In this document: positions 1 through 64,000 of the stretch, one piece after another | How the letters are laid out: every line of letters begins with the position of its first letter | How positions within the stretch are numbered: position 1 is the first letter of the stretch | From: a virus | Lineage: Duplodnaviria > Caudoviricetes | Length of the DNA: 64,000 bases | Strand: one strand, 5' to 3' | Virus record (IMG/VR): IMGVR_UViG_3300049892_000014 | Span: 40,913 to 104,912 of that record | Translations under genes and position numbers: made by a program | Notes under the pieces: generated by a model | Database searches by the model: none | What the model saw: the letters and a program-made list of their open reading frames with translations, nothing else | What the model was told of the DNA's origin: nothing

Positions 1-106
1 GTCTTCAAGAATTTAAAGACCTACCACCTGGTTGCTCTAAAGAGTTGTGGATCTTTTATACTGGCAAGTCTAAACCTACAATAGAAGTCTTCTAGAAGGA
101 GTCTAT

Positions 107-418
107 ATGAAAGCTAAGAAGGTAGTACAACAGCGAGCGCCTAAACTATTAACAGCACCAGAGCGTGAGACTATAGTACGGATTAGCGATGAAGATGACA
201 CATGGACTATAGCCACAGCGTCTCCTAAATACAAGAATAAGTTTATCAAGTTGGGTTGGGCTGGTACTGACATTGACGTGTATAATGGCTATGTTGAGTT
301 CACGGTTCCAGAGAGATGCGTGACCTTCAGGAAGCTGGAAAAGAAAAAGGTCTCTCAAAGCACCAAAGATGCTCTCTTAAAAGCCCGTTTAAGTCGTAAA
401 TCTCTCAATAGCAACTAG
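107..418 (+). CDS. hypothetical basic protein
   Basis: 103 aa ORF with AAGGAG RBS. Confidence 0.7.
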   Translation: MKAKKVVQQRAPKLLTAPERETIVRISDEDDTWTIATASPKYKNKFIKLGWAGTDIDVYNGYVEFTVPERCVTFRKLEKKKVSQSTKDALLKARLSRKSLNSN

Positions 419-434
419 AATTTCGAGGTTAATT

Positions 435-596
435 ATGGTAAAGAGTACCAAAGGTCGGATGCACTGCGGTTATCATCCAAAATACACAGGTAAACGATAT
501 CCTACAAGCGAGTGCCTCGTTTGTCTGGAGATATATTATTTTGAGCAGAAGAAAGATGCGAAAAAGAAAGGGACGGCTAAAAATGTCGGACATTAG
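435..596 (+). CDS. small zinc-finger-like protein (53 aa, below ORF-track cutoff)
   Basis: GAGGT RBS; MVKSTKGRMHCGYHPKY...ECLVC, CxxH/CxxC; fills the gap between neighbours. Confidence 0.55.
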   Translation: MVKSTKGRMHCGYHPKYTGKRYPTSECLVCLEIYYFEQKKDAKKKGTAKNVGH

Positions 597-954
597 AGTG
601 CAAGCCTTCGCAGAGAAGGTGGTGAATAAGGGTGGTGGATGGAAGGGCAAGAAAGAATGGAGGGTTACTAAGGAGGTAATCCAGGGTAAAGAGGAAGACG
701 TTCACGAACAGGTTTACGTAGAGGTAAAGACTAGTGGATCAGACTATATAGTCTATAACTGTCCGGTGTGTCAAAAACGCAACAAAAGATGCGCTTATGA
801 TGCGAAGGTTGAAGATGAGGGAAATGTCCTGGTTTTTAGGTGTAATGGATGCCTAAGAATGGTCGAAGTTAAAAGGCCTATTAACCTAACTATTCCGAGT
901 GAAAACATGGTTCTTACACCTGGGCAATTAAAAGATAGACAAAAGAGAGGTTAA
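583..954 (+). CDS. zinc-ribbon protein
   Basis: CPVC and CNGC pairs; ATG at 583 preferred over TTG at 541. Confidence 0.6.
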   Translation: MSDIRVQAFAEKVVNKGGGWKGKKEWRVTKEVIQGKEEDVHEQVYVEVKTSGSDYIVYNCPVCQKRNKRCAYDAKVEDEGNVLVFRCNGCLRMVEVKRPINLTIPSENMVLTPGQLKDRQKRG

Positions 955-1404
955 ATGATAGAGATCATTGAAGATGGAGACATATTCTTAGAGCCTTCAG
1001 AGATGCTAGTGAATCCAACTAACATGCAAGGTACAATGGGTAAGGGTTTAGCGCTGGAATTTCGTAACAGATTTCCAGGTATTTTTGCACCTTATTATGA
1101 GAAGTGTAAAAATGGCTGGAAATACGGAGAAGTGTTGACATTAAGTAACCCCTCTGAAGAACTTCCTAATTGGATAGTTTGTTACCCTACTAAGCATTCA
1201 TGGAGGAAGCCGTCAAGTATGGACCTGATTGAGAAGAGTATGCACGGCTTATTCGATGAGATTGCTTATACTGGTATTAAGAGTATCTCTATACCTGCTT
1301 TAGGAGCAGGACTAGGTCAGCTACCTTGGGATAAGGTTAAAGCCTACCTACTATCCTGCCCCTTTCCTGAGTTTGTCCACGTGAAGATTTTCGCTCCACG
1401 ATAG
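955..1404 (+). CDS. macrodomain ADP-ribose hydrolase (DarG/Appr-1-p-like)
   Basis: GDIF, VNPTN..GTMGKGLA..F, PTK.SWR, SISIPALGAGLGQL motifs. Confidence 0.9.
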   Translation: MIEIIEDGDIFLEPSEMLVNPTNMQGTMGKGLALEFRNRFPGIFAPYYEKCKNGWKYGEVLTLSNPSEELPNWIVCYPTKHSWRKPSSMDLIEKSMHGLFDEIAYTGIKSISIPALGAGLGQLPWDKVKAYLLSCPFPEFVHVKIFAPR

Positions 1405-1429
1405 TATCCTAACTACTGTCCGTTGTATT

Positions 1430-1477
1430 CCTTAATCCCTCTCTTTAGTACTGACACTACTAAGGAGAGGAATAAGG
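1430..1477. terminator. hairpin between convergent genes
   Basis: CCTTA..CTCTCTTTAGTA / TACTAAGGAGAG..TAAGG inverted repeat at the + / - convergence. Confidence 0.55.
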
Positions 1478-2777
1478 CTACGCCCACCACAAGCAGGATT
1501 CTTTCGATCATACAATCCTTTCTAAGATCCAGCCTCTTTTATTACAGTATCGTTGTACATTATCCAACCACCAACCCTGGAACTTGTAAGTAGTCCCAGG
1601 GTTGTCACAGACTACCTCGCACATAGATTCCCCAAGATTTCTTGATCCTACAGTATTCCGCTCAAGCTTGGTCTCTAACTGCCAAGTGCTAGTAGTGTCG
1701 TCTACCTTGTAGAAGCTCATAGGTCCATCACCCAACGAATATAACGACCAAGTAGACCGAACGACCATCCGATTAACCGAAACATCCATGGTGTCACTAG
1801 GATTATTCCAGCTAAGATCAAAAACATTTGCAACCATTTCAGTATTTCATCCATACCACTCACCTCCATACGGCTAATTACTTTTTGCCAGAACTAGCTA
1901 ATTCACCTATATTTCTAGCGGCGGCACGACAAAATTCAATCCTCTCCCAGCTGGATTTATTCAAGGCTACATTGTCATCAGCTAGCATGGATATCGCATT
2001 ATGATAGATGCACTCCGCTTGATCTACTATTTGCCGTAGAATCTCTTTTGTTACCCTCATAGTTTATCTCCTCACAATAATCTAGCTACATCTTCTGACC
2101 TTGCCTTACTATATAGAAGCTCATTATCACTACGTCCTTGATAATGATATATATCCACCTGTTCATGTCTTCTTAGTTTATATAGAATGGATGGTATGTA
2201 GTCTTGATGGAAGACGATAGTGCCATAATTTTCCTCCTTATCATTTACGCTCCAATCTACTAATCTTATGCTATATTCGATCATCAATCCTCCTTTTCTA
2301 AGTATTTCCTCTTGTATTTACAAAAGGCGCACACTTTGTCGTATGGCGTCCACTCACTGTCACACATACAGTATCCAGAGATAATCTTTTCAGCCTTCTT
2401 GAGCCTCCTTCTTATCTCTGCCAGCTCACGCATTGGAGTCTTTTGATACCTATCAACCCCATACTTGCGACCATCCGGATAGACACACGCTTTCTGTTTA
2501 TGGACACATCTATTCTCCATCTTACATTCATCGCAATTTAACTTCATGGTCAATCCTCTAACATCTTATCTGCTAGCTTATAGGATATTTGCTTAATATC
2601 TTCTACGTCATATACGTTTAATCCAGCAGACAGTATTCCCTGCATCGCCATAGCTGCAAAGTATTGACGCATACTAATCCCACCACATCCACTTGTGTAG
2701 CAGCTTCCTTGTGTGGCATATTCCCCAGTCCACGGAGTAGGGAATGCAGGCAGTTTTCTAGTAGGCATACAACCCTC

Positions 2778-3344
2778 CTATCTATGTATATAAAATAGAA
2801 CATCTACGCCCTCCCAACACAACATGCACCCAGGGCATGATCCTGGACATTCATGTACATTGGCAGCGTGTCTATTCTCCGTGCCGTCCTGAGTCCAAGC
2901 AAAAGCTACATTACTAGGTACTTTAGGCATCTTCATTCCAGGCCACAAACTAAAGAAGATCTTTAGGTTCTTAGGTAGTTTCTTGTAGTTCAACTGGAAC
3001 ATCTTAGTGAAACACAAGAATTGAGTATCGGGATATCTATCTGCTATAGACTTCATATTAGACAGATATCTCTGATTCGGAATATCCCCACCAACATGCC
3101 ACCTAAAGTATTTTGGTTTTACCTTATCAAGATGGCTTTCCACCATTCCGAAATAAGTAACCGGATCGCACTTAGCTAGGTAAGAATTTTGATCCCAAGA
3201 CAATTTAACCGATGGATACATAGCGTAGAACTTCTTAGCATAGCACTTAGATATGCAGGAATTACAATTTTTACAATCCACGCCAGGTATAAGTGATATA
3301 TTAGACACCTTTCCTAGCTTCTTGTTTCCTTTCGATACAGACAT
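2778..3344 (-). CDS. Gp88-like radical-SAM-related Fe-S protein
   Basis: GNKKLG, C-x6-C-x3-CYA, FRWHVGGD, C-terminal CPG.C..C..CW. Confidence 0.75.
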   Translation of the reverse strand: MSVSKGNKKLGKVSNISLIPGVDCKNCNSCISKCYAKKFYAMYPSVKLSWDQNSYLAKCDPVTYFGMVESHLDKVKPKYFRWHVGGDIPNQRYLSNMKSIADRYPDTQFLCFTKMFQLNYKKLPKNLKIFFSLWPGMKMPKVPSNVAFAWTQDGTENRHAANVHECPGSCPGCMLCWEGVDVLFYIHR

Positions 3345-4243
3345 TACTCCCTCCCTTCCCAGGATTCTTGGTTGACTGGATACACTTTAAGACCATTACT
3401 TCTCCACATAGCTACTACCGAAGGCCTATCGTCTACGATAAAGTCAATAGAATCCTTTCCGTATCTAGCTATAATTTTATCAAGGATCTCTTGCTTTACA
3501 ATGGTATCGGCACGATGATCGCCTCCATTGCGCATAAACATGCGAACCGGAGAGACTCCATTACAAATTAGCATATCCTCGGTAAGAATAGCCTCGTCAG
3601 TTCCTCTCCCGCTAACAATAAATGTTGTTGTAGACCGATTCATCACGTAGAACCAGTCTGCAATAGGTCTGTTAATCTTATCAAGCATAGCTTCGTTCTT
3701 TAATGCCGATGGATGAATCCTCTTTCCATTCGCATCAACACGTCCCAATCTATGACTAATATTCATCAGGGTGCCATCTACATCCCATATAGTAATCTTA
3801 GACCTATTGGGATCAAGGTCTGGTAAAAGATTATATCGCAGCGCCATGTTTTCAATCACAGCCCTACCAACCCTTCCGTTCCCCTGCCGCATCCTATCTT
3901 GATATATACAATCGTTCACAGCTGTCGGCATTTCGATTAACTCAAAGACAGAATCGCACATTTCCGCAATACCACGCCACATATCTTCATTCTTCGGGCT
4001 AAGATTTGTGTCGTCAATCACTACGTTAAATCCAAGGCCCAAAGACAGTTCTGCTATGGATTTTTCCGCACGAATAACAACATCCTCTTTCTTTCCAGAC
4101 CATCGAAAATCTTTCCCGAAGATCATCAACCGAAGATCATCTCTATTGAGTCTAACTGCCGTTTTACCATTTCCCACAATCTCCCTAGACTTCGTACTTT
4201 TACCGCTAGCTGGGAGACCCTTCATCATTATAAGTTTTGGCAT
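3344..4243 (-). CDS. pseT: polynucleotide 5'-kinase/3'-phosphatase (T4 PseT-like)
   Basis: P-loop GLPASGKST, NRDDLR; HAD domain DVDGT, SGR, K, DDR. Confidence 0.92.
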   Translation of the reverse strand: MPKLIMMKGLPASGKSTKSREIVGNGKTAVRLNRDDLRLMIFGKDFRWSGKKEDVVIRAEKSIAELSLGLGFNVVIDDTNLSPKNEDMWRGIAEMCDSVFELIEMPTAVNDCIYQDRMRQGNGRVGRAVIENMALRYNLLPDLDPNRSKITIWDVDGTLMNISHRLGRVDANGKRIHPSALKNEAMLDKINRPIADWFYVMNRSTTTFIVSGRGTDEAILTEDMLICNGVSPVRMFMRNGGDHRADTIVKQEILDKIIARYGKDSIDFIVDDRPSVVAMWRSNGLKVYPVNQESWEGRE

Positions 4244-4526
4244 AGTTCACCTCCATTCTTAACATTAGGCGTAATGCTTCCTTGTCAGCTTGACTAGATT
4301 GTATCCACCACCTACAGGCGTATGACGTGGCATCCATAGATGGGTAATCAGTTCCACATCTTATTCTTTGAACATTATACATGAAAAGATTCATATCATC
4401 CATACCTTGTATACGAATAAGATATATTCTTTTTTCCTTGATACTTACTTTGTGATAGATGCGGATGCTCTGTAGCTTGTATACTCCGTCCATATTAATG
4501 TATTCCATGTTATATGTATACATCAC
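4206..4526 (-). CDS. hypothetical protein with shared C-terminal helix
   Basis: SQADKEALRLMLRME motif; overlaps neighbours. Confidence 0.6.
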   Translation of the reverse strand: MMYTYNMEYINMDGVYKLQSIRIYHKVSIKEKRIYLIRIQGMDDMNLFMYNVQRIRCGTDYPSMDATSYACRWWIQSSQADKEALRLMLRMEVNYAKTYNDEGSPS

Positions 4527-6499
4527 AACTCCTTAAATGACGAGATAGCTTCTTCTGGAAGTTGCTTCTTATATTTCAGAACAATCTTCCTTCCTAAAGC
4601 AGCGGCCTTTGGAGTAAGCCTGCCCTGTTGGGCTAAGTTTACACCTAACCTGGTATCGAATTTATTAAACCCTATACCGTCCACAGCTCTAGCTCCATCA
4701 CAAAGGCCAGCTATCATCTTTAATGCTAGGTGAATATCATCTATCTGCCTAGAGGTTAGCTTTTGAGAATCAAGGGTTAATTGATCTGGAGAGACTGATT
4801 CCGTAGCAACTGGCTCGGCGTAGTTTGCGCTTAATTCCTCTAACTTTAACGCCTGTCCTACGGCCAATCCCTTATCCAATGCCTTATCGGCTACGTTCTG
4901 CTTTGTCACTGTACGTTTTGCCATCATAGAGTCTATGCTACCCTCTAATACATAATGCTGACACAGAACGCTAGACAACTGGCCGTATCTGTGTAGTCTA
5001 TCTTCGCATTGAGTGATCCATGCCGGAACCCAATCTTCTTCAGCGAAGACTGCATGACTACAAACTAGCTGAAGCTTATTTAATCCTATACCAGCGGCTT
5101 TAATAGATCCAAGAAAAACACGACAGTTTGGATCTTCTACAAACTTCACCACCGCATCATTCTTCTCGTCTACATCTTGCTCTCCCGTTAGCCTAACGCA
5201 CATACCAGGAAACTGTTCATAGAGTCCGTTAATCATATCGTGGTGGTGAGCGAAGACTACTATCTTTTTATCTGTCCCCTCAAGCATCTCACGGAGATGA
5301 TTGGCTAAGATTGGGAGTTTAAGAATAGCGGTATCATGCCTAACCTTTGCCATTTCCTTAAATGCAATAGCCTGTGAATCTTTAAGCCTGCTAATAGCAT
5401 TATGATAATCCTGCTGATTATCGGAAAGCTTAGCTAGTTCAGCCGCCGCTCTTAATTGACTAATATTCTCCATGCAGTTTTCATAGAACTGTCTCTCTTT
5501 TAAGATACCTGCTAGAGTTTCGTCTTGAGCGGGGATCTCAATAACCTGTCTTATCTTAGGTGGTAGATCTGTTAAAACCTCAGCTTTTGTTCTCCTAATC
5601 ATCACAGTAGATCGAAGTTTCTGCTGTAGTTCTTTAAGATTACTATGACCGGTAAAATCCCAGCCAAACCTACCCTTCTTGCCAGCGGCATATCTTAAGC
5701 CAAACTTAAAGAAGTTATCGTAATTAGCAGGATCTAACCAATTTAAGATAGGAAACAATTCTATAGTTCTGTTAAGAATCGGAGTACCAGTGAGAGCTAT
5801 CATACGATCAGCCCTTAGTGGATCTAAGATCCAAACATTCCTAGCCTTCTTACCTACTACCTGGGTAGTTCTCTGCGCTTTAGGATTTTTACAGAAATGA
5901 CTTTCATCTACGATAACTAGATCCCAATGCCTTTTGCGTACATCTGTAGCAAACTTTTTAAGTATGTCATAGTTGATGATGACAATGTCATCAGCCGGAA
6001 AGCTCTTAGCGCCAATTCCTACGGATAGTTTTCTGGTTAGCCAGTCGTTTAATTCATTTCTCCAGTTAATCTTAAGAGAGTTTGGGCATATGATAAGAAC
6101 TGATTTAATCTCAGGACAGTAGTTAATCACACCAATAGTCTGAGGAGTCTTACCTAATCCCATATCATCGGCTAATAAAGCATGTTTGTGCTTTAATAGA
6201 AAATCTATACCAGCCAACTGAAATGGCCTAAACTCTTTGCCTTCTGGAGTGGGTACGGATATATTACATCCCCTAGACTTACTAGCCTCTATTGTGGTAT
6301 CGTATTGCGTAGACAATGCCTCCAACTCAGCCCTGCAACTACTATCAGCATATCCATATAACTTAGCGGCAATGTGTACGTCCTTGGTATACCAATGCCT
6401 CTTAAGTACATCCCACTTAAATCCAGCCTTCTTAGGCAGATCTTTTTCCTCATATCTAGTGAGAGCTACAAAGGCATCGCCTTCTTTTTGTAACAGCAT
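4523..6499 (-). CDS. SNF2-family (SMARCAL1/HARP-like) helicase/translocase
   Basis: LADDMGLGKT, DESH, LTGTP, GIGLN, QCEDRLHRYGQ. Confidence 0.92.
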   Translation of the reverse strand: MLLQKEGDAFVALTRYEEKDLPKKAGFKWDVLKRHWYTKDVHIAAKLYGYADSSCRAELEALSTQYDTTIEASKSRGCNISVPTPEGKEFRPFQLAGIDFLLKHKHALLADDMGLGKTPQTIGVINYCPEIKSVLIICPNSLKINWRNELNDWLTRKLSVGIGAKSFPADDIVIINYDILKKFATDVRKRHWDLVIVDESHFCKNPKAQRTTQVVGKKARNVWILDPLRADRMIALTGTPILNRTIELFPILNWLDPANYDNFFKFGLRYAAGKKGRFGWDFTGHSNLKELQQKLRSTVMIRRTKAEVLTDLPPKIRQVIEIPAQDETLAGILKERQFYENCMENISQLRAAAELAKLSDNQQDYHNAISRLKDSQAIAFKEMAKVRHDTAILKLPILANHLREMLEGTDKKIVVFAHHHDMINGLYEQFPGMCVRLTGEQDVDEKNDAVVKFVEDPNCRVFLGSIKAAGIGLNKLQLVCSHAVFAEEDWVPAWITQCEDRLHRYGQLSSVLCQHYVLEGSIDSMMAKRTVTKQNVADKALDKGLAVGQALKLEELSANYAEPVATESVSPDQLTLDSQKLTSRQIDDIHLALKMIAGLCDGARAVDGIGFNKFDTRLGVNLAQQGRLTPKAAALGRKIVLKYKKQLPEEAISSFKEL

Positions 6500-6509
6500 G
6501 AATACTCCT

Positions 6510-7085
6510 TTAGAAGTCTAAATTCTTGTCTAGAAATTCCCTAGCTTCTTTGCCAAGTATCTCCTGCGACAGATAAGAGGTTGTTGATGCTATAGACTTA
6601 TGCCCAAGAAACGAAGAAGCTACCTGGATAGAAGTCGCTGAAGCTAATAGCATCGCCACAGACCTACGAAGTGTATGCGTTGAAGCGGCAGAACTATCCG
6701 TACCTTGTGGCATTAGTTTACTTAGTATGTACTTAAATAATTCATGACAATAGGTTCGTCCAATGGGCTTAGATGGATCTAGACCTGGAAAGAGATACTT
6801 ACTTGTACCAACAACCGTAGGTAGGTATTTAATAATCCTCTCCCTAGTTGTATCGTTAATAGACCTCTCTACATACGATCCAGTCTTTTTCATCTTCCTT
6901 CTAATCGACGTGTAGACATTCCCATTCCGATCTACAACGTCCTCTATGAGCAGAGATTTCGCATCGCTAACCCTAAGACCGGTATTGCCCATAATCCTTA
7001 GCAGGACTTCGTCTCTTATAGACCTAGATCCAGCTATATCATACATCTTCTTAATCTGTGCTGCATCTAAAAATATCTTAGACAT
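6510..7085 (-). CDS. tyrosine recombinase, catalytic domain only
   Basis: TGLRVSD, HTLRRS, LGH, TTSY; 191 aa with no N-terminal binding domain. Confidence 0.88.
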   Translation of the reverse strand: MSKIFLDAAQIKKMYDIAGSRSIRDEVLLRIMGNTGLRVSDAKSLLIEDVVDRNGNVYTSIRRKMKKTGSYVERSINDTTRERIIKYLPTVVGTSKYLFPGLDPSKPIGRTYCHELFKYILSKLMPQGTDSSAASTHTLRRSVAMLLASATSIQVASSFLGHKSIASTTSYLSQEILGKEAREFLDKNLDF

Positions 7086-7488
7086 ATCTTGGCCCTCTCA
7101 ATCTTGCTAATAAAGATAATCTGTCTAATTCATCACTAGAACAATTGTATACATATTTAGTTATTTCTATCCTCTGCTCTACAGTTGGGTGATACCCTTC
7201 GTTAAACAAGACATGTCCAGCTTCCTGCATAATTATACATGGCAGAAATGGAGTTCTAGCCTGATACGGATGGTTAATGCTTTTACCCCTAGTGACAAAC
7301 TGGAAAACCATATCACGATCCTTGTCTACTACGGCTCTGTAATATATATAACTCTTCTTTCCATTGTCTGTCAGAGTCATCCTGCGAATACAAGAGTTTC
7401 CCTTAAATTCTGGATGATTATTTTCTGGGTTGACAATAATATCATTTATGGAATATAGCTCAGCCCTTGCTTTACGTTTTTTAACCAT
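7078..7488 (-). CDS. hypothetical protein with shared C-terminal helix
   Basis: ends SSDELDRLSLLARLRG. Confidence 0.65.
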   Translation of the reverse strand: MVKKRKARAELYSINDIIVNPENNHPEFKGNSCIRRMTLTDNGKKSYIYYRAVVDKDRDMVFQFVTRGKSINHPYQARTPFLPCIIMQEAGHVLFNEGYHPTVEQRIEITKYVYNCSSDELDRLSLLARLRGPRYV

Positions 7489-7751
7489 GTTATTTCACTC
7501 CAAAAGTTGACAGTAATCCACGACTAATCTTTTTTCTCCTAACTTTTTTCCCATCCATGGATACAGCTACACTTCTTGCTATTGCCATTCTGTAGACAGA
7601 TTCTATAGAGATAACAATCTCATCTTTGCCACGTTGCTTAAATGCAATATATCCATCAGGTAGGATAGTCATAATGCCATAGTCCGATTTCCTGGGTTCT
7701 ATGCGATTATCCATACTTAGATTAACTCTACGCTTAATCTCTTTTCCATCT

Positions 7752-8120
7752 TTAAGATTGATCACGTTTACCCTCCAAGGTATACATCATCCATGCTAGT
7801 TCCGCTTCTCTACTACACATATTAGCCTCTAAGGCACCTGTATAGCATAGAAAATCAACACACTTATACCATTCAGGATGAGTACGACCTTCAGGATACT
7901 TAAACACAGTCTTCCAAACATAGAAATAAAAATCCATAGGCCATGTTTTACTAATCACCTTCCATCCTCCATTTTCACCTGGCCTATAGAAAACAATATC
8001 ATCAACTTTAGTCTTCCAGTCTTGCGTTCTAATGTACCATCGCTTTTCGCCATTAAGCTCGCAAAGCGTAGGGGGAGTTTCGATAAATTTACCACGCAAT
8101 AGTTTTTTAGCAGCAGCCAT
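7752..8120 (-). CDS. hypothetical protein with shared C-terminal helix
   Basis: ends SREAELAWMMYTLEG. Confidence 0.65.
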   Translation of the reverse strand: MAAAKKLLRGKFIETPPTLCELNGEKRWYIRTQDWKTKVDDIVFYRPGENGGWKVISKTWPMDFYFYVWKTVFKYPEGRTHPEWYKCVDFLCYTGALEANMCSREAELAWMMYTLEGKRDQS

Positions 8121-8945
8121 TTATACCTCCACTAGGTTAAAGGAACTACGATATAATTTCATATCCTTCACGTCCAAAAACTTACTAAATATCTCAGGTT
8201 CATACAGCGATATTTTGAAATCAGAGCTACATAAATACTTGTAGAAATTAGCTCCAAAGGCTATGTTTTCAGTGGTTCCAATATCATTCAAGGCCTCTGT
8301 TAAAGCCTGATAATCTACCGGCTTGTACTTCGCTCTCCCTGCGGCTTCATACGGAAGCAGGACAAAATATTTTATTCTTTCTTTGTATGTTGTGTAGATA
8401 GACTTGAATCGTTCCACACTCTCCGAATCGCTTATGATGATATGCAGATTAGTCTGTACTTTATCATGTAGTAGATCTACCGCATTCATCCAGTAATCAG
8501 CCAAATGAGGATGGCAACTAATAGCCACTCCACCGCATAGCTTGGCTGTATGATTTACAATCTCTTGCGTCAACCCCATCCCATTAGTTGTGTAGTTTGG
8601 GAGAATGCCATAAAAACTAAACAGTCTCAGTATTTCGTTAAAATCTGGATGCTCGTTAGGATTTCCTCCACCAATAGCTACCTGGAACGGTCGTTGGTTG
8701 TAGGTTAATCCAAAAAAGTAACTGTCGAGTTTCTCCAGAGCATTCCTATATCCATCGCATTCGTTTCCGCTATCCTGGTAGCAATACAAGCAATTACCAC
8801 GACAAGCATTAGTAATCTTCACGTCCATAAACTCAGGATATTTTAGATCAGTAATAGGTAGAGATGGATCTAGCTTTATCCGTAATGTTTTTCCACCGAT
8901 AAAGAAAGATTTATAGTTATGCTCTGGAAATACTCGACTTTTCAT
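8121..8945 (-). CDS. radical SAM protein
   Basis: CRGNCLYC (CxxxCxxC), GGGNP..HP, TTNG. Confidence 0.88.
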   Translation of the reverse strand: MKSRVFPEHNYKSFFIGGKTLRIKLDPSLPITDLKYPEFMDVKITNACRGNCLYCYQDSGNECDGYRNALEKLDSYFFGLTYNQRPFQVAIGGGNPNEHPDFNEILRLFSFYGILPNYTTNGMGLTQEIVNHTAKLCGGVAISCHPHLADYWMNAVDLLHDKVQTNLHIIISDSESVERFKSIYTTYKERIKYFVLLPYEAAGRAKYKPVDYQALTEALNDIGTTENIAFGANFYKYLCSSDFKISLYEPEIFSKFLDVKDMKLYRSSFNLVEV

Positions 8946-9406
8946 TAGTTGTTTACCTCCACGGATTCAAACACATTTCTAATTAAGCTAGCTAAGCCAG
9001 AAGGAGTTCCATCTAGGGCAACTATCTCTATATCCCTAGCTAAGCCAGGATTACCTTCATACTTGTGATAATCATCAACAAAGTTCTCGAATAACTTTAA
9101 GGCTTTTTCCTTGTTTTCAGTAAGCCATACCGAAGCCTTCATTGGGTTCAGGTCGCTATTCGACTCCATAAATTCAGGATGCTCACTTTCAAGCCACCAG
9201 GAAAAATCATTCCACGCCTCATCGCTAGGTACTTCGGCTATGGTGTATAAATCATTAAAGGTCTTATCTGATCCAGCTGCCTTCAAGACCTCATTCACGA
9301 TTTTAACCACCATATTCTTAGCATCTGATGATGGAAACGTATAAATCTCAGTCGAACTATTGGTAATAATATCAATAATTGACTGAGGATGTATCCTTAT
9401 CTTCAT
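8945..9406 (-). CDS. acidic hypothetical protein (N-terminal ITNSS motif)
   Basis: DIITNSSTEIY; stop/start coupled to the radical SAM gene. Confidence 0.65.
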   Translation of the reverse strand: MKIRIHPQSIIDIITNSSTEIYTFPSSDAKNMVVKIVNEVLKAAGSDKTFNDLYTIAEVPSDEAWNDFSWWLESEHPEFMESNSDLNPMKASVWLTENKEKALKLFENFVDDYHKYEGNPGLARDIEIVALDGTPSGLASLIRNVFESVEVNN

Positions 9407-9558
9407 AGACTTCCTCCTTCTTTATGGTTATACTAACTTACTAAGACATATCTGTATCCAGATAGGCCACTGCGGCCAGGTTGTCTTAGTCACTCTTTCT
9501 ACTATCCTTATGGTACCGAGAACTATTTTACTAATCATATGTCACCTAACTAATTGCT

Positions 9559-9683
9559 CGCATAGCCAATGTCGGGATTTAAACCCGATCCCTTGACCTA
9601 CACCACATAGCAGGAGTCAAACCGTCTTAGGGTAGAGCTATGTTTCGGATGCTATCACGGCTAGCACGGCGCATTGGCTATGC
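9559..9683 (-). ncRNA. promoter-driven structured ncRNA, family unassigned
   Basis: 12-bp closing stem, two internal hairpins, T-arm-like UCGGG-UUUAAAU-CCCGA; own promoter. Confidence 0.6.
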
Positions 9684-9687
9684 GAAC

Positions 9688-9716
9688 AATATAACCTATT
9701 GTTCACAGATTGTCAA
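9688..9716 (-). promoter_or_regulatory. sigma70-type promoter
   Basis: TTGACA-17 bp-TATATT on the minus strand. Confidence 0.7.
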
Positions 9717-9734
9717 GATCTTTCCGATGCTAGA

Positions 9735-10037
9735 TTATTTCATACCTTCAAGGAGACATTCTAACTTTAGCATATCAAAATCATCCGGTGGAAGTTCCTC
9801 AAAATAAGTAGATAGCTTAGTCTGCCCGATGATATTAGGATGTTGGGACAGCCCTAATTTTTTACATATCCTACTCCATACACAGGGAGATAAAGTAAGA
9901 GTAGTTCCACGTAAAACATTACGCTCCATCATCTCTACGTTTTTAACAGGTCTACTTCTTTGCATATAGTCTACGTTGATCCAGAACATATACTTGCATC
10001 TCCTGGCACGTATCACTCTCTCGTATCTTGTACTCAT
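9735..10037 (-). CDS. hypothetical protein with shared C-terminal helix
   Basis: ends PPDDFDMLKLECLLEG. Confidence 0.65.
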   Translation of the reverse strand: MSTRYERVIRARRCKYMFWINVDYMQRSRPVKNVEMMERNVLRGTTLTLSPCVWSRICKKLGLSQHPNIIGQTKLSTYFEELPPDDFDMLKLECLLEGMK

Positions 10038-10038
10038 G

Positions 10039-10329
10039 TTAATCTCCTTGTAGAATTTCTTGTAGGTGAAACGCTTCCCATTCAGCCTTAGTGAAATTGA
10101 CCAATATCTTTAACCATTTCTTTCTTCTTCGGCTATCATATTGAGTGTTGATCTCAAATGTTTGATAAGATATTGGGTATCCTAGTTGTTTTTTAGCACC
10201 CTTAGACCTAACTATCCATTCGGTTTTCCAGTCGGGCCAATCACCATCTTTCGGATAAGACCAGCTAGATTCATCTACCTGCTTTACAAACTCATAGAAG
10301 TTATGGTTTCTACGATTCTTCCTTTTCAA
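10039..10329 (-). CDS. hypothetical protein with shared C-terminal helix
   Basis: ends TKAEWEAFHLQEILQG. Confidence 0.65.
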   Translation of the reverse strand: MKRKNRRNHNFYEFVKQVDESSWSYPKDGDWPDWKTEWIVRSKGAKKQLGYPISYQTFEINTQYDSRRRKKWLKILVNFTKAEWEAFHLQEILQGD

Positions 10330-10774
10330 GGGAATCCTTTCTCATGACGTATGTTGTAAACTGTTTATTAGTAATCAGAATAGGTAGCGGTAGAGCAATC
10401 AAACCCTGCCAAGTTCCAGAGGAAGTATAGCCATTAAGATTAGCTTTGTCATTCCTAACTGTAATATAGGCAGTTCCCTGCTCGTCAAGACGTTGATTGA
10501 TAAACTGAAGAATCTCCTCACGCTTCGCCGGTTCAGATAATGTATTTAATACATAGGTACATAAAATCGTCTGATAATTCCACGCTAGCCATGTTCTATT
10601 CTTATGGTATTGGTCATAACCTTCTATATCTAATAGCTTCGCATCTGTACCATAACCACATCCATAGTCAAGAGCTGGTTTAAGAATAAGTCCCCTATCA
10701 TTCAACATCCTTGCTGGTACGCTTAGCTTCCTTCTTTTAATCGCTGTCTTGTGTGTATTATCTGGTGACTCCAT
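10310..10774 (-). CDS. class I SAM-dependent methyltransferase-like protein
   Basis: LDYGCGYG motif I, GYD, YVLN. Confidence 0.75.
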   Translation of the reverse strand: MESPDNTHKTAIKRRKLSVPARMLNDRGLILKPALDYGCGYGTDAKLLDIEGYDQYHKNRTWLAWNYQTILCTYVLNTLSEPAKREEILQFINQRLDEQGTAYITVRNDKANLNGYTSSGTWQGLIALPLPILITNKQFTTYVMRKDSLEKEES

Positions 10775-10994
10775 GATTCCTCCAATCTAAAATACCAAAC
10801 ATATGGATAGCTTCCCATTGTTCGGGTGTTAATGTAGATAGAAACTCGTGGGTTCCGTCAATATCATTCTCATCACGGATGGCCCAATAATGAGCAGATA
10901 GTATTGGTTGTCCTATCTTTTTTCCAGAGACAGATAATTGGATGAAGTATTTATCATCCATACTTACATATTCTGCACTAATCTTAGCTCCCAT
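10758..10994 (-). CDS. hypothetical protein with shared C-terminal helix
   Basis: TPEQWEAIHMFGILD. Confidence 0.6.
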   Translation of the reverse strand: MGAKISAEYVSMDDKYFIQLSVSGKKIGQPILSAHYWAIRDENDIDGTHEFLSTLTPEQWEAIHMFGILDWRNHGVTR

Positions 10995-11250
10995 TACCAG
11001 ATCCCCTTCCCTCTATAACTTCTGTTAGATAGAATAACTCCCATTCTTCTTTAGTGAATTTCATCAGTCTTTCAGCAAACTTAGTCTCGCCTTCTGACTT
11101 TGTATAATGTCTATACGTAGACCCAGAAATAGACCTACCTATTGGTACTTGTACGTTTATCCAAGCTGAACTAGCATCTCTATATAGGTCAATGGTATCT
11201 AGTTCATTCTGCCTATATCTGAAGATAAGTCTAGTGTGATTTGTTTCCAT
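10984..11250 (-). CDS. hypothetical protein with shared C-terminal helix
   Basis: TKEEWELFYLTEVIEG. Confidence 0.65.
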   Translation of the reverse strand: METNHTRLIFRYRQNELDTIDLYRDASSAWINVQVPIGRSISGSTYRHYTKSEGETKFAERLMKFTKEEWELFYLTEVIEGRGSGNGS

Positions 11251-11268
11251 GACGCTCTCCTAACTAAT

Positions 11269-11281
11269 TGTGTTATAATAG
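11269..11281 (+). promoter_or_regulatory. extended -10 promoter (putative late class)
   Basis: TGTGTTATAATAG; same motif at 39992 and 45574. Confidence 0.6.
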
Positions 11282-11285
11282 CTAT

Positions 11286-11837
11286 ATGGGAAAAGATAAT
11301 TGGTTAGTTAAAAAAGAGGGGCCAGAACCTTTACTGGCAAAGAAAACTAAAGCATATCCAGAATGGGAAAGGGCTAATGTATCCTATTCGCATTGGCTCA
11401 GCGGTAGAACTGCTGAAGAAATTGAGAAGTTTACAGGAGTAGCTCTAGTCGAAGTGGAAAAGGATATAGCGCATATAGAAAGTGTCCTACCTTCTAAGAC
11501 TCTCATTGCAAACAACAACACTAGACAGCGCATCTTACTACAGCGTACACAAGCTAAAGCATACGCTGATAAGTTACAAGATGCACTCACTACTGATGTA
11601 GCAGCATATCTAAAAGCGGGATTAAACCCGACAACCCCTCTAAAAGAATATAGAGAGGCTGTCGGGATGACCGAAAAGCCTGGCGCATTAAACATTCAAG
11701 TCAATCAGCAAACTAACGTAACTACAGGCGTTAGCAGGACTGAAGATATTATTCGCTCCGTAATGAATAAGATGCACCAGAAGGAAGATGAGCCACCTAT
11801 TATAGACGTTGAGGCAGAAGAAGCTGAAGCTGTTTAA
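11286..11837 (+). CDS. putative terminase small subunit
   Basis: HTH-like N-terminus, helical middle, NIQVNQQTNV and IIDVEAEE tail typical of TerS; shares promoter motif with the TerL and portal operons. Confidence 0.45.
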   Translation: MGKDNWLVKKEGPEPLLAKKTKAYPEWERANVSYSHWLSGRTAEEIEKFTGVALVEVEKDIAHIESVLPSKTLIANNNTRQRILLQRTQAKAYADKLQDALTTDVAAYLKAGLNPTTPLKEYREAVGMTEKPGALNIQVNQQTNVTTGVSRTEDIIRSVMNKMHQKEDEPPIIDVEAEEAEAV

Positions 11838-13048
11838 TCTTCTTCTACTTGAATACAACGCTTAACCCAATCAGGCGGCTGACAGTTATAGCTGCCTACT
11901 TTAACTACAATGACTGGAAACTTGGGAATAAATTTACCCCAATCAGCATCGCAATCTGATACAATGACAAGAAAATCAGGTCTAGGCTTTAGTTGAGCCG
12001 CAGCCTCTATCCCTGGCCCCATATTTGTACCACCGCCACCAACTAAGGAAATCTGCTTCCTAGACTTAACCTTCTGAACATGACCAACGCTAGAATCATT
12101 ACTGATTACAGTAACGTCTACCGCCAGTCCCTTCAGGATGCCGTCAACCTCACCAATAGCATGGGCCAAGTCTTTATTAGACATACTTCCACTGGTATCA
12201 ATCTGTACGGCAACATTAGGCTTAGGCGCACGGAGACTTGGCATGATAATCTTGCCATATATAGACTGTCTTCTGGCTGGTCTGCTATAAGTATAGTTGA
12301 CCATACCTTGAGTTTCCCCGATCATGCCACGAATACATCCATTGAGAATTGTTCTCCATGGAACTGTACTCCTTAGCATGTCGTCAGCCCATCTCTCAAA
12401 GCCTCCAGGTATAGAACCCCTGCCCTTAGACCTTGCGTAATCCTGTATATCCTTTGCCACAGTATTCTTAATTACCTCTACTTCTTTACCTGTGACTCCC
12501 TGTACGCTACCAGTACCATCACCTTCTGGTACACTTTCATCATCGCCCTCTCCAGTAGCACATCCACCACAAGCTCCACCGCCTACTGTAGGATTAGGGA
12601 TTTGCTGTTTAATCTCCTCAGCCTTATCCATTAACAGCTTGAAGTATTCCTCAGCCATTAAACCTTCGTCAAAGCCAAAGGTTTCTTTGGGATAAATAAC
12701 TCCTTTGGGTAGCTTAATATCTTTAATATCATCGTTAATCTCACAGTCAGCCGCAAGATTCCAGATCATATGTTCCGCCTGGGATGATACGCAGGATCTT
12801 ATAGGATGATCTCTAAGTAAGTGCATGACCTCATGTACCATAACAGATGCTATCTCGTTAATACTCCATTGGTCAAATATACCAGAGTTATAAATCATCC
12901 TCCATCTCTTATCCACTCCCATCGTAACTTGTCCCGCAGTCCTACTGAGATCATCCGTCTCAATAGGAATAAGCGCAAACAATCCTGATGAAAAGTAGGG
13001 AAAGAGATACGCTGCCCTAAGTCTTGCGGCGCATATTCTTTCGTCCAT
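11834..13048 (-). CDS. metallopeptidase-VWA domain protein (DUF2201-like)
   Basis: HEVMH zincin motif, WNLAADCEIN, DTSGSM MIDAS, GGGT. Confidence 0.88.
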   Translation of the reverse strand: MDERICAARLRAAYLFPYFSSGLFALIPIETDDLSRTAGQVTMGVDKRWRMIYNSGIFDQWSINEIASVMVHEVMHLLRDHPIRSCVSSQAEHMIWNLAADCEINDDIKDIKLPKGVIYPKETFGFDEGLMAEEYFKLLMDKAEEIKQQIPNPTVGGGACGGCATGEGDDESVPEGDGTGSVQGVTGKEVEVIKNTVAKDIQDYARSKGRGSIPGGFERWADDMLRSTVPWRTILNGCIRGMIGETQGMVNYTYSRPARRQSIYGKIIMPSLRAPKPNVAVQIDTSGSMSNKDLAHAIGEVDGILKGLAVDVTVISNDSSVGHVQKVKSRKQISLVGGGGTNMGPGIEAAAQLKPRPDFLVIVSDCDADWGKFIPKFPVIVVKVGSYNCQPPDWVKRCIQVEED

Positions 13049-13319
13049 TGGGTTTCCCTCCTTCGTGATGTTTAATCAGCTCATAAGCCATAGTTTTATA
13101 TGTTTCAGTAATACTTCGGAGAGTAGTTTTCATTCCCTCTAGTTGACTGATGACTGTTAGAGCATCCTGTTCTGGAAGAATAAATTTAGGCCTAAACCTA
13201 TAGCATCCATACCCCTTGACTCTAGCAAATCCGTCATCATCTAGCTTAACCAACTCATCCCATAAAAGATATGGGAATAAGTCATATGACCAAAAAACAT
13301 ATTGTTTCTCTTTCATCAT
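13017..13319 (-). CDS. hypothetical protein
   Basis: ORF with GAGG RBS, packed in the operon. Confidence 0.6.
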   Translation of the reverse strand: MMKEKQYVFWSYDLFPYLLWDELVKLDDDGFARVKGYGCYRFRPKFILPEQDALTVISQLEGMKTTLRSITETYKTMAYELIKHHEGGKPNGRKNMRRKT

Positions 13320-13484
13320 AAATCCTCAATGTTAATTCCGTAATGCTGGAGTACAACAGCTTCCAGCTTCTCGACTTCGGTAACCCATTCAGCAGGTGGC
13401 TCAACTCCACTTTCATCTATAGCATCCAGTAGATCATTAGCGGCCTCCAATATATCCTTGGTTGAGTCAAGTATTTCATCAGTC

Positions 13485-13781
13485 TTAGACATATTTACCC
13501 CCCAACTTAATCATTAGTAAAATTTTCTCTAACTCATCTTCTGACTTGTTCATCAAAAACTTAATAGTATTCGACTGAGCGTGGTGTTCTCCTCCGTGTA
13601 ATAGCACAACAAGCTTACTTAATACAACATCATTCCACTCTCTGGGCATCCACTTCTTAATAGGATTACCATAATCGCCAGGGAATGTTTTGTATAGGAT
13701 AAATATGCCATTCACGTCGTAAAACCAACCCCACCCGTTAGTCGTATCAATCCATGTTCGACCTATTACACCCACTTCCAT
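13485..13781 (-). CDS. hypothetical protein with shared C-terminal helix
   Basis: ends SEDELEKILLMIKLGG; GGAGG RBS before ATG 13781. Confidence 0.6.
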   Translation of the reverse strand: MEVGVIGRTWIDTTNGWGWFYDVNGIFILYKTFPGDYGNPIKKWMPREWNDVVLSKLVVLLHGGEHHAQSNTIKFLMNKSEDELEKILLMIKLGGKYV

Positions 13782-13802
13782 ATATACCTCCAATTAGTAT
13801 TC

Positions 13803-13852
13803 AATTCCAGGCTCACCCTGAGCCAAGACTGAGCTAAGGGTGAGCCAAGATT
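13803..13852 (-). repeat. early-gene leader hairpin E1
   Basis: CAGGCT(13808)...AGCCAAG(13843) on +. Confidence 0.75.
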
Positions 13853-13857
13853 CAATA

Positions 13858-14952
13858 CTACCAGAGTCCAGCTTGCGTCAATACATCCTTAAACCGCATA
13901 GCTTCTGGCGGCGGGAGCGATGTAGACTTAGGCCGATTCTTAACAAGCAATCTAGCACAAGAAGCCGCTATGTCTGCCACGTTCAATTCGGCAGCTTTAG
14001 CCAACACTCTCCAACCATTCAGCCATCGCTCATTGGTGTTGTTACTGATAACGACAGCTGTTACTGAGGTCAGTAAGGCGTAAGCCCTATCTCCACGTTT
14101 AGGAAGAACAAGCTTTTCGGGATGAGCCAATACAACTTCAGGATCAGGCAACTCATCACCCTCTTGAAACTTCTTAAACTCTAGAGCTGGGCCGTCCCCA
14201 ACACATCCAGCTATAAGTTCAAAGACTACATCGTCAGAGTCTTTGAAACCAAACGCTCTAGCAGCAGCCAATAGCCTTGCAGCCATATCCCATGTTCTAT
14301 TACTTGGCCACGCTTTACCACGACTATCCTCATCCTTAGGAATAGCATTACGCAGATTAGGACGAGTGCGAACAAATGAAACTATCGCAGTTCGAGCTAA
14401 TTGGATATTAGCAGGTTTATCCCAATCTTTAGGAAGTTCCTGCTTTTTAGACTGCGGCCATCCAGAGATCATACCCTCAGACCATGAATCCAGAGTATCC
14501 GCAAAATCAAAGTGAACAAACCTATTAGCCAACGGAGGAGATAGCTCCCATCCATTAGCCGCTTGCTCAGGTGGATTAGCAGCAGCTACGATAGTGACAT
14601 GCTTAGGTAGCTGAAGATCACCAACAGCCTTATCTAAAACCACTCTAAGCAATGCACTCTGTACAGCCGGTGGAGCCGTAGAGATTTCATCTAAGAATAA
14701 GACTCCAGGAATATCGGTATTCAATCGGTGCGCCCAAGACGGCGGAGCATAATGTACAACTCCATCCGCACCCTGAATAGGTAGGCCGCTAAAGTCCGAA
14801 GGTTCACGGATAGCGGCAATAACTACCTCACAGTTCCAATCCATACTCTTTGCTACGTCAACAAACCAAGAAGACTTACCAACTCCAGGAGGGCCAGTTA
14901 GTAGCACTGGAACGCCCGCCAACATTGCAATAGTCATAGCTTTACCACTCAT
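13858..14952 (-). CDS. MoxR-like AAA+ ATPase
   Basis: GPPGVGKS, LFLDE, VQSALL, AAANP, LANRF; partner VWA gene downstream. Confidence 0.9.
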   Translation of the reverse strand: MSGKAMTIAMLAGVPVLLTGPPGVGKSSWFVDVAKSMDWNCEVVIAAIREPSDFSGLPIQGADGVVHYAPPSWAHRLNTDIPGVLFLDEISTAPPAVQSALLRVVLDKAVGDLQLPKHVTIVAAANPPEQAANGWELSPPLANRFVHFDFADTLDSWSEGMISGWPQSKKQELPKDWDKPANIQLARTAIVSFVRTRPNLRNAIPKDEDSRGKAWPSNRTWDMAARLLAAARAFGFKDSDDVVFELIAGCVGDGPALEFKKFQEGDELPDPEVVLAHPEKLVLPKRGDRAYALLTSVTAVVISNNTNERWLNGWRVLAKAAELNVADIAASCARLLVKNRPKSTSLPPPEAMRFKDVLTQAGLW

Positions 14953-15232
14953 ATGTTTTCTCCTTAAGTTATTGTTTTTTCTTCGGGTTGCAAATAGGAC
15001 AATCATCTTCCTGGTCTGAGATCCGATCAGGAACTAATGGCCATTGATTTAACTCGCTGACCTGGTTTAAGTCTCCAGTCCATTTTGATGATGTGCTATG
15101 GATAGTTACAGATGGTATCTTATACTGCTCTACCATAGACTTCACATCATTAAGTTTATGGATATGACGGCTAATAATCTGTCCGTCTGGCAGTGTGAAA
15201 TCAACTTCAAAACCTTTCGTCTTACTCATCGT

Positions 15233-16195
15233 TTACTCCTTTGGATATTTATTGATATAATCATAAGAATAATTGACTATATCATGTATTGATACTGCAT
15301 AGATAGCTTTTTCTGCTAACGCTACCCGTTCTTGAAGCTCTGCCACATAAGCGTCTACATGTGAACTATTCTCATGCTTACTGGTAACTGCCGCTATTTT
15401 TGTAGACAAAACTATCTCTCGTAAAGTATTCAGATTACCACCAGCGGCTAGCCAATCAGAGAAGTCTCCCTTTTCTGGAAGGCCTGGCAATTCTACTACC
15501 TTAACTAAATTAGCTAATGCAGCAATGCCATAGAGAATAGTTTTAGCATGTTGTTGTCCAGCCTGGTCATTATCAGGAATAATTACAACATTCTTTCCCT
15601 TAAACCATTGATTGTAATCTTCCTTCCAACTATTAGCTCCCATCGGATTAGTAGTAGCCGGTAGTCCTAACTTCCACATAGCATCAGCATCCTTCTCGCC
15701 TTCAACTATGTAGACTACTGGCCTATCTATCCATTCATTGATACGATATGGATATAGTTTAATATCTCCAATCCCAGGTTGCCAATCAGGATTATGCTCC
15801 CAGTCTGCAATGTTTCGATACAAAGCGTAAGACTTCTTATTGTTATCGTCAATAAACTTCTTGACCAATAAGAATGGATTACCCTTCGGATCTCTATAGA
15901 CGTGAGAATTAACAAAGTTTCCCTTTGTCCTAGCTCTTTCTTCCATAAGCCCCCTTTCTACAAGCCAAGTAATCACATCACTTACCTTGTTTTTATTACT
16001 GATAAAGAAAGCAAAGTCCCAAGCTCCTCCATGCTTACCGCAAGGCCCACACATCCACACATTCTTATCGGGATGTATGGTTAAGCTGCCATGTAGATCG
16101 TCATGATTGGGACAATGAAAAATAATCTGCTGTCCAACCTTTCGGTCAAACTGCAATCCAACAGTCTTAGCAATGGCTGAACAAGTGATATTCAT
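15233..16195 (-). CDS. DNA primase (CHC2 zinc finger + Toprim), no helicase domain
   Basis: CPNHDD..CGPC; VEGEKD; PDNDQAG; KGDFSDW. Confidence 0.85.
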   Translation of the reverse strand: MNITCSAIAKTVGLQFDRKVGQQIIFHCPNHDDLHGSLTIHPDKNVWMCGPCGKHGGAWDFAFFISNKNKVSDVITWLVERGLMEERARTKGNFVNSHVYRDPKGNPFLLVKKFIDDNNKKSYALYRNIADWEHNPDWQPGIGDIKLYPYRINEWIDRPVVYIVEGEKDADAMWKLGLPATTNPMGANSWKEDYNQWFKGKNVVIIPDNDQAGQQHAKTILYGIAALANLVKVVELPGLPEKGDFSDWLAAGGNLNTLREIVLSTKIAAVTSKHENSSHVDAYVAELQERVALAEKAIYAVSIHDIVNYSYDYINKYPKE

Positions 16196-16687
16196 GATAG
16201 CCTATCCATTAAATATTCTAGGTTCATTTGTTTGTATACAATTCTTTTAATTGTATTTGGAGCTAGTTTATACATGATGCCTAGGGTTTCCAAGACTTCA
16301 TTCTCTATATATTGCACATTCTTGCCGTCACAGTCATGCCTCCAATGCGGGCAATCTCTCCAAGATGCTAAGATATTTCTATCTCTATTCATTATGGCTA
16401 TTTTTCTATCTAATCTTTTCATGTTTATCACCTATTAAATCTGATAATTTAATCAAGATGGATAAATCATTTAACTCGTAAATAGATTTTGCTATTGCAA
16501 GCAAATACTCTTTATCGCAATTCAAGCAACAATCGTAACCTAAGTTAATGGTAACGCTATCCGGCCCATGCTTTTCACAATGCGGATAATTATAACCTCT
16601 TTCAGAAATATTGATAGGCGCACCAGTCATCGCCACACCCCTATTCCTACTATAAGTTATCGTAGCTCTCATACATCCTCCTATAGT

Positions 16688-16724
16688 AAACATTCCCAGG
16701 CTATACAGAGTATAGCCAAGGATA
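16688..16724 (-). repeat. early-gene leader hairpin E2
   Basis: CATTCCCAGGCTATAC-AGA-GTATAGCCAAGGAT. Confidence 0.8.
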
Positions 16725-16728
16725 AAAA

Positions 16729-17739
16729 CTAAGTAGTGATGATATGTTTTGGATTGTTTTTAGTTACTTCCAATAAAACATCCAAAGCGGAAGCTTTTAC
16801 ATCATTGCCAGTTCCGAAGATAGCCGACTCCGCCCTAAGCATGTCCTCGGTTAGATTCTTTCTTTTAGCTGTACTACGAACACTCTTTTCATGGTCTACA
16901 TAAGCATTAATAGCTCCAAGCAGAGAATAGGCAGAACCCTTAACTTCTGGCACTACGTTGTATTGATTATTGTCAAACAGCTCAATAATCCGAAGCATGA
17001 CATTATCACGCCTTGTACTCTGATCTCCAGGAAATACCTGATCCAAGGCTTCTGCCATACTCTCCTTAGTCATATCACGTTCCGCTAAGATATTCAACTT
17101 CGCTTGAATATCCTGAGAACTTAATACAACTTGATCCATAAGACTCTTAGCAGCCGCTAACTTACGCTCTGCATTAGTCGTATGTTTAATCCTTAAAACT
17201 TCTCCATTACCATATCGCAATGCAGTCTGTAGAGAAGTTCCACGCTTCACATTGATATGTGTAAGCCTAGCTGTAGTAGCCATAGATCCATCATGGCTAG
17301 AAGCAAATAGGATATGGGCTTTATTCAAATCGTCAGTCCCATTGATAAAGAAGTCACAAGCAGGACAACGTACTAATACCCAAAAGACATTGCCATCTCC
17401 CAAAGCTCCAGCGGACTCATAATGAGATCCTCCCGCTTCTCCTATGAGAGTATCGACAAAGTTAAAGGCGTATTCAAACTGTAATGGACGATATACGCTG
17501 CCAACTGTAGCAAAGAATCTATCGTTATCATCTCTGAATATACCAAAAGCGTTAATCTTTTCACCCGAACCATTCGGATGAACTAACTGACGCTTAGAGA
17601 CTGTGAAAGTTAAATGAGCTAGTTGCCTAGCTTGTTCCCAGGTTACTGGCTTATCTGATACTTGAGACAAACCATCGGCCTGGCCTACTACAAACGACAT
17701 ATACTCGTTGCTGAGTACATCAAAGGCCATGCTTTTCAT
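16729..17739 (-). CDS. DUF932 family protein
   Basis: R.D....F..VG..Y..LQ, ESAGALGDG, SSHDGS, KHT, NAYVDH. Confidence 0.82.
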   Translation of the reverse strand: MKSMAFDVLSNEYMSFVVGQADGLSQVSDKPVTWEQARQLAHLTFTVSKRQLVHPNGSGEKINAFGIFRDDNDRFFATVGSVYRPLQFEYAFNFVDTLIGEAGGSHYESAGALGDGNVFWVLVRCPACDFFINGTDDLNKAHILFASSHDGSMATTARLTHINVKRGTSLQTALRYGNGEVLRIKHTTNAERKLAAAKSLMDQVVLSSQDIQAKLNILAERDMTKESMAEALDQVFPGDQSTRRDNVMLRIIELFDNNQYNVVPEVKGSAYSLLGAINAYVDHEKSVRSTAKRKNLTEDMLRAESAIFGTGNDVKASALDVLLEVTKNNPKHIITT

Positions 17740-18053
17740 AAATCCTCCCCATGAAATGCGGCATCAGCTATCGCTTCTACTTCTTCATCACTAGCGTAGC
17801 CAATGAGAGCTTTATTGATAGGAAAGCCATCATCATCAAAAGCTTTAATAGCTTCCATATCAGTATCTTCGCCATCGTGATCTTTGAGACATTCACGTTT
17901 ATAAGACTCTGTTTCTTCTCTTAGCTGGATCAAAGTCTCATCAATCATGTTTGCCAATATATCCCTGCCTTCCGAAGATGACAAGTCAATCTTGTCTATC
18001 TCTTCACAGACAGTCCAAGCGGCACCATCATTGTCTTCGATGACTAATATCAT
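17736..18053 (-). CDS. highly acidic small protein
   Basis: 31 D/E vs 8 K/R in 105 aa. Confidence 0.65.
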   Translation of the reverse strand: MILVIEDNDGAAWTVCEEIDKIDLSSSEGRDILANMIDETLIQLREETESYKRECLKDHDGEDTDMEAIKAFDDDGFPINKALIGYASDEEVEAIADAAFHGEDL

Positions 18054-18065
18054 ATTCCTCCTTGG

Positions 18066-18725
18066 TTAGTTATTGTAATACTCACTTTCATACCTATCCA
18101 TGTACTGCATATTCCCAGGATCTTCAATAATCAATGCTAACCTTGCGCATCCAAGAGAATCTTTCGGTACACTTGTTGGAGTTGAATCGAAGTCTAGTCC
18201 AAAATGCTCAGAAAATCTTCGAGACTCAGCCATCTTAGTTTCGGCAGCATTTAATTTCCATCGCTTAGACCAATTCTCTCTAGCACGAACAACTTTAAGT
18301 GCTAGAATATCTATATCATCCCTATAATCTTTTAATATAGACTGTAGATGATGATGATATGGCTTCCTATACTTAGATAAGTGAACACGAAATACTTTGT
18401 ATCCACTCAGTAATTCCATATGATCATCAGACCATATGTTATGGTTTCTGATGGCATGAAACGCAGCATAGCTATGCTGTCTAGTAGTTTGAGACTTACT
18501 ATCAATACAGTTTAGAAAGACACACTCATCCTTCCCCTCCATTCTAACGAAAGATGCGACAGGATAATGCGCACCAAAACTATAAAGGGTATCATTTCTA
18601 TAATATAGTGAGTAATCTGTATTTCTAGCATGGTCTTGCTCTTTTTCAGCCCACAACTCTGCAACTCTACGATTGTTATATACTATCTTTGGTCGTTTCT
18701 TTTTCAGAGTAATAGAAATTTCCAT
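18066..18725 (-). CDS. conserved phage hypothetical protein
   Basis: VAELWA, LYSFGAHYPVA, SQTTRQH; coupled to upstream gene. Confidence 0.65.
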   Translation of the reverse strand: MEISITLKKKRPKIVYNNRRVAELWAEKEQDHARNTDYSLYYRNDTLYSFGAHYPVASFVRMEGKDECVFLNCIDSKSQTTRQHSYAAFHAIRNHNIWSDDHMELLSGYKVFRVHLSKYRKPYHHHLQSILKDYRDDIDILALKVVRARENWSKRWKLNAAETKMAESRRFSEHFGLDFDSTPTSVPKDSLGCARLALIIEDPGNMQYMDRYESEYYNN

Positions 18726-19183
18726 TAGTCTAGCTCCTTAAGAGTCCATAGTATATCACTATCAACCCTACGCAGTCCAATCCAATAGCCATGCTTCTCA
18801 TAAGTTACCTTGCGCTCCCAACCAATCTTGGGCAGAACAGGAATATGATAGCCATTAGGATCAGACTGCTGACATAAGATTTTAGCTTCACTCTCAGTAA
18901 TATAATACAATCCATTACTGAGAAGTCTTTTTTCTAAATCAAGCTTCATAGCCACTCCTGCATAGGCTTGCAATTCTCTAGCTTCTTAACAATTGAAGCC
19001 TCATGAGTGTGGCCATCCTGGGTTAGTATTTCAGATATAGTAGGTGATTTCATATCGCAAATTTGCCTAACTATATCCAACATTGTACGATAGTGTGCAT
19101 TGATCTCATTGAGACCTGAGACTTCTCCACACAACGGACAATAATCATCTTGCCACGACATATACATACTCCTTTCACTAATA

Positions 19184-19293
19184 AATCAACCCCAGTCTAC
19201 GCAGGTCGCTTAAGCTAGAATCTTTCCAGAATGATAGGCAGACACTCAGCCTATCAAACTCGTCCTAGCCCTCTCTACACGTAGACAAGAGCA
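19184..19293 (-). repeat. early-gene leader hairpin E3 (compensatory variant)
   Basis: CAGTCTACG...CGTAGACAAG. Confidence 0.65.
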
Positions 19294-19308
19294 AAGCTAT
19301 TAGCGGGA

Positions 19309-19446
19309 TTATTCAGTTGCATACACTAACTGTATGCCACTAACTAAGCACACTATGGATAGCCAAGCTTTAGGGCCAAGAGTATGAGCTAAGAGACCAT
19401 ACCCTATAGCTATTAAAATATATCCAGCAAATCTTATAGACTTCAT
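19309..19446 (-). CDS. small membrane protein (45 aa)
   Basis: MKSIRFAGYILIAIGYGLLAHTLGPKAWLSIVCLVSGIQLVYATE; AGGAGG RBS. Confidence 0.55.
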   Translation of the reverse strand: MKSIRFAGYILIAIGYGLLAHTLGPKAWLSIVCLVSGIQLVYATE

Positions 19447-19459
19447 GGAAGCCTCCTTT

Positions 19460-20071
19460 CTAAAACTCAAACTTATCTTTCCCACCTATAACATTCATCA
19501 TCTTATCCATTTCAAAGCGATACATTTCTTCGTCTGATAATCCATAATTGATAGACCATTTAGTAGCTTCGTTGAGATCTGAGACAGTTTTGAATAAAGT
19601 CTCTAGCTCTTGATAAGTCCAATGTTTCCAATATGACGTAGTAGGCTTATCATCTGAAAATAATTTATTAAACCTATCTCTAATTGACGCCTGGTATTTT
19701 ATGGATAGTAACTCCTTATAACAATTCACATCTAAGGCAGCTATACTACCATAATAATTTACCTGAGATATATTATATTTATTACTCAACAGTATGCGAT
19801 AGATGCTGTCAACTCTATTCATAAGGCAATGGCCATCCCGATAAATTCCTAAATCTTTTCCCTTAACCATATAGCCATCATGGTCAAACATTACAACTAA
19901 ATTAGCCGGTCTATCCATATAAGCCATAACAACATTTCCCATAAACAAGAAATCCCGTATAATTGTGACTTCCCGTTTACCTTTGTACTTAAAAGATGCG
20001 TATTTCTGTCCACGCATCCAGGCCATGGTTACTCCTGCAATATCTGAATAAATAGCTTTTTGCTTAGGCAT
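19460..20071 (-). CDS. hypothetical protein with shared C-terminal helix
   Basis: ends RFEMDKMMNVIGG; AGGAG RBS. Confidence 0.65.
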   Translation of the reverse strand: MPKQKAIYSDIAGVTMAWMRGQKYASFKYKGKREVTIIRDFLFMGNVVMAYMDRPANLVVMFDHDGYMVKGKDLGIYRDGHCLMNRVDSIYRILLSNKYNISQVNYYGSIAALDVNCYKELLSIKYQASIRDRFNKLFSDDKPTTSYWKHWTYQELETLFKTVSDLNEATKWSINYGLSDEEMYRFEMDKMMNVIGGKDKFEF

Positions 20072-20090
20072 CCTATCTCCTTTCTCAAAT

Positions 20091-20146
20091 ACACATTCCC
20101 AGGCTTAACAAGCGTCGTTCCAATTACACCAGTTAAGCCAAGGATA
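20091..20146 (-). repeat. early-gene leader hairpin E4
   Basis: CATTCCCAGGCTTAAC...GTTAAGCCAAGGAT. Confidence 0.8.
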
Positions 20147-20217
20147 CATATTCGATATCCTATTTAGATGTGGAGCCTATCCCTAAACAGCACATAATAG
20201 ATAGACTTGTGGCTTTT

Positions 20218-20394
20218 CTACATATGGGTATCCTCCTTTCTTTTTATAGGAGAAACATAAGTCTTACCATTTCGTAGTTTACACATACCCAAAGCTTGAT
20301 GGCATAGCCTACTATAGTGGCAGCACCAGTTTTTCTTTAGCAAACCCTTATTCCACAAAGATTGACAGTCTCTACATCGCTTTGGGCATTTCAT
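20218..20394 (-). CDS. small Cys-rich protein (58 aa)
   Basis: MKCPKRCRDC...WCCH...LCH...MC; ATGA overlap with the NADAR stop. Confidence 0.5.
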   Translation of the reverse strand: MKCPKRCRDCQSLWNKGLLKKNWCCHYSRLCHQALGMCKLRNGKTYVSPIKRKEDTHM

Positions 20395-20849
20395 TTGTAC
20401 TCCTGTGTAATCTCATCTCTATGCTCCATAAGCAGGATTCCTAGCATATTCTGCCCAGTATGCCCACAGTCTGGGCAATGACATATACCCCAGAAGGTCT
20501 CATGGATGTAGTTACCATACTGTAGATCAACTGGATAAGTTTCCTTGAGCATATATTTTAATAACTTATCCAAGAATTTAACCCTTATAAGCGTTCTCAT
20601 GATCTCTAGTTTATATGTTGACCAATCAGGCCTCATATTGGACAGTATGCCAGCTCTGATAGCGTATGTGGGATACTTTTGCTTTCTTATATACTCACGA
20701 TACTGCCTACCTTCTTCGGTTTCGCTAGACATCTTAGAAGCCTGATAAGCATGTTCCACAGTTTTGTAATAGACTCCATCAAACAATATAGGCTTACCTA
20801 TATAATTATTTGAGAGAAAGCTATTACCTTGTTTGAAGAATCTTATCAT
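20391..20849 (-). CDS. NADAR family hydrolase
   Basis: FLSN, TVEHAYQASK, RPDW, KF, FWG, GQNMLGILLM..R. Confidence 0.9.
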   Translation of the reverse strand: MIRFFKQGNSFLSNNYIGKPILFDGVYYKTVEHAYQASKMSSETEEGRQYREYIRKQKYPTYAIRAGILSNMRPDWSTYKLEIMRTLIRVKFLDKLLKYMLKETYPVDLQYGNYIHETFWGICHCPDCGHTGQNMLGILLMEHRDEITQEYK

Positions 20850-21080
20850 TTTGTCTCCTAACTCCTACAAATAAAAAACCCGATCACCCTTAACATAGGC
20901 TGTTCGGTTATATTTCCAATGTCTATTAGACTCAGTCCATCCAGAATTAACTAGCCCATTCTTTACTCTAATCCATATTCTCCTACACTCCTCAATCGGA
21001 GCATAGTAAGGATAATACACATGAGCAAAGACTACTCTTTGTTTCTTATTCTTCTTCTTTTTCATAGTCTATCCTCCATA

Positions 21081-21120
21081 AAACAATCCCAGGCTTAATC
21101 CGAAGATTAAGCCAAGGTTA
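21081..21120 (-). repeat. early-gene leader hairpin E5
   Basis: CAATCCCAGGCTTAATC-CGAA-GATTAAGCCAAGGTT; UUCG loop on the minus strand. Confidence 0.8.
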
Positions 21121-22214
21121 TTCTATGAGTCTTTACTGAACATTCTTGACTGTATCTTATATCTAGCAGTCCTATCCTGTCTAAATCCAGGATTAAGACT
21201 TCCACAGTTTGCCCTACGAGTCATCTTAGGATTAGACTGATGGATTAGCCTAGTCTTCTTGTTGACCTCTGACTTCCACAGTTGAGCTAGACTCATTGAT
21301 ACTCCTGCTAGATTTTATAGTTAGAATCATCAGCACAGCTCCTAATAGATAAGCTATTGCCTTATCATATTGGGTAGAGTGCAGTAGAGAATCCATACCA
21401 ATAAAGGTACAGTAGATACCTAATATGCTCACAACGATTAGACATACAAGATTAAACAAATGCCATAGCAATGACAACATATAGTCTGCCCTCCATAAGC
21501 AGGATTAAATACAACCTCCACAACATCCCTGTCTAACTTCGGCATTAACTACATCTATTGCCTCAGCCTTTGCTTCTTCTGGAAAGCCTTCAGGCCATTC
21601 ACTAATAAGCCATGGGCCATATTCTACATTCTCTTCCCATTCCTTGGTAAACCATACGCTTCCACCCGAAGACATACAGTATTGTGGAAACGTAAACTCT
21701 TGGCCATCTACCTTGAGAACCAGAATACCAGAGCATAGATTGGGATACTGACCGCTATAAGACACAAACTCAACAGTCATAACTCCTCCTTAGAGATAGT
21801 TAAGTCTAGCCTGGTGCATAACACCATGCCATTTATGAACAGGGACACAACTTGTAATCTTATCCACTATTGCATCAAGACGCTTAGTCCATAGCCTTCG
21901 ATCCGCATAAGACAATGGAATGTAATAATCTGCCCCTATAGGCATACAATGATGAGCGTCTATAGGTGACAGATAAAAAGCTACATTACGCCAAACATAA
22001 TAGATAGAGGCATCTCGAAAGTCATATTCTCTATACTGTCCGTAATGCGTATCATCTGCTGGCTTAATGATCGAAGATATTGGAGGCTTACTAGCCCTAA
22101 GAACGCCACCAGAGTTAAGGATAGCTCTTGCTATACCTAACTCATGTTCATCAAACTGTTTTTCATCAAGTTCAATTTTAGGCATATCATACATAGTGTT
22201 TCTCCTTGGTTAAT

Positions 22215-22346
22215 AAATCAATCTCAGGCTCAATCTAACTGTTCTAGTCTTACCATTATCGCTATTGCGGCATCTGTACAGCTATTCCATTCGGTTGCCT
22301 ACAGTTTTGCCAGACCATACTATCGCATAGTATTGAGCCAGAAACA
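22215..22346 (-). repeat. early-gene leader hairpin E6 (long variable top)
   Basis: CAATCTCAGGCTCAAT...ATTGAGCCAG. Confidence 0.7.
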
Positions 22347-22974
22347 AAGCTATCCCTCTGAGTTTAATACTTCGGGTTCACTCACTTCAAAATCTACAGT
22401 CTTAACTGGAGACGTATAGATTGTTTCACTACCAAAAGGCTTAAATATCATCTTAAAGCCTATGGTAATGTATTCACAAGCTGTGAACACGGGACAAAAC
22501 TCAGGGTGTCCCTGGATATATAGACGATTGCTTACTTCCTCAATCGTATACAGTGTGTTAATGGTTTGTACCTTAATCTTCATCGCATTACTTATCCTTT
22601 CCTACTGTGGTAGCCAAATCAAAGCCGCCATAGTATCCATTGTGCTTGTTGTGGGTTTGACAGACTATTACTCCATTATCTGTGTAGATACGGAGAAACA
22701 TAATCTCATGACGATCATCTTCATAATCATCTGGGACATCGTTGACAGACTCAGTCTTAATACTGACAAGCTTAGCATTGTCATAAGACGAAAGATCATC
22801 ATCGCAAGTCATATATCTATGCTCACAACAAGACTGTCCTCCATCCCATATGCTCAGGTTAGTCTTGTCTGTGAAATGCAGGATAAGAGTATCATTCTCC
22901 ATCTCTACAGACGCAATAGTCTTACCAAAGCAATCTTTTGCATCCTGATCCAAGTACATATCTTCCTCCTATAT

Positions 22975-23017
22975 AAACCATTCCCAGGCTTGTCCACGTG
23001 TAGACAAGCCAAGGATA
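22975..23017 (-). repeat. early-gene leader hairpin E7
   Basis: CATTCCCAGGCTTGTC...GACAAGCCAAGGAT. Confidence 0.8.
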
Positions 23018-23031
23018 ATCTATAAGCAGGA

Positions 23032-23421
23032 CTATTCTTGATAATCATCCAGAGGATACTGCATAGCATACTCTATGCAATCCTTCGACTCTTTCAATCC
23101 CTGAGCCGTGAGCTTGCGATACAGTTGTATCATGTTAATCTTATTGGCCAGAGTATTAGTCCGTGTAGCGTATTCGACAATAGCTCGGCCAATCTTAAGC
23201 AATCCCCCATCAGGACGGACAGGCTCCCAAGCATTGACAAACTCAATCTCATCGTTCTCACCATGTATGCGTTCAGGCTCAAATATATCCCTGCAAGCCT
23301 GTCGCAAACATTCCAATTCGAACCATGTCTTATAGGGAACGTCTACAATCTGTCCATTGTTATCCTTAATACTATAGATATAATACTGATCCATATGCTT
23401 TTGAATAGTAATCTTAGTCAT
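23032..23421 (-). CDS. protein with ribosomal L7/L12 C-terminal-like domain
   Basis: KINMIQLYRKLTAQGLKESKDCIE. Confidence 0.65.
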   Translation of the reverse strand: MTKITIQKHMDQYYIYSIKDNNGQIVDVPYKTWFELECLRQACRDIFEPERIHGENDEIEFVNAWEPVRPDGGLLKIGRAIVEYATRTNTLANKINMIQLYRKLTAQGLKESKDCIEYAMQYPLDDYQE

Positions 23422-23445
23422 AAAACCTCCATGGTTAGTGTAAAC

Positions 23446-23487
23446 AAACAATCCCAGGCTAGTCCACGTGTAGACTAGCCAAGGTTA
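23446..23487 (-). repeat. early-gene leader hairpin E8
   Basis: CAATCCCAGGCTAGTC...GACTAGCCAAGGTT. Confidence 0.8.
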
Positions 23488-23863
23488 AATGTTTACCTTT
23501 CGGAGTAACGCTTGTCCTCATCACACTCATTAGCAGGACTATTGAAAGCCTTGCTATTCTGTAGATGCCGTAGGTAGAATGAATGGTCTGCTATACGCTC
23601 GTCTATGAGAAACATAGGACGATTAGTAGACTCATCTATCCCGATTATAGAACCATCGCTGTTTTCCTTAATTCTCACGATTCTGTCTCCTGGCCACAAC
23701 TAAGGCCTGTGATTCTGGTTTAAGTTTAAGACATGAACTGCACATATGTTCACTGGCCGATATAGCCTGTAAACTATCTACAGTGTGAAGGTTGCCACAG
23801 ATAAGACAATTGTAAGTGTATCCAACTTTATCGGGTTGCATAGTGTATTCTCCTTGGTTAATA

Positions 23864-23936
23864 AAACAATCTCAGGCTTAGGGATGCTTTCGAGGCAAAT
23901 TATAGAGACAAGCCGACTCTACCTAAGCCAAAGACA
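23864..23936 (-). repeat. early-gene leader hairpin E9
   Basis: CAATCTCAGGCTTAGG...CCTAAGCCAA. Confidence 0.75.
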
Positions 23937-24087
23937 ATGCTATTACCAGGACTTACTGGCTATCTTTACTGGATGCTATACTACTTAATAGTTTACCTCC
24001 ACAGAATACGAGCATAGTTAGGACAAAGCTACCAGCTAGACAGGCTATAACAACTTCCATAGAGTAAATCCTTTCGATAAGCAGGAT

Positions 24088-24128
24088 AAAAAAGAAAGGC
24101 TAGAGCGTACAGAGGATACACTCTAGCC
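24088..24128 (-). terminator. intrinsic terminator
   Basis: GGCUAGAGUGUA...UACGCUCUAGCC followed by UUUCUUUUUU on the minus strand. Confidence 0.75.
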
Positions 24129-25050
24129 AGTAAACCTAGACAGCCTTTAGAACTGTCACTGTAGGTTTCACCTAGAGACTCGCTATTACACTATCTCTAG
24201 GTCTATCACCTATTAGGTAGATAAGTTTTGTGACTTAGCAGGCTACTATTTATCCAGATAAAGAATATATAGATTACCGCCTGTTTTGGGTAACGCTAAG
24301 TCCTTCGCCCCGCATATCTTATACTGATTATGACCGCTTATTTACCGCCACCATTGAGTGATACGCTTCACAGTCCACATGTAGACAGGATAGAATACTA
24401 TCCTGGGAAGTGTTCCGCTTTAGTCTTGGCTTCGCCAAGTCCCGATAAGATATACTATTAGCCGCCCCTGATCTGTAGTCTGTCCACATGAGATAACAAC
24501 AATGCCCCCGTTACTCTGTATCCTGCACTCTCTTTTGCTAGAGCCGTACAATCTGCACTCCGCATAAGCAGGACTCTTGGGCTTCCACCGCCAGTATAGA
24601 ACGATAGACTACAACGATTGGTTTAGGTACAACCACTCCTAGTTTGGATAGGATCTTTCGTCATTGGCCGTTGTCTATACAAGCTATCAGGTTGAGTCCT
24701 TCTCAACCATCAACCTAGAGATACTACCTGCATTGCACAGTTTGTCTCTAGGCCACTCGTACCATCAAGTATTACGTCCCCTAAAACCATTGACTGTAAC
24801 ACTAAACGACTTATGATCCCGTTCTAATTGTCTTTGGCGCATTGCCTATCCGCCGACTGCAACCTCATTGGATAGGAGCTAGGTTATCCTTCACCTTAGC
24901 TGTTCTCTATGGCTTGCTCACCAACTTACTGTAATCTGTCTATACTAGCTCAGCCTAAGTGTTAGCTCATTGCCTTGATTAGCAGGACTTTGTGTATTCC
25001 TTCTGTAGTGCTAATCTGCTAGGAGAGCGTATACAAATTGTCTCCTAACT
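24088..25050 (-). ncRNA. candidate large structured ncRNA (~1 kb)
   Basis: no ORF of 60 aa or more in any frame; more than a dozen hairpins and long-range stems; ends in a terminator. Confidence 0.55.
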
Positions 25051-25307
25051 AACTGACTCTAACTATACCCTATACCCTATCCCAATCTATCCTAGTCTAT
25101 AGGCTATCCAGTTTAGGATAGTTTCAAGACTAGGCTAGACTAGGCTAGAGTATATGGCATTTTGCGTTAAAATCGGTTTTAAGCCGTTTTCCCAATGCAA
25201 GGCATAGTAGCATATGCCATGACCGGAGAAAATGCCTTAAAAGCGACTACAGCGCATTTAATGGCCTATTTGCTATCGTATCGGATAGGCTGAAAATCGT
25301 TTTGAGC

Positions 25308-25348
25308 AAAAAAAAAGGCGAGCAAGCTATGGTAGCTTGCCCGCCTTT
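25308..25348 (-). terminator. intrinsic terminator
   Basis: GGCGGGCAAGCUA-CCA-UAGCUUGCUCGCC plus U9. Confidence 0.85.
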
Positions 25349-25365
25349 ATCGTTTCCGGTTTTGC

Positions 25366-25638
25366 TTAGGAAGTAGCTATCTCCGTTTCCGTTTTCCCCT
25401 TAGACAGTTTGTCAGAGTTTACGGAGATAAACTTGCGAATATCGTCGGCAGCGTCCAGAACCCGATTCCAGCCTGTCTCGTATAGCGTGACAGGGAAACG
25501 TCCAAGTCCATATACGCTGACCGCTCCTTTGGTCGATACCTTGAAGGAAAGTTTGCCAGAATTTTTGGCTTTCAAGGCATTGTTTTCGGCTTCAAGTTTT
25601 GCAAGTTTTGCTTCCATTTCGGCTAATGTCATTCCCAT
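25366..25638 (-). CDS. first leftward early protein (coiled coil + small beta domain, possibly nucleic-acid binding)
   Basis: KVSTKGAVSVYGLGRFPVTLY..GW; GGAG RBS; followed by terminator. Confidence 0.7.
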   Translation of the reverse strand: MGMTLAEMEAKLAKLEAENNALKAKNSGKLSFKVSTKGAVSVYGLGRFPVTLYETGWNRVLDAADDIRKFISVNSDKLSKGKTETEIATS

Positions 25639-26072
25639 GGTATTGTTTCTCCAGAGTATGAATCCGCCTAATAGCTTGGAACCATTCCGCCCTGTTAGGC
25701 GGAAACGATTGCAGGTTTTTTGCGCCCTGCACCATTGCGGCAACAAATCGGGCATTTTTTTCACGGCTTGTCAAGGCAAGGTATATATATGATAGATTAC
25801 TGACTATAGGATAATCTGCAAATGATTATAGGCTTGATCTTGAATGATAAGGGAATAGCTATATCCTGCGAACAATTCCACAAAATGTTCGGATAGTCAT
25901 AGGCTAACCCTAATAGAGACAATGATTTACGGCTAGGGTAGGGGTAGGGGTCGAGACCTGCCTACCCTACCCCCTTATATGCTACGACCCCTCCTTTAAT
26001 ACGCACAAAAAATTCCCTTCATATCCGAAAACTAGGTAGATAAAAGAGTTACAGTCTTTTTCACTATATCTC

Positions 26073-26101
26073 TTGACAGACTAATTTGATTATGCTAGTA
26101 T
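26073..26101 (+). promoter_or_regulatory. sigma70-type promoter
   Basis: TTGACA-17-TAGTAT with TG extension. Confidence 0.75.
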
Positions 26102-26119
26102 GTTTTTTGTGGAGGCGCT

Positions 26120-26404
26120 ATGAAGAAGCTGATATGCTGTTTATTGTTACTTATGACGGTCGGATGTACCACTATTACGAATGGTAGAGTGATTGATAAG
26201 AGATTCTTCGCAGCTCATTATCAGGTAACGTATATGCCGAACGGTAAGACGCTGATGCCAATATTAATGCACCACGACGATGAGTGGGATCTTAAGCTTG
26301 TGAAAGGTGACGATAGCGGGTGGGTAGAGGTTTCTGAAAAGGAGTACAATTCGATAAGGGTTGGAGATAATTTTAGTCTACACGTAGACAAGGAGAATAA
26401 ATGA
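26120..26404 (+). CDS. putative lipoprotein
   Basis: MKK + hydrophobic stretch + lipobox-like TVGC. Confidence 0.65.
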   Translation: MKKLICCLLLLMTVGCTTITNGRVIDKRFFAAHYQVTYMPNGKTLMPILMHHDDEWDLKLVKGDDSGWVEVSEKEYNSIRVGDNFSLHVDKENK

Positions 26405-26940
26405 GAACGAATTCAGAGTACGCTGATATGCAGATTAGACTGAAACAGGCCGTGGCTGATTTTTATACGGCCATGATCAAATGGGAACTTGATGGATTTT
26501 TACCAGGCAGAAAGTTTGATGAGGCGGATAAGGCCTCTGACGAGGTGTATAATCTATTAGATGAACAACGAAAAGAACAGGCTATGAGGGAGGCTGAAAT
26601 GGCGTGTAACGGTGAAGAAAAGAATAAGATTAACACGAATTACGTGAAGGTTCAGGACGAGAGTGCGATTAACATTCCAACTATAACAACTTCCTCTGAG
26701 GCTTATTACCCACCTACTTGTTGTGATGGATGCGGGTGTGAGTTGGATGAGCCGAGCGTGGCGATTGAAATTTATTTCAATAATGGATCGTGCCTGGCCT
26801 TTAATGATTGTGAGATTGATATTAATAACGATGGTCTTCTGGTTTTTGATTATGTCTCCGTGTTGGACGGTAAGACGAAGACGGCCACGTTTCAGAAATA
26901 CCAACTCGCCGGTTACACGATGACGGTCGACAACGAATAA
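26401..26940 (+). CDS. hypothetical protein
   Basis: AAGGAG RBS; ATGA-type overlap. Confidence 0.65.
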   Translation: MRTNSEYADMQIRLKQAVADFYTAMIKWELDGFLPGRKFDEADKASDEVYNLLDEQRKEQAMREAEMACNGEEKNKINTNYVKVQDESAINIPTITTSSEAYYPPTCCDGCGCELDEPSVAIEIYFNNGSCLAFNDCEIDINNDGLLVFDYVSVLDGKTKTATFQKYQLAGYTMTVDNE

Positions 26941-26959
26941 AAAACGTATATATAATGAT

Positions 26960-27160
26960 ATCCGGACAGAAATCCGGACAAAATGTCCGGATTGGAATTC
27001 CGTGGGCAGCGTGGAGAACACGAACTGCAAGTGACTATGCGGCAAGGAAAGCTGTGGGTGATACTAGGTAATTCTCGCAGTAAGCCGAGAGCTATTTCGG
27101 CGCAGGATGTCTGGCAGGAGGTTGATCGGCCTAGAGTGGAAAGACACTCCCCACGGAATA
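26960..27160 (+). ncRNA. candidate structured GGA-rich small RNA
   Basis: TCGACA-18-TATAAT upstream; ATTCCGTGGG/CCCACGGAAT closing stem; internal hairpins. Confidence 0.45.
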
Positions 27161-27180
27161 AAAAAATTTTGAGTTTCTTC

Positions 27181-27209
27181 TTGACATTCTAAAAAGAACA
27201 TAGTACAGT
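27181..27209 (+). promoter_or_regulatory. sigma70-type promoter
   Basis: TTGACA-17-TACAGT. Confidence 0.65.
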
Positions 27210-27227
27210 GGTTGAATTGGAGGGGGC

Positions 27228-28007
27228 GTGAAACTGATGGATAAGACAGGTAAAGAAGTTGTATTCCCCACGCTGGAAGAAGGGTGCGCAGGGAAACATT
27301 TTGAGTTTATGGGATTTGATTGCTGGTGGACGGGGTGGAAACAAACCGCTAGCCAGATAGTTTATGGTGGGCAGTGGGTTGCCTATGACCAGAAAACCGG
27401 ACTTGGATACGCTTATTCTTTACCTGGGCGGAAATTTATGCCTATTATATCCCTCACTCACGCACTGGATATGACGGTGAATAGCCTCGTAGAAGACCAA
27501 TTTAGAGTTGTAACTGACAAGAAATATAGAACTCAGATGGTACGGCAGGGTAAGAGGTCGTTTAAAAGGCAGATATCGGAGCATGAGCGCAGGAGAATGA
27601 TGGATGCTTTGGATGAAAGGAAGCAGAAAGAGGTTATAACTGACTGGTCTAAGATGTACCAGCAGTGGGTTAATCAGGCTGGAAAGAATGTCGTACCTCA
27701 ATCATGGACGACCTCTGGAACATTTATAGGACAACAGTCCATAGGAGCCGCATCCACTAATGTACCACCAGGTGGAATTATTAGTACGACAATAGCTCCT
27801 AGCAATGTTATGTACAAAGGAAGTAGCTACGACTATAATGCATGGCAGGATGCAATAGTGCAGGGTTGTAAGGAACAAGCAAAACAGAAGGTTCAAAAGG
27901 AAATGGATGATAAGCTAGCCTCTATGAAAGAAGAGGCTATGAAAGACTATTATAATAGCTCTATCTTGGATAATATTAAATCAGTCTTAAAAGGAAAGAA
28001 GGAGTAA
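27228..28007 (+). CDS. hypothetical protein
   Basis: 259 aa, GGAGG RBS, coupled to the AAA gene. Confidence 0.7.
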   Translation: MKLMDKTGKEVVFPTLEEGCAGKHFEFMGFDCWWTGWKQTASQIVYGGQWVAYDQKTGLGYAYSLPGRKFMPIISLTHALDMTVNSLVEDQFRVVTDKKYRTQMVRQGKRSFKRQISEHERRRMMDALDERKQKEVITDWSKMYQQWVNQAGKNVVPQSWTTSGTFIGQQSIGAASTNVPPGGIISTTIAPSNVMYKGSSYDYNAWQDAIVQGCKEQAKQKVQKEMDDKLASMKEEAMKDYYNSSILDNIKSVLKGKKE

Positions 28008-29311
28008 TGGACGATCTGAAGTTATACACGCCCACGTTTAAAGAGATAGGTTACAAGTTCATGTTGCAGCATGAGTCGTGGATAACAGCGCAGATGGGTT
28101 GCAGTACTGATAGTTTAGTTCGAGTCAGACCGCCCGATTGGCTTTCTGATTTCATCACAGTAGCTCTGAAGACGTTGTATTTTAAGGACAAGGTAGGAAT
28201 CGTAACAAACAATATGAATCCTATAGCGTTAGCCGTAGGTGCCGATATAGAAGGAATCGAAACAACGAATGGCTTGGAAGGAAACCTGGTGGAATTCTAC
28301 AACGCCCAAAAGGCTGGAGATTGGTATGTTAACTCTTCTGAATATCTCCTGTCAGTCAAAATTCGTAGCCTTAGTTTCCCTTTTGTCGTGTATTGCCAGC
28401 CTGTCGCAATGCACGGACACACTGCCGAGAGGACTGAATTGATACTTCCTCAGAGTGGTTTGGATGAGTTCGTCACCTATTTCCAGAATGAAGAGAGGCG
28501 TAGTGGTAGAATAACAGTTAATGTCTTTGGGCAAAAGACATATACCATTAAGCCTATGGAATGGGAAAACATGATCATTGATGAGTCGGTAAACTTTCTG
28601 ATTAAGAAAGATTTGCAGACCTTCATGCAGAAGCGTGATTGGTTCTCAGGCAAGGGCATACCATATAGGAGAGGATACCTGTTGCATGGACCTCCTGGCA
28701 ACGGTAAAACCTCTGCGATCAGGGCAATGCTTACACAGGCTAAGCTCCCTGCTTTCACTATTAAGAAGATGTACGACCCTGATGCTATGTATTATTTCGA
28801 GGATATGTTTGAAGCTGCCAGTAAGTCTGGCGGCGCTTTTATCATATTAGAAGATATTGATCGTGCGTTCTCAGACAAATCGGATGGGAAGGAAGCCAAC
28901 TCTAACCTTGTTCCTTTCTCCGTCTTTCTTAATTGTCTAGATGGTATTTCTGATGCTGACGGGATTATTGTCGTTGCCACAGCAAATAATCCCCAAGTAT
29001 TAGACAAGGCCATCCTTGAAAGACCAGGGAGATTTGATAGAGTGGTTCACTTCCCTAATCCGACACTAGACCTCCGAAAGAGATACATGGCTAGTCATTT
29101 ACCAGAGATGGATGATGAGAGCTTGACCAGGATAGCCGGTGAGTGTAATAATATGAGCTTCGCCCAGCTTCGTGAGATCTACATTATAGCGTCTCAGCTG
29201 GCGGATGATAGAAGCATGGAGGTCACGGAAACGGATGTGATAGATGCACATCAACGTCTTGTTTCAGCGCTTCAGAAAGCTAAGGCTAAAGATGCGGGGT
29301 ACAAAGCCTAG
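28007..29311 (+). CDS. classic-clade AAA ATPase (BCS1/FtsH-like AAA module, no protease domain)
   Basis: RRGYLLHGPPGNGKT, ILEDID, TANN..LD.AI.ERPGRFD. Confidence 0.9.
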   Translation: MDDLKLYTPTFKEIGYKFMLQHESWITAQMGCSTDSLVRVRPPDWLSDFITVALKTLYFKDKVGIVTNNMNPIALAVGADIEGIETTNGLEGNLVEFYNAQKAGDWYVNSSEYLLSVKIRSLSFPFVVYCQPVAMHGHTAERTELILPQSGLDEFVTYFQNEERRSGRITVNVFGQKTYTIKPMEWENMIIDESVNFLIKKDLQTFMQKRDWFSGKGIPYRRGYLLHGPPGNGKTSAIRAMLTQAKLPAFTIKKMYDPDAMYYFEDMFEAASKSGGAFIILEDIDRAFSDKSDGKEANSNLVPFSVFLNCLDGISDADGIIVVATANNPQVLDKAILERPGRFDRVVHFPNPTLDLRKRYMASHLPEMDDESLTRIAGECNNMSFAQLREIYIIASQLADDRSMEVTETDVIDAHQRLVSALQKAKAKDAGYKA

Positions 29312-29588
29312 GATACCGTCTTGCGGAACGGTATCTTACGCCAAGATACCGTGCGAACATATGATCCTAAATGGTGTCAATTGTAGTGAGGGGTATATCT
29401 CTGTAACTATAACTGAAAACAATCAGACCAGGTACTTCGATATGCCTAAGAACTTTACTACTGAAGATCTTAGTTATGTAATGAATGAGTTCGGATCTCC
29501 TTCTGAGGCTGTTGATATGCTAGAGAATGCGACTCCGGAAGAATTGGAGAGGATTCAACTACTAGCGAGGATGCATGATATCAGGTAG
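29292..29588 (+). CDS. hypothetical protein with shared C-terminal helix
   Basis: ends TPEELERIQLLARMHD; start uncertain. Confidence 0.6.
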   Translation: MRGTKPRIPSCGTVSYAKIPCEHMILNGVNCSEGYISVTITENNQTRYFDMPKNFTTEDLSYVMNEFGSPSEAVDMLENATPEELERIQLLARMHDIR

Positions 29589-29892
29589 GCCTTCTGTATT
29601 AAATTGGAATGAAGGAGGCGGTGAGAAGCGCATAGTCGTAGGAGCAAATGAGAACCTGACTGCCGTTATCACAAACGTAGAAGCAGGCGCACTGCTGACC
29701 ATAGTAGAGGGAAAGAGGATTATAGAACTTAAAAGAAAGATCGGAAATGAGGCAATCACTTCTGAGTTTATCTATTATCTATATGGACAGTTTGATTATA
29801 CTCATACCGATTTTGTTAAATGGCTACACACGGTCACGATTGATGAACTAGAGCGCCATAGAATGTTATACGCTTTATCAGAAAGGAAATAA
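29575..29892 (+). CDS. hypothetical protein with shared C-terminal helix
   Basis: ends TIDELERHRMLYALSE. Confidence 0.65.
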   Translation: MISGRPSVLNWNEGGGEKRIVVGANENLTAVITNVEAGALLTIVEGKRIIELKRKIGNEAITSEFIYYLYGQFDYTHTDFVKWLHTVTIDELERHRMLYALSERK

Positions 29893-29967
29893 TGCGGGGT
29901 AGAGTACTGGTAACTCAGTAGCCTCATAAGCTACCTTATGTCGGTTCAAATCCGGCCCCCGCAACCA
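29893..29967 (+). tRNA. tRNA-Met(CAT), initiator-like body
   Basis: cloverleaf; loop CTCATAA; GTCGGTTCAAATCCGGCCCCCGCAACCA. Confidence 0.92.
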
Positions 29968-29972
29968 AACTT

Positions 29973-30200
29973 ATGGGTGTATATGATATTGAGATGGGAG
30001 TTGGCCCTCTAATGGAGTATATAATATTAGGAGCGCTTGACGGGTCAAAGAGACTAGAGGCTCAGGAGATAATGTCATACGTTCTATATAGCATGTTTCA
30101 TGGCGACCACATTCAGGCTGAAGACTGGTTTAAAACACATAACAGGGCTGACTATGAGAATGTCAGGCTCATGAGATCGTTGAGTAGACATGCCAATTAA
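29973..30200 (+). CDS. hypothetical protein with shared C-terminal helix
   Basis: ends NRADYENVRLMRSLSR. Confidence 0.6.
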   Translation: MGVYDIEMGVGPLMEYIILGALDGSKRLEAQEIMSYVLYSMFHGDHIQAEDWFKTHNRADYENVRLMRSLSRHAN

Positions 30201-30555
30201 ATTACCGACAGTTGGATGGCACGACGTAAACACCAAGGAAATAATCCTTCGTGATAAGGGTGCGGTTACCTACCTGCCGTATGCTGTCTTTAAAAATGTG
30301 AAAGAGGTATGGCCTGATAGCGCAACTTACGCAATAGTAAATCGGTACGGGGAAACGCAGGGCCAACTATGGTTTACCCCTATAGATCTTGGCGATAATG
30401 TAAAGCTTAGCATGGAAACTTTTTGCCAGATGGTCCAGGATCAACAAGGTGGAACCGAATACAGCAGAGACGATTTAATCGGTTATCTGAAAGCCCTCCT
30501 GGAAGCAGATGTGGAGCTTTATAAATTAATGGTGAAAATGGGAAAATGGGATTGA
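30190..30555 (+). CDS. hypothetical protein with shared C-terminal helix
   Basis: ends LEADVELYKLMVKMGK. Confidence 0.65.
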   Translation: MPIKLPTVGWHDVNTKEIILRDKGAVTYLPYAVFKNVKEVWPDSATYAIVNRYGETQGQLWFTPIDLGDNVKLSMETFCQMVQDQQGGTEYSRDDLIGYLKALLEADVELYKLMVKMGKWD

Positions 30556-30580
30556 CAAGCTAATTTGACTGTGCTACTAT
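30552..30580 (+). promoter_or_regulatory. sigma70-type promoter
   Basis: TTGACA-17-TACTAT with TG extension. Confidence 0.75.
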
Positions 30581-30601
30581 TCTTTTTGTGGAGGGAAAGA
30601 T

Positions 30602-30976
30602 ATGTGGCTGATGACGAAATACGGATTTTATTCTATAGTACAAAAACGACCTGGCATATATCATGTAAGGGCTAGGGAGGTGCATGACTTGTATCACCTA
30701 ATAGACTTCGTCCCTCTTCCAGGAAGAGAGGTTAGATTTACCGGTACTAATGATTATCTAGCCAGGCTGATTCTAAACAAGGAAGAGCTTGATAGAGTAA
30801 TGACTTTCCTTAGCAATAACATTGATTACGACAACTTTAAAGATAAGATAGATAAGACTCCAGAGCAGAGACGCAAACCATACCACAAGATCTGGCAAGT
30901 ATTAGCAGATGCTTTGGGAGCGTATGGTATGCCGCCTAAAAAAAATGGGGGTGAGAAAGTTTCGACAGCCGGATAA
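30602..30976 (+). CDS. conserved hypothetical protein
   Basis: MWL.TKYGFYSIV, VRAR, DY..R, IDYDNFK; GGAGG RBS. Confidence 0.7.
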   Translation: MWLMTKYGFYSIVQKRPGIYHVRAREVHDLYHLIDFVPLPGREVRFTGTNDYLARLILNKEELDRVMTFLSNNIDYDNFKDKIDKTPEQRRKPYHKIWQVLADALGAYGMPPKKNGGEKVSTAG

Positions 30977-31029
30977 GTCCCTGCGGGGAACCTGGCTGGA
31001 CCTGGGAGCGTTACCCAGCACCTCCACCA
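30947..31029 (+). ncRNA. minimal tmRNA-like RNA (tRNA-like domain only, no tag ORF)
   Basis: GGGGGTG/CACCTCC acceptor with G3-U70, A73, CCA; stemless D loop ending TTCGA; P2a CAGCCGG/CTGGCTG; GAC linker; T arm. Confidence 0.8.
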
Positions 31030-31045
31030 AACTTAAGGAGATATT

Positions 31046-31663
31046 ATGAAGTATAGTTCATTTCTAAGATTTTTATTAGGTTTAGGACTAGTGATACTTG
31101 CGGTCGGATTATTCGCTACGACTACGGACTATGTAGCTAAATATCTTTATGAAAAGTCTAGACCTATACCTATCTCTAAAACGTCTTCCATGATAGATGA
31201 GGATGTATTAAAGGGTTTCACTCAGGATGGTAATGATATAGTTTATGATCGGCTTGCGGATGAGATAATCGTTGCCTCTAAGAAGTCGGGCGAGAAGTAC
31301 AATATCCCACCAATACTGATACTCTCAGTAATGCAAGCCGAGTCTTCCTTCAACCTGAACGCATTCAGCAAGGAAAAAGCTAAGGGATTGATGCAGATTA
31401 ACACGGCTGTTTGGGGAGATCAGTTGCGTAAGGCTGGTATAATAAGTAAGGACTCAGATATCTATGATCCTCAGAATAATATTGAGGCAGGATGCTTTAT
31501 ACTGCGTCAGTACATTGACGAGACTAAAGACTTTGAGAAGGCGATGAATAAGTATTTAGGCGCTTACTATAAACCATATATTGACAAGATCGGTCGAAAT
31601 GTGGGAGATATATGTATGAAAAATATTTCCAAGAGGATTGACGCAACGTATAAAATAAAATAG
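31046..31663 (+). CDS. lytic transglycosylase (SLT) with N-terminal membrane anchor
   Basis: QAESSFN, AKGLMQI, YDPQNNIEAG; N-terminal hydrophobic helix. Confidence 0.88.
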   Translation: MKYSSFLRFLLGLGLVILAVGLFATTTDYVAKYLYEKSRPIPISKTSSMIDEDVLKGFTQDGNDIVYDRLADEIIVASKKSGEKYNIPPILILSVMQAESSFNLNAFSKEKAKGLMQINTAVWGDQLRKAGIISKDSDIYDPQNNIEAGCFILRQYIDETKDFEKAMNKYLGAYYKPYIDKIGRNVGDICMKNISKRIDATYKIK

Positions 31664-31671
31664 GAGGGGTT

Positions 31672-32052
31672 ATGAAAGTAGCTATCGTAGGATCTCGACG
31701 CAGGATGGATAAAGAGTCAGTCGTAGCTTATGTTAATACCCTACCGGAAGGAACGGTTGTTGTCAGCGGTGGATGTGAAGGAGTGGATACCTGGGCCATA
31801 GATCGGGCTAAAGAACTAGGATTGAAGTGGAAGATCTTCTTTCCTGACTTTAAGGGTGCGAAGACTTATGGCGATTTGTGCAAGCGTTACTATGCACGTA
31901 ACGAAGAAGTAGTGAAATTTTCTGACGTTATAGTTGCCTTCGTTTCCGACGACCGAAAGGGAGGAACCGAGAACACGATCAAATGGGCAAAAAAATACGG
32001 GAAACCAGTTATTATAATGAAGGAAGAAAAAGATGCCGTGGCAAGCAACTAA
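31672..32052 (+). CDS. SLOG/DprA-like Rossmann protein
   Basis: AIVGSR, VSGGCEGVD, YYARN, GGTENTI. Confidence 0.8.
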   Translation: MKVAIVGSRRRMDKESVVAYVNTLPEGTVVVSGGCEGVDTWAIDRAKELGLKWKIFFPDFKGAKTYGDLCKRYYARNEEVVKFSDVIVAFVSDDRKGGTENTIKWAKKYGKPVIIMKEEKDAVASN

Positions 32053-32195
32053 TAGTTATGTTAACCCGTTTCCAAATTGACATATATGCGGACTCCCAGT
32101 TTGGGTTGGAGATAGGGTTGTCAAGCAAAATGGGCCGCACACGCTATGTAGCGAGAATGAATTAAGCGTTACATTGAAACGATTGGAGAGAGAAC

Positions 32196-32546
32196 TTGAA
32201 GAACCTACTATTCAGCCTAACAGCTAAAGACTTTGAGTTCCAAACCTTCTGCACCGGAGGAAATGGTGGGCAGCATCGCAATGCTAAGCAGAACGGTGTT
32301 AGATGTATTCATCCAGATTCAGGAGCTAGAGCCGAGCATAGAGATGGACGTGACCAGAGAAAGAATAAGCAAGAGGCGTTTAGAAAGTGTTGTGAAACGC
32401 CTACTTTTAAGATATGGCACAAGCTTGAAGTTGCTAAAAGGCTCAGGCAACCAATACAAAAAACAGAAGAAGAAATTCAGAGATACGTAAACGAGCAGAT
32501 GCAAGAAGGGAATTTAAAAATTGAAGAACTTGAAATTTCAGTTTGA
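32196..32546 (+). CDS. GGQ release-factor-like peptidyl-tRNA hydrolase domain protein
   Basis: GGNGGQHRN, VRCIH..SG, RDQRKNK..A; domain 3 only. Confidence 0.85.
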   Translation: MKNLLFSLTAKDFEFQTFCTGGNGGQHRNAKQNGVRCIHPDSGARAEHRDGRDQRKNKQEAFRKCCETPTFKIWHKLEVAKRLRQPIQKTEEEIQRYVNEQMQEGNLKIEELEISV

Positions 32547-33120
32547 GGCACCGAAGAAATTCGATCCTTTTATAATTGATGTAGAAACTCAGAAGCTTTC
32601 AAACGAAGTAGAGGGTGGATGGAAGTCTATTGACCAGTTCTTGGTTTCCGTATCTGTATCCTGGGATAAAGCTAACGGCACTAGAGTATGGTATGAAGAA
32701 GATACTATCAGGCTGATTGAGGAAGCGAAGAAGCATTATCCCATTGTTTCTTTTAATGGAGAGGGCTTTGACTTCATAGTCCTGAGCCATTACGGGGATG
32801 TAAATCCCCTTTATCAGTCGAGCGTGGACCTGTTGAAAATTTCTAAAAAAATTTTAGGGTTCCGCATCAAACTGGATTCCTTAGCTCAGGCCACCCTTGG
32901 GTCTGAGAAGACTGCTGATGGATTGCAGGCTGTAGCGTGGTGGAGGTCTGGAGATCCAGAATTAAGGCAGAAGGTAGTTGATTACTGTAAGTCTGACGCA
33001 GAGATTACCAGGGATATATATCAATACGCTATTGATAATGGGCATCTTCATTGCACCGACTTACAGGGTGGGAAGTTTAAGTATAACATTAGCAAATCGG
33101 TCCTTGGTGTAACGGAATAG
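32521..33120 (+). CDS. RNase H-like DEDD 3'-5' exonuclease
   Basis: DVET, SFNGEGFD, LDSLA, YCKSD. Confidence 0.8.
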   Translation: MKNLKFQFEAPKKFDPFIIDVETQKLSNEVEGGWKSIDQFLVSVSVSWDKANGTRVWYEEDTIRLIEEAKKHYPIVSFNGEGFDFIVLSHYGDVNPLYQSSVDLLKISKKILGFRIKLDSLAQATLGSEKTADGLQAVAWWRSGDPELRQKVVDYCKSDAEITRDIYQYAIDNGHLHCTDLQGGKFKYNISKSVLGVTE

Positions 33121-33174
33121 CACAGCAGTCTCCAAAACTGCAAGGTCTAGGTTCAAATCCTAGAGGGCTGGCCA
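33098..33174 (+). tRNA. tRNA-Trp(CCA)
   Basis: cloverleaf, loop CTCCAAA, TTCAAAT T loop, CCA. Confidence 0.9.
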
Positions 33175-33179
33175 AATTC

Positions 33180-33264
33180 GATGACGTAGTTATAATCCTT
33201 CGGGTAGTTAGAACGCCACCATTAGGGGGTGGTAGTGCTGATAAAAACGCAGCCGTCATCATCA
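33180..33264 (+). ncRNA. atypical tRNA-like element (TAG anticodon)
   Basis: perfect GATGACG/CGTCATC acceptor and CCACC/GGTGG anticodon stem; non-canonical D and T loops; ends ATCA. Confidence 0.6.
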
Positions 33265-33334
33265 ATTTTATGCCATAGCGTGATCTACAGGAGGTACATG
33301 CGCACTCCAGCGATACGGGGCGCTATGGTTTTAT

Positions 33335-33412
33335 CGGGGTGTGGCCAAATTGGTTTAAGGCTCTTGATTTGGAATCAAGGAACTGGAGGTTCGAGTCCTC
33401 CCGCCCCGACCA
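33335..33412 (+). tRNA. tRNA-Pro(TGG)
   Basis: cloverleaf, loop TTTGGAA, CCA. Confidence 0.92.
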
Positions 33413-33428
33413 AACTTATGGGGGAGAT

Positions 33429-33938
33429 ATGCTACAAGGGAAGGTTAAATTCGGCGTGGTGGAGTCTGGTATTTATTCTATTTATTCCATCATTAAAGAC
33501 GTAGTATCGCTTCTTGATAACAGGAAGGATAACTATGGTCTTACATCAAACCAAATAACACAGGGAATTATGGGGGCGGGAGCAGAGGGCGCTGTGCATA
33601 AAAGAATGGGTCTATATTTTCCATTTCCCATTAATGTCTTTAAAAGCCAACCTGATTGCATACCGTTAAGTGCAGATATTAGATGGACAGGAAGCCAGGC
33701 GATTATTATTAGACCAGGAGATGCAGATCGGTGGATGATCGGAGTTAGTGGTGGACCGAGAGAGTGGACTATACATGGAGCAATTAATGTTGTTGATGTT
33801 AAGAAGCTCCCTAAAGATAGTCAGCATTTTTGGTATGCGCCTGACAAAAGTAGGCCTGGATGCTGGAATATACCATTTAAGTATTTTAGGGAAATAGGGG
33901 ATGTGAGCTATTTAAATGAAAGAGAATTCCGTCAATGA
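33429..33938 (+). CDS. hypothetical protein, possibly PD-(D/E)xK-like nuclease
   Basis: GAGAEGAV...PD...DIRWT; GGAG RBS. Confidence 0.5.
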   Translation: MLQGKVKFGVVESGIYSIYSIIKDVVSLLDNRKDNYGLTSNQITQGIMGAGAEGAVHKRMGLYFPFPINVFKSQPDCIPLSADIRWTGSQAIIIRPGDADRWMIGVSGGPREWTIHGAINVVDVKKLPKDSQHFWYAPDKSRPGCWNIPFKYFREIGDVSYLNEREFRQ

Positions 33939-34335
33939 GGCGAGTATGAAAAAGAAAAATAAAGAATCCGGCCCAGTCTACTGTATAGAGTATAGCTATC
34001 AAACCGGTGATTCATTCCATACTGAAGATAGGCGTGATACTCTGGAATATGAATGGCACGACTACGACATAGCCAAGGAAGCGCTCACTCGTATCAATGA
34101 GCATTATAAATGGTACGAAGGCAAAGAGAGGTCATACGCTCCAAAGGTGAAGAAGCCAAAGTGGCATAAGATTAATACGGAGTCTATGAAGTGGTTTCAT
34201 GAGGATTCTATGCACAATCTCATTAATCTTAGAATGGATGACGGTCAAGAGGTTCAATTTTGGCCACCATGGTGCGGATACTTTGAATCTTTATATGGTG
34301 CGGAAATCGTACTAAAGCACGATAAGTTTAGATAT

Positions 34336-34415
34336 TGAGGGATAGCTTAGGCCTTGGTAAAAGCGCCGGTCTGTTAAACCGGAAATCGCAGGTTCGACTC
34401 CTGCTCCCTCAGCCA
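34336..34415 (+). tRNA. tRNA-Asn(GTT)
   Basis: cloverleaf, loop CTGTTAA, G73, CCA. Confidence 0.93.
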
Positions 34416-34421
34416 ATTTAC

Positions 34422-34496
34422 GGGTAGGTAGCTTAATGGCTAAAGCCCTGGACTGTGAATTCAGCTATCTGGGTTCGACTCCCAGCCTTCCCTCCA
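34422..34496 (+). tRNA. tRNA-His(GTG)
   Basis: cloverleaf, loop CTGTGAA, CCA. Confidence 0.88.
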
Positions 34497-34504
34497 TTTA
34501 ATAC

Positions 34505-34592
34505 GCCGACGCTGAGGAGATGGCGAGCCTCGCTTGACTGTAAATCAAGTCGCCTTCGGGCGTTGTAGGTTCGACTCCTACCGGCGGCACCA
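34505..34592 (+). tRNA. tRNA-Tyr(GTA)
   Basis: loop CTGTAAA, long variable arm, CCA. Confidence 0.9.
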
Positions 34593-34600
34593 AATTTTAT

Positions 34601-34674
34601 TGGTGGTTAGCCTAATGGCAAGGCAGCGGGCCTTGAACCCGCTTAAATAGGTTCGATTCCTATACCATCTACCA
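34601..34674 (+). tRNA. tRNA with TTG (Gln) anticodon, atypical identity elements
   Basis: cloverleaf, loop CCTTGAA, CCA. Confidence 0.85.
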
Positions 34675-34675
34675 A

Positions 34676-34759
34676 GCCGAAGTGGTGGAATGGCAGACAC
34701 GCCGGTCTTAGAAACCGGTCCCTTAAGGGGTGGGGGTTCAAGTCCCTCCTTCGGTACCA
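34676..34759 (+). tRNA. tRNA-Leu(TAG)
   Basis: loop CTTAGAA, long variable arm, CCA. Confidence 0.93.
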
Positions 34760-35306
34760 ATATATAACAAGGAGATCGCATGGCAGAAATTAATAAGTGG
34801 TACGAAAGTTTAGGTGCAGACTATTACTCTAACTCAGTAGGCGAGATTGAGTGGCAGTATATAGGGGGAGTTGCTATTCCGTATGGGGTGACTCGTTTTA
34901 TAGAGTTTACCGGTAAAGGAGATCCTACTCCGGAAGATCTTGCTGAGATCCAAGATAAAGCTTTGGGTATTGAGGCTCCATATAATTACACTGAAGTAGT
35001 GGCTAATGCCCTTAAGTGCTATGTGAATATTGTGGTATGGCGCAAGCGTCTAGATACTTTCTGGGTCTTTAGTAATAGACATGAGGAATGGGTTAAGTTC
35101 GCAGAGGCGGAGTATCGTAATTACGTAATTAAGAAAACTAAACTACCAGTTGCTCTTGATTATGAGGATATGCTGAAGAAGCGATCAGAAAAATATGCCA
35201 ATAAGCCTACTCCTAAAAACCGTCCAAGCTTATCTTTGCACGTAGATCGAATACGCAAGCGTGATAAAACAGAGGGTAATGGTCCAGATCCAGTTAAATA
35301 GAATAT

Positions 35307-35393
35307 GCGATTGTGGTGAAATTGGCAGACACAGCGGACTTAAAATCCGCTGCCTTAACGGGCGTGAGAGTTCAAGTCTCTCCTTTCGCACCA
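35307..35393 (+). tRNA. tRNA-Leu(TAA)
   Basis: loop CTTAAAA, long variable arm, CCA. Confidence 0.92.
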
Positions 35394-35447
35394 TCCGCTT
35401 TCGCAGGTGAGCGATATCACCTGCTTCTTCCTTCCTAATAAAAACCC

Positions 35448-35476
35448 TTGACAATCTAATTTGATTCTGCCATATT
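35448..35476 (+). promoter_or_regulatory. sigma70-type promoter
   Basis: TTGACA-17-CATATT with TG extension. Confidence 0.65.
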
Positions 35477-35759
35477 GTTTACGGAGGTAATAACCATGAA
35501 CAAAGAAATGCCAGATGAAGTATATGTACAGCGTTACCATTGGGAATACGGTCCGGAGCAGAATATAGAAGATGATGATTATTTGATTGTCTCAGAAACT
35601 AAGGACGATCTTTTCGACCAGGATCTTGGACACAATCAAGCCGGTGTCGTTGTTGGAATCTATAAGCTGCAACGTGTCGTTGAAATGACCAAGACAATTC
35701 GCCAGCCTTTATATAAAGAGAGGCCGGTTAGTGTCGCTAAAAAAATAAAAAAATAAGTA

Positions 35760-35788
35760 TTGACATTCTTAAATGAATGATGTAGGAT
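35760..35788 (+). promoter_or_regulatory. sigma70-type promoter, likely leaderless rnl1 mRNA
   Basis: TTGACA-17-TAGGAT, ATG 6 nt downstream, no SD. Confidence 0.6.
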
Positions 35789-35794
35789 TCATTT

Positions 35795-36904
35795 ATGGCA
35801 AACGTAAAAGATGTTTTTTCGATAGAAGCTCTTGACGAACAAATAGAGCGTGGATTTGTGTCCAAACGTAAACATCCAGATCTCCCACTGTATATATATA
35901 ACTATACCCAGGAGGCTACGTTTGCCAATGAATGGAATGAAGTCACTATGACTTGTAGGGGGTTGATATTAGATGGAGACTATAATATTATCGCTCGTCC
36001 TTTTAGGAAGTTTTTTAATCTGGAAACTGCTGGCCTTCCTGAGACGCAAATTAACAACCTTCCTAGGGACGTTAAACAAACTATAACCGAGAAGATGGAT
36101 GGTTCTCTTGGAATTCTTTGGAGATATAAAGGCCACGAAGGCATAGCGACTAGAGGTTCCTTTACCTCTGAGCAGGCGATATGGGCAACGAATCATTGGC
36201 GTACATTAATGTTTTTAAGATGGCACTTTGCATTCGACCGTGATACCACTCCTTTGTTCGAGATTATATATCCAGAGAATCGCATCGTTGTTGACTATAA
36301 GGGTGACAAGAAGCTTGTTCTGCTAGGAATTGTGAATAATGCAGATGGAACCGAATATTCCTATGACGAACTTAAATCCACTGGATATCCCAATGTAGTC
36401 ACGGTCTATGAAGGTAAATCTCTTTCCGATTGCGTATCTCAAGCTGAGACGGATTTACCTCTTAATAGGGAGGGGTATGTTGTAAGCTATGATACTAAGC
36501 CAATGCCCCTTCGTATTAAAATTAAGTTTGACGAGTACCTCAGATTACATAGGCTTATCTTCAGCTTAAATGATCGGGTCATCTGGGAATCTGTTAGCCA
36601 AGGCATTAATCCTAATGCTAATCTCGACTATGCTCCAGATGAAATCAGAGCATGGATAAAGAAATACACTCAGAAGTTTCTAAGTGAGTGCGAGAGAATT
36701 GCGTACACTGCCGAGGACGTGTTTAACCGGAGACCACGCAATGTCAGTAGGAAGGAAATTGCACAATGGTTTAGTATGTATCCAGAAGTAAAGAGTTCTT
36801 GCTTTGCGATGCTGGATAATAAAGATTACTTTCCTATCATATGGAAGATGCTTCGACCAAAACATGCAACACCTTTTAGGAGGGATGTGCCTGATGGAGA
36901 ATAA
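35795..36904 (+). CDS. RNA ligase 1 (T4 Rnl1-like)
   Basis: CRGLI, ARPFRKFFN, TEKMDGSLG, ATRGSF, FEII, EGYV, KIK. Confidence 0.9.
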   Translation: MANVKDVFSIEALDEQIERGFVSKRKHPDLPLYIYNYTQEATFANEWNEVTMTCRGLILDGDYNIIARPFRKFFNLETAGLPETQINNLPRDVKQTITEKMDGSLGILWRYKGHEGIATRGSFTSEQAIWATNHWRTLMFLRWHFAFDRDTTPLFEIIYPENRIVVDYKGDKKLVLLGIVNNADGTEYSYDELKSTGYPNVVTVYEGKSLSDCVSQAETDLPLNREGYVVSYDTKPMPLRIKIKFDEYLRLHRLIFSLNDRVIWESVSQGINPNANLDYAPDEIRAWIKKYTQKFLSECERIAYTAEDVFNRRPRNVSRKEIAQWFSMYPEVKSSCFAMLDNKDYFPIIWKMLRPKHATPFRRDVPDGE

Positions 36905-37089
36905 GTGGGTACCAGAACAAGCAGAAGACGGAGATAAGATCCTGTGTATGATGTGCGGAAAGACGCATATCTTATTTCAGGGAAGTATGAATGGTGCCAG
37001 GGTTGGGGATGGAGTCTTGTTTTATAAGTGTGGCTCAAGAACCTACATTGGATCAATTAACAAAAAGACAGCATTTGGGGTGACGTATC

Positions 37090-37683
37090 ATGACTAATTA
37101 CGATCCAAGAGAGTGCCAGGGAGATTGGATACAGACAAAGAGCAGGACTAAGGTACATCTACTTAATCCGTCTATTGACGAGATTAAAATAGAAGACATA
37201 GCTCACGCCTTATCTAATCTATGCAGATGGAATGGTCACACGCTACAATTCTACTCAGTGGCACAGCATAGCATATTAGTAAGCAGACACTGTGAACCAG
37301 TTAATGCTTTGTGGGGATTACTCCATGATGCGACAGAGGCATACCTTGGAGATATGGTAAGGCCTTTAAAGCTATCAGGCGAGATGAATGGATACGTTGT
37401 TGCTGAGAAGAGAATGATGGACTGTATCTGTGATAAGTTTGGGTTGCCGTATGATATGCCTGCCGATGTTAAGGTGGCAGATAATCGAATACTGCAAACC
37501 GAGGCGGAGCAGTTAATCAGTCCACTCGTAGACATGAAATGGGAGATATCAACCCCATATGAACTAATCATAGAACCGCTCCACCCACGTGTGGCTAGGG
37601 TTCTTTTTCTTGAACGCTTTTACGAACTTGGAGGTAAGACTGATGAAGTACTCTGTACAGGGATTGAACAAGTTGCAAGCTGA
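37090..37683 (+). CDS. HD-domain deoxynucleotide phosphohydrolase (YfbR-like)
   Basis: DIAHAL..LCRWNGH, YSVAQHS, LLHDATEAYLGD. Confidence 0.88.
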   Translation: MTNYDPRECQGDWIQTKSRTKVHLLNPSIDEIKIEDIAHALSNLCRWNGHTLQFYSVAQHSILVSRHCEPVNALWGLLHDATEAYLGDMVRPLKLSGEMNGYVVAEKRMMDCICDKFGLPYDMPADVKVADNRILQTEAEQLISPLVDMKWEISTPYELIIEPLHPRVARVLFLERFYELGGKTDEVLCTGIEQVAS

Positions 37684-37966
37684 GATTTCTCACTGGCGCT
37701 GGACTAAGGGGTTTTCTACTCCAGAGAATATGTCTAGTGCAAACGAGGTACTAGCAAAGCTCATGTTAGTAGTAACAGAATTAGCGGAAGCCGCTGAAGC
37801 GGTGCGCCATGGAGATGAGGCTAATTTTAAAGAAGAGATGGCCGATGCCTATATTAGAATGCTGGATATGACCGGAACATTCGTTGGCTTCGACCTGGAA
37901 CAAGAGATAGAGAACAAGATGGCAGTTAACGAAGGGCGACCACAGTTGCATGGTAAGAGGTGTTAG
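37643..37966 (+). CDS. MazG-like NTP pyrophosphohydrolase
   Basis: ELAEAAEA, EEMAD..IR..D, K...N..R. Confidence 0.85.
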   Translation: MKYSVQGLNKLQAEISHWRWTKGFSTPENMSSANEVLAKLMLVVTELAEAAEAVRHGDEANFKEEMADAYIRMLDMTGTFVGFDLEQEIENKMAVNEGRPQLHGKRC

Positions 37967-37970
37967 TATT

Positions 37971-38639
37971 ATGGTTAGAAGCGATAGAGATCGTGAATAT
38001 GATAAACGGTACAGAGAAGAACATAGAGAAGAGATTAGAGAGCGTGATCGTCGCTGGAGAGCGGAACACCTAGAGAGCATAAGGGAGAGTCAAAGGATAT
38101 CTAATAGAAAATATGCAGAGAAAAACAGAGAATCCCTCAATGCTAAATCTAACAATCGCTACTGGAAAGACATTGAAGCTTCCAGGGCTAAAGGTAGGAA
38201 GTATGCCGCAAAGTATAGAGAAGAACACTTAGAAGCGGTCAGGGGGAGGGATCGTGAGCATTATGCTAAAAAAGGTGGTAAGGAGAAAATGAGACAGTGG
38301 AGAGCGAAAGATCCAGAAGCAAGGAGGGAGAGGGATAGGGAATATGAGAAAAAAAATTACTCCTCTAGAAGAGATGGGAAGCTAAGGAGTAAATACAATA
38401 TCTCACTATCAGACTACAGCGAGATGCTAGAAAAACAAAATGGAGCGTGTGCTATCTGCGGGATAGATCGAAATTTCCCAGGAAAGGGTAATAAGCTATT
38501 TGTGGATCACGATCATAAAACAGGCAAAGTTAGAGGGCTTCTGTGTAACAATTGCAACGCTCACCTTGGAATCCTAGAAAACGAAGCGTTTGTCAATAAG
38601 GCTAATGAGTACTTGGGTGGAGGAGAATATAATGTCTGA
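37971..38639 (+). CDS. endonuclease VII-family nuclease with charged helical N-terminus (probable free-standing homing endonuclease)
   Basis: QNGACAIC, VDHDHKTGKVRGLLCNNCN..LG. Confidence 0.88.
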   Translation: MVRSDRDREYDKRYREEHREEIRERDRRWRAEHLESIRESQRISNRKYAEKNRESLNAKSNNRYWKDIEASRAKGRKYAAKYREEHLEAVRGRDREHYAKKGGKEKMRQWRAKDPEARRERDREYEKKNYSSRRDGKLRSKYNISLSDYSEMLEKQNGACAICGIDRNFPGKGNKLFVDHDHKTGKVRGLLCNNCNAHLGILENEAFVNKANEYLGGGEYNV

Positions 38640-39723
38640 ACATATATGTGAAGTAGTTCCAGTAGTACTAGAGAAACACGACAACGCTGACCTACTGTCT
38701 ATTGTCCGTGTTCGTGGATGGCAGTGTGTCGTGAAGACTGCTGATTTTCAGAACCAGCCACTGGGTATATATATCCCAATCGACATGATGATTCCAGATA
38801 CACCTGAATGGGCGTGGATGGAAAGTAAGCGTGTCAAAACTCACAAGTTCCGTGGAGCAATCTCTCAGGGATTACTTATACCAGCGGCAAAGGGTATGCG
38901 TATCGGAGACGATGTAACGGCACAACTTGGTATCACTAGATACATACCAAAGATTCCTGGTAATAAAAGCAAGCTCCGTGGCGGTCAGTCTATCGCACCG
39001 CCTCCAGGTATGATTAAGTACACAGATATAGAGAACTGGAAGAACTACTCTCATATCTTTACTAATAAAGATCTAGTAGTGGTTACAGAGAAGATACATG
39101 GGGCCAATTCTAGGTTCGCCATACTGGACGGTAAGTTCTATACTGGATCTCACAACACTGTTCGGAAGCCTATTCCGCCAGAGCCGACTAGTTGGTTTGG
39201 TAAGAAGATTCTTTCTTTAAAGCGAAAGATGGGCCTGGCTCCAATTAAGCGGACTCCAGATACATGGCAACAGGTAGCGGTGAATTACGACATAGAGAAT
39301 AAGATGCGCATGGCCTTTCACAATAAGCAGGACGTTATCTTATTCGGTGAAATCTACGGGCCTCATGTTCAGTCTAGTATGCCATACGGAGTTCCAGAAG
39401 GAGAGACTCATGTAGCGTTCTTTGATTGCTATACAGATGGACGCTATATGGGATGGAATGAATTCCAATCCAAAATGATCTCCATGGGTCTACCAACTGT
39501 CCCCCAGCTTAAAATCATGGCCTTCGGTCAAGATGTTATAGATATGGTAGATGGCAAGGCTTTTGCTGGTACTCATATCAGAGAGGGTATTGTTGTAAAG
39601 CCTTGGCCGGATGAGCAGTTCGACAGCAGGCTTGGTCGTAAGGTTATTAAAATGATTAGCGACAAATATCTCTTGAAAGACTACGAGCAAGAGCCTGATG
39701 ACGCTATTGACGTGGCTGAATAA
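38632..39723 (+). CDS. RNA ligase, DRB0094-like with N-terminal OB fold
   Basis: HDNADLL, FRGAISQGL, TEKIHGAN, FGEIYG, FFD, REGIVVK. Confidence 0.88.
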   Translation: MSEHICEVVPVVLEKHDNADLLSIVRVRGWQCVVKTADFQNQPLGIYIPIDMMIPDTPEWAWMESKRVKTHKFRGAISQGLLIPAAKGMRIGDDVTAQLGITRYIPKIPGNKSKLRGGQSIAPPPGMIKYTDIENWKNYSHIFTNKDLVVVTEKIHGANSRFAILDGKFYTGSHNTVRKPIPPEPTSWFGKKILSLKRKMGLAPIKRTPDTWQQVAVNYDIENKMRMAFHNKQDVILFGEIYGPHVQSSMPYGVPEGETHVAFFDCYTDGRYMGWNEFQSKMISMGLPTVPQLKIMAFGQDVIDMVDGKAFAGTHIREGIVVKPWPDEQFDSRLGRKVIKMISDKYLLKDYEQEPDDAIDVAE

Positions 39724-39991
39724 TGGCGACTAAAGAGAAGAGATATAAATGTTTAACTTGCAAGCATCCTCTGGATGAACACACAGAGGATCGCTGCATC
39801 CATTGGAATTGGGACACACAAGCGATCTGCAAATGCAACGAAGGCTCAGATGGTGTTCCTCTTAATAAAGTCTTTGAAAAGATACGTGTTTCAGAGGTTG
39901 TTACTATAGGTAAAAACTTCGTCTGGTTCAAGGGAAATGATGGCAGGCAATGGCGTTGGATGTTTAAACAAAAGAAGTTATTCCCAATAAC

Positions 39992-40004
39992 TGTGGTATA
40001 ATAG
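39992..40004 (+). promoter_or_regulatory. extended -10 promoter (putative late class)
   Basis: TGTGGTATAATAG. Confidence 0.6.
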
Positions 40005-40849
40005 AGGTGTATATGAAAGAAAAACAAGAGCTTGATAAATATACGTTAAACGATGAATTGAATTTCATTGCATGGATAGCATCTAACGGTACAACTGATT
40101 GCAATGGAAAGATTAAGAACGACTCAGAAGTAGAAGAAGACGGTCTTCCACGTAAGGCTAGAACGTGTTCACAGAGGATAGACTTTCTCAGGAAGTATGC
40201 TGGTAGTTGGTCTGACCGTATACTACCAGACGGATGGGAGCCAAAGATGCGAGGCATGGTTACTGATTACATATTCACCATAGCCATCCCTACAGTGTCA
40301 GCCTTACGAGAGGTTCAATTAGGAGATTTGGTTTAATGAATATCATGACAATAGTTTACGATGTTGGGGTTCTCCTGATGTTATTGACTTTAGCTGGAGG
40401 AGTGTATGGCAATATCTATATGCTCTGGAAACTATTGGGAGCATTCCGATATATAGAGTTTTCAGAAGCCAGGAGAATGCAAGCTCCGAATATGGGTATG
40501 CCCAATATGAATCAGTATACTCCAGCCAGTAAGCAGGAGACTGATGGAAGCTTCATCCCACGTACTGAAGCGGACGCATATCTACACGAAGAGGCTAATA
40601 AGATTAGCGTAGCTGCTGGGATCTCCGACGATGAGGCTATTAATGTTCTATTAGAACAGATACGTAGGCAGAATGAAAACAAGGGGACTGTCGCTAATGT
40701 ATAATACGGTTTGACCATAAACTCACTCCATTCAAGGATTGGATAGCCTCTAAGACTACTCTACGTCTCCTTGAGCGTAAGTTTAGGATAAGAGGTGAGA
40801 GTGGTTATCAGGGCGGGGATAAAACCCCGCCTAGTGAAATTGAGTTATA

Positions 40850-42736
40850 TTGAATCATATACAGGAACATAAGATTTTAACAGAGGTATGGGACCATCTG
40901 GATCAAAGACTAGATGATGCTGGGGGAATTGTATGGAAAGCCTGGGAGTCACTATCAAGCTTAGAGATTGAATTTATCACCAAAGAAGTGGGTAGGATAG
41001 TAACAGATCCCAGGTACTATCTCACTCACTATCACAAAATCCGCACCAAAGATAATATGATTCGCTCCATGCTTCCTTTGTTTGATTCGCAGGAAGCGTT
41101 TCTTGAAATATTCCTTCGACAATTAAATAACAAAGAACCGATTAGAATTATCGTCTTAAAAGCTAGACAGCTTGGAATGACATCTTTAAGTACAGCCCTA
41201 GTATTCTGGCGTACTATAACCATGGAAAACGTCAACACTGCCTCTATTAGCGATGAAGATGAGCGTTCATTAGTAGCTTATAATATGTGTCGTATCGCCT
41301 GGGAAAGTTTACCGTGGTGGTTTAAGCCGGAGGTGAGACATCTCGTACAAGCTAAACAGATTACTTTCGACAGAACTAATGAGAAAGATAGGGCGAAATC
41401 TCCTGGGCTTCGTTCAAGTATTAGTTTTGAGCCTGCTAATTCCCCTTCTGGCGCTCTTTATTCTAAGTCTCTCTTTGCTATACATTGCGCTGAAGTAAGT
41501 CGATATCGGAAGGCCGACGCTCTAGTAGAAGGAGTATTCGGGTCTCTTGTTAATATACCTGGCTCTATAGGTATCATGGAAAGCACGGCAAGAGGACGTA
41601 AGGGTGTATGGTATGATATATGCGATGCGGCTATGCACAAGCGTATGGACTGGGAATTCTTGTTCCTTCCGTGGTTTTCAGAGCCTGGATACAGGGAAAC
41701 TGTTATAGGTGGATTTAGCAGAACAAAGGAAGAAGAGTCTATTGCCATAGGCGCTGAACGGGATTATGGAGTAAAGATTGATGATGAGCAATTAAATTGG
41801 CGACGGCGTAAGGCTGCTCAGTTTACGGCGGCTGATGGAAATGACGATAGAGTTGCGCAGGAATTTGCAGGAAATCCAACCGAAGCGTTTCTACAAACAG
41901 GATCGTGCGCATTTAATAAGAAGATGCTCCAGATGCAGGTAAACAACTTCGTACAGCCGCCCATGTGGGAGGGCGAGGTTGCATTAAAGCCTAATAATAA
42001 ACAACCAAAATTGACCAGGCTTCCAGACGGAAGATTTCAAGTATGGGAATGGCCAAGGGCTAATGAAGTATATTACGTACCTGGAGATCCATCTCTAGGA
42101 GTTGAAAACGCCGACTTTTCCTGCATACAGGTATTAAAGATACCAAAAGATCCAATGAAGCCCATTGAGCAAGTAGCTAGATGGCATGGATTAGTAGGAA
42201 CTCCAGAGTTCGCTAGGATCATGTGCGCTATTGGCTATCTGTATAATACTGCTGAAGTGTGTCCAGAGAGTAATACATTCCAGAATATTATCAGCGATAT
42301 AGTCAGGGTATATGATTATCCTAACTGGTATAGATGGACAGCTGACGACAAAGTTAAGGGACAGTACTCTAACTTTATGGGATGGGTCACTAATAGTCGA
42401 ACTCGTCCTGCTATTATCTCTAAATTTAGGGAAGCTATTAATGAGATTACGGTCATCATAAGATCGGCTGACGATATTAATGAATGCTATGATTTTGGTG
42501 ACGTTGATGGCTTTGGTGATTCCAAGCGATTTGAAGCACTCTCAGGACACGATGATGGACTAATGGCATTCATGATTGGATATTATGTTTGCACTAAGAT
42601 ACAGCCAAGACTATACGAGTCTGACGACGTCATCTATACAGACCCTAATGCTACTAGGCAGAATACGGATTACTCCCCAATTTACGACAATGATCCAATG
42701 GATAACCCACAACGCTTTGACTATGACATGCTATAA
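40850..42736 (+). CDS. terL: terminase large subunit
   Basis: LKARQLGMT Walker A, ESTARG, PWF, nuclease GDPSLG..D, ESN, HDD..MA. Confidence 0.92.
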   Translation: MNHIQEHKILTEVWDHLDQRLDDAGGIVWKAWESLSSLEIEFITKEVGRIVTDPRYYLTHYHKIRTKDNMIRSMLPLFDSQEAFLEIFLRQLNNKEPIRIIVLKARQLGMTSLSTALVFWRTITMENVNTASISDEDERSLVAYNMCRIAWESLPWWFKPEVRHLVQAKQITFDRTNEKDRAKSPGLRSSISFEPANSPSGALYSKSLFAIHCAEVSRYRKADALVEGVFGSLVNIPGSIGIMESTARGRKGVWYDICDAAMHKRMDWEFLFLPWFSEPGYRETVIGGFSRTKEEESIAIGAERDYGVKIDDEQLNWRRRKAAQFTAADGNDDRVAQEFAGNPTEAFLQTGSCAFNKKMLQMQVNNFVQPPMWEGEVALKPNNKQPKLTRLPDGRFQVWEWPRANEVYYVPGDPSLGVENADFSCIQVLKIPKDPMKPIEQVARWHGLVGTPEFARIMCAIGYLYNTAEVCPESNTFQNIISDIVRVYDYPNWYRWTADDKVKGQYSNFMGWVTNSRTRPAIISKFREAINEITVIIRSADDINECYDFGDVDGFGDSKRFEALSGHDDGLMAFMIGYYVCTKIQPRLYESDDVIYTDPNATRQNTDYSPIYDNDPMDNPQRFDYDML

Positions 42737-42747
42737 GGAGAAACAAA

Positions 42748-43218
42748 ATGAAAGGTGATGCTTTAATTATTGAAATGTTGAACGACGCCCTGATTGATGA
42801 GCTAATGGCTATTAACCAGTACATCCTACATTCGGAGATATTCAGCAACTGGGGATACGAAAAGCTAGGCGCTATGGAGAAGGGTCTCGCTAGAGCTGAG
42901 ATGGGTCACGCTGAACGACTTATTGAGCGTATTGTATTCCTAGAGGGAATGCCTAATATGACCAACTATCGCAAGTTGAATATTGGAGAAAAGACTCCAG
43001 ATATGTTAGCTAGTGATCTGAAGTTGGAAATGGGAGCCGTTGACAGGTATCGCAAGATTGCTGAGACTGCGTTTAGCAAGGGGGATAAGGTTACATTTGA
43101 ACTGGCATCCTCACTTCTTAAAGATGAAGAGGATCACGTTAATACTCAAGAGGGAGAACGTGATATGATAGTAGATATGGGATTACAGATTTACCTTAGT
43201 ACAAAAGTGGAGGCATAA
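42748..43218 (+). CDS. bfr: bacterioferritin
   Basis: MKGD..., EL.AINQY.LH, EMGHAE.LIERI.FLEG, DEEDH. Confidence 0.93.
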   Translation: MKGDALIIEMLNDALIDELMAINQYILHSEIFSNWGYEKLGAMEKGLARAEMGHAERLIERIVFLEGMPNMTNYRKLNIGEKTPDMLASDLKLEMGAVDRYRKIAETAFSKGDKVTFELASSLLKDEEDHVNTQEGERDMIVDMGLQIYLSTKVEA

Positions 43219-43808
43219 TGCCAGAGATTACACCGCCTATTGGAATGTGTCCAGAATGCGCAGTTGAAGATATTAAAACTTATGGGGTTCTTGCTAGGAA
43301 TGGTATGGAGATAAACTGTACCCGTGGACATTCCTTCGCTAACATGGATGATTTCAATGAGGGAATCACTAAGCAAGAGAGAAAGAAGATGAAGAAAGAC
43401 ATGGATAAAAAAGCTGCTGATACCTTTGGATCTAGAAAGCTTAACGAGAATGATGTTCCGGCAATCGTCCAAAAAAATCCAGACGATATCTCTATAGACG
43501 AGGTTAATAAAGCTAGGCTAGAGACTTTAGTGGGAGAATTTCACGACATCTCAGGACTGGTTGGATTGGTCTACTCTGCGCTGGAAGATAAGAAGAATCT
43601 AGAAGAAGTAATAAGGAATGCCAAGAAAGCTAAAGTCGGGGAAGAGGATGGAAAGATTCTAGTCTCTGGAGACTTGCAGATCTCAGGCGTTATTCCTGAA
43701 CGTCATGTTCAACCGCTGATTGATCTAGCTCACAGCTGGAACAGAAGCGCAACAGAATACGTGAATGAAAGAATGGCCGAACTGTTTGATAATATGATGT
43801 TCTACTAG
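43218..43808 (+). CDS. zinc-ribbon hypothetical protein
   Basis: CPEC...CTRGH. Confidence 0.6.
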   Translation: MPEITPPIGMCPECAVEDIKTYGVLARNGMEINCTRGHSFANMDDFNEGITKQERKKMKKDMDKKAADTFGSRKLNENDVPAIVQKNPDDISIDEVNKARLETLVGEFHDISGLVGLVYSALEDKKNLEEVIRNAKKAKVGEEDGKILVSGDLQISGVIPERHVQPLIDLAHSWNRSATEYVNERMAELFDNMMFY

Positions 43809-43818
43809 GGGGTAGAAA

Positions 43819-44088
43819 ATGCCATTGTATGAAGAGCAATGTCCAGTTTGCGGACTGGTAAAAGAACACTTCTGTCGAATGTCTGAAAGTGACGTTGTTA
43901 TGAAGTGTGAATGTGGAGGCTCAATGGAACGTGTGTTCTCCGTTCCTTCTGTTAGGATCTTCCAGGAATACACAACAACTCATATCCTTCCGCACGGGAA
44001 ACCTATTACTATTACCAGTGAGAGGCATGAGACTTCTGTTCTACGGGAAAACGGATTATGCAAAGCCGACAGCAATCCAACAAAATAA
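43819..44088 (+). CDS. FmdB-like zinc ribbon protein
   Basis: MPLYEEQCPVCG...CECGGSMERVFS. Confidence 0.8.
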   Translation: MPLYEEQCPVCGLVKEHFCRMSESDVVMKCECGGSMERVFSVPSVRIFQEYTTTHILPHGKPITITSERHETSVLRENGLCKADSNPTK

Positions 44089-44090
44089 TG

Positions 44091-44119
44091 TTGACATTCC
44101 AAATTGATTGTGCTACTTT
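44091..44119 (+). promoter_or_regulatory. sigma70-type promoter
   Basis: TTGACA-17-TACTTT with TG extension. Confidence 0.7.
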
Positions 44120-44135
44120 CTGCGTGAGGTGAACA

Positions 44136-44741
44136 ATGAAAATAATTAGACCGAGCGTAGAATTTTTATGGATGACACAATCTCCACTTGAGGCGATAGA
44201 ATTAGCTGGGAGAACTTGCTATAAATCTGAGGATCGAATTACCTCAAAAAGCGCCGAGAAGTTTATCCACATGTTACTCAATAAGGGACATGAAGCCATG
44301 TTAGAACATGCATCCATGTCTTATAGGATCGTATGTGACAGGGGCGTAACTCATGAGATAGTACGTCACCGGCTATTTTCATATGCCCAGGAAAGCACTC
44401 GCTATGTTAACTACAAAGATGGCATAGAGGTGATTAGCCCATTTAACGACGTTATCACTCCTGAAGACGCAGCTACAGCTGGCATTTGGCAGCAGACCAT
44501 GCAGTATTGCGAGTCTACGTATAGATATTTAATAGAGAATGGAGAGAAGCCTCAAATAGCCAGGGCGGTACTTCCGACATGTGTAAAGACTGAGATTGTA
44601 GTTACTGGAAATATGCGAGAATGGAGACATTTCTTTAAGTTGAGGACTGCTAAAGACGCCCATCCTCAGATGCAGGAAGTTGCTAATATGTTGTTGTTTG
44701 ACGCTACATATAGGGTTCCAATTCTTTTTGACGAATACTAA
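44136..44741 (+). CDS. thyX: flavin-dependent thymidylate synthase
   Basis: GRTCYKS, HEAMLEH, RHRLFSYAQESTRY, AHPQM. Confidence 0.95.
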   Translation: MKIIRPSVEFLWMTQSPLEAIELAGRTCYKSEDRITSKSAEKFIHMLLNKGHEAMLEHASMSYRIVCDRGVTHEIVRHRLFSYAQESTRYVNYKDGIEVISPFNDVITPEDAATAGIWQQTMQYCESTYRYLIENGEKPQIARAVLPTCVKTEIVVTGNMREWRHFFKLRTAKDAHPQMQEVANMLLFDATYRVPILFDEY

Positions 44742-44750
44742 GGGGGCAGA

Positions 44751-45128
44751 ATGAAGCGTAAACCTAGTGAAGAGATTATTATGAGAGATCATGCTAACGA
44801 AGAGGTTCAATCTTTTGAGACTGGAGCAACATGTACCAAGGTACATGAGAGATATGATTTAATATGTCCCACCGGTCTTAAGAGAATAGCGCAGCGTTAT
44901 GCGTTGGGGGCTGTTAAATATTCCGATTATAACTGGTGTAAAGGGATTCCTATAAAGGAACGTCTTAACCATTTAATTAAACATGTCAATGAATACATTG
45001 CTAATGGAAACGTATTCGATGATAACCTGGCCGCTATAGCATGGAACGCAATAGCCTTGATGCATTATGAAGAGGACTGCAAGCACCATGAAGCTCCTTG
45101 GATAGACAAGGAAGAGGATGCCAAGTAG
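44751..45128 (+). CDS. dATP/dGTP diphosphohydrolase (DUF5664-like)
   Basis: FETGA, RYDLI, GAVKY..YNW.KGIP, D.LAAIAWN. Confidence 0.82.
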   Translation: MKRKPSEEIIMRDHANEEVQSFETGATCTKVHERYDLICPTGLKRIAQRYALGAVKYSDYNWCKGIPIKERLNHLIKHVNEYIANGNVFDDNLAAIAWNAIALMHYEEDCKHHEAPWIDKEEDAK

Positions 45129-45573
45129 TTGTTATACCTTCGATAAAGCTATACGCAGGAAAATGATTAAAGAAGCGGAGCCTGTGCAATTCAAGCTTCG
45201 CTTCTCTAATCGTAGATACTATATCAAGACGTTTATATGGCCAGATAGGGAATCTATGGTAGCTGGCGCTGCCGTAGAAGGTCCGAAATACCACGCATGT
45301 TATGTTCCATTCTCACCAGCAAACGATCCCCCATGTATAGGTGAATTACACTTCTATGTAGAATTCCTTAAATCAGGAGTAGTAGCACATGAGCTATTAC
45401 ATGCTATCTTTGATCTAGCCTGGAAGCAGCGTCAGATCATAAATCCTCCATCTATAACTACGCCTGATACCGCCAAGAATCATCAGTATTGCGAGTTTCT
45501 CTGTGGAGAACTAGAGAACCTCACTAACCAATTCTGGAAACATTATCCTCTAAGTCAATAAGTATTGATTCCA

Positions 45574-45586
45574 TGTGCTATAATAG
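45574..45586 (+). promoter_or_regulatory. extended -10 promoter (putative late class)
   Basis: TGTGCTATAATAG upstream of portal. Confidence 0.6.
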
Positions 45587-45628
45587 GTCTTGTGTACACC
45601 TATTGATAATTATCTCATGGAGTAGAAT

Positions 45629-47518
45629 GTGGAAATATCCCCCTTATTTACCGGCGACCCTGACGGGATTACGATATCCCAGCAACCTGGATATCAGAAA
45701 ACTGTAAGTGAATGGTGTGAAAGAGTTTACGCTGAGGCGAAGCATGAGCTAGATCAGAATGAAGAGATCATGGGTCTAGACAAATCTATTTCCTTCCTCC
45801 TGGGAAAGCAGTGGTCAGAGAAGCGGCCTACATACAAGTCTTCTCCTGTGAGTAATAGGGTGTGGAGTAACTTAATCCAGCTTGTATCATATCTTACAGA
45901 CTTACGTCCCTCCTTTGAAATTAAAGCATCCAATAAAACATACGATGAGCAATGCGTATTACTAAACAAGCTATCTAGAAGCTGGTTCTATAATCGGGAT
46001 ATTGATTTAGTTCTGTCTCAAATTGTTATACATGCTGCTACCACTATTGGATATGGTAGATTGTCGTGGAATCCAGAGTTATGCGGCGGGATGGGTGATA
46101 TGGAGCTGACGGCTGTTGGCCCTACAGACCTAATACCTATTAAACCTGCAAATCACCTCCAGAACTCCAGAGGAGTTATTTACCAGACAGTTAAAGAATT
46201 AAGTTGGTTTAGGGATAAGTTTCCTATTACTGGCCAGCATGTAAAGCCGGACCCATCTCTATCCAGATTCTCAAAAACGTCCAAGCCATCAGGTGCGGTT
46301 GGCCGAGCGTGGGAAGTTATTGGTCCCGCCATGCGCAGAGTACTATCTGCTTCTTCATCTGTGACCAATGATTCCGTAATGCCTTTAGCTAGGCTTAGGG
46401 AGTATTGGCTTCATGATGATCAGCTTAATACATCTGGAGCCGATGTATACGTAGGAGATCTTGTTAAGGGTTATGGATATAAAGTATCTCCTGGTCAAAA
46501 GCTATACCCACGAGGTAGGCTCATTACTATGGGTGGGGATACTGTTGTTTATGATGGACCTAATCCTTTCTATCACGGACAATTTCCTTTCTGCGCACTT
46601 AGATTAAATCAGGTACCTTGGTCTTGGTTGGGTGTATCTGAATTTAGAAACCAGATTCCCCTACAAGAGTCTATGAATCACATCCTGGCCGGTATTATGG
46701 ATTCCGTGAAACGGGCTGTGAACCCACCTCTTCTTTCTCCATCTAATGCTTTTGGTGATGCAGTAAAGAAGAATATAGATCCTAACATGCCGAATGCCAT
46801 GATCTACTACAACCCAAATACCATTGCTCCTCCACAGTATGCTAGTTCTCCTAGTTTGCCTGGATTTGTGTTCGAGACCATGCTTTACTTCCAAAGGGAG
46901 TTGGATAGTCAGAGTGGGTTCCTTGATCTCCAGGGCTTAACCAGGCGGGGTATTATTCCTGCTGGTGATACGATTGAATCATTAAAACAGAACCAGCAGA
47001 CTATGGTGAGATTAAAGGTTAGGTATATTGAGGGATTCTTTAAAGAGCTTGGTACTCAATTTGTATCTAACGCATTTCAGTTCTACACGATGAAGCGCAG
47101 GATTCACATGCTTGGGAGTGAGGGTCTCACGTTTGAGGACTTCGATTTAGATCCAGAGACAATGATTCCGGCTGAAGTAAACCCAGAGGTATACTTCCGT
47201 AACTTCGGATTCTACGTTGCTCCTGGTAGCTTGCTGGATTCCAATAGAACTCAGAAAGCCCTGCTTATGCTACAACTCCGACGTATGGGAGATATGGATC
47301 TTAAGAATCTGTTAGAGGCTTTGGATCTCGGTAGTATGTATGACAGTATTAAAAAGAACCTACAAGGAGAAGGGGCTGACTTCCTTATCAATGCTATTAA
47401 GCAGAAGATGGGCGGAGGCGCTCCATCAGCTGAAGGTATGTCTCCACAGCAGGCTCAGCAGTTATCTAGTGGTAATATGGGTACAGCGGGATCTGCCGAC
47501 CAGCAGAATAATGGATAA
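45629..47518 (+). CDS. portal protein (P22-like)
   Basis: 629 aa; GKQW, YPRGR, NPFYHGQFPF, Q-rich tail; position between terminase and scaffold. Confidence 0.85.
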   Translation: MEISPLFTGDPDGITISQQPGYQKTVSEWCERVYAEAKHELDQNEEIMGLDKSISFLLGKQWSEKRPTYKSSPVSNRVWSNLIQLVSYLTDLRPSFEIKASNKTYDEQCVLLNKLSRSWFYNRDIDLVLSQIVIHAATTIGYGRLSWNPELCGGMGDMELTAVGPTDLIPIKPANHLQNSRGVIYQTVKELSWFRDKFPITGQHVKPDPSLSRFSKTSKPSGAVGRAWEVIGPAMRRVLSASSSVTNDSVMPLARLREYWLHDDQLNTSGADVYVGDLVKGYGYKVSPGQKLYPRGRLITMGGDTVVYDGPNPFYHGQFPFCALRLNQVPWSWLGVSEFRNQIPLQESMNHILAGIMDSVKRAVNPPLLSPSNAFGDAVKKNIDPNMPNAMIYYNPNTIAPPQYASSPSLPGFVFETMLYFQRELDSQSGFLDLQGLTRRGIIPAGDTIESLKQNQQTMVRLKVRYIEGFFKELGTQFVSNAFQFYTMKRRIHMLGSEGLTFEDFDLDPETMIPAEVNPEVYFRNFGFYVAPGSLLDSNRTQKALLMLQLRRMGDMDLKNLLEALDLGSMYDSIKKNLQGEGADFLINAIKQKMGGGAPSAEGMSPQQAQQLSSGNMGTAGSADQQNNG

Positions 47519-48584
47519 TCATAATGCCTAAAGATAAGTTTAAGCCAAAGGAATTTGCCGACTTTGAGAAGAAGAAGTCCTATGTAGCTCTAGAGGATCG
47601 TGTTGAGCGCCTTGAGAAGGGTAGGACTGCACCTGAAGAAGGTGAGTTTAACAGGTCGTCTAAAGATGTGCGTGAGGATTACTTCGCAGACGAGAAAAGG
47701 GCTGAAGAAGACCGTGGAGAGAAAAAAGAGCAAAAGCGTAGACCATTAAAGCAGCCACGGAAAATGATCCGTAAATGGGATACAAGAAGCGCCAAGCGAA
47801 GGAATAGTAGTAGGTAAGACCGTAACTTCAATTATCTCTTGACAACGTGTGTAATACTATATTTGTATGAAGTTAACTTTTTATCCCGAAGTCTGCCCTG
47901 CTCGTTAGCTCTACCCCATAGGGCAGGGTGGGCTGTCTTTTCAAGATAATCATTTTAAGGAGTAATAACATGGCGGATGCGTCGAAGATTAAAGATAAAA
48001 CTGGCAAAGCTGAAGGTCATGGCGACAACACTGCACCGGCTGGTATCCAGTCCCCTGCAACATATATCCCATTGTCCCCAACGCCTAGTTCTGTAAATAG
48101 CAAGACATCTGATCTTGGTCATCGTGGAGAACAGAAGTAATTAGAAAGGTGAGTAACTATGCCAGCACCTATGAGTATGGATAGACCACCGATGCCTCCA
48201 CCAGATGTTACTGGTCAGATGGGTATGCCCCCAACACAGCCAGCGAATGAACCTGGTCTAGCGTCGATGATGCCCCAAGGGGGAGATCAGCAAGCTGTGA
48301 ACCCTAACGGGGAACTGATGGCTCAGACAGAAGCTATTAAACGAGTGTTAGAGCAGATCGTAAGACTTAACCCTATTATGGCACCCTTCGCACAGAAGTG
48401 TATAACCATATTAGATAGCGGTCTATCTGCTGTTTCTCAATCACCCGCCACTACGGATAACCCTGGTGGTGGTATTCAAGCCATGTTAGCGGCTAAACAA
48501 CCGCCTCCAATGGCATAACCGAGCCGAGCCTGTGTAACGAATAGTAGGTACTTTTCGTGACAGGAAGCTCAATAAGAGGTATAT

Positions 48585-49454
48585 ATGGCTTTATCAGCGG
48601 AACTTGAAGCCTTGTTGTCGAAGATTAACGACGACACGGTTAGAGAAGCTACACGTAAACAGTTGGTTGAAAATCATGAAAACGGTCTTCGCCAGTCTGA
48701 TTACTCGAAGAAACAAAATGAGTTGAAGTTAGAGCGAGAGAAAATGCAGACCGAATGGAAGGGTCATTTGGACTGGTACAACACAGCGAAGACTACTTAC
48801 GAGCAAGCTATTGAAGAACAGCGATTGCTTGAAGAGAAGGTCCAGTCGCTTGAAGCGAAAAAGGAATCGTCCTCAACACTTGTTGACGAGTTAGAGATTG
48901 GTAAACAACTAAAGATCGCACAAGAGCGAGCGGAAAAGGCTAGCCAAGTATCTGATAAATTGTTTAATCAAGTCTCTGAAATCGACAAGATGATTAAGGA
49001 TGGTCAGTTGATTACCGCTGATAAGTTTGAAGCGGCAGTCAATCGCAAGGCCGATGGTTTGGCTAACGCCATTCTCGACGTATGGGAAAAACAGCAATCT
49101 TACAAATCGGAATTTGGTAAAGATTTGCCAAGACAGACGTTGATTGATGAAGCGGCGAAACATAATGGGAATATTGAATTAGCGTATGAAGCTCTTACTA
49201 AAGTTGACCGTGACGACAAGCTGAAGAAGACTATCGAAGCTGAATTCGAGAAGAAGTATCAAGATCGAATTCGACAAGCAGGACTACCGATAGACGACGG
49301 CGGCGGCGGCGGCGCATTTGAGGGTTTAGGCGCATTGCAGCGTAAGGCGCTAGGTGGTAAGGACTCAGAGATACCGGAAGATATTCCGGCTGATGGCTCC
49401 GGAAGACTTAGTTATCTTATCGGCAAAGAGTTAGCAAGCGAGGGTAAGGGTTAA
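48585..49454 (+). CDS. scaffolding protein
   Basis: coiled coil with LRQSDYSKK motif, directly upstream of capsid. Confidence 0.75.
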   Translation: MALSAELEALLSKINDDTVREATRKQLVENHENGLRQSDYSKKQNELKLEREKMQTEWKGHLDWYNTAKTTYEQAIEEQRLLEEKVQSLEAKKESSSTLVDELEIGKQLKIAQERAEKASQVSDKLFNQVSEIDKMIKDGQLITADKFEAAVNRKADGLANAILDVWEKQQSYKSEFGKDLPRQTLIDEAAKHNGNIELAYEALTKVDRDDKLKKTIEAEFEKKYQDRIRQAGLPIDDGGGGGAFEGLGALQRKALGGKDSEIPEDIPADGSGRLSYLIGKELASEGKG

Positions 49455-49699
49455 TCCTTATCTCTATCAAGGCTTACCGCTGAGCCAGCCTGGCGAATCA
49501 GCGGTTTTCGTCTACACGTAGACGAATGTAGCACTCTATGTAGCGGCGACCAGAGCCGATATGGGAAGTCCTGAGAGACCGAGCCTATAATATCGGAAGG
49601 TGACAGAGCGAAGCTGAGTGTAGATTGAGCATTTATAGTCAATCCGCATCATGCGGAGATCTTAACCTTTTAATTTTATATATCTATGGAGATATTTTT

Positions 49700-50683
49700 A
49701 TGGCTTTAACATGGACTGATATTGATGGCAAAGTAAATAAGCACATCGTCCCACGGCTGGTTGATAATGTGTACAAATCCTCGCCGGTTCTTACCCGCTT
49801 GCGCACACGGAACGCAGAACGTTTCGATGGTGGTTTGTCTATTCGGCATCCCATAGTGTACGCCAAGCTGACTGGTGGAGCATTCACCAAGGGCGGAAGT
49901 TTTAATATTGACAAAGTGCAGACAGACACTGCGCTGGAGATCGTTCCGAAGTATTACTATGTTAATATTTCCCTGTACGGTCCTGATAACGTTCTGGCAC
50001 GTGGACCAGAGGCTGCGATGTCCTACGTCGAAAGCAAGATGTTTAATGCTTCCGGTAAAATGGCGGACATGCTCGGAACAGATTTGTTCCTTGATGGTGG
50101 GCTTAGCTCTTTATCTACATCTACCACTTCGCAGTTGGACGGCTTCCAGGTAGCTCTGGACAATGGTACCCTGGCTGCTGCTTACGCCGGTATTACCCGT
50201 GCAGACCTTGGCGTTGCCAACGGAACAAACAATGCTGGAATCAATGGCTACGTGAACTCAGCAATGACCACGTTCTCCATGGGAACATTCCAGGCTGGGT
50301 ACGGCGGATCTTGGTTCGGTAACGAACATGTAGACCTGATCGTCACCACACAGGCTATTTGGGACATTATCTGGAGCAAACTCCAACCGCAGCAACGCTT
50401 CATGGAGATGGATAATGATCTGGGCAAAGTCGGCTTCCAGACACTTCGGTGGAACGGTGCGTCGATTGTAGTTGACCAGCTCTGTCCGGCAGGCTACATC
50501 TTTGGTTTAAACACCAAGTACATCCTGTTCTACATTTCCACAGTGCCGAAGTATCAGTTCGGCTTCACCGGATTCAAAGAAGTTCAGAACTCCGATGACG
50601 TTGCCGGTCAGTACCTGTTCGCAGGGAACATGCTGGTAACAGCTCCTCGTCTCTTCTTCACGTTCTACAACGTGGCTGCTTAA
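49700..50683 (+). CDS. major capsid protein
   Basis: 327 aa, LVDNVYKSSP, YAGITR; distinct high-expression codon usage; downstream terminator. Confidence 0.85.
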   Translation: MALTWTDIDGKVNKHIVPRLVDNVYKSSPVLTRLRTRNAERFDGGLSIRHPIVYAKLTGGAFTKGGSFNIDKVQTDTALEIVPKYYYVNISLYGPDNVLARGPEAAMSYVESKMFNASGKMADMLGTDLFLDGGLSSLSTSTTSQLDGFQVALDNGTLAAAYAGITRADLGVANGTNNAGINGYVNSAMTTFSMGTFQAGYGGSWFGNEHVDLIVTTQAIWDIIWSKLQPQQRFMEMDNDLGKVGFQTLRWNGASIVVDQLCPAGYIFGLNTKYILFYISTVPKYQFGFTGFKEVQNSDDVAGQYLFAGNMLVTAPRLFFTFYNVAA

Positions 50684-50695
50684 TATAACTGAATT

Positions 50696-50721
50696 AGGGG
50701 AGTGAATAACTCCCCTTTTTC
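50696..50721 (+). terminator. intrinsic terminator after capsid gene
   Basis: GGGGAGT-GAATA-ACTCCCC-TTTTT. Confidence 0.8.
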
Positions 50722-50747
50722 TAATACTTAATTGGAGGCGAAGGAAT

Positions 50748-51269
50748 ATGGGAAGTTTAAATTATACAGGCACTCTTCAGATTGTAGACGTGGACCCACG
50801 TGGTATCTCGTTTCAGTCTGACTCAGTTGCTAAAAATCCAGTTGGGTGTATCACACGATTAAACGGTAACCTCTACCGCTACGTTCTACTTACCACAGGA
50901 ATTGGCCCAGTTGCAACAGTCGCTGGCGCTCCTTGCTACCTGGAGGAAGTGAACCCTGCCACTAACGTTTTCACAGTTAATTCAGACTATTCTGATAGTC
51001 TCAAGGTATTTGCGGGAGTATTACTAAAAGCCGCTATTACTACTGGTACGTATACGTGGATTCAGGTCGGCGGAGTGATTGAGTCCGTAGTCAATGATGA
51101 CACCACAGTTAAAGGCGATAGAGTACAAGCTAAAGCAGATGCTACCTTCACTAAGGTTAGCCAAGGTGCCGACGCTGGGTATTCTACATGGGGCGTTTTG
51201 CTCGAAGATCGAAGTGCTACCACTGCTGGAAAAGCAAAGACATTGCTCTTTCCTAAGATGGTTTGGTAA
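50748..51269 (+). CDS. capsid decoration/cement-like protein, paralog A1
   Basis: NPVGC.TR..GNLYRYV...WIQVGG shared with the next two genes. Confidence 0.6.
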   Translation: MGSLNYTGTLQIVDVDPRGISFQSDSVAKNPVGCITRLNGNLYRYVLLTTGIGPVATVAGAPCYLEEVNPATNVFTVNSDYSDSLKVFAGVLLKAAITTGTYTWIQVGGVIESVVNDDTTVKGDRVQAKADATFTKVSQGADAGYSTWGVLLEDRSATTAGKAKTLLFPKMVW

Positions 51270-51280
51270 GGAGGAGATAA

Positions 51281-51835
51281 ATGACTTTACCTACAAATCA
51301 ACCTAATGAATATAGCGGCACAGTCCAGGGAGTTTCTTTAACTGGTCGTGCGGTTGGCGGTGCTATTGATCTTAGCCTGCAAATGGACACAACTCCGCAA
51401 AATCCGGTTGGCTGTGTCACACGATATGATGGTAATCTGTATCGTTACGTATATCTGGCATCTGGGACTACGGTCAAAGGTGCGCCCGCTTATTGGGTTA
51501 CAGCTTATACTCGTCCAGATCTTGGGCTGTATAGCGTATCCGCTACAAACGGAGCGTCTGCTGCGGACAACTGTTTCGCTGGACGATTCCTAGCAGCTAG
51601 TATAACCGTGGCTAGGTATATCTGGATTCAGGTATCCGGCGCAAGCTCGTATGTTAAAGTTGACGATGGTGCGGCTGTAGGCGAACGCCTAGTGGCTTCT
51701 TCCTCTGATACATTTACACATGTCAACGATACTGTTAGCGGACCAAATCTGGCTGTCGGCGTTGTTACTGAAGCTGAAGGCGGGACTACAAGTGGTATTT
51801 GTTCGGCCATTATCTTTGGGCCATTCGGGTTCTAA
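51281..51835 (+). CDS. capsid decoration/cement-like protein, paralog A2
   Basis: same motif set. Confidence 0.6.
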   Translation: MTLPTNQPNEYSGTVQGVSLTGRAVGGAIDLSLQMDTTPQNPVGCVTRYDGNLYRYVYLASGTTVKGAPAYWVTAYTRPDLGLYSVSATNGASAADNCFAGRFLAASITVARYIWIQVSGASSYVKVDDGAAVGERLVASSSDTFTHVNDTVSGPNLAVGVVTEAEGGTTSGICSAIIFGPFGF

Positions 51836-51847
51836 TAGGAGAGAAAT

Positions 51848-52402
51848 ATGACAACAACTGATACTAATATTTTGAATCATAGCGGAGAACTTCACGGCGT
51901 TTACATTGGTCGTAATACGTCTGGAGACAAAGATATCACCGCACAGCAAGATTCTACTCCAAAGAATCCACTCGGTTGCGTTACAAGGTTTGCCGGTAAT
52001 CTTTACCGATATGTATACTTTGTTTCCGGAACAACTGTTGCTGGCGCTCCTGCTTATTGGCAGGCACTTAATCCACTATCTACTAGCTCAACAGCTAGCT
52101 TTGCTGTTACTCAGGCAGCTGCGTCTGCGATTGACGGTAAGGGCAACAACGTGGTTGCCGGTGTATTCCTGGCGGCTGCGATTACAGCTGCTCGGTATAT
52201 CTGGGTTCAGGTTGGTGGAGTTTACTCCGCCGCACGAGTTGGCGCTTCCACTGCGATGGGAGATCTTCAATTCGGTGGATCTAATGATATATTTGTTCGC
52301 ATTGCTCAAGGTCAGCCTGTAACAGATGAACCATTCGGTATTGCGTTAGCGGGAATCTCGTCTAATGTCGCCGCTATGGAAATCATAAACTGTAACTGGT
52401 AA
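51848..52402 (+). CDS. capsid decoration/cement-like protein, paralog A3
   Basis: same motif set. Confidence 0.6.
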   Translation: MTTTDTNILNHSGELHGVYIGRNTSGDKDITAQQDSTPKNPLGCVTRFAGNLYRYVYFVSGTTVAGAPAYWQALNPLSTSSTASFAVTQAAASAIDGKGNNVVAGVFLAAAITAARYIWVQVGGVYSAARVGASTAMGDLQFGGSNDIFVRIAQGQPVTDEPFGIALAGISSNVAAMEIINCNW

Positions 52403-52419
52403 TTAACTAGGAGAACGCT

Positions 52420-52956
52420 ATGTCTGTAACGATTAGCAATAAGATTTTTTCTACCTTCGGCAGTAAGAACTTTCTCAAGTTCGATCTCGTCGTTGGCGCA
52501 TATGTAACAGATGGCGTCTCTCTAGCTCCTGCGGATTTGGGATGGGGGTCTATCGACCTCCTTCTCGCTGAACGTAAAGGCGGAGTGTTGTACTGTTATG
52601 ACTATACCAATAAAAAGATTAAGGTATACAGGCAGTATGTGGCTACCGCTGGGGCATTGAGCAAGCCAGCTATTGATACAACTGATGGCACCATTCTTAT
52701 CACTGGAGGAGAATCTGGCGCATCTGTAGTTCAATTATACGTAGAGCCTGACTCTAACTCTGGTAAGTTGGCTCTAGATACAGTGACTGGTCCATTAACA
52801 ATTCCAGCCGCCACGTTTGGTATTACTCCGGTGTCTATGGTCTTAGCGGCAGCTATTACTTTTACCGGTGACGCCAATGCAGCCAGGGCTTTCGCTGAAG
52901 TCGTAAACGCAACAGCACTAACTGATACGGTTCGCTGTATCGCAATAGGGGTATAA
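52420..52956 (+). CDS. virion structural protein, paralog B1
   Basis: FG.K...FD..GAY..G.SL.P..G..A.FG...AIG shared with the next two genes. Confidence 0.6.
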   Translation: MSVTISNKIFSTFGSKNFLKFDLVVGAYVTDGVSLAPADLGWGSIDLLLAERKGGVLYCYDYTNKKIKVYRQYVATAGALSKPAIDTTDGTILITGGESGASVVQLYVEPDSNSGKLALDTVTGPLTIPAATFGITPVSMVLAAAITFTGDANAARAFAEVVNATALTDTVRCIAIGV

Positions 52957-52959
52957 TAC

Positions 52960-53481
52960 ATGTCAATTACAATTACCAATCTTCAGGAAAATGTATTCGG
53001 AGATAAGAGAATAGCAATCTTTGACATAGCCCTTGGAGTTTATGCATCAGGTGGTCTATCTCTAGTCCCAGCGGACGTTGGGTTGAGAAAGTTTGATCTA
53101 GTGCTTATATCTCCTACTGGTGGATATTCATACACATATAACACGTCTACTAGTAAGGTTATGGCCTTAAGGTCTCCTGCGCAAACTTCTACTGGAGTTA
53201 TTTCTGGGCCAATCACAGTTGCCATGAGCGGAGTAACACTTACTGGTCCTCATACTACTGGGGCTATTCTTAAGTTAAACTCTGATACTGCTACCGGTGC
53301 ATTGAGTAAAACAGAAGCAACGTCCAGATCCATCGCACCAGCAACCTTTGGAATACCGGTGCCAACAGCAACTATCTCCCCAGTATTTGTGGGCGGGACT
53401 TCTACTACTGCTGTTATGCCAGAAGTAACGGGTACACCGACTCTGTCAGCAACCGCTAGGGTTATGGTTATAGGAGACTAA
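52960..53481 (+). CDS. virion structural protein, paralog B2
   Basis: same motif set. Confidence 0.6.
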   Translation: MSITITNLQENVFGDKRIAIFDIALGVYASGGLSLVPADVGLRKFDLVLISPTGGYSYTYNTSTSKVMALRSPAQTSTGVISGPITVAMSGVTLTGPHTTGAILKLNSDTATGALSKTEATSRSIAPATFGIPVPTATISPVFVGGTSTTAVMPEVTGTPTLSATARVMVIGD

Positions 53482-53482
53482 T

Positions 53483-54022
53483 ATGACAGCAACAGTTTCA
53501 AATCGTAAAGAGACAGCATTCGGAACAAAACGAATTGTTGAATTTGACGTCGCTCTTGGTGCGTACACAGGTGGTGGTACTGGGGTATCTTTAGACCCAA
53601 CCGCTTTTGGTATGCGCAATGTAGATATCGTGATTATAGAACCTGGTACGGATGGGTATATTTACGAATATGATTATGTAAATAAATCCATGAAAGCATA
53701 TATGGCCGGTGGGGTTGCATTTTCTGCAACTGTATCTGCGCCAGCTATTGCCGTAACTGGAGCTGTCCATACAGTAGTCGGCGGCATTGGGGCTGGTACT
53801 GGACCGCTACTCAGCTTGACAAATGGAACAGTTTCTGGTAAACTATCCAAATCAGAAGCTACAAATAGACTTATTCCATTGGCGGCATTTGGTCTAGGTG
53901 CTTCGTCTGGAGCGTTGGCAACATCTCCAACGTTTGGGGCGGCAACAGCTCAGGCATCTCTGGCGGAAGTTGCTTCTGCTACATTGTCCACAGCTGTGCA
54001 TTGTCTAGCAATCGGTGACTAA
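53483..54022 (+). CDS. virion structural protein, paralog B3
   Basis: same motif set. Confidence 0.6.
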   Translation: MTATVSNRKETAFGTKRIVEFDVALGAYTGGGTGVSLDPTAFGMRNVDIVIIEPGTDGYIYEYDYVNKSMKAYMAGGVAFSATVSAPAIAVTGAVHTVVGGIGAGTGPLLSLTNGTVSGKLSKSEATNRLIPLAAFGLGASSGALATSPTFGAATAQASLAEVASATLSTAVHCLAIGD

Positions 54023-54066
54023 ACCTTGAATGGGGGGCTAACAATAAAGAAGTCTCCTTATAATTA

Positions 54067-55260
54067 ATGGAGTCTTATATGACTTATAGTGGGCCAGCCC
54101 AGCCATACTCTAGCAATGTTCAAGAGAATTACCGACATATGCAGGAACATGTTAGACAATGGAATCCTAATTTTCCGCAACCTCTGATCGAAAGATCTAT
54201 CAATACTAGATTACGCATGATACAGGACCGCCGCATGTGGGGCGGTCTTCTTGTGCGTGGTCAGATCTCCACACCAGCAATCTATTCAACCGGCGCAATT
54301 CAGGTTGTTAATGGGTCTGCTACTGTTACAGGCACCGGAACAGCCTGGCCAGTATCTGATCATGTAGATACAACTCTGTCTGACGCTATTACAGATACTG
54401 GAATCTTGCAAGATATTACTCCGGCGAGCATGACTAACATCAACGCTGGAGACTGGGTGCTAGTCGACGGTGGCCTTGGCACCCAAGAGATTATACTCGT
54501 TGTAAGTACTACTGCAACTACTTTCAGGGCTAATCCTTCTACTGCTCATTCTGCTGGGGCTACTGTAACTAAGAGTTCCTTTGTGCGTAGACAGTTTAGG
54601 GAAACCTCTGGCAAGGGGCAATATTATAATATTATGGCAGTAGTTGATGATTCAACTTTGATATTAGATTTAACATTCGGCGGAGCATCTCTAACTTCAA
54701 CTAGCTATAAAATACTACAAGCTTATTGGAGTATGGAGCCAGACCTAAGAATGATATGGTCTATAGTGAATCATCAAAATGGCTGGAGGATTAAGTTTAA
54801 TTTACCAGCTGAAGCTTTAAATAACTATGATGTATGGAGAACTGCTACTGGATTTACTACAAAGATGGTAGACTATGTACCTGATGAAATCGGGCGATTC
54901 AGGTATGAATTCTATCCACCGCCTACTACTGCTCAATCTTTTCCTTATCTCGCATATCGCACAGTTCGTGATATGATTGATGATGAGGATACTCCTCCTC
55001 CAGGTATACCAAGTCATTGTATCGTTCATGGTGCAATAGCTGATGCCTTAAGGTGGGGAAGGCGTGATAGTGATTATTACGATCCTAATACCGCAGAGAA
55101 GTACGAGCAGATGTATGAGCGGGATTTAAATAATGCCATGATGGCTGATGATAGCATTTATATGACAAATCTCAAATGGGCATTTGATGCTTACGAGATG
55201 AAATTTGGTGCCGATTTCTGGCAATCACACGATACTGACTCAGTGATGGGTTGGATCTAA
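54067..55260 (+). CDS. head-tail adaptor-like protein with inserted beta domains
   Basis: helical ends with YPPP and IVHGA..A; central GSATVTGTGTAW beta insert. Confidence 0.55.
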   Translation: MESYMTYSGPAQPYSSNVQENYRHMQEHVRQWNPNFPQPLIERSINTRLRMIQDRRMWGGLLVRGQISTPAIYSTGAIQVVNGSATVTGTGTAWPVSDHVDTTLSDAITDTGILQDITPASMTNINAGDWVLVDGGLGTQEIILVVSTTATTFRANPSTAHSAGATVTKSSFVRRQFRETSGKGQYYNIMAVVDDSTLILDLTFGGASLTSTSYKILQAYWSMEPDLRMIWSIVNHQNGWRIKFNLPAEALNNYDVWRTATGFTTKMVDYVPDEIGRFRYEFYPPPTTAQSFPYLAYRTVRDMIDDEDTPPPGIPSHCIVHGAIADALRWGRRDSDYYDPNTAEKYEQMYERDLNNAMMADDSIYMTNLKWAFDAYEMKFGADFWQSHDTDSVMGWI

Positions 55261-55279
55261 AGTAACAAAGGGGTAGATT

Positions 55280-55873
55280 ATGGGGTGGAATGAAGAGAAC
55301 GAATGGGAACGTAATTGGTGGGGAAACTGTGTAAATACTTGGGGAGAAGAGTCCAAGCAGATGTTGTACGCATCGCTCATGGGACTAGATTGGAAGGCGC
55401 AAGATGGCAAGCACACGATTAATGTTAAGGATATTAGCGTTTTGGACATCGGTGGTGGGCCTGTTAGTTTGCTTCTCAAAACTAGCAATGTAAAGGGTAC
55501 CGTCGTTGATCCGTGTCTATATCCGGAATGGGTATCAAACAGGTATATGTGCGCAAAGATTAAGTATATACAAATCAAAGCCGAGGCTCTCAGGCCAGAC
55601 TTGTTTATGCCTAGATTTGATGAATGCTGGATATATAACTGTCTGCAACACGTAGATAATGTTGATCAGATCGCATACAATATACGTGGATTATGTAGGA
55701 GACTGAGAATATTTGAGTGTATTAACTATCCAGTTTCAGCTGGTCATCCGAATTCTTTAACTAAAGAATGGCTTGATAGGGTATTTGGTATTGATGGTAA
55801 AGCTGAACATGTTAACGATAAGGGCTTTACTGCTGATGCTTATTATGGCGTATACGACTTAACTCAAGTGTAG
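55280..55873 (+). CDS. class I SAM-dependent methyltransferase
   Basis: VLDIGGGP, VVDP, NCLQHV. Confidence 0.78.
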   Translation: MGWNEENEWERNWWGNCVNTWGEESKQMLYASLMGLDWKAQDGKHTINVKDISVLDIGGGPVSLLLKTSNVKGTVVDPCLYPEWVSNRYMCAKIKYIQIKAEALRPDLFMPRFDECWIYNCLQHVDNVDQIAYNIRGLCRRLRIFECINYPVSAGHPNSLTKEWLDRVFGIDGKAEHVNDKGFTADAYYGVYDLTQV

Positions 55874-56729
55874 GATGAAAAATGCTAGTAGCTTTAGGTA
55901 AGGTTACAATAGATAATGCTGGAACCCTAAAACGGGCTACTGATAATTTAGTAGACCCGACAGCGATGTTCCTTTGCCACTCTATCATGATTGAGGTGTG
56001 GCCTAGTAATAACGGCAAGATATACGTATGCGACAGGGCTGATGCTGACTCCACGACCGGATATGGTATCGTAGCTATACTGGGGGTTCCAACAGTTAAC
56101 TCTATCCCTACATTTACAGACACGGTTACCGGAGCTATTGCTGCCATTAACCTGGAAGAGATCTGGCTTGATGCAGAACTAGACGGAGAGGGAGCTATTG
56201 TTGTAGGGGATAGGCCATAATGGAAATAAAGCAAGCCCCTCAAATCGGCATCCCTAGATTCGGTATAGTGTATAGACAACGTGCTGGAGGGTGTGACTCT
56301 TTCATGTCTGTAGATGGGGTTGTTGTTAAGATTACATTCTGGCAGCGACTAAAGATTAAACTCAAACGTATGTATGTCTTATTAAGACGTCATATTGACC
56401 ATATATGGTAATATAGATTAGAGGTTAAATTATGAAAAGAGAAGATATTCCACGTTGTCCAGTCCCCGATGAAAGAGTAGGCCAAAAGGGTGATTTAGGC
56501 CCAGTTGGAAGATTCCATGATAATTGGTCGAATCCGAGCGGACACGATGTATACCAACCATCTCCAGCTGATTCTGATCCAATGTCTAAGTATACAGTTC
56601 CAGACTGTTCATATAAGGGATATGATCCGTTTACCTGGCCTAATGGACAGGCTAACCCAGCGGATTTGCCAGGGTGTTGCGGTCATCAGCCTGATGATAT
56701 AGAAGAGATCAAACCAAAGAGGTAATGCA

Positions 56730-57899
56730 ATGGTAAGAGCGTATGGTGGAGTATTAAGAAAAGACACTGCGGTTGTCATTACTATGGGTCCGTTTGTCGA
56801 TATAACAGACGATGTTACTCCTGAATCTGGACTAACAGCTACTATGGACGATGCTTCTAGCGGAGTGTTGATAGCTAAGAATGGAGGTAGCCTATCTCTT
56901 AGAACTACATCTGGAGCTGCCTCTACCGTATATGATACCTTTGGGTTTTATAAAGTAACTCTAGCGGCAGGAGATGTGAATACTGTTGGGAAATTAACAG
57001 TTAATTACTCTTTACCTGCGACGACAAAACCTGTATGCCAAGAGTATGACATACTCCCAACTGCTATATTCGATGCCATAGTGGCTGGAACTGATAATTT
57101 TGATGTTAATCTGGTTCAGATTAATGGCGCTACTGGCCCTGTTACAAGTCTGCAAGATTTTACTGTTAGCGGCTACAACTCTACATCGCATAAGGTGAAT
57201 GGCGTAGTCCTTGCTGACACAACTACCAATTTAACGAATACAGCAGCTTCTGGAGACTTTACATCAACACAGAAAGCTAGTATTACCACGGCGGTAAATG
57301 CGGCAACTGGTATGATTGCAGCTGGAGTATCTACTGGAGTAACGGTATCGGGAGATTTCTCCTCAACAATGAAAGCAAGCATAGCATCTGGAGTTCGTCA
57401 GGAATTAGATACAACGCCTATTTCTGGTGTTCCAGTATCCGGATCAGTTGGGTATCTTAATAAAGCGTACATTGACGTAGCGATTAGTTCTAGATTAGGA
57501 CCAACTGGCACTCTTTCTACGGTTACCAATTTAACCAACGCACCTACGTCAGGAGACTTGACGGATGCAATGAAGGCTAGTATCGTCTCTGGAGTAAACT
57601 ATGCTTCAGGTATGGTCGCCGCCTCTGTGGCTGGATCTGTTGGTAGTGTTGCATCGAAGACTGGATTTAAGTTAGCGGCTGATGGATTAGATGCTGTCTC
57701 CGCTCCGGCTGATCTAGTTAACGATGCCGGTGGTAGAGCTACATTCGTAGGAATGATCAGGGCTTTATATAACAGATTTTATAACAAAGTTACGCAGTCC
57801 AGCTCTGTCCAGACTATATGCAACGACACCTCCACTGGAGTGATAACAATGCCAGTTACGGTATCGGGAGGAATAGAAACCAAGGGCAAGTCTAGCTAA
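56730..57899 (+). CDS. virion structural protein with internal repeats
   Basis: three SGD.T...KASI..GV repeats; S/T/A/G-rich. Confidence 0.6.
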   Translation: MVRAYGGVLRKDTAVVITMGPFVDITDDVTPESGLTATMDDASSGVLIAKNGGSLSLRTTSGAASTVYDTFGFYKVTLAAGDVNTVGKLTVNYSLPATTKPVCQEYDILPTAIFDAIVAGTDNFDVNLVQINGATGPVTSLQDFTVSGYNSTSHKVNGVVLADTTTNLTNTAASGDFTSTQKASITTAVNAATGMIAAGVSTGVTVSGDFSSTMKASIASGVRQELDTTPISGVPVSGSVGYLNKAYIDVAISSRLGPTGTLSTVTNLTNAPTSGDLTDAMKASIVSGVNYASGMVAASVAGSVGSVASKTGFKLAADGLDAVSAPADLVNDAGGRATFVGMIRALYNRFYNKVTQSSSVQTICNDTSTGVITMPVTVSGGIETKGKSS

Positions 57900-57923
57900 C
57901 GGCTGGAGAGGATATGAATATCA

Positions 57924-58685
57924 ATGAATATATCAGAATTTTCCACCAGTCCTGGTACATCCTTAACCGAAACTGATTTAGTTAGATTAGCTACATTTGG
58001 GTTTGAAGTTTCATCCTTAGTACCATATGGTAAAGTTTTAATAGATAGGGTTCTGTATAGACTAGCAGAACTCTATCCTGATACACCAAAGCATTGGACT
58101 CGCAATGAGTTGCTTGGATGGCTGAATGATGCCATTACAGAGCTTAATTTAATTTCCGCATATCTCACCAAAACTAACTCCGTATCGTGGTCTCAGTCTA
58201 ATAATATTATATCCCTACCCGCAGACACTATAGTTCCACTGGAGCTATACTATAATAATCAGGTAATCAAAAAATATTCCGTTGAAGGATTGGATAGTAA
58301 GTTTAACTGGGACGATGGCTCAGTGGGACTGCGGCCTATGGCCTGGTGTCCAGTGGGAACTACGAAAATTCTAGTATATCCACGATCTCAAAAAGCGGCA
58401 CAGACTCTATCGTTAGTTACCGTATATCAAGCCGACCCGATACCAGAGGCTGGGGAGCAATTACAAGTTCCTCCGCAGTACATAGAGGCTATTGAACACT
58501 ATATGTTCGCTAGAGCTAGATTCAAAGAAGGCGGAGCTGAGTTCCAGCAAGCTGATATTGATTATGGTAGATTTGCAGAAATGGCCAAAGAACTCAAATT
58601 GAGATCTGGTAGACAACGTAGAGTTGGTTGGGACGCCCGTATGAAGACACGTTCATCGTATATCAGACTAAAGGATGAAGTATAA
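57924..58685 (+). CDS. head-tail adaptor-like protein
   Basis: WT..EL..WLN.A, VYP, C-terminal helix; similar to the next gene. Confidence 0.55.
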   Translation: MNISEFSTSPGTSLTETDLVRLATFGFEVSSLVPYGKVLIDRVLYRLAELYPDTPKHWTRNELLGWLNDAITELNLISAYLTKTNSVSWSQSNNIISLPADTIVPLELYYNNQVIKKYSVEGLDSKFNWDDGSVGLRPMAWCPVGTTKILVYPRSQKAAQTLSLVTVYQADPIPEAGEQLQVPPQYIEAIEHYMFARARFKEGGAEFQQADIDYGRFAEMAKELKLRSGRQRRVGWDARMKTRSSYIRLKDEV

Positions 58686-59308
58686 TGTCGATCACAGTAC
58701 AAGAAATCACTGATAAAGTAGCCTTAGATTTGCAGGAAAATTCTAGTTTCAGTACTGGATTATGGACTCTATCTGAGATATATGGGTATATCAATTATGC
58801 TCTGCGACAATTCCTGAACGATACATCAGTTGTGATTATAGATGAATCTACTACATCCGTGATAGGTCAAAAGGAATACGAAAAACCTGCTACGGCTGGA
58901 GATATTGATAGGATAGGATATAATGGAAAACGTGTAAGACGTGTATCGTTATTCGACTTAATGTCGATAGATCCATCCTGGAGGTCTCAATCTGGAGTTC
59001 CAAAGTTTTATCATGAGGATGGAACGTCTAGCGTTACATCTTATGAATTAGATCGGTCACCAACAAAAGCTGGAACTCTAAGAGTCTTTGCTGATCTACT
59101 ACACTATGAAGTGACTCAGCCATCAGATACTTTGGATATACCAGACTGTTGGGAACCGTACATAAGATGGGAAGTATTATCGTATGCATTACAGAAAGAT
59201 GGAGAAGCGCAAGATTTAGCACGGGCAGATTGGGCGCATAAGAAGTATATTTTTGGAGTAAGTCTGGCGCAGAAGATGGTCGCCGGTATGTCTGACGTTC
59301 CCGTTTAA
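58685..59308 (+). CDS. head-tail adaptor-like protein
   Basis: WT.SEI..YIN.A, W....G.P, AL.KDGE. Confidence 0.55.
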   Translation: MSITVQEITDKVALDLQENSSFSTGLWTLSEIYGYINYALRQFLNDTSVVIIDESTTSVIGQKEYEKPATAGDIDRIGYNGKRVRRVSLFDLMSIDPSWRSQSGVPKFYHEDGTSSVTSYELDRSPTKAGTLRVFADLLHYEVTQPSDTLDIPDCWEPYIRWEVLSYALQKDGEAQDLARADWAHKKYIFGVSLAQKMVAGMSDVPV

Positions 59309-59319
59309 GAGGAATATAT

Positions 59320-62300
59320 ATGTCTAATAGACAGATTCAATCATTTCCATACACGATGGGCAACCAGGGTATTTTACTAAAATCCTCTGCTGACGAAGTA
59401 CCGCTTACTGCATATTCTGCTTTGTATAACGCATTTACTGATCGTGAGAATACTCTAACCATTCGACGTGGATGGGCTAGAATTGGTACTACTATACATG
59501 ATGATAACGCTCCTAATGGATATCTAAAAGCAAGTTCTGGATCTTATAGATACGCCCGATCTGGTGATAATTGGGTTCGAGCGAACATTGCCGGAGACTA
59601 CGTATCCATAGCGTCTGGGTTGTCTGGTAATCCCGCTATAACTACAATAGCTAATCTAGGGGTTAGCCCGTATATCTTTCTGGCTGACGGAACTAAATTT
59701 TTAAAAGACTACGGTATTGGAAACGCCAGCCCAGTAGGCCTAGATCTACCTACAGTTAGCTTGACCGCCGCTAAGGCGTCTGTTACTGGCTTAGATTATG
59801 TAAATATAGAAAACTTCTCTAGTGGCATAGGGCTATGGTCTGTTTCTACGTTAGCTGGTGGAGGTACTGGTAGCCAGTCTCAGGTATCTGGATATACAGA
59901 CAATGCGTTAAGGGTTACGGCTTCAGCGGCCAGTACGGTTGTTAGATCTAAGAAAAATATGGACCTTGATCTAGGGGCTGACGATGATCTTACAATACAA
60001 ATATACTGCAAATGGCCGACAGATACAGACGCTACAAATGTGAGATCTTTTTCGTTGAAGTTTTCTCTTGGCGATACTAACTTCACCACTACTTATGAGA
60101 AGACTTTCTCTTCTCATCCAATGCAAACTGCGATCACTTCTAATACATATCCAAACATCACCCTGGAAGCTGCTAGGCAGTTGATGCAGAATAACGTATC
60201 ATTCTACGATTCTCAAGATAAGTGGCAGAAACTACTACAAGCACGTAGAGATGCGTATCAACAGACTAATCAATTTGCTGCGGCGAATGTTCCAGTTGGA
60301 TCTGGGGTCTGGAATCAACTAAGAGTTAAGAAGAGTGACTTCATTAGAAAGGGTATATCACTAGCTACTAATAGTGCGTTAACTTGGGCTAATGTTAAGG
60401 CGGTAGGAATTGAACTTATAACAAATACTACCGGAGCTGGAAGTGTCGATATAGACTTGATAGCCTATAGATCTAAGGGGCAGATTACTGGATCTAATAT
60501 GGCATATACATTTACATACTATGATAGCTCTACGGATACCGAAGGAGATTACGCAGATATCACAGAAGTACCCATCCCTGGAGCTGATGGAGATCAATTT
60601 GCAATAACATTTACCGACACTCCTCCATCTAACGCTACCCATAGACGACTGTATCGAATGGGTGGATTGGTCGAACAATTTCAATTAGTTGATGAGATAG
60701 ATATATCAACGCTATCATATGTAGATAATCTTCCAGATCTATCTTTGGGCGATGCTCTTAATGTCGACAACCAAGACGCTCCAGGAGTACCAGATGGCGT
60801 AGTGGCGTATGATAATAGATTATTTATCTGGGGAGTCTCTGGGGAACCTGGCAATAGACTTCGTTATAGCAAAAGAAATAAGGTAGAAAATTTTCCTACA
60901 GACTACTGGATTCCAGTTGGCCCTGGATCTGAAACTATCCAGAGTTGCGTTGACTATGATGGAGAATTATATATATTCACGTTGACAAACGTGTATAGAT
61001 TGATAGGTACCGACGAAAACAGTTACAGGGTTATAAGTACGCAGATTAACATTGGACTAGTTTCTCCTTTCGGATTAGCTAGATCTATTACTGCATTATA
61101 CATGGCCAGCCAGGATGGCATCTATGAATTCCCATCTGGTAAGAGAATATCAGAGGCAATTAACCCACTGTGGAGAGGGCAGATTGTTAATGGCATATCT
61201 CCAGTTGACACAGACTTACTTGGTTCTATTGCATTGGCTTATTTTAATCAAAGGATTTACTTTAGCTACCAAGAAAATGCGTCTTCAGATGGAAATGATA
61301 AAACTCTAGTCTATGATCTTGGGTATGAAAGATGGCATCTATATGGGTATGGAGTAACTGAATTCTATCCAGAGCCAGCAGATACTGAAGTCGAAAAAGA
61401 GGCTATGCTATTAGGTGGAGTGTTACTTGGAGATCCGTCTTCTAGCCAGGGTAGTTATATTCACGTCTTAGATTATGGAACAGTTGACCATCAACTAGTA
61501 GGTGTTCGTGGCGTAACCTGGAATATGACCACTAAGGAATTAGATCTTGGTGCGGCAGATTCAGAGAAACAGTTCATTGACCTTGTTGTTGACATGGATA
61601 CTGGCAATTCTGACGTTCTCGTACAGTACGCATTGGATCTAGGCTCGCTGGATACCGCTTCTCCTTCGTATACGACGCTAGGAACAATAACTGGCAATGC
61701 AAATGGACGAAGCCAGTACATACTACCATTTCCCGACACAACTGCTAATAGTGTGTACGGAAGAAGGATTGTAATAAAATTAAGCGGAACCACGTCCACG
61801 TCAGCAACTCTTAATAGCCAACTGAAAATCTTTAAAATTATACCAAGATTTTTAGTGGAACCAGTTAGGCATAAGAGTTTTGTGACAGACTGGGCAGACG
61901 AAGGTAATGCTTCAGATAAGATATGGAGAGAACTTCATATAGAGTATAATTCATACGGGGCGGCTCCTACTATTAAGCTAGAAGTTGATGGTGCGGAAGT
62001 CTATTCCTTTACTGGTACAGCTGTGAGTTATAGAAAGAAGTTCTATTACTCATTCCCAGTCACGGCAGATATGATTGGAACAATGGCCCGTATTAAGCTA
62101 GATATGGGAAGTAATGAGATCAAAGTGTATGACTATGCCATTACTTCTATACCAGTAGCTAATCCTGTCACAACCTTTGAGACTGCATGGTCTGATGAGG
62201 GTGCGGCTAATATCTTTAAGAGATTTAGAAAGGTTGTAGTTGAAGTAGACAACATAAGCGGTGGAACAATCACAGTTACCCCTGAGATTGACGGGGTCCA

Positions 62301-63366
62301 GAAGACTCCTTTCAACATTACAGCTTCCGGTAGGCAGGAATATGTTTATAGTTTTCCTGCTGATACGACTGGATATCTCTGGAGAATAACCGTTTCAACT
62401 ACAACAACCATGAGGTTTTATGGTGCCAAGGTAGAGGCTTTGCCTGATCCAACTCATGGTACTACGTATGAAAGTGCGTGGTCGATTGAAGGCACCGCCA
62501 ATCGAAAGAGGTTTAGGGATATCCTACTAGACGTCGACACTCAGGGTCAAAATATTACATTAACCCCATGGGTTGATGGCACTGCTTTAACGCCATTTAC
62601 AGTGAATACGGCTACACGTCAGACTGTTATTCTTAGTCTACCCGTAGACACTACCGGTATTCTTTGCAGGATTACATCTTCTTCTAGCTCCTTTCATACT
62701 ATATATAACCATAGTTTTACATACACCGAGGAGCCGCATTTCAGTACGATTAAAGAAACAGTCTGGACCGATGAATCATGGCCTTATGATAAATTATGGA
62801 AACATGTACTTCTTGATGTAGATACTCAGGGTCAGGATGCTACTGTTGAATTTTGGCTGGACGGTGTTGTTAGTAAAACCTGGACTGTAAACACATCTTC
62901 AAGAGCGCTTTTAACACATAGCCTTGGACAAGATGTAATAGGAAAATTAGCCAGAATTACAGTTGATGGAGTTGAGACACAACTATTTGGAGCGAAGTTT
63001 GCATTTGATCAGGAGCCACCAGATATCACAGTAGCTGATAGTTATGAGCAAACATTCGGGTACGATGGATGGAAACTATTAAAGAGAATATATTGCGCCA
63101 TAAAAGCTCCGTCTACAGTTACCATTCAGGTATATGCCGATGAGGTATTAAGAGATACTGTAACAGTTCAATCTGATTTAACCTCCGGCTATGCGAAGGT
63201 ACGAGTTGATCTTAATGCAGCTATTAAGGGCAAATTATATAGATTTGTCTTTACATCCTCTGAATCGTTTAAGTTATATTGGGAGAAGTCTCAAGTAGAG
63301 ATGAAGCCTCAAAATACAAATGATGGATGGGGATTGTATAAGTTTAATCCTCCACAGGCATATTAA
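59320..63366 (+). CDS. tail nozzle/tube protein (P22 gp10 / T7 gp12-like) with C-terminal repeats
   Basis: YDNRLF, LRYSK...E.FP, propeller-like repeats; follows adaptors. Confidence 0.65.
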
Positions 63367-63368
63367 TT

Positions 63369-64000
63369 ATGACTAATATAGATATCTCCAACGGAAGAAT
63401 AGTCACTCAAAATGTGAAGAAAGTTCCAACTCAGGACGCTATGCTTCGTGGATCGCAAGGTGGTCTGGGGCCAACAGGAGTAACGGGACCGCAGGGTGTT
63501 ATTGGTCCTACTGGGCAAACTGGACCAATCGGAGTTACCGGAGCTGGGGTAACTGGAGCTACTGGGCCTAGTGGAGACGCTGGAGTAAATGGAGTAACTG
63601 GAGTTACGGGAGTTACGGGTGTTACCGGAGCTGGGGTAACTGGAGTAACCGGTGTCACTGGAGTTAGTGGAATAGATGGTATTACTGGGCCTAACGGTAT
63701 TACTGGAGTAACCGGTGTCACAGGTGTCACTGGCGTCACTGGTCCTTTAGGTGAGACTGGCCCAGCTGGAGGTCCAACCGGTGTTACTGGAGTTACAGGT
63801 GTTACTGGAGCTACTGGAGCTACTGGACCAACTGGGAATATAGTAAGCATATATAGCACTGCCGGAGCTACTGGAGTATGGACTAAAAATGCTGGGACTA
63901 AAGCTATCACTGTAGTATTAGTAGGTGGAGGAGGCGGTGGCGGCGGTGGGGCATCTGGTGCATCCGGTGCTATACGACAGCGTGGATGCGGAGGTGGAGG
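63369..64000 (+). CDS. collagen-like tail fibre (runs off window)
   Basis: G-X-T repeats (GVT/GPT/GAT) followed by Gly-rich [14 protein letters not shown] domain; no stop before window end. Confidence 0.8.

What the first reader, a model, noticed from the sequence alone, without database searches (positions are those of the whole stretch)
4206..30555. About 13 unrelated small proteins share one C-terminal helix, clustered beside AAA+ ATPases: possible modular adaptor system
Seen, aligned by eye: SSDELDRLSLLARLRG (7078), TPEELERIQLLARMHD (29292), TIDELERHRMLYALSE (29575), NRADYENVRLMRSLSR (29973), LEADVELYKLMVKMGK (30190), SEDELEKILLMIKLGG (13485), PPDDFDMLKLECLLEG (9735), TKAEWEAFHLQEILQG (10039), TPEQWEAIHMFGILDW (10758), TKEEWELFYLTEVIEG (10984), SQADKEALRLMLRMEV (4206), CSREAELAWMMYTLEG (7752), EMYRFEMDKMMNVIGG (19460). 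Consensus is roughly [ST]x[ADE][DE]h[ED]xhx[LM]xxx[LMI]xG near the C-terminus, while the N-termini share nothing. Four genes directly follow the AAA ATPase at 28007, and one sits between the MoxR AAA and VWA genes. Inference: variable target-recognition domains carry a common docking helix for a shared hub, such as a phage AAA unfoldase, a host protease or a virion scaffold.
Basis: partly seen in the sequence, partly recalled or inferred. Interest (0 to 1): 0.85.

Follow-up and report, generated by a model that had tools for sequence, protein, structure and literature searches.

The report
Multi-copy phage protein family, shared end-domain
Twelve small early genes of this uncultured 105-kb freshwater phage belong to one undescribed protein family that shares a C-terminal three-helix domain of about 50 residues, and some members always sit directly behind a Cdc48/FtsH-type ATPase gene in related phages, so they may be its interchangeable cofactors, though no binding has been shown.

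Summary
The motif is real and far beyond chance for 12 of the 13 listed proteins; 19460-20071 is not supported.

- **What is shared.** It is more than a 16-residue helix. It is a C-terminal domain of about 45-50 aa with three predicted helices: a1 aromatic, a2 ending [WYF]L, and a3 [ST]xEE[LWF]ExhxLMxxL. The proteins are therefore homologues with variable N-terminal parts.
- **The trailing 'xG'.** In 8 of 12 genes these codons are the Shine-Dalgarno site of the overlapping next gene.
- **Novelty.** The family has no Pfam, PHROG or PDB match. A profile search of 1.84 billion proteins found it only in this phage clade.
- **Relatives.** I reached relatives through the AAA gene. Loci that appear to represent three further phages carry 8-10 detected members each, and a 2.3-kb contig from a fifth lineage carries two.
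- **Gene order.** In all five lineages members lie directly downstream of the AAA+ gene, often overlapping it. Four more distant AAA homologues (36-41% identity) have none nearby.
- **MoxR/VWA.** This link is not conserved; the two genes are adjacent in the closest relative.
- **Most likely reading.** This is an old, expanded early-gene family whose constant domain is a common interaction module.
- **Earlier notes.** The scan recorded similar 'shared C-terminal helix' patterns, with other motifs, in other large phages. None is a sequence look-alike of this family.

The parts
4206..4526 (-). family member (106 aa); domain about 4248-4409
   Evidence: ortholog L007 14289-14627
7078..7488 (-). 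family member (136 aa); domain about 7093-7254; SD and start of 6510-7085 lie in its last codons
7752..8120 (-). family member (122 aa); domain about 7770-7931
   Evidence: ortholog L007 12732-13115
9735..10037 (-). family member (100 aa), weakest of the 12; domain about 9744-9905
   Evidence: 10.5 bits with the relatives-only profile
10039..10329 (-). family member (96 aa, TTG start); domain about 10045-10206
   Evidence: (E 1.8e-6 to 10984)
10758..10994 (-). family member (78 aa); domain about 10782-10943
   Evidence: ortholog L007 10218-10466
10984..11250 (-). family member (88 aa); domain about 11008-11169
   Evidence: ortholog L004 20189-20428
13485..13793 (-). family member (98-102 aa) between the MoxR and VWA genes; domain about 13497-13658
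   Evidence: this position is not conserved in the relative
29292..29588 (+). family member, first gene after the AAA gene (start uncertain: 29244, 29292 or 29361); domain about 29418-29579
29575..29892 (+). family member (105 aa); domain about 29722-29883; model has 4 strands then 3 helices
29973..30200 (+). family member (75 aa); domain about 30027-30188
   Evidence: pairs with L010 13023-13328
30190..30555 (+). family member (121 aa); domain about 30385-30546; this ortholog group is kept in all four phages with long loci
28007..29311 (+). classical-clade AAA+ ATPase (about 200-aa N-domain plus one AAA module); candidate partner
27228..28007 (+). 259-aa protein upstream of the AAA gene with an internal helix like a3 (aa 114-131); membership not supported
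19460..20071 (-).
13858..15006 (-). MoxR-type AAA+ ATPase
11834..13048 (-). DUF2201 metallopeptidase-like plus VWA-like protein

Best explanation
The twelve proteins are paralogues of one previously undescribed family confined to a small clade of uncultured freshwater phages.

**Architecture.** Each member has a variable N-terminal part of 0-110 aa and a constant C-terminal domain of about 45-50 aa, followed by a short tail. The domain has three predicted helices: a1 is aromatic-rich; after a loop, a2 ends in [WYF]L; a3 reads [ST]xEE[LWF]ExhxLMxxL.

**Shown.**
- The family diversified before the sampled phages split, and several ortholog groups are kept.
- It is held at 8-12 detected copies per phage, in tandem arrays in the early gene regions.
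- Members directly follow, and often overlap, a Cdc48/FtsH/PAN-class AAA+ ATPase gene.

**Inferred.**
- The constant domain is a common protein-protein interaction module. It couples variable N-terminal parts to one shared partner during early infection.
- The best candidate partner is the co-operonic AAA+ ATPase, with the family acting as its cofactors, adaptors or clients.

**Separate constraint.** The Gly-rich end of the motif mostly reflects the Shine-Dalgarno sequence of the translationally coupled next gene.
For: - Homology beyond the helix: pairwise hits run 36-63 aa. Alignments A1 and A4 show a1, a2 and a3. One 52-aa member consists of the domain alone.
- The low-confidence AF2 models place three helices at the C-terminus in two different members.
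- The window-only matrix finds 10 C-terminal hits each in L009 and L010. The relatives-only profile recovers the 12 window members.
- Column statistics over 40 members: column 6 is 97% Asp/Glu, and columns 10 and 14 are 100% hydrophobic.
- Clade restriction: 30 hits at E<1e-3 among 1.84e9 proteins. These are known members, three new small orthologs, and three repeat-protein false positives.
- N-terminal parts align only between orthologs, not between paralogues.
- The tree shows ortholog pairs across phages and no clustering by phage.
- Synteny with the AAA gene holds in five lineages, with abutting or overlapping ORFs.
- The ATPase belongs to the classical unfoldase clade and has its own N-domain.
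- The SD overlap can be read directly in the DNA.
Against: - No binding evidence of any kind exists.
- Conserved gene order among related phages is expected from common descent alone.
- Eight of the 12 window members lie 14-24 kb from the AAA gene, on the other early arm.
- AAA homologues of 36-41% identity have no family member within 10 kb, so the ATPase does not need the family.
- The structural models are poor (pLDDT about 50; 62-72 in the C-terminal helices of 10039).
- The most conserved residues could simply be the folding core of a mini-domain.
Confidence: 0.55

Rival explanations
1. Reader's model in its strict form. A short portable docking helix has been grafted onto unrelated target-recognition domains, and it docks them to a hub: the AAA at 28007, MoxR/VWA, a host protease or a virion scaffold.
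For: - The C-terminal element is conserved on N-terminal parts that cannot be aligned.
- Linkage to the AAA gene is conserved.
- The ATPase is of the classical unfoldase class.
Against: - The shared unit is a domain of about 50 aa inherited by duplication, not a grafted 16-mer.
- The MoxR and VWA genes are adjacent, with no member between them, in the closest relative.
- The genes lie in early regions, not in the structural module, which argues against a virion scaffold.
- No N-terminal part matches any known recognition domain.
Confidence: 0.2
2. There is no common hub. The three-helix unit is only the stable folding or dimerisation core of a fast-evolving mini-protein family. Each paralogue acts on its own host target through its variable part.
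For: - The strongest conservation is hydrophobic (columns -4, -3, 5, 8, 10, 11, 14), as expected for a core.
- The paralogues are old and individually retained across phages.
- Members are dispersed over both early arms.
Against: - Acidic positions 3, 4 and 6 of a3 are conserved at 72-97%. A capping box explains only columns 1 and 4.
- Members abut the AAA gene persistently, in five lineages.
Confidence: 0.3
3. The domain is a truncated or degenerate helix-turn-helix, like sigma region 4, GerE or RHH, that binds nucleic acid or RNA polymerase.
For: - In the unrelated phage L011 the top matrix hits are the first helices of GerE and Sigma70_r4 proteins.
- A repeat protein with Sigma70_r4-like units appeared in the profile search.
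Against: - None of the 40 members gives a Pfam HTH hit even at E<=5.
- The proteins end 1-15 aa after the helix, so no recognition helix follows.
- The domain is on average acidic.
Confidence: 0.05
4. Chance or artefact: generic capped amphipathic helices picked by eye, or a DNA-level repeat or ribosome-binding-site footprint.
For: - [ST]xxE is a common helix capping box.
- The trailing Gly or Glu codons are SD sequences in 8 of 12 genes.
Against: - The statistics exclude chance.
- Codons differ between copies.
- PDB-wide and 1.84e9-protein controls find no generic matches.
Confidence: 0.02

Closest known systems
p97/Cdc48 cofactors that share small N-domain-binding modules (UBX, VIM, SHP); e.g. 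UBXD1 (PMC10716044), p47 (PMC9098461)
   Same: Many otherwise different proteins carry one small constant module. The candidate hub is a classical-clade AAA+ ATPase with a separate N-domain.
   Different: There is no sequence similarity and no binding shown. The hub here has a single AAA ring and is phage-encoded. The resemblance is 'works like' only.
Poxvirus ankyrin/PRANC (F-box-like) multigene families (own knowledge)
   Same: A viral multi-copy family with a C-terminal helical constant module of about 40-50 aa, a variable N-terminal part, and tandem arrays.
   Different: The N-terminal parts here are not ankyrin repeats. No Pfam PRANC or F-box hit was found. Bacteria have no SCF ligase.
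SPO1 Gp53, a phage early protein acting as an adaptor-like modulator of host ClpC (PMC6873191, abstract only)
   Same: A small early phage protein that redirects an AAA+ machine.
   Different: Gp53 is a single protein acting on a host ATPase. It is not a multi-copy family and shows no similarity.
C-terminal address peptides: ClpX-binding tail of SspB (PMC9963277), encapsulin cargo-loading peptides, clamp-binding C-termini of T4 gp43/gp55/gp33 (own knowledge)
   Same: A shared C-terminal element on different proteins is read by one partner.
   Different: Those are short, unstructured peptides at the very end of the protein. Here the element is a folded domain of about 50 aa followed by tails of 1-58 aa.

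Membership tests
Expanded paralogous gene family (lineage-restricted) | Significant sequence similarity among members of one genome, found independently of by-eye choice | tested here: met
Expanded paralogous gene family (lineage-restricted) | Tandem arrays, with orthologs in related genomes | tested here: met
AAA+ cofactor/adaptor set (p97-UBX/VIM-like, ClpX-SspB-like) | The shared module physically binds the ATPase (N-domain) | not testable with these tools
AAA+ cofactor/adaptor set (p97-UBX/VIM-like, ClpX-SspB-like) | Conserved genomic linkage with the ATPase | tested here: inconclusive
   Linked in five lineages. However, AAA homologues of 36-41% identity lack the family, and shared ancestry also explains the gene order.
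Sigma70 region 4 / GerE-LuxR HTH | Pfam PF04545, PF08281 or PF00196 match, with an HTH following the 'LTxRE' helix | tested here: not met
   No hit in any of 40 members at E<=5. The proteins end 1-15 aa after the helix.
PYRIN/death-fold | Six-helix bundle of about 90 aa with a significant profile match | tested here: not met
   The best PDB hits (POP1, ASC) have E 0.24-0.95 over 21 residues. The domain has three helices.
Poxvirus PRANC / F-box-like | Pfam match and N-terminal ankyrin repeats | tested here: not met
Terminal degron or cargo tag (ssrA-like, encapsulin CLP) | Short unstructured peptide at a fixed distance from the C-terminus | tested here: not met
   The conserved unit is about 50 aa and helical. 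Tails are 1-58 aa.

The most novel reading that the evidence does not exclude
A phage-encoded Cdc48/FtsH-class AAA+ remodeller works with about a dozen interchangeable cofactors. All dock through one three-helix domain, and their fast-evolving N-terminal parts select different host proteins for unfolding or disassembly early in infection. This would be a viral, bacterial-world counterpart of the p97-cofactor network.
Probability: 0.2. Interest if true: 0.8.

Novelty: new variant of a known kind. Interest (0 to 1): 0.55.

Why it matters
About 7% of this phage's genes (12 of roughly 160) belong to a family that no database describes. The family is kept in many copies across a clade, which points to an important early-infection function. 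If the constant domain is a handle for the adjacent AAA+ ATPase, it would show how a phage can aim one remodelling motor at many host targets. It would also supply a compact (about 50 aa) natural docking module. Even if no hub exists, the family is a clear case of an ancient, diversified mini-protein family in phage 'dark matter'. It also shows how ribosome-binding sites of overlapping genes shape the C-terminal residues of proteins.

Tried and rejected
- Complex prediction (AAA alignment A5 with domain alignment A4) was not available.
- Megablast of 26000-34000 against phage records found no match.
- A viral-contig scan with the AAA protein found none.
- 13485 has no homologue other than itself in 5.8e9 proteins.
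- Pfam and PHROG scans of members gave nothing consistent.
- PDB profile searches gave only insignificant helix matches.
- ESM Atlas gave no feature hits. The structural neighbours of its low-confidence model of 29292 are generic alpha/beta folds.
- Fold search of the 10039 model reached at most Z 3.4, which is uninformative.
- A DNA-level repeat is rejected because codons differ.
- 16406 and 27228 looked like extra members by eye and by matrix, but the profile does not support them. 27228's helix is kept in its ortholog.
- Splitting AAA identity into N-domain and AAA module shows no break between family-bearing and family-lacking phages.
- The domain tree is mostly unresolved.
- Sequencing runs: the DNA occurs in freshwater and sediment metagenomes. 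One metatranscriptome contig covers only 28251-28739 inside the AAA gene, which says nothing about expression of the family.
- P0129's contig could not be read.
Full report
**Setting.** The window is bases 40913-104912 of a single 104,912-bp contig. This is a tailed phage with terminase, portal and major head genes and nine tRNA genes. Early genes lie on two divergent arms: the minus strand from about 1.5 to 25.9 kb, and the plus strand from 26.1 kb. It has no close relative among deposited phages. Its DNA occurs in freshwater and sediment metagenomes.

- All 13 peptides are present.
- In leave-one-out scoring with a 16-column matrix, seven instances beat every one of 29,282 background positions. 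Two more are equalled once, three have p of about 2-3e-4, and 19460 has p = 2e-3, which is chance level given the number of positions.
- To remove the by-eye selection, I seeded a matrix from four proteins only and left out the last two columns. In the remaining ORFs, 9 of the 18 positions at or above 0 bits lie within 15 aa of a C-terminus, a zone holding 8.5% of all positions (P = 5e-6). Shuffled proteins give a mean of 0.5 and a maximum of 4.
- A matrix from the three Trp-containing proteins ranks 29292 and 13485 first, in register.
19460, 16406 and 27228 are not returned.
- The profile's best scores in 177,635 PDB sequences are 14-15 bits, so generic amphipathic helices do not explain the signal.
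- Codons for the conserved residues differ between copies, so conservation is at the protein level and there is no DNA repeat.

**Two corrections to the observation.**

First, the last two consensus columns ('xG') are confounded by a ribosome-binding site. In 8 of the 12 genes (4206, 7078, 7752, 10039, 10758, 10984, 13485, 29292) those codons spell GGAG, GAGG, AAGGAG or GGGGG. They lie 5-10 nt before the start codon of the next, overlapping gene. A looser scan suggests the same in most of the 40 members from all phages.

Second, the similarity does not stop at the helix.
- Pairwise hits extend 36-63 aa.
- Anchored and MAFFT alignments show a conserved [WYF][LF] pair 3-4 residues before the S/T, and a further aromatic helix upstream.
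- AF2 models of 29575 and 10039 are poor overall (pLDDT about 50; 62-72 in the C-terminal part of 10039). Both still end in three helices. In 29575 these follow four strands.
- One relative's member is only 52 aa long and is essentially the domain alone.
- Over 40 members, column 6 is 97% Asp/Glu, column 4 is 90% acidic, columns 10 and 14 are 100% hydrophobic, and column 11 is Met in 21 of 40.

**Relatives.** The small proteins themselves have no word-based homologues. The AAA protein at 28007 does. Through it I fetched the following:
- Loci L001, L004 and L007, which overlap in gene content and appear to come from one related phage (AAA 64% identity).
- L009 (AAA 42%).
- L010 (AAA 46%).
- L015, a 2.3-kb contig (AAA 45%).

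The window-only matrix finds 10 C-terminal hits each in L009 and L010 (7-30 bits), and none near a C-terminus in L011. The closest relative has 8 members, several of them clear orthologs of window genes. L015 has two members directly after the AAA gene, with 4-nt overlaps. One of them was absent from the profile's training set and scores 14 bits.

A 40-sequence profile (A4) was searched against 1.84 billion representative proteins. It gives only 30 hits at E<1e-3: known members, three new small orthologs, and three long repeat proteins (Sel1/TPR, ankyrin, sigma-r4-like repeats) whose scores are sums of many weak repeats. Pfam, PHROGs, NCBIfam and the PDB have nothing. The family is therefore new and restricted to this clade.

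**Family structure.**
- With the domain removed, the N-terminal parts (0-110 aa) align only between orthologs: the 30190 group in four phages, the 29575 group in three, and the 7752 pair. One recent pair in L010 also aligns. Paralogues otherwise do not.
- The domain tree is poorly resolved. It supports several cross-phage ortholog pairs and one L010-specific cluster, and the phage labels do not cluster.
- The paralogues are therefore old and have been retained individually.
- The domain is on average slightly acidic, and the N-terminal parts range from -5 to +9 in net charge.

**Links to the ATPases.**
- The 28007 protein has an N-domain of about 200 aa and one classical-clade AAA module. Its nearest solved relatives are Afg2, VAT, p97/Cdc48, BCS1 and YjoB. 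The nearest NCBIfam models are PAN and FtsH.
- In all five lineages, family members lie immediately downstream of the AAA gene, often overlapping it. In L009 one member also abuts its start codon, with six members upstream and four downstream.
- Four loci with AAA homologues of 36-41% identity (L011-L014) have no member within 10 kb. N-domain identity falls smoothly, with no break between family-bearing and family-lacking phages.
- Eight window members lie on the other early arm.
- MoxR and the DUF2201/VWA gene are adjacent in the closest relative, with no gene between them. The position of 13485 is therefore an insertion in this phage and carries no functional weight.

**Interpretation.**

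*Shown:* this is a homologous, clade-restricted, multi-copy family of small early-region proteins. It has a constant C-terminal three-helix domain, conserved operon linkage to a classical AAA+ ATPase, and SD-driven terminal residues.

*Inferred:* the constant domain is a shared interaction module, and the AAA+ ATPase is the best candidate partner. I put the shared-module reading (any partner) at about 0.4-0.55 and the AAA link at about 0.2-0.25.

*Main rival (0.3):* the domain is only the folding or dimerisation core of a diversifying mini-protein family with no common hub.

*Rejected or unlikely:* a degenerate HTH is unlikely, and chance is excluded.

**Comparison with earlier notes.** The scan's earlier notes report 'shared C-terminal helix' patterns, with different motifs, in other large phages. 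A look-up by sequence found no look-alike of this family. One of those notes also reports the overlap with the next gene's ribosome-binding site, which I had found independently.

Noticed in passing
window 50748-54022: Six tandem ORFs of 173-184 aa lie directly after the major head gene. They have similar C-terminal ends and are probably a paralogous structural or decoration array.
   Followed up: no
window 13017-13793: Three small genes, including member 13485, lie between the MoxR and DUF2201/VWA genes. In the closest relative (L004 17255-19632) those two genes are adjacent.
   Followed up: partly
window 26120-26404: The first gene of the plus-strand early operon starts with a lipoprotein-like signal (MKKLICCLLLLMTVGC). 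It may be a superinfection-exclusion type lipoprotein.
   Followed up: no
window 6510-7085: A 191-aa protein consists only of a tyrosine-recombinase catalytic domain (Pfam Phage_integrase). It is conserved in the relative (L007 13705-14280).
   Followed up: no
window 29893-29967: A tRNA-Met gene splits the four-gene family array downstream of the AAA gene. Eight more tRNA genes follow up to 35393.
   Followed up: no
L011 and L013 (loci of AAA homologues, 36-38% identity): In other, larger phages the AAA homologue sits beside rIIB, Ku, sigma-factor and R2K genes. No member of the family is present there.
   Followed up: partly
window 28251-28739: A 508-nt contig from a sediment metatranscriptome library is identical to this part of the AAA gene. 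This does not prove transcription.
   Followed up: no
whole genome 36079-36372 (upstream of the window): A 97-aa ORF gives a weak (9-bit) match to helix a3 near its N-terminus (TPEEYEKLKKAVMV). This is probably chance.
   Followed up: no

Follow-up and report, generated by a model that had tools for sequence, protein, structure and literature searches.

Nine hairpin elements with a fixed base and a variable top precede gene blocks in the leftward early-type region of an uncultured phage

Nine minus-strand elements between gene blocks

The window analysed here, a stretch of 64,000 nt, belongs to the 105-kb, 82%-complete genome of an uncultured phage. An earlier note on this DNA had described nine hairpin elements ahead of early genes, and all nine were located at the positions given there, each on the minus strand; a search of the whole record (104,912 bp) returned no other copy. 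The elements are as follows.

E9: 23867..23933, minus strand; base CUUUGGCU/AGCCUGAG with a ~47-nt top; the next ORF called downstream is a zinc-ribbon ORF (57-aa, ATG 23841).
E8: 23449..23484, minus strand; top formed by a GUCUAC..GUGGAC module with a CACG loop; upstream of a 129-aa ORF (ATG 23421); 57.9 bits with the covariance model.
E7: 22979..23014, minus strand; close twin of E8; upstream of a 123-aa DUF7448 ORF (ATG 22959); 59.8 bits.
E6: 22219..22343, minus strand; base UUCUGGCU/AGCCUGAG with a branched insert of ~105 nt; upstream of a 134-aa ORF (ATG 22194).
E5: 21084..21117, minus strand; 13-bp hairpin with a C(UUCG)G loop; upstream of a 66-aa ORF (ATG 21065); 50.6 bits.
E4: 20094..20143, minus strand; UAAC/GUUA above the fixed base, 22-nt top; upstream of a 203-aa ORF (ATG 20071); 48.7 bits.
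E3: 19187..19290, minus strand; the GTCT/AGAC variant, base CUUGUCUAC/GUAGACUGGGG (GGCU/AGCC changed to GUCU/AGAC), with an insert of ~80 nt; upstream of a 73-aa ORF (ATG 19167).
E2: 16691..16721, minus strand; 11 pairs plus the U.U mismatch, UCU loop; the shortest copy in the window, beginning 8 nt past the DUF932 stop codon; upstream of an 88-aa ORF (ATG 16672); 53.8 bits.
E1: 13802..13850, minus strand; after a MoxR-type AAA gene and upstream of a 98-aa ORF (ATG 13781); contains three tandem 5' half-sites, UCUUGGCUCA, CCCUUAGCUCAG and again UCUUGGCUCA.

The exact 3' box, AGCCTGRRAWTG, occurs eight times, every time within one of the nine elements; with up to one mismatch it gave 11 matches against 2.3 expected, a number that none of 100 shuffles reached.

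The placement of the elements is highly regular. Each intergenic gap of more than 50 nt between 24060 and 13485 contains one element, and the genes between elements in this block (24.06-13.5 kb) overlap or stand no more than 24 nt apart. The order within a unit is stop codon, a gap of 5-19 nt (74 nt in E4, the one exception among the window copies), hairpin, A/U-rich tail (4-7 U per 10 nt), SD and start codon, and the stop codon of the upstream gene accounts for most of the TAG-containing 5' flank. Measured over 28 elements, the SD lies 6-18 nt from the end of the 3' box and the start codon 16-27 nt past it, in agreement with the earlier statement that the hairpins end just ahead of an SD and start codon on the minus strand; the SD is never included in the hairpin structure. 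A linear motif, TCCYGCTWAT, often stands 8-45 nt upstream of the elements, and TCCTGCTTAT is found 8 nt upstream of E7. From this layout we infer that the elements separate the translational units of one long leftward operon of early type, which would be read as a single transcript.

Transcription signals were at chance level across this region. Between 9 and 27 kb, sigma-70-like matches numbered 55 (52 in shuffles) and terminator-like matches 10 (10 in shuffles), with none of either kind called at an element, and a consistent -35/-10 pair is absent from the elements. The true terminators of the same genome, at 25348-25314 and 24128-24098, have long U runs and were both called by the terminator scan. 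In the elements, the first base after the stem is A in 25 of 29 cases, the U's are interrupted and no U run abuts the stem. On these sequence grounds we rejected the element as a promoter or terminator, since its signals are at shuffle level and no U tract abuts the stem. The window held no Rfam match at the gathering score, and between 13600 and 25400 nothing appeared at E<=1 except one chance miRNA match.

A covarying base that folds on the transcript strand

The fixed base of the hairpin consists of two C-G pairs, a U.G pair and a U.U mismatch, followed by GGCU paired with AGCC; above it the top is free and ranges from a 3-nt loop to an insert of ~105 nt. Conservation extends to UURU in the 5' flank and to ~12 nt of the 3' tail, in which the U's at +3 and +10 after the stem are invariant in all 29 tabulated elements. 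The consensus first given for these elements was thus right in its fixed base and variable top, and too short in its fixed stem, which reads CCUU GGCU / AGCC U GGG and includes a conserved 1x1 U.U mismatch and the U.G pair. Its upper-stem pairs, the compensatory change in E3 and the UUCG loop of E5 were each correct on inspection of the sequence.

A covariance model seeded with five window copies and five copies from relatives recovered the non-seed elements E1 (E 1.8e-10), E9 (E 1.4e-8) and E6 (E 1.3e-3) and missed E3 in the window; a base of the E3 type without the insert is present in a relative (L137:3651-3690). In the model-fitted alignment of 21 members from six genomes or contigs, pairing was found in 97.2% of cells, and double-sided changes were found at 10 of the 12 pairs. 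The covariation score was 0.65, compared with 0.22 in shuffles, was equalled by none of 500 shuffles and collapsed once the 3' partner was slid. Variants of the base (GGAU/AUCC, AGCU/AGCU, UGCU/AGCA, GUCU/AGAC and GACU/AGUC) retained pairing in every case, in the base of E9 a C-G pair has been replaced by U-A, a compensatory change, and E7 and E8 differ by a compensatory U-A / A-U swap. The earlier note had claimed such covariation and had suggested a covariance-model scan of relatives; the statistics above bear it out. The hairpin structure is real and under selection.

The folded strand is that of the transcript. For 27 of 30 elements the sense strand gave the more stable fold, with a mean of -19.1 against -14.8 kcal/mol (Wilcoxon p 3.5e-6), as illustrated by E8 (-18.7 sense, -14.5 antisense, kcal/mol) and E3 (-38.5 sense, -25.1 antisense). 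There are 61 G.U pairs among the elements, including the nearly fixed U.G, which is C.A on the opposite strand, and loops of the RNA type, C(UUCG)G and C(GAAA)G, are present. This strand preference identifies the RNA as the folded form.

Relatives and gene mosaics

A further 21 copies lie in five related metagenomic phage contigs; a search of ~80 more distant loci found no copies. In the five contigs DUF932 is 51-81% identical, and elements occupy orthologous slots with wholly different tops over the same base and tail. The E2 slot, for example, is occupied in L050:11021, L054:9800, L057:777, L137:6283 and L138:3139, and weakly (E 0.29) in L139:1290. Conserved, uncharacterized small proteins, encoded by 74-aa, 86-aa and 105-aa ORFs, are common to the same narrow clade of phages.

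It had been suggested that breakpoints of gene gain and loss in relatives be compared with the positions of the elements, and the outcome was mixed, with some breakpoints at elements and others at tight junctions inside blocks. Homology with the closest relative, L050, breaks off within the 5' bases of E2 (16716) and E1 (13843) and resumes just past the hairpin of the relative, and the gene blocks are permuted between the two genomes. Both flanks of E6 are 89-93% identical to L050:4699-4831 though the adjoining genes differ, E7 and E8 have 84% identity to a non-orthologous L050 copy, and L054 holds near-identical copies at two loci in which the hairpin itself is identical. Gene content also varies at tight junctions within blocks, such as those around the NADAR gene, genes inserted after E1 have no second element behind them, and contigs from DNA runs, whose source is unidentified, have loose ends that fall inside genes. 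Junctions inside blocks and contig ends inside genes indicate that exchange also takes place away from the elements. The sequence comparison makes exchange at the modules plausible: with nine near-identical segments of 30-40 nt, homologous exchange there could swap tops and re-join gene blocks.

Possible roles of the elements

The elements most likely represent a new form of an established type of phage signal. The earlier analogy with the hairpins of T7 and SPO1/SP82 proved apt as regards placement, as the elements sit between cistrons ahead of ribosome sites; the intercistronic position upstream of a ribosome site that characterizes RNase III sites was found in all nine, within a co-oriented block free of above-chance promoter and terminator signals. 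Like the T7 early region (R0.3, R0.5, R1, R1.1, R1.3), the block has multiple conserved, covarying hairpins in the gaps of what would be a polycistronic early operon; every hairpin precedes the next start codon by some tens of nt and has a conserved single-stranded or loop segment on its 3' side (..GGCCUUUAUGAUU in T7, ..AGCCUGGGAWUG here). T7, however, conserves a 9-10 bp upper stem and the 3' strand of an internal loop on a lower stem, ~20 bp in total, whereas here the base is conserved and the top free, with 3 bp below the mismatch and only 8-10 pairs in some members; moreover, cutting is proven in T7, whereas the present elements are putative processing sites.

Repeated hairpins of the T7 and SPO1 type are reportedly RNase III sites, a finding said to go back to Dunn & Studier and to Panganiban & Whiteley (1983). 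The latter work is referenced within PMC4838370. Direct inspection of the SPO1 host-takeover module located repeated intercistronic elements at 7114-7211, 11777-11851, 12194-12272, 12381-12526 and 12698-12793. As in the SP82/SPO1 Bs-RNase III sites, fixed flanks surround a variable hairpin and end just ahead of ribosome sites of the AAAGGAG type. The SPO1 elements differ in having a second hairpin and a conserved frame of greater length, in promoters that also lie in their gaps, and in showing no sequence or model similarity to ours (the best R1 match in SPO1 reached 15.1 bits, on the wrong strand).

Most likely, the elements mark sites of cutting or capping in a long early message. More specifically, we favour, at about an even chance, a role as punctuation for intercistronic processing and stability combined with a standard ribosome leader. 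The module would punctuate the polycistronic RNA of a leftward messenger of early type: an endoribonuclease would cut at or beside the end of the fixed helix, where the conserved GGGAWUG tail resembles a site of the RNase E type, and after cutting the hairpin would cap the product end and protect it from exonucleases. Every block would also have its first gene supplied with one common leader for ribosome loading, unstructured, U-rich and shielded from the upstream coding sequence.

RNase III itself is a doubtful candidate for the putative cut, given shortest stems of 8-10 bp and a single-stranded tail that does not vary. RNase III sites usually span ~20 bp overall. The E. coli enzyme requires an 11-bp helix from cut to loop (PMC1540722). 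Most members offer 11-15 or more pairs from the very base, but only 3 bp of them lie below the U.U mismatch; L054:640, L054:3117 and L137:3651 have 8-10 pairs in total. If RNase III is the enzyme, its cut would need to fall right at the foot of the stem. Conservation is strongest at the helix end and along the single-stranded tail; this is partly at odds with RNase III, since a double-strand-specific enzyme would not read these parts. Domain searches of the 82%-complete phage genome gave no match for RNase III or Sigma70_r2. No T7-type RNA polymerase domain was matched either, a negative that is uninformative because the profile was silent in all control genomes as well. Self-cleaving ribozymes, which would have been independent evidence of cutting, were sought in the same slots of related loci and none was found.

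Invariant single-stranded positions suit a sequence-specific binder equally well as a nuclease. The elements may be operators for an RNA-binding protein of phage or host, which would bind the helix end and tail and repress or activate translation of the first gene, or load an antitermination factor, with no cutting. The pattern is that of a protein footprint, in that the helix end (CCUU / UGGG) and the two tail U's are most invariant, the pairs above them do no more than covary, and the top varies freely. The closeness of the site to the SD, the limitation of the family to a narrow clade sharing the three small ORFs, and the second motif upstream are also in its favour; a hairpin with an upstream linear motif recalls the boxA-boxB arrangement. 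We nevertheless consider operators unlikely, as the early proteins tested matched no RNA-binding family, nine per operon would be unusual for repressors or nut-type sites, and the SD itself is always outside the structure.

We judge it quite unlikely that the module is a passive leader, neither cut nor bound, that would shield the ribosome site from upstream coding RNA and block exonucleases entering from elsewhere, with the U-rich tail as a standby or enhancer. All members do share a uniform leader of hairpin, A/U-rich spacer and strong SD, the stems are small but stable, and the hairpin follows closely on the stop codon in all window copies except E4. This leaves unexplained, however, why the helix-end sequence, the U.U mismatch and the tail persist in phages that share only 51-81% protein identity, when other stem positions vary without restraint.

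A function mainly at the DNA level, as sites that shuffle gene cassettes, is very unlikely, whether of the attC kind, folded as a single strand and cut by the tyrosine recombinase of the phage, or of the T4-type PeSL kind. The elements resemble attC in being imperfect hairpins whose base is conserved, with an unpaired internal position and a terminal structure of 3 nt to >100 nt, one between each pair of co-oriented cassettes. The tyrosine recombinase claimed by the earlier note was found at 6510-7085, in the same operon and adjoining an SNF2 gene that is placed differently in L050 and L054; block permutation, homology ending in hairpin bases and the tandem half-sites of E1 would also fit. Yet the attC-like alternative raised in that note failed in three of four respects (core sites, integrase and strand), leaving the variable terminal structure over a paired base. 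The R''/R' cores (RYYYAAC / GTTRRRY) are absent, the elements ending in CCUUGGCU and AGCCUGGGAWUG with no conserved AAC/GTT pair. An IntI-type integrase has ~320 aa or more and an IntI-specific insertion; none is present in the phage, whose recombinase is a 191-aa protein with a catalytic-domain match only, lies ~7 kb beyond the last element and has no homologue in the examined parts of the hairpin-carrying relatives. Selection acts here on the sense, mRNA-like strand, as the fixed U.G shows, whereas in attC it acts on the bottom strand; the tail conserved here is asymmetric and linked to the ribosome site, and the insertions after E1 are not bounded by a second element. A PeSL combines a consensus sigma-70 promoter with a terminator stem-loop, and exchange at such sites is documented for T4-type phages (PMC2839356, PMC4122927). 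The present elements likewise are short conserved intergenic stem-loop motifs among small ORFan genes, in a plastic early region where the gene content of relatives differs, but they have neither of these two defining signals.

Weak intrinsic terminators or attenuators grading transcription along the operon are highly improbable, for although a hairpin is followed by a U-rich stretch and the true terminator at 24128-24098 shares the GGCU..AGCC stem start and scores weakly with the model (E 0.028), the A after the stem and the interrupted U's speak against them, the tail-side helix end is the weakest part (U.G, U.U), and the scan that called both real terminators called none of the elements.

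There is a very slight chance that the elements are dual-use joints, in which the base, besides its RNA role, would fold on transiently single-stranded sense DNA during replication and be used by the small tyrosine recombinase. If so, the phage would possess a cassette platform with no relation to integrons, one by which blocks of early genes are moved and permuted.

Anatomy and genomic setting of the elements

The nine hairpin elements that an earlier note had placed on the minus strand, E1 (lowest coordinate) to E9 (highest), are all present there. In sense orientation, each upstream stop codon is followed by 5-19 nt (74 nt in E4) ending in UURU, by the hairpin itself (CCUU-GGCU, a variable paired top and AGCC-U-GGG) and by a conserved tail, A-W-U-R-A-N-U-W-W-U. 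The SD lies 6-18 nt, and the start codon 16-27 nt, beyond the conserved 12-nt 3' box. The described layout of a fixed base and a variable paired top before the SD and start codon stands, but the fixed part is larger than had been claimed. The window contains exactly eight copies of the 3' box AGCCTGRRAWTG, all at element sites (11 matches against 2.3 expected when one mismatch is allowed), and there are none elsewhere in the whole genome (104,912 bp searched); E3 has a variant base, GUCU/AGAC. The minimum-energy fold is alike in nearly all copies, with C-G, C-G and U.G pairs, a 1x1 U.U mismatch and an uninterrupted stem above. Across 29 tabulated elements, the four pairs directly above the mismatch covary, and four positions never vary, namely the mismatch U, the G after it and two U's of the tail. 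At the small end, the tops are a UCU triloop (E2) and the C(UUCG)G loop of E5, also seen earlier; at the large end, they are branched inserts of ~80 nt (E3) and ~105 nt (E6). In E1, three 5' half-sites stand in tandem.

The window makes up the right 64 kb of a linear 104,912-bp IMG/VR virus record with an estimated completeness of 82%, and the DNA runs containing it derive from metagenomes of freshwater and freshwater sediment. Megablast found no DNA-level relative among cultured phages, and the terminase shares no more than 26% identity with those of named phages. Leftward genes extend from ~25.6 kb down to ~1.5 kb, almost all with strong ribosome sites of the GGAGG type, and encode NADAR, DUF932, primase, MoxR-type AAA, VWA/metallopeptidase and radical-SAM proteins, a small tyrosine recombinase, an SNF2 helicase, a polynucleotide kinase and many small ORFans. 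Between 24060 and 13485, every gap longer than 50 nt holds exactly one element, and the genes lying between elements overlap or are at most 24 nt apart, so that each of nine translational units has an element at its head. Other features of the block are as follows.

Features of the leftward gene block
4523-6499, minus strand: SNF2 helicase gene; in the related contigs L050 and L054 it directly follows the DUF932 hairpin, a shift of ~10 kb on window coordinates
6510-7085, minus strand: 191-aa tyrosine recombinase, matched in its catalytic domain only, directly upstream of the helicase gene
18102-18160, minus strand: degenerate element-like sequence, TCTTGGAT..ATCCTGGGAATA, inside the end of a 219-aa ORF
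23032-23421, minus strand: 129-aa early ORF after E8, with a weak sub-threshold match to the ribosomal protein L7/L12 C-terminal domain (E 5e-4, residues 92-119)
24098-24790, minus strand: non-coding stretch of ~700 nt that separates the first leftward ORF from the early block, terminating in a classical terminator (24128-24098), without an Rfam match and strongly conserved in L050 (3700-4310; identical blocks of 18-33 nt); a candidate large structured RNA

The degenerate sequence was rejected as a tenth copy: its inner pairing is poor, its start codon is more than 50 nt off, it is unconserved in relatives and it was missed by the covariance model. It is probably a chance occurrence or a relic.

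Covariation, folded strand and distribution of the family

A covariance model seeded with five window copies and five from relatives retrieved the copies left outside the seed, E1 (E 1.8e-10), E9 (1.4e-8) and E6 (1.3e-3), with no further credible match on either strand of the window. Extending the search to relatives, as had been proposed, was productive: related contigs found with the DUF932 protein as anchor contain 21 further copies.

DUF932 identity to the window in related metagenomic phage contigs
L050: 81%
L137: 62%
L138: 59%
L054: 58%
L139: 56%
L057: 51%

No element was found at ~80 metagenome loci with a more distant DUF932 (at most 45% identity), where the gaps after DUF932 hold unrelated hairpins or terminators, and DUF932 as a single-protein query had no match among viral contigs. 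The exact element pattern gave 41 single matches in IMG/VR, approximately the chance estimate, and only two of them score with the model, both weakly.

In the 21 members aligned by the model, 97.2% of cells are paired and both partners have changed in 10 of the 12 pairs, figures to which a model-fitted alignment is somewhat favourable. The covariation score for these members is 0.65, against 0.22 after shuffling (none of 500 shuffles reaches 0.65), and sliding the partner by one column lowers pairing to 48-60%. The register is not in doubt, because the anchoring flanks are nearly invariant. Compared with its complement, the sense strand has the more stable fold in 27 of 30 elements (p 3.5e-6). 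G.U pairs number 61, and on the opposite strand the almost constant U.G would become a C.A mismatch. Therefore, the selected structure is that of the transcript, although formally it could be that of the sense DNA strand instead.

Intercistronic early-operon hairpins are a known kind of element. Rfam has no family that matches the present one, whose design of fixed base, free top and invariant tail is unusual and whose function is predicted.

Proposed processing or end-capping and candidate readers

We give about an even chance to the reading that the elements are RNA punctuation modules, that is, candidate processing and/or end-capping hairpins with a standard leader. The hairpin would direct processing of the early message and/or cap the RNA end, and the module would supply the first gene of each block with a standard, U-rich, unstructured leader. 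Intercistronic hairpins that cut and stabilize long early messages are textbook matter for T7 and SP82, and the early RNase III sites of T7 and the SP82/SPO1 sites are processing or end-capping hairpins that also provide leaders; references to them are given in PMC4838370 and PMC5371410. Few such families are known, and all have been ascribed to RNase III, with helices some two turns long as its substrate. In T7, viewed directly, five early gaps have an upper stem of 9-10 bp and, on a lower stem, a UAUGAUU strand, both of them conserved. In SPO1 (positions 1-14000), likewise viewed directly, the host-takeover gaps have repeated fixed-frame elements around variable hairpins before AAAGGAG sites; at least five copies of the frame GUUGCUAGU .. 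variable hairpin .. AUGGAGCC-N4-GGCUACUA stand just before ribosome sites and provide a useful comparison set for fixed-frame processing elements. Unlike both, the E1-E9 family fixes the helix end, with only 3 bp below the mismatch, and its invariant positions are single-stranded.

These two properties, together with members of only 8-10 pairs, under the 11-bp minimum measured for Escherichia coli RNase III (PMC1540722), make RNase III itself, the enzyme favoured by the earlier note, an unlikely reader. Domain search found no RNase III domain in the phage; if the elements were simply sites for the host enzyme, they would be an ordinary new member of the RNase III-site class. Instead, the short fixed helix end, the U.U mismatch, the invariant single-stranded tail and the free stem point to a different reader, either a nuclease of the RNase E/Y type or a sequence-specific protein. 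A cut of the former type in the GGGAWUG tail, which resembles an RNase E-type motif, or recognition by such a protein is at least as likely as RNase III. Protein binding could also make the element an operator, a reading we consider doubtful; phylogenetic profiling for a partner protein carries no information, because DUF932 is the sole gene shared by the distant loci. A passive insulator or leader, which would keep the standard leader but give the invariant tail no reader, appears improbable. Sequestration of the SD by the 5' strand (CCUUGG against CCAAGG) applies to few members only and hence is not general. No trans-acting RNA complementary to the 3' box was found within the window, and no ribozymes in the corresponding slots of relatives. 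In metatranscriptome run X5, nine small, 100%-identical contigs fall in the early region, where DNA carry-over is possible; one spans E3 and stops within the 3' strand at 19192, although contig ends are meaningless here.

Promoter-like and terminator-like consensus matches between 9 and 27 kb are at shuffle level, none of them at an element. TTGGCT as a -35, TAGNTT or TAGAAT as a -10 and N4-type hairpin promoters were all rejected: spacing varies with the top, the TAG in the 5' flank is the upstream gene's stop codon in most copies, and the phage encodes no large virion polymerase. Domain search gave no match for sigma region 2, and a search for a T7-type polymerase, also without a match, carries no information because its control matched 0 control genomes. 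At the two clear minus-strand terminators (25348-25314 and 24128-24098), G+C-rich stems pass straight into long U runs; in 25 of 29 elements an A directly follows the stem, and the weakest pairs adjoin the tail. Attenuation is the least probable reading of all.

A separate motif, TCCYGCTWAT, often followed by AG, occurs on the minus strand at 24978, 24564, 24077, 23942, 23529, 23022, 21495, 20428, 19299 and 5723. Most occurrences are on the sense strand of the leftward block, just past stop codons and 0-45 nt ahead of a hairpin element or SD, and the motif is conserved in L050 and L054. It is not recognizable as a promoter. Readings of TCCTGCTTAT as MotA-box-like or as similar to the Bacteroidetes -7 motif were rejected too; TCCYGCTWAT often abuts the SD, and SD use is strong. 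The motif may serve as a further RNA signal tied to the hairpins.

Gene-block boundaries and possible exchange between copies

Long DNA homology with L050 runs through DUF932 and ends within the 5' base of E2 (16716), and again through the AAA gene to end within the 5' base of E1 (13843); in L050 it restarts directly past the hairpin's tail. The orthologous E1 and E2 slots retain base and tail around a wholly different top, and E1 is followed by three extra small ORFs in the window, one in L054 and none in L050. E6 and a copy at 4705 in L050 are ~90% identical in either flank, although they stand between unrelated neighbouring genes, and the E9-headed and E6-headed blocks stand in reversed order in L050. 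E7 and E8 differ by a compensatory swap, each being 84% identical to a non-orthologous L050 copy; in L054, the hairpins of two copies from separate loci are identical and their flanks nearly so. The homology ends, the near-identical copies and the E1 half-sites fit exchange or gene conversion between copies. Gene content differs also at tight junctions within blocks, for example around NADAR, and in the DNA runs the loose ends of contigs fall within genes. Some elements thus coincide with gene-content breakpoints, but the association that the earlier note proposed to check is not exclusive.

A DNA recombination site is very improbable. The attC-like version, suggested earlier as a lesser alternative in which the window's tyrosine recombinase would shuffle cassettes, was not borne out: variable terminal structure, common in integron attC sites, is one of four defining features and is shared, whereas the core sites, integrase type and folded strand all differ. 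The promoter and terminator that characterize PeSL (promoter-early stem-loop) cassettes of T4-type phages are likewise not found in this family, although the exchange behaviour of the elements may be like that of PeSLs.

An inverted repeat of 14 nt, GTCTAC-NN-GT(A/G)GAC, has 26 strand-matches against 1.5 expected. It is found in both gene blocks, in coding as well as non-coding DNA, at 6904, 11109, 15353, 19273, 22992, 23462, 24373, 26376, 37520, 49510 and 62636 in the window, and four further sites lie within the genome's first 40 kb. E7 and E8 have it as their top, E3 has it as its base and many hairpins of relatives have it as their top, and at 26376 it abuts the SD of a plus-strand ORF (26401).

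The putative punctuation signal is compact and portable (30 nt) and is a possible natural operon insulator. Copies stand where related phages have re-joined gene blocks, which bears on the shuffling of phage early regions.

Follow-up and report, generated by a model that had tools for sequence, protein, structure and literature searches.

A candidate large structured RNA between two terminators at the head of the leftward gene arm of an uncultured freshwater phage

Bacterial and phage RNAs that exceed 500 nt and have a complex, conserved fold are few as far as is known; those of phages, GOLLD and ROOL, are still without a known function. GOLLD, a large and ornate RNA first seen in lake metagenomes, has more than 800 nt and is encoded by phages and prophages; its location beside tRNA genes or tRNA islands is frequent but not obligatory. 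ROOL, of about 580 nt, is also found in phages and prophages, and forms an RNA-only cage; GOLLD, ROOL and OLE all assemble into RNA-only multimers. Much smaller, at about 70 nt, the put RNAs of HK022 are cis-acting antitermination RNAs located downstream of early promoters. The two ends of GOLLD are unequally conserved: well in the 3' part, poorly in the 5' part (PMC12286853).

The DNA studied here, called the window, is a stretch of 64,000 nucleotides at the right-hand end of an IMG/VR phage record of 104.9 kb, whose completeness is estimated at 82%. On its minus strand, from about position 25049 down to position 24088, lies what is probably an independent gene whose product, a structured non-coding RNA of about 960 nt, would represent a new and rare family. 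A first-pass annotation of this DNA had already proposed a novel large structured non-coding RNA on the minus strand, ending in a terminator, and the proposal is now supported by conservation, by a strand-specific consensus fold, by compensatory changes, and by the lack of an Rfam match.

On this last point, the annotation could not assign the region to a known large phage RNA, which agrees with Rfam both at the gathering score and at E-values up to 10. The comparison with Rfam 15 covered the window and the corresponding gene-free gaps of three related phages (L002, L008 and L009, presented below): up to E = 10 it yielded no relevant family, and the families without a match include GOLLD, ROOL, OLE, raiA, HEARO, 6S, group I and II introns, RNase P, tmRNA, riboswitches and ribozymes. 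The matches that reach the gathering score in the window are tRNAs only; in the region, sub-threshold matches are confined to scattered models of microRNAs or snoRNAs, with E between 0.1 and 10. ARAGORN predicts no tRNA or tmRNA in the region.

The candidate RNA resembles GOLLD in being phage-encoded, close to 1 kb long and from freshwater, with a conserved 3' part and a variable 5' part. However, even when E-values up to 10 are admitted, neither the window nor any of the relatives matches the GOLLD covariance model, and the candidate RNA is not at a tRNA island: the nearest tRNA gene, at 29893, is 5 kb off in the plus-strand arm, and the tRNA cluster is at 33-35 kb. With ROOL, it has in common a large size and a predicted intricate fold, in a phage RNA without known protein partner; it differs from ROOL by the lack of an Rfam match, a larger size, another habitat, and the lack of a tRNA neighbourhood. 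The likeness to the put RNAs is one of function only: the candidate RNA, too, would follow a promoter of early type and precede a terminator, with a long operon behind it. Its size is over ten times theirs, and its conserved domains are many. The features of an "ornate" large RNA are found here, with two to three sequences per domain: a length above 500 nt, the absence of coding, and conserved unpaired nucleotides among compensated helices.

A further phage RNA near 1 kb in length, from another genomic context, would widen the set that is available for comparison: this one stands at the head of a presumed early arm, framed by its own terminators, and not at a tRNA island. Its value is limited because it is rare, being restricted to a single phage clade, because no host is in culture, and because comparative support is thin.

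Genomic setting and boundaries of the unit

The genes up to about 25.8 kb are read leftward, and encode an SNF2 helicase, a primase, a MoxR-type AAA protein, a VWA/DUF2201 protein and many tiny ORFs. From 26.1 kb, the genes are read rightward, with an AAA ATPase, nine tRNAs, two RNA ligases, a portal and virion proteins. The candidate RNA unit is just inside the leftward arm, beside the divergent switch. The best GenBank phage match of the portal is only 24% identical: this is a phage without cultured relative. Near-identical strains of it are present, as contigs of sequencing runs, in freshwater and freshwater-sediment metagenomes, and these contigs show only five low-depth differences, every one of them in the variable 5' part of the RNA region. 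Nearly all the runs that carry near-identical DNA, kept as contigs, are sequenced from DNA. In a metatranscriptome library, one contig spans positions 24000-24153 and continues past 24000, thus crossing the terminator called T2 below; since it may derive from DNA in that library, it is uninformative on expression.

The neighbouring AAA protein was the query that led to three related metagenomic phages. In L002, L008 and L009, the AAA protein is respectively 64%, 46% and 42% identical to the window's, and each of these phages has a gene-free gap at the head of its leftward arm, of about 1.35 kb, 1.25 kb and 1.8 kb, respectively.

The end of the region in a terminator, as initially proposed, is confirmed by a 13-bp stem (24128-24098) followed by a U tract that reaches 24088. 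This terminator, T2 (24088..24128, minus strand), would give the RNA its 3' end, and it has a counterpart of different sequence in L002. A second minus-strand terminator, T1 (25304..25348), with a 16-bp stem and a U tract, comes directly after the stop codon of a 90-aa gene, and parts this upstream gene from the RNA unit; according to the alignment, read by eye, L002 also has a terminator of different sequence at this place. T1 and T2 are the only long-stemmed intrinsic terminators in a scan of positions 9000-26200, or about 17 kb, and the gene-free stretch extends past 25050 up to T1. Between T1 and the conserved body, the best sigma-70-like match of the minus strand is TTGGGA-18-TAGAGT (25056..25085), a weak candidate promoter that agrees with 8 of the 12 consensus positions, and whose aligned place in L002 reads ATGACT-18-TAGACT. 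Promoter-like sites are no commoner than in shuffles, in the region as well as in the 9000-26200 scan. From the predicted start, near 25049, to T2, the RNA would be about 960 nt long, which fits the limits of 24088 and 25050 that the region had been given.

The reading that we prefer would run as follows: the host RNA polymerase would make the RNA at the start of infection, from the RNA's own weak sigma-70-like promoter; T1 would insulate the unit from the upstream gene, and the RNA would end at its own terminator T2, some readthrough of which may feed the small genes downstream.

There is also the possibility, which we regard as real but doubtful, that the region is a cis-acting leader of the leftward operon. 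It would then control the readthrough of T2 into about 11 kb of small genes, through processive antitermination or a regulated terminator, or it would be a hub for transcript processing. There is indeed no other strong minus-strand terminator in the 15 kb downstream, and promoter-like sites are at chance level there: the downstream genes may thus depend on transcription through T2. The first of these genes starts 28 nt after T2, and a word, UCCYGCUUAU, that is found ahead of many downstream ribosome-binding sites sits at a conserved position inside the RNA. However, a length of about 960 nt, of which about 760 are conserved, far exceeds that of known antitermination RNAs such as HK022 put, and T2 is a canonical strong terminator that is conserved in L002. 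Moreover, the domains of the RNA that are recognizable in L008 and L009 have, by eye, no obvious U-tract terminator after them, and the conserved domains are thus not tied to a terminator.

Two small genes flank the unit. Upstream, the 90-aa protein gene (25366..25638, minus strand), present at the same place in L002, encodes an N-terminal coiled coil and a conserved C-terminal part with the motif KGAVSVYGLGRFPVTLY, which recalls, by eye, the DNA-binding loops of AbrB/SpoVT type. The family of this protein has 2403 matches at E ≤ 1e-8, and 3976 representatives of about 80 aa, from phages and bacteria, at E ≤ 0.001; it has no match in Pfam, NCBIfam or PDB. Downstream, directly after T2, a gene for a 35-aa hydrophobic peptide (23953..24060, minus strand) starts 28 nt beyond the terminator. 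An ORF for a membrane-type peptide of 30-35 aa follows the RNA region in three phages: in the window, in L002 at about 5100-5010, and in L009 at about 2745-2640, the last two also on the minus strand.

Between T1 and the RNA, a poorly conserved spacer (25062..25303) contains two long imperfect palindromes, at 25065-25160 and 25163-25256, and short direct repeats. The palindromes, which lie between T1 and the candidate promoter of the RNA, have arms of 45 and 44 nt, and the direct repeats within 25065-25256 are TAGCCTAGTC and GGGTATAG, twice each, and GGATAG, three times. At the matching place, L008 and L009 have G-run/C-run palindromes with CTATCCCTAG-like words. This palindrome-rich spacer, taken as 25056-25303, is outside the conserved RNA, as well as beyond the limits given in the first-pass annotation, and could be candidate operator or origin-like DNA.

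Conservation in related phages

With nhmmer, positions 24038-25051 of the window align to positions 5090-6048 of L002 with an E-value of 6e-66. The order is the same in the two phages: the 90-aa gene or its homologue is followed by a terminator and by about 200 nt of spacer that is not conserved; after this come the conserved stretch, another terminator and the gene of a small hydrophobic peptide. The part that is conserved in L002 begins at about 25050 and becomes strong from about 24850: identity is about 70% overall, nearly random in the first 150 nt or so, and between 58% and 74% in the longer ungapped stretches that come later. Runs of 10 to 23 identical nucleotides are found, including CCAAGACTAAAGCGGAAC and AGCGTATCACTCAATGGTGGCGG, between phages whose AAA proteins are 64% identical. 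Other contigs of the L002 phage carry an identical RNA.

The region itself is non-coding. The annotation had reported no ORF of 60 aa or more in 24088-25050, and there is none in the larger interval 24061-25365 either, where the longest has 53 aa; the TAA codons that it placed in all three minus frames within 24319-24344 are found at 24321-24344. Coding under another genetic code was also considered, and rejected: among the six frames, none opens when TAG, TGA or TAA is reassigned singly, because all six keep several stops, of at least two kinds. Only 2 of the 20 gaps between the window and L002 are multiples of three, and the mismatches show no three-base periodicity, being evenly spread across the three phases.

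One could still imagine a decayed or very small coding sequence, made of remnants of an early cassette or of micro-ORFs, in an arm full of tiny fast-evolving genes. The region does contain ORFs of 30-53 aa and leader-like words, and a part of the L009 gap holds, by eye, a small uncalled ORF. This reading is nevertheless hardly credible: there is no codon periodicity, the gaps do not keep the frame, and the invariant runs of 18-23 nt are free of wobble variation, in contrast with a nucleotide identity of about 62% in the coding control; furthermore, decay would not keep helices. The uncalled ORF of L009 (2770-2965, minus strand) has about 64 codons and a good ribosome-binding site; since it occupies the 3' third of the gap, the RNA part of this gap is shorter than its 1.8 kb.

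Homologues outside the four phages were sought in several collections. None was found among the INPHARED phages by blastn, in IMG/VR with two invariant blocks and the core pattern, or in GTDB genomes with the core pattern. In IMG/VR, 80 loci of relatives of the AAA protein lack the RNA, both by nhmmer and by the covariance model R1. A two-block pattern retrieved 79 loci from metagenome contigs, all of which are chance matches according to nhmmer, and contigs that encode the neighbours P0271, P0390 and P0391 lack the RNA region. These searches point to what is most likely a rare RNA family, found so far in one clade of uncultured freshwater phages only.

The four-way L-INS-i alignment is unreliable, and the two more distant relatives were reached with covariance models of a core domain (R2) and of a central domain (R3), both trained on the window and L002 only. 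The core model, built on window positions 24330-24222, matches L009 at 3040-3140 (minus strand) with 30 bits, for a rough E-value of 1e-4 in 125 kb; over the three phages that have this domain, 12 of 12 pairs are kept, and 3 of them are changed on both sides. The central model (24772-24655) matches L008 at 2915-3060 (minus strand) with 29.9 bits and a rough E-value of 9e-6. With L008 included, 96% of the cells are paired, and 9 of the 19 pairs have both-sided changes, against 3.0 ± 1.4 in shuffles and 0-2 in slid controls, in an alignment that was fitted to the model and thus leans towards it. Both matches fall inside the corresponding gene-free gap, on the same strand. The core model has no match in L008 and the central model none in L009, and since neither model finds the other relative, the conservation is a mosaic. 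According to these matches, the putative family spans four phage lineages, and the whole body is common to the window and L002 only.

Such a mosaic brings in a second rival: a string of independent small structured RNAs, that is, an operon of non-coding RNAs that would be cut into modules. L008 keeps the central domain only, and L009 the core domain only; the best-supported helices are local, and the global minimum free energy fold is not conserved; and the leader-type word that occurs twice inside the unit could mark cleavage sites. We nevertheless judge such a string to be quite unlikely. One promoter-like site and one terminator bound the unit, and several long-range helices, such as those that pair 24851-24845 with 24652-24646 and 24598-24591 with 24327-24320, are kept between the window and L002 despite quite different sequences.

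Folding and compensatory changes

The stems listed by the first-pass annotation are all present in the sequence: GACTTAGC/GCTAAGTC, CCTAGAGA/TCTCTAGG twice, GGTTGAG/CTCAACC and CCTATCC/GGATAGG, and also GATTAGCA/TGCTAATC, ATATCTTAT/ATAAGATAT and TGTAGTCT/AGACTACA. The folding score that it proposed as a check gives a more mixed outcome: taken as a single sequence, the window region folds moderately better than shuffles, its z-score being -3.0 for the minus strand and -2.2 for the plus strand. For the L002 sequence, the corresponding values are -4.55 and -2.1.

When the two sequences are folded together, RNAalifold yields a minus-strand consensus of -137.5 kcal/mol, against -86.0 ± 6.1 for column shuffles that keep the classes of conserved, variable and gapped columns (z = -8.4). 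On the reverse complement, that is, the plus strand, the consensus is -105.8, with z = -3.2, and four coding controls from the same pair of phages have, by the same statistic, z-scores from +1.95 to -2.8. Because the controls and the plus strand are weaker, the signal is specific: it belongs to this region, and to the minus strand, on which both terminators also lie. The minus-strand consensus is better because many conserved pairs are G-U, and become A-C mismatches on the other strand.

This strand difference bears on a further rival, an element that acts as DNA, for example as an origin of replication, in packaging or as a target of DNA-binding proteins; its hairpins would then matter at the DNA level, if they matter. 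In its favour, the divergent switch is here, and with it the minimum of the cumulative GC skew, the adjoining spacer (25056-25303) is rich in long palindromes and short repeats, and compensatory Watson-Crick changes look alike on both strands. However, the GC skew turns where the genes change direction, and thus has no independent meaning; the consensus fold is much stronger on the minus strand than on the plus strand; a promoter-like site and two terminators of the same strand frame the unit; and there is no AT-rich unwinding stretch or iteron array inside 24088-25050. For the conserved body, an element of this kind is thus very improbable.

Since RNAalifold picks compatible pairs by design, two counts of stems that do not depend on it were carried out. 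The first considers contiguous stems, 7 bp or longer, whose aligned columns pair in both phages and include at least one both-sided change: there are 5 of them, compared to 0.42 ± 0.60 in 200 shuffles, with a maximum of 3. In the second, stems of at least 7 bp are found separately in each sequence, and retained if they fall within 4 nt of each other after mapping: 10 are obtained, compared to 2.3 ± 1.45 in 96 offset controls, with a maximum of 7. Long-range helices with wholly different sequences in the two phages are part of this second set: GGAUAGG/CCUAUCC corresponds to AAAGCCUG/UGGGCUUU, and UAUACUGG/UCAGUAUA to UACUUAGU/AUUAAGUA. A looser test of position-conserved stems is weakly positive (63, against 45 ± 8). 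The existence of conserved helices is supported by these comparisons.

The global fold is a different matter. The pairs of the full-length minimum free energy structure of a single sequence are kept in the other phage at a rate of 37%, against 33% for random pairs, and consequently the global fold is not established, and some of the long-range helices may be wrong. The covariation term of RNAalifold for the window and L002 is no higher than in shuffled alignments; with two full-length and two partial sequences only, covariation statistics are weak.

From 5' to 3' on the minus strand, the predicted layout consists of a variable 5' fifth followed by a conserved body of about 760 nt. The variable 5' domain (24880..25049) forms hairpins, and is 36-46% identical to L002. 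The central domain (24655..24772), which is also present in L008, has a 9-bp helix around a small hairpin whose loop contains GCAA, a second hairpin, and the conserved block CUGAYAGCYU..A..GACAACG. Then comes a hairpin with a leader word at its base (24504..24582): UCCUGCUUAU pairs with GCAGGA, and L002 has UCCCGC/GCGGGA at the same place. The most conserved stretch (24335..24429) contains the invariant blocks CCAAGACUAAAGCGGAAC (24429-24412) and AGCGUAUCACUCAAUGGUGGCGG.AAAUAAGCG (24367-24335). In the core domain (24217..24330), also present in L009, GGCGAAGG is followed by a helix of 8 bp (24302-24295 with 24239-24232); this helix is stacked on another, of 4 bp, and the two enclose a variable hairpin. 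The last part before the terminator is a three-way junction (24134..24218), closed by a helix that pairs 24218-24214 with 24138-24134; inside it, a helix of 24212-24208 with 24166-24162 encloses the hairpin 24202-24170, and a second hairpin is formed by 24157-24139. The four helices of this junction each have one both-sided change between the window and L002, and none is broken. A pairing of the invariant block UGGUGGCGG with the 3' end of a tRNA was considered and rejected, as no tRNA of the phage ends in its complement.

Repeated words and possible roles

The word GCGG, said to recur about 8 times, is found 9 times, against 2.2 ± 1.4 in dinucleotide shuffles, and the longer GGCGG has 5 copies where shuffles have 0.56. 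Judged by eye, L002 seems to have the same enrichment. It is thus possible that a multi-site binder recognizes the RNA through GCGG or GGCGG words. The annotation had rather suggested a protein sponge on account of loops that read AAGGA: this argument fails, because the count of 4 against 1.6 is not above chance (P = 0.08), and because the loops are not conserved, with a single one kept in L002. Having a short word repeated above chance is a trait of sponges of the CsrB/RsmZ type. However, the repeated word here is not GGA, its copies are not in uniform hairpin loops, AAGGA loops are neither enriched nor conserved, and the candidate RNA is much larger, with long invariant blocks.

We return to the preferred reading, a stand-alone gene for a structured RNA. 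In the predicted body, invariant unpaired blocks would alternate with compensated helices, as is typical of RNAs that act by a defined three-dimensional fold. The RNA would then act in trans, as a folded scaffold or as a decoy for a protein or a ribonucleoprotein, possibly through words of the GGCGG type. Such a role is judged the most likely because the body exceeds what the control of a terminator needs, because T1 and T2 isolate the unit, and because GGCGG is present at about 9 times its expectation. A bolder conjecture, and a rather unlikely one, would make it the founding member of a new class of phage RNAs of about 1 kb, each folded into a single compact and intricate particle. It might form an RNA-only multimer, as GOLLD and ROOL do, or be a ribozyme, and within minutes of infection the phage would use it to seize or alter some host machine by means of GGCGG-type words and invariant loops. 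If a discrete compact RNA were proven, it would be a good target for cryo-EM, and an entry to the role of large RNAs early in infection.

Between 19299 and 24987, the minus strand repeats a strand-specific word, (A)AUCCYGCUUAU, with exact copies that end at positions 20437, 21504, 23031, 24086 and 24573. It often stands directly 5' of GGAG and a start codon, and is found ahead of many of the small genes with which the leftward arm begins, in the window as well as in L002, L008 and L009; it is also present inside the RNA, at a conserved place, and the unit contains a leader-type word twice. With at most one mismatch, the window has 33 matches, against 9 ± 3 expected, and in the whole record 11 of the 13 copies are on the minus strand. 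The word may serve as a leader common to these genes, as a site of processing, or as one to which a protein binds. Two other identities of UCCYGCUUAU were tried and dropped: a T7-type promoter, for which the search for a single-subunit RNA polymerase was without match but is uninformative, its control being likewise without match; and a middle promoter similar to the MotA box, as no -10 element was seen, by eye, at a fixed distance.

The tetranucleotide CTAG is dense in 24061-25365, at 13.0 per kb against 4.0 per kb window-wide, or 3.3 times as much, and it is not above the dinucleotide shuffles of the same region (12 against 8.8). In the rightward arm, the nine tRNA genes (29893-35393, plus strand) are those of Met, Trp, Pro, Asn, His, Tyr, Gln and two Leu, and all of them encode their CCA end. 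A protein with an RF-1 domain and two RNA ligases are also found near the tRNAs of the related phages.

Follow-up and report, generated by a model that had tools for sequence, protein, structure and literature searches.

A phage-encoded tmRNA reduced to its tRNA-like domain, its natural relatives and a possible role in competition with host tmRNA

Introduction

The tRNA-like domain (TLD) of transfer-messenger RNA (tmRNA) is the part of the molecule that is charged by alanyl-tRNA synthetase (AlaRS), is bound by SmpB and EF-Tu, and takes over the nascent chain when a ribosome is non-stop (PMC8012679). In the standard one-piece tmRNA (SsrA, RF00023) it accompanies pseudoknots, a resume codon and a tag frame in an RNA of some 360 nt. 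The two-piece tmRNAs of Alphaproteobacteria (RF01849) and of phages such as Sphingobium phage Lacusarx are permuted and likewise carry a tag frame. Loss of the tag-coding region with retention of the TLD is known from organelles, in the form of the CDS-less tmRNAs of jakobid and oomycete mitochondria (RF02544) and the approximately 65-nt plastid forms of the Mallomonadaceae (PMC11915505).

The known phage counterpart is the 'TLD only' tmRNA of mycobacteriophage DS6A (PMC4131195), elsewhere listed as a 'standard, no CDS' tmRNA, a category with 9 entries among 97,179 curated tmRNAs (PMC11915505). Both accounts cite Mao et al. 2009, and DS6A is so far the one published phage example of the class. 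When expressed in E. coli, the DS6A form inhibits the endogenous tmRNA (PMC11915505); a DS6A-like molecule is described as inhibitory whether or not it can be charged, perhaps by titrating SmpB (PMC4131195).

Here we describe another RNA of this kind, hereafter the mini-tmRNA, in the tailed-phage record IMGVR_UViG_3300049892_000014. The window, that is, the whole stretch of DNA analysed, comprises 64,000 nucleotides (positions 40,913 to 104,912 of the record), and coordinates given without a contig name refer to it. An initial annotation of the locus overstated the case in that, as the DS6A accounts make plain, the class had already been published.

Results

Sequence and fold of the mini-tmRNA

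The mini-tmRNA occupies 83 nt, whose letters match those first transcribed, and is considerably richer in G+C (63%) than its flanks (40%). Its parts are as follows.

30947-31029, plus strand: TLD-only (tag-less) mini-tmRNA gene with encoded CCA (fold; leave-out model R1; the genome's only match)
30947-30953, plus strand: 5' strand of the acceptor stem, G3 at 30949 (7 of 7 pairs formed with 31019-31025)
30954-30965, plus strand: stemless D loop, A18 at 30958 and G19 at 30959 (sequence; A18-G55 covariation)
30966-30998, plus strand: P2a, internal loop and capping hairpin (P2a pairs 30966-30972 with 30992-30998; 4-bp hairpin at 30978-30989)
30999-31018, plus strand: GAC linker, 5-bp T stem and variant T loop (A54 at 31007, G55 at 31008, C56 at 31009, U58 at 31011)
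31019-31029, plus strand: 3' strand of the acceptor stem with U70 at 31023, A73 at 31026 and CCA at 31027-31029 (sequence, fold)

The minimum free energy and centroid structures computed with ViennaRNA give one and the same fold (-35.9 kcal/mol, z -1.9). A 7-bp acceptor stem containing G3·U70 is followed by a 12-nt stemless D loop ending in UUCGA and by a 7-bp P2a, beyond which lie a 5x2 internal loop, a 4-bp hairpin and the GAC linker; a 5-bp T stem with the loop AGCGUUA, A73 and CCA complete the molecule. The sequence and fold originally proposed, a TLD with G3·U70, A73 and CCA and with no tag region, are thereby confirmed. By analogy with established tmRNA structure, the D loop would be the region contacted by SmpB. 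The two strands of P2a stand only 19 nt apart, which leaves no tag frame and no pseudoknot region; where a full tmRNA has its pseudoknot and mRNA-like region, there are P2a, the internal loop and the hairpin.

A descriptor of this architecture matched once in the 105-kb genome, at 30947-31029, and never in 60 simulated genomes of equal dinucleotide content. Nor was any other tmRNA piece found elsewhere in the genome. The mini-tmRNA itself was missed by ARAGORN, also with a lowered threshold, and by Rfam at gathering thresholds, while blastn against cultured phages returned just short matches at its 3' end. Of the existing tmRNA models, named initially as a check on the identification, RF00023 had no match at E 0.001, and the Rfam alpha_tmRNA model matched the 3' half alone, weakly and below its cut-off (18.7 bits, E 8e-4).

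Class assignment

A covariance model, R1, was built without this RNA, without a relative sharing its T loop (L092) and without DS6A. R1 recognises the mini-tmRNA at 74.8 bits (E 1e-15), its sole match in the genome, together with the DS6A RNA at 59.4 bits; tRNAs score at most 31 bits. The gene is in one piece and in standard order, with both ends of the TLD and a paired 7-bp acceptor stem; the alanine identity set G3·U70 and A73 is present, as is the CCA position; the anticodon arm is absent, the D loop is stemless, and P2a and the linker are tmRNA-like. By every defining feature that can be judged from sequence, then, 30947-31029 belongs to the TLD-only tmRNA class, of which DS6A is the type, and the proposal that a phage RNA gene here consists of the tmRNA tRNA-like domain alone is supported by family membership, pairing and fold.

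Three other assignments were rejected. A standard tmRNA (RF00023) would have an mRNA-like domain, a resume codon and a proteolysis tag, all of which are absent. A permuted two-piece tmRNA (RF01849, RF04321) places its acceptor piece ahead of its coding piece, across an intervening sequence; here the 5' acceptor strand lies upstream and contiguous, and the only matches to these models were partial and sub-threshold. As for tRNA-Ala, there is no cloverleaf with D stem and anticodon arm, and neither ARAGORN nor RF00005 makes a tRNA call.

The DS6A tmRNA (JN698994.1 28478-28560; tmID 11587) is likewise a one-piece, phage-encoded RNA of 83 nt with no tag frame, with G3·U70 and A73, a stemless D loop, and a P2a on which an internal loop and a short hairpin sit. 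Identity between the two is only about 59%, however, and they differ in detail: DS6A has a canonical elbow (G18/U55 with U54/A58) and does not encode CCA, whereas the mini-tmRNA has A18/G55 with A54/U58 and encodes it. Unlike DS6A, the mini-tmRNA takes in the upstream gene's stop codon and lies near a GGQ gene and tRNAs. With SsrA it shares the entire TLD (alanine identity, stemless D loop, P2a, linker, T arm and CCA), but none of the remaining parts; from the two-piece tmRNAs it is set apart by its standard order and by having no coding piece. The CDS-less tmRNA of an organelle is the organelle's only tmRNA, whereas the host into which the mini-tmRNA is brought presumably possesses a full one; the mitochondrial forms, moreover, are usually permuted, unlike the mini-tmRNA, and co-occur with nucleus-encoded SmpB.

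A family of relatives

In viral contigs, 88 stretches matched an exact pattern describing a short-middled TLD; looser or targeted patterns added members from viral contigs, metagenomes and bacterial genomes. Many pattern matches in the genome contigs were dropped as chance matches inside full-length or two-piece tmRNA genes, in which P2a is unpaired; P2a of the mini-tmRNA, by contrast, pairs 7/7. Filtering for complete acceptor and T stems and for no fewer than 5/6 P2a pairs left 101 distinct sequences, which form 72 clusters at 85% identity (the only handling of kinship in the covariation counts) and measure 72-100 nt, mostly 77-83. At positions left free by the patterns, 97% of cells are paired, against 49% after shuffling. 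A 22-sequence alignment contains two-sided changes in all three helices, while slid controls drop to about 50%.

G3·U70 is present in all 67 viral family members, even with C70 allowed by the search. Each of P2a's first six pairs is preserved, with compensatory changes, by 60-66 of the 67, CCA is usually encoded, and the folds of most members contain a similar internal loop and a stub of 2-4 bp. The capping hairpin with its internal loop is accordingly a recurring feature of the family and not an arbitrary cap. This recurrence, and the stop codon of the upstream ORF lying inside the RNA, are the two points that go beyond the initial annotation.

The closest relative of the mini-tmRNA is 75% identical to it. 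Collecting homologs yielded strong compensatory pairing, and the view that the RNA is conserved and not decayed was borne out. A recent deletion from a full-length tmRNA, or an attP-derived scrap of host ssrA, had been named as the findings that would overturn this view; compensatory pairing across the 101 relatives and the scores of the leave-out model make either origin unlikely. Our literature search, which covered few subscription papers, found no published account of a wider phage family or of A18/G55, so the commonness of the TLD-only class and the elbow covariation seem to be absent from that literature.

Shorter members of 69-73 nt, with A54/G55 loops and a reduced middle, occur on metagenome contigs (L102:12944-13009, L107:992-1061 and L106:1846-1914).

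The D/T-loop elbow

The T loop and D loop of the mini-tmRNA had been described at the outset as a rewired elbow, with changes suggestive of covariation. Among the clusters, A18 is found with G55 in 20 and with a pyrimidine in 3; G18 is never found with G55 and stands with a pyrimidine in 47. Positions 54/58 read U/A in 51, A/U in 10 and G/G in 7, which accounts for most clusters. The loop of the mini-tmRNA itself is found in 6 of the 72, and since members with a purine at 54 and G55 were enriched by targeted scans, none of these loop frequencies should be read as population frequencies. The two contacts vary separately: Victivallales copies combine A54/U58 with G18/U55. That the D/T-loop contacts covary places the L-shape under selection.

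The suggested covariation thus stood, but the elbow is not peculiar to the mini-tmRNA. A18/G55 was present in all 24 ordinary alphaproteobacterial two-piece tmRNAs seen, and seven viral two-piece genes combine A18 with an A54/G55/U58 loop; ARAGORN called five of the seven with a tag, and one of those five matches Sphingobium phage Lacusarx. Because tag-bearing tmRNAs already use the same elbow, this evidence speaks for its compatibility with SmpB and the ribosome and against its being a special adaptation of the mini-tmRNA.

Genomic context

The virus record (104,912 bases, about 82% complete) encodes terminase, portal, major head and internal virion protein genes. Capsid and terminase searches found no close relative of the phage, the best terminase identity being about 26%. 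At its present completeness, the contig yielded no SmpB, no full tmRNA and no further mini-tmRNA. Ten tRNA genes are present in the record; nine of them, with two RNA ligase genes, lie within 9 kb of the mini-tmRNA. Its neighbours include the following.

30552-30580, plus strand: sigma-70-like promoter candidate in an intergenic gap (10 of 12 matches, 17-nt spacer, extended -10)
30602-30976, plus strand: gene for a 124-aa hypothetical protein, the last 9 codons and stop lying inside the mini-tmRNA
31046-31663, plus strand: SLT transglycosylase gene (PF01464)
32196-32546, plus strand: stand-alone GGQ (RF-1 domain) peptidyl-tRNA hydrolase-like gene, 116 aa (PF00472, phrog_3122)

The promoter candidate is the best site in a region where the number of such sites is at chance level; it probably drives a transcript covering the upstream ORF and the mini-tmRNA. 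Downstream, the Shine-Dalgarno sequence of the transglycosylase gene (31035-31040) begins 6 nt past the CCA. Excision from a polycistronic transcript would be the simplest reading of this arrangement.

The mini-tmRNA begins at codon 116 of the 124-aa ORF, whose stop sits 28-30 nt into the RNA. The protein has 185 homologs, with conservation ending near residue 112; the ORF is a real gene. In two other contexts of this gene (including L097) the neighbours are unrelated. RNase P cleavage at 30947 would leave the upstream mRNA without a stop codon. As a family-wide rule, overlap with an upstream stop was unsupported: an ORF crosses the RNA in 12 of 66 clusters, several of these being chance frames in G+C-rich DNA, and in 38 of 698 control tRNAs. 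Separately, an upstream UAG stop overlaps the first base or bases of the RNA in one group of loci (L002, L007, L008, L019, L020, L038, L039, L055 and L070) as well as in L092:2926 and L015, so that 5' maturation would destroy the stop. In Carsonella, smpB overlaps ssrA in like manner (PMC4131195).

The GGQ gene lies 1.2 kb downstream of the mini-tmRNA on the same strand. Its product has an acidic tail, unlike that of ArfB (3 K/R and 8 D/E among the last 30 residues), and shares 66% identity with Tunturiibacter phage proteins and 37-42% with RF-1-domain proteins of mycobacteriophages; that the best cultured matches are Acidobacteriota phages is a weak hint at the host. A conserved module of mini-tmRNA and GGQ gene was sought in both directions and proved unsupported: PF00472 was found in 0 of 49 mini-tmRNA phage records (with a positive control run) and the mini-tmRNA on 0 of 34 contigs with close GGQ relatives, many of the records in both sets being fragments. 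Since the gene is mostly found within tRNA islands, it is best seen as a common resident of such islands in phages and not as an obligate partner. A permuted tmRNA scored above cut-off on 8 of the 34 contigs of this GGQ subfamily, and a match was present in both Tunturiibacter phages.

Such permuted two-piece matches are unannotated in the Acidobacteriota phages, at L338:8332-8741 (Tunturiibacter phage Tunturi_4), L339:2394-2618 (Tunturi_3) and L350/L351:4780-5031. In Tunturi_4 the tmRNA starts directly past the stand-alone GGQ gene; the tag that ARAGORN predicts for it is unusually long, at 33 residues.

The two RNA ligase genes (35795-36904 and 38590-39723, plus strand) lie just past the tRNA cluster; one is T4 Rnl1-like and the other DRB0094-like, both below curated cut-offs, and their position suggests a capacity for tRNA repair. 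Within the cluster, the tRNA at 34601-34674 (plus strand) combines a UUG anticodon with G3·U70, A73, a U1/U72 mismatch and C33, and is possibly a second alanine-accepting RNA of the same island. A cloverleaf-like fold at 33180-33264 (plus strand) drew no call from ARAGORN or Rfam. The sole tyrosine recombinase gene of the genome (6510-7085, minus strand; PF00589) lies 24 kb from the mini-tmRNA among replication-type genes; at 191 aa its product is short for an integrase and is more likely a resolvase.

Discussion

With slightly better than even confidence, we favour a role for the mini-tmRNA as a charged, SmpB-bound competitor of host tmRNA that lowers ssrA tagging. We infer the corresponding events in the cell from the observed sequence, fold, family and covariation and from the absence of a tag region and of a phage SmpB. 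Host tRNA-processing enzymes would cut the RNA from a longer phage transcript; host AlaRS would charge it, as its conserved G3·U70 and A73 indicate; and host SmpB and EF-Tu would bind it as they do the TLD of tmRNA. It would then vie with host tmRNA for SmpB and for the ribosomes that stall on non-stop mRNA. An RNA with the TLD and no message can compete with host tmRNA but cannot tag: with no resume codon or tag frame, it would add no ssrA tag, and the net effect would be that nascent proteins are less tagged and less proteolysed during infection. Ribosomes that it entered would have to be freed otherwise, whether by drop-off and Pth, by host factors of the ArfB or ArfA type or, here, possibly by the GGQ protein.

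The inhibition reported for the DS6A form agrees with competition. The invariance of G3·U70, kept in every viral member when C70 was allowed, argues that charging matters in nature; it suggests that natural copies are charged, so they probably reach the ribosome. SmpB was found neither in the 49 carrier phages nor in the phage studied here, so the mini-tmRNA would use that of the host. Other considerations weigh against competition. Once a charged TLD had accepted the chain, the ribosome could remain stuck, and our searches turned up no conserved partner for release; the reported inhibition was seen on expression in E. coli and not during infection; and blocking of tagging is not a general phage need, because many phages carry full tag-encoding tmRNAs.

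It is unlikely, in our estimation, that the RNA is purely a sponge, binding SmpB and shutting down trans-translation with no action on the ribosome and with only incidental alanylation. Inhibition by chargeable and unchargeable molecules alike (PMC4131195) and the lack of SmpB in carrier phages would suit it, but a sponge needs no AlaRS determinant, and both the invariant G3·U70 and the usually encoded CCA would go unexplained. Productive rescue free of tagging, in which the RNA and SmpB accept the chain and the phage GGQ protein hydrolyses peptidyl-Ala-RNA and recycles the ribosome, strikes us as decidedly unlikely. It draws on the nearby same-strand gene for an acidic-tailed protein without ArfB's basic tail, on the frequent sharing of a genome between GGQ relatives and tmRNA (8/34 permuted; adjoining in Tunturi_4), and on the persistence of tag-less tmRNAs with SmpB in some mitochondria (PMC11915505). 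The reciprocal absences (0/49 and 0/34, with many fragmentary records) and the residence of the GGQ gene mostly in tRNA islands tell against it. An extended version, for which we hold out little hope, would join the tag-less RNA, host SmpB and the GGQ protein in an undescribed tag-free rescue route in which maturation by RNase P makes the upstream mRNA a non-stop substrate, the upstream protein accumulating only once host tagging is displaced.

Further readings dispense with ribosome rescue, or with function altogether. That the mini-tmRNA is a decoy or shield within a tRNA island, guarding against host toxins or defence systems that cleave or detect tRNA or tmRNA, seems to us very improbable: the neighbouring tRNA and RNA ligase genes are in keeping with it, as is a same-strand tRNA within 500 nt in 16 of the 49 family clusters examined, yet two thirds of clusters have no adjacent tRNA, the anticodon loop that tRNA nucleases usually target is missing, and the features retained (stemless D loop, P2a, GAC) are those specific to tmRNA and not generic to tRNA. 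A cis-acting processing signal would split the polycistron by RNase P cleavage at 30947 and strip the upstream stop, making the level of the upstream protein dependent on trans-translation, as for ArfA. The upstream ORF is real, its stop lies within the RNA, a few unrelated loci (the L002 group, L092 and L015) have a stop overlapping the first bases, and the Carsonella overlap is similar (PMC4131195). We nevertheless give this reading a very slim chance, given the rarity of crossing ORFs across clusters, the unconserved overlapping tail and the unrelated neighbours in the two other contexts of the gene; any fold resembling a tRNA would do as such a signal, leaving the tmRNA-specific features unexplained. 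Scarcely credible, finally, is a non-functional remnant, whether of a recently deleted tmRNA or of an attP-derived piece of host ssrA. The genome does have a small tyrosine recombinase gene, and integration sites are known to carry truncated pieces of tmRNA (PMC4131195); those remnants, however, have one end missing, whereas here both ends are present and fully paired, and the size and distance of the recombinase (191 aa, 24 kb off) further led us to reject integration. The 72 clusters of 72-100 nt with compensatory changes, the pairing of free positions (97% against 49%), a nearest relative at 75% identity and the 7/7 pairing of P2a, unpaired in pieces of full tmRNA genes, all oppose decay.

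Should competition with host tmRNA prove correct, phages would commonly tamper with the near-universal process of trans-translation by means of a tiny RNA. Strict patterns yielded 101 distinct, well-paired members, drawn from viral contigs, from metagenomes and from some genomes of bacteria, while ARAGORN and the Rfam cut-offs missed the copy described here. What that copy contributes to the class is a variant elbow and an overlap with the upstream stop, not a new kind of system. Natural tag-less variants offer a direct test of the fate of the ribosome once a tag-less TLD has accepted the chain, and natural elbow variants offer direct tests of which D/T-loop forms SmpB and the ribosome tolerate.

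Mini-tmRNAs of the TLD-only type are also carried by Victivallales/Lentisphaeria genomes (L146:2902-2979 and 3608-3685; L137:3301-3378; L185:5740-5817; L115:1520-1597), with further loci in L136, L138, L151, L165, L172 and L205, and up to three RF00023-like matches of about 81 nt occur on one contig. A normal full-length tmRNA was also present in four of the five such genomes checked. The RNAs are flanked by an ORF of about 420 aa belonging to no known family and by a VWA gene, after which L146 and L137 have a PP2C gene, a neighbourhood resembling the TerY-phosphatase-kinase (TerY-P) defence or stress operon. These copies possibly represent a non-phage, operon-embedded use of the mini-tmRNA.
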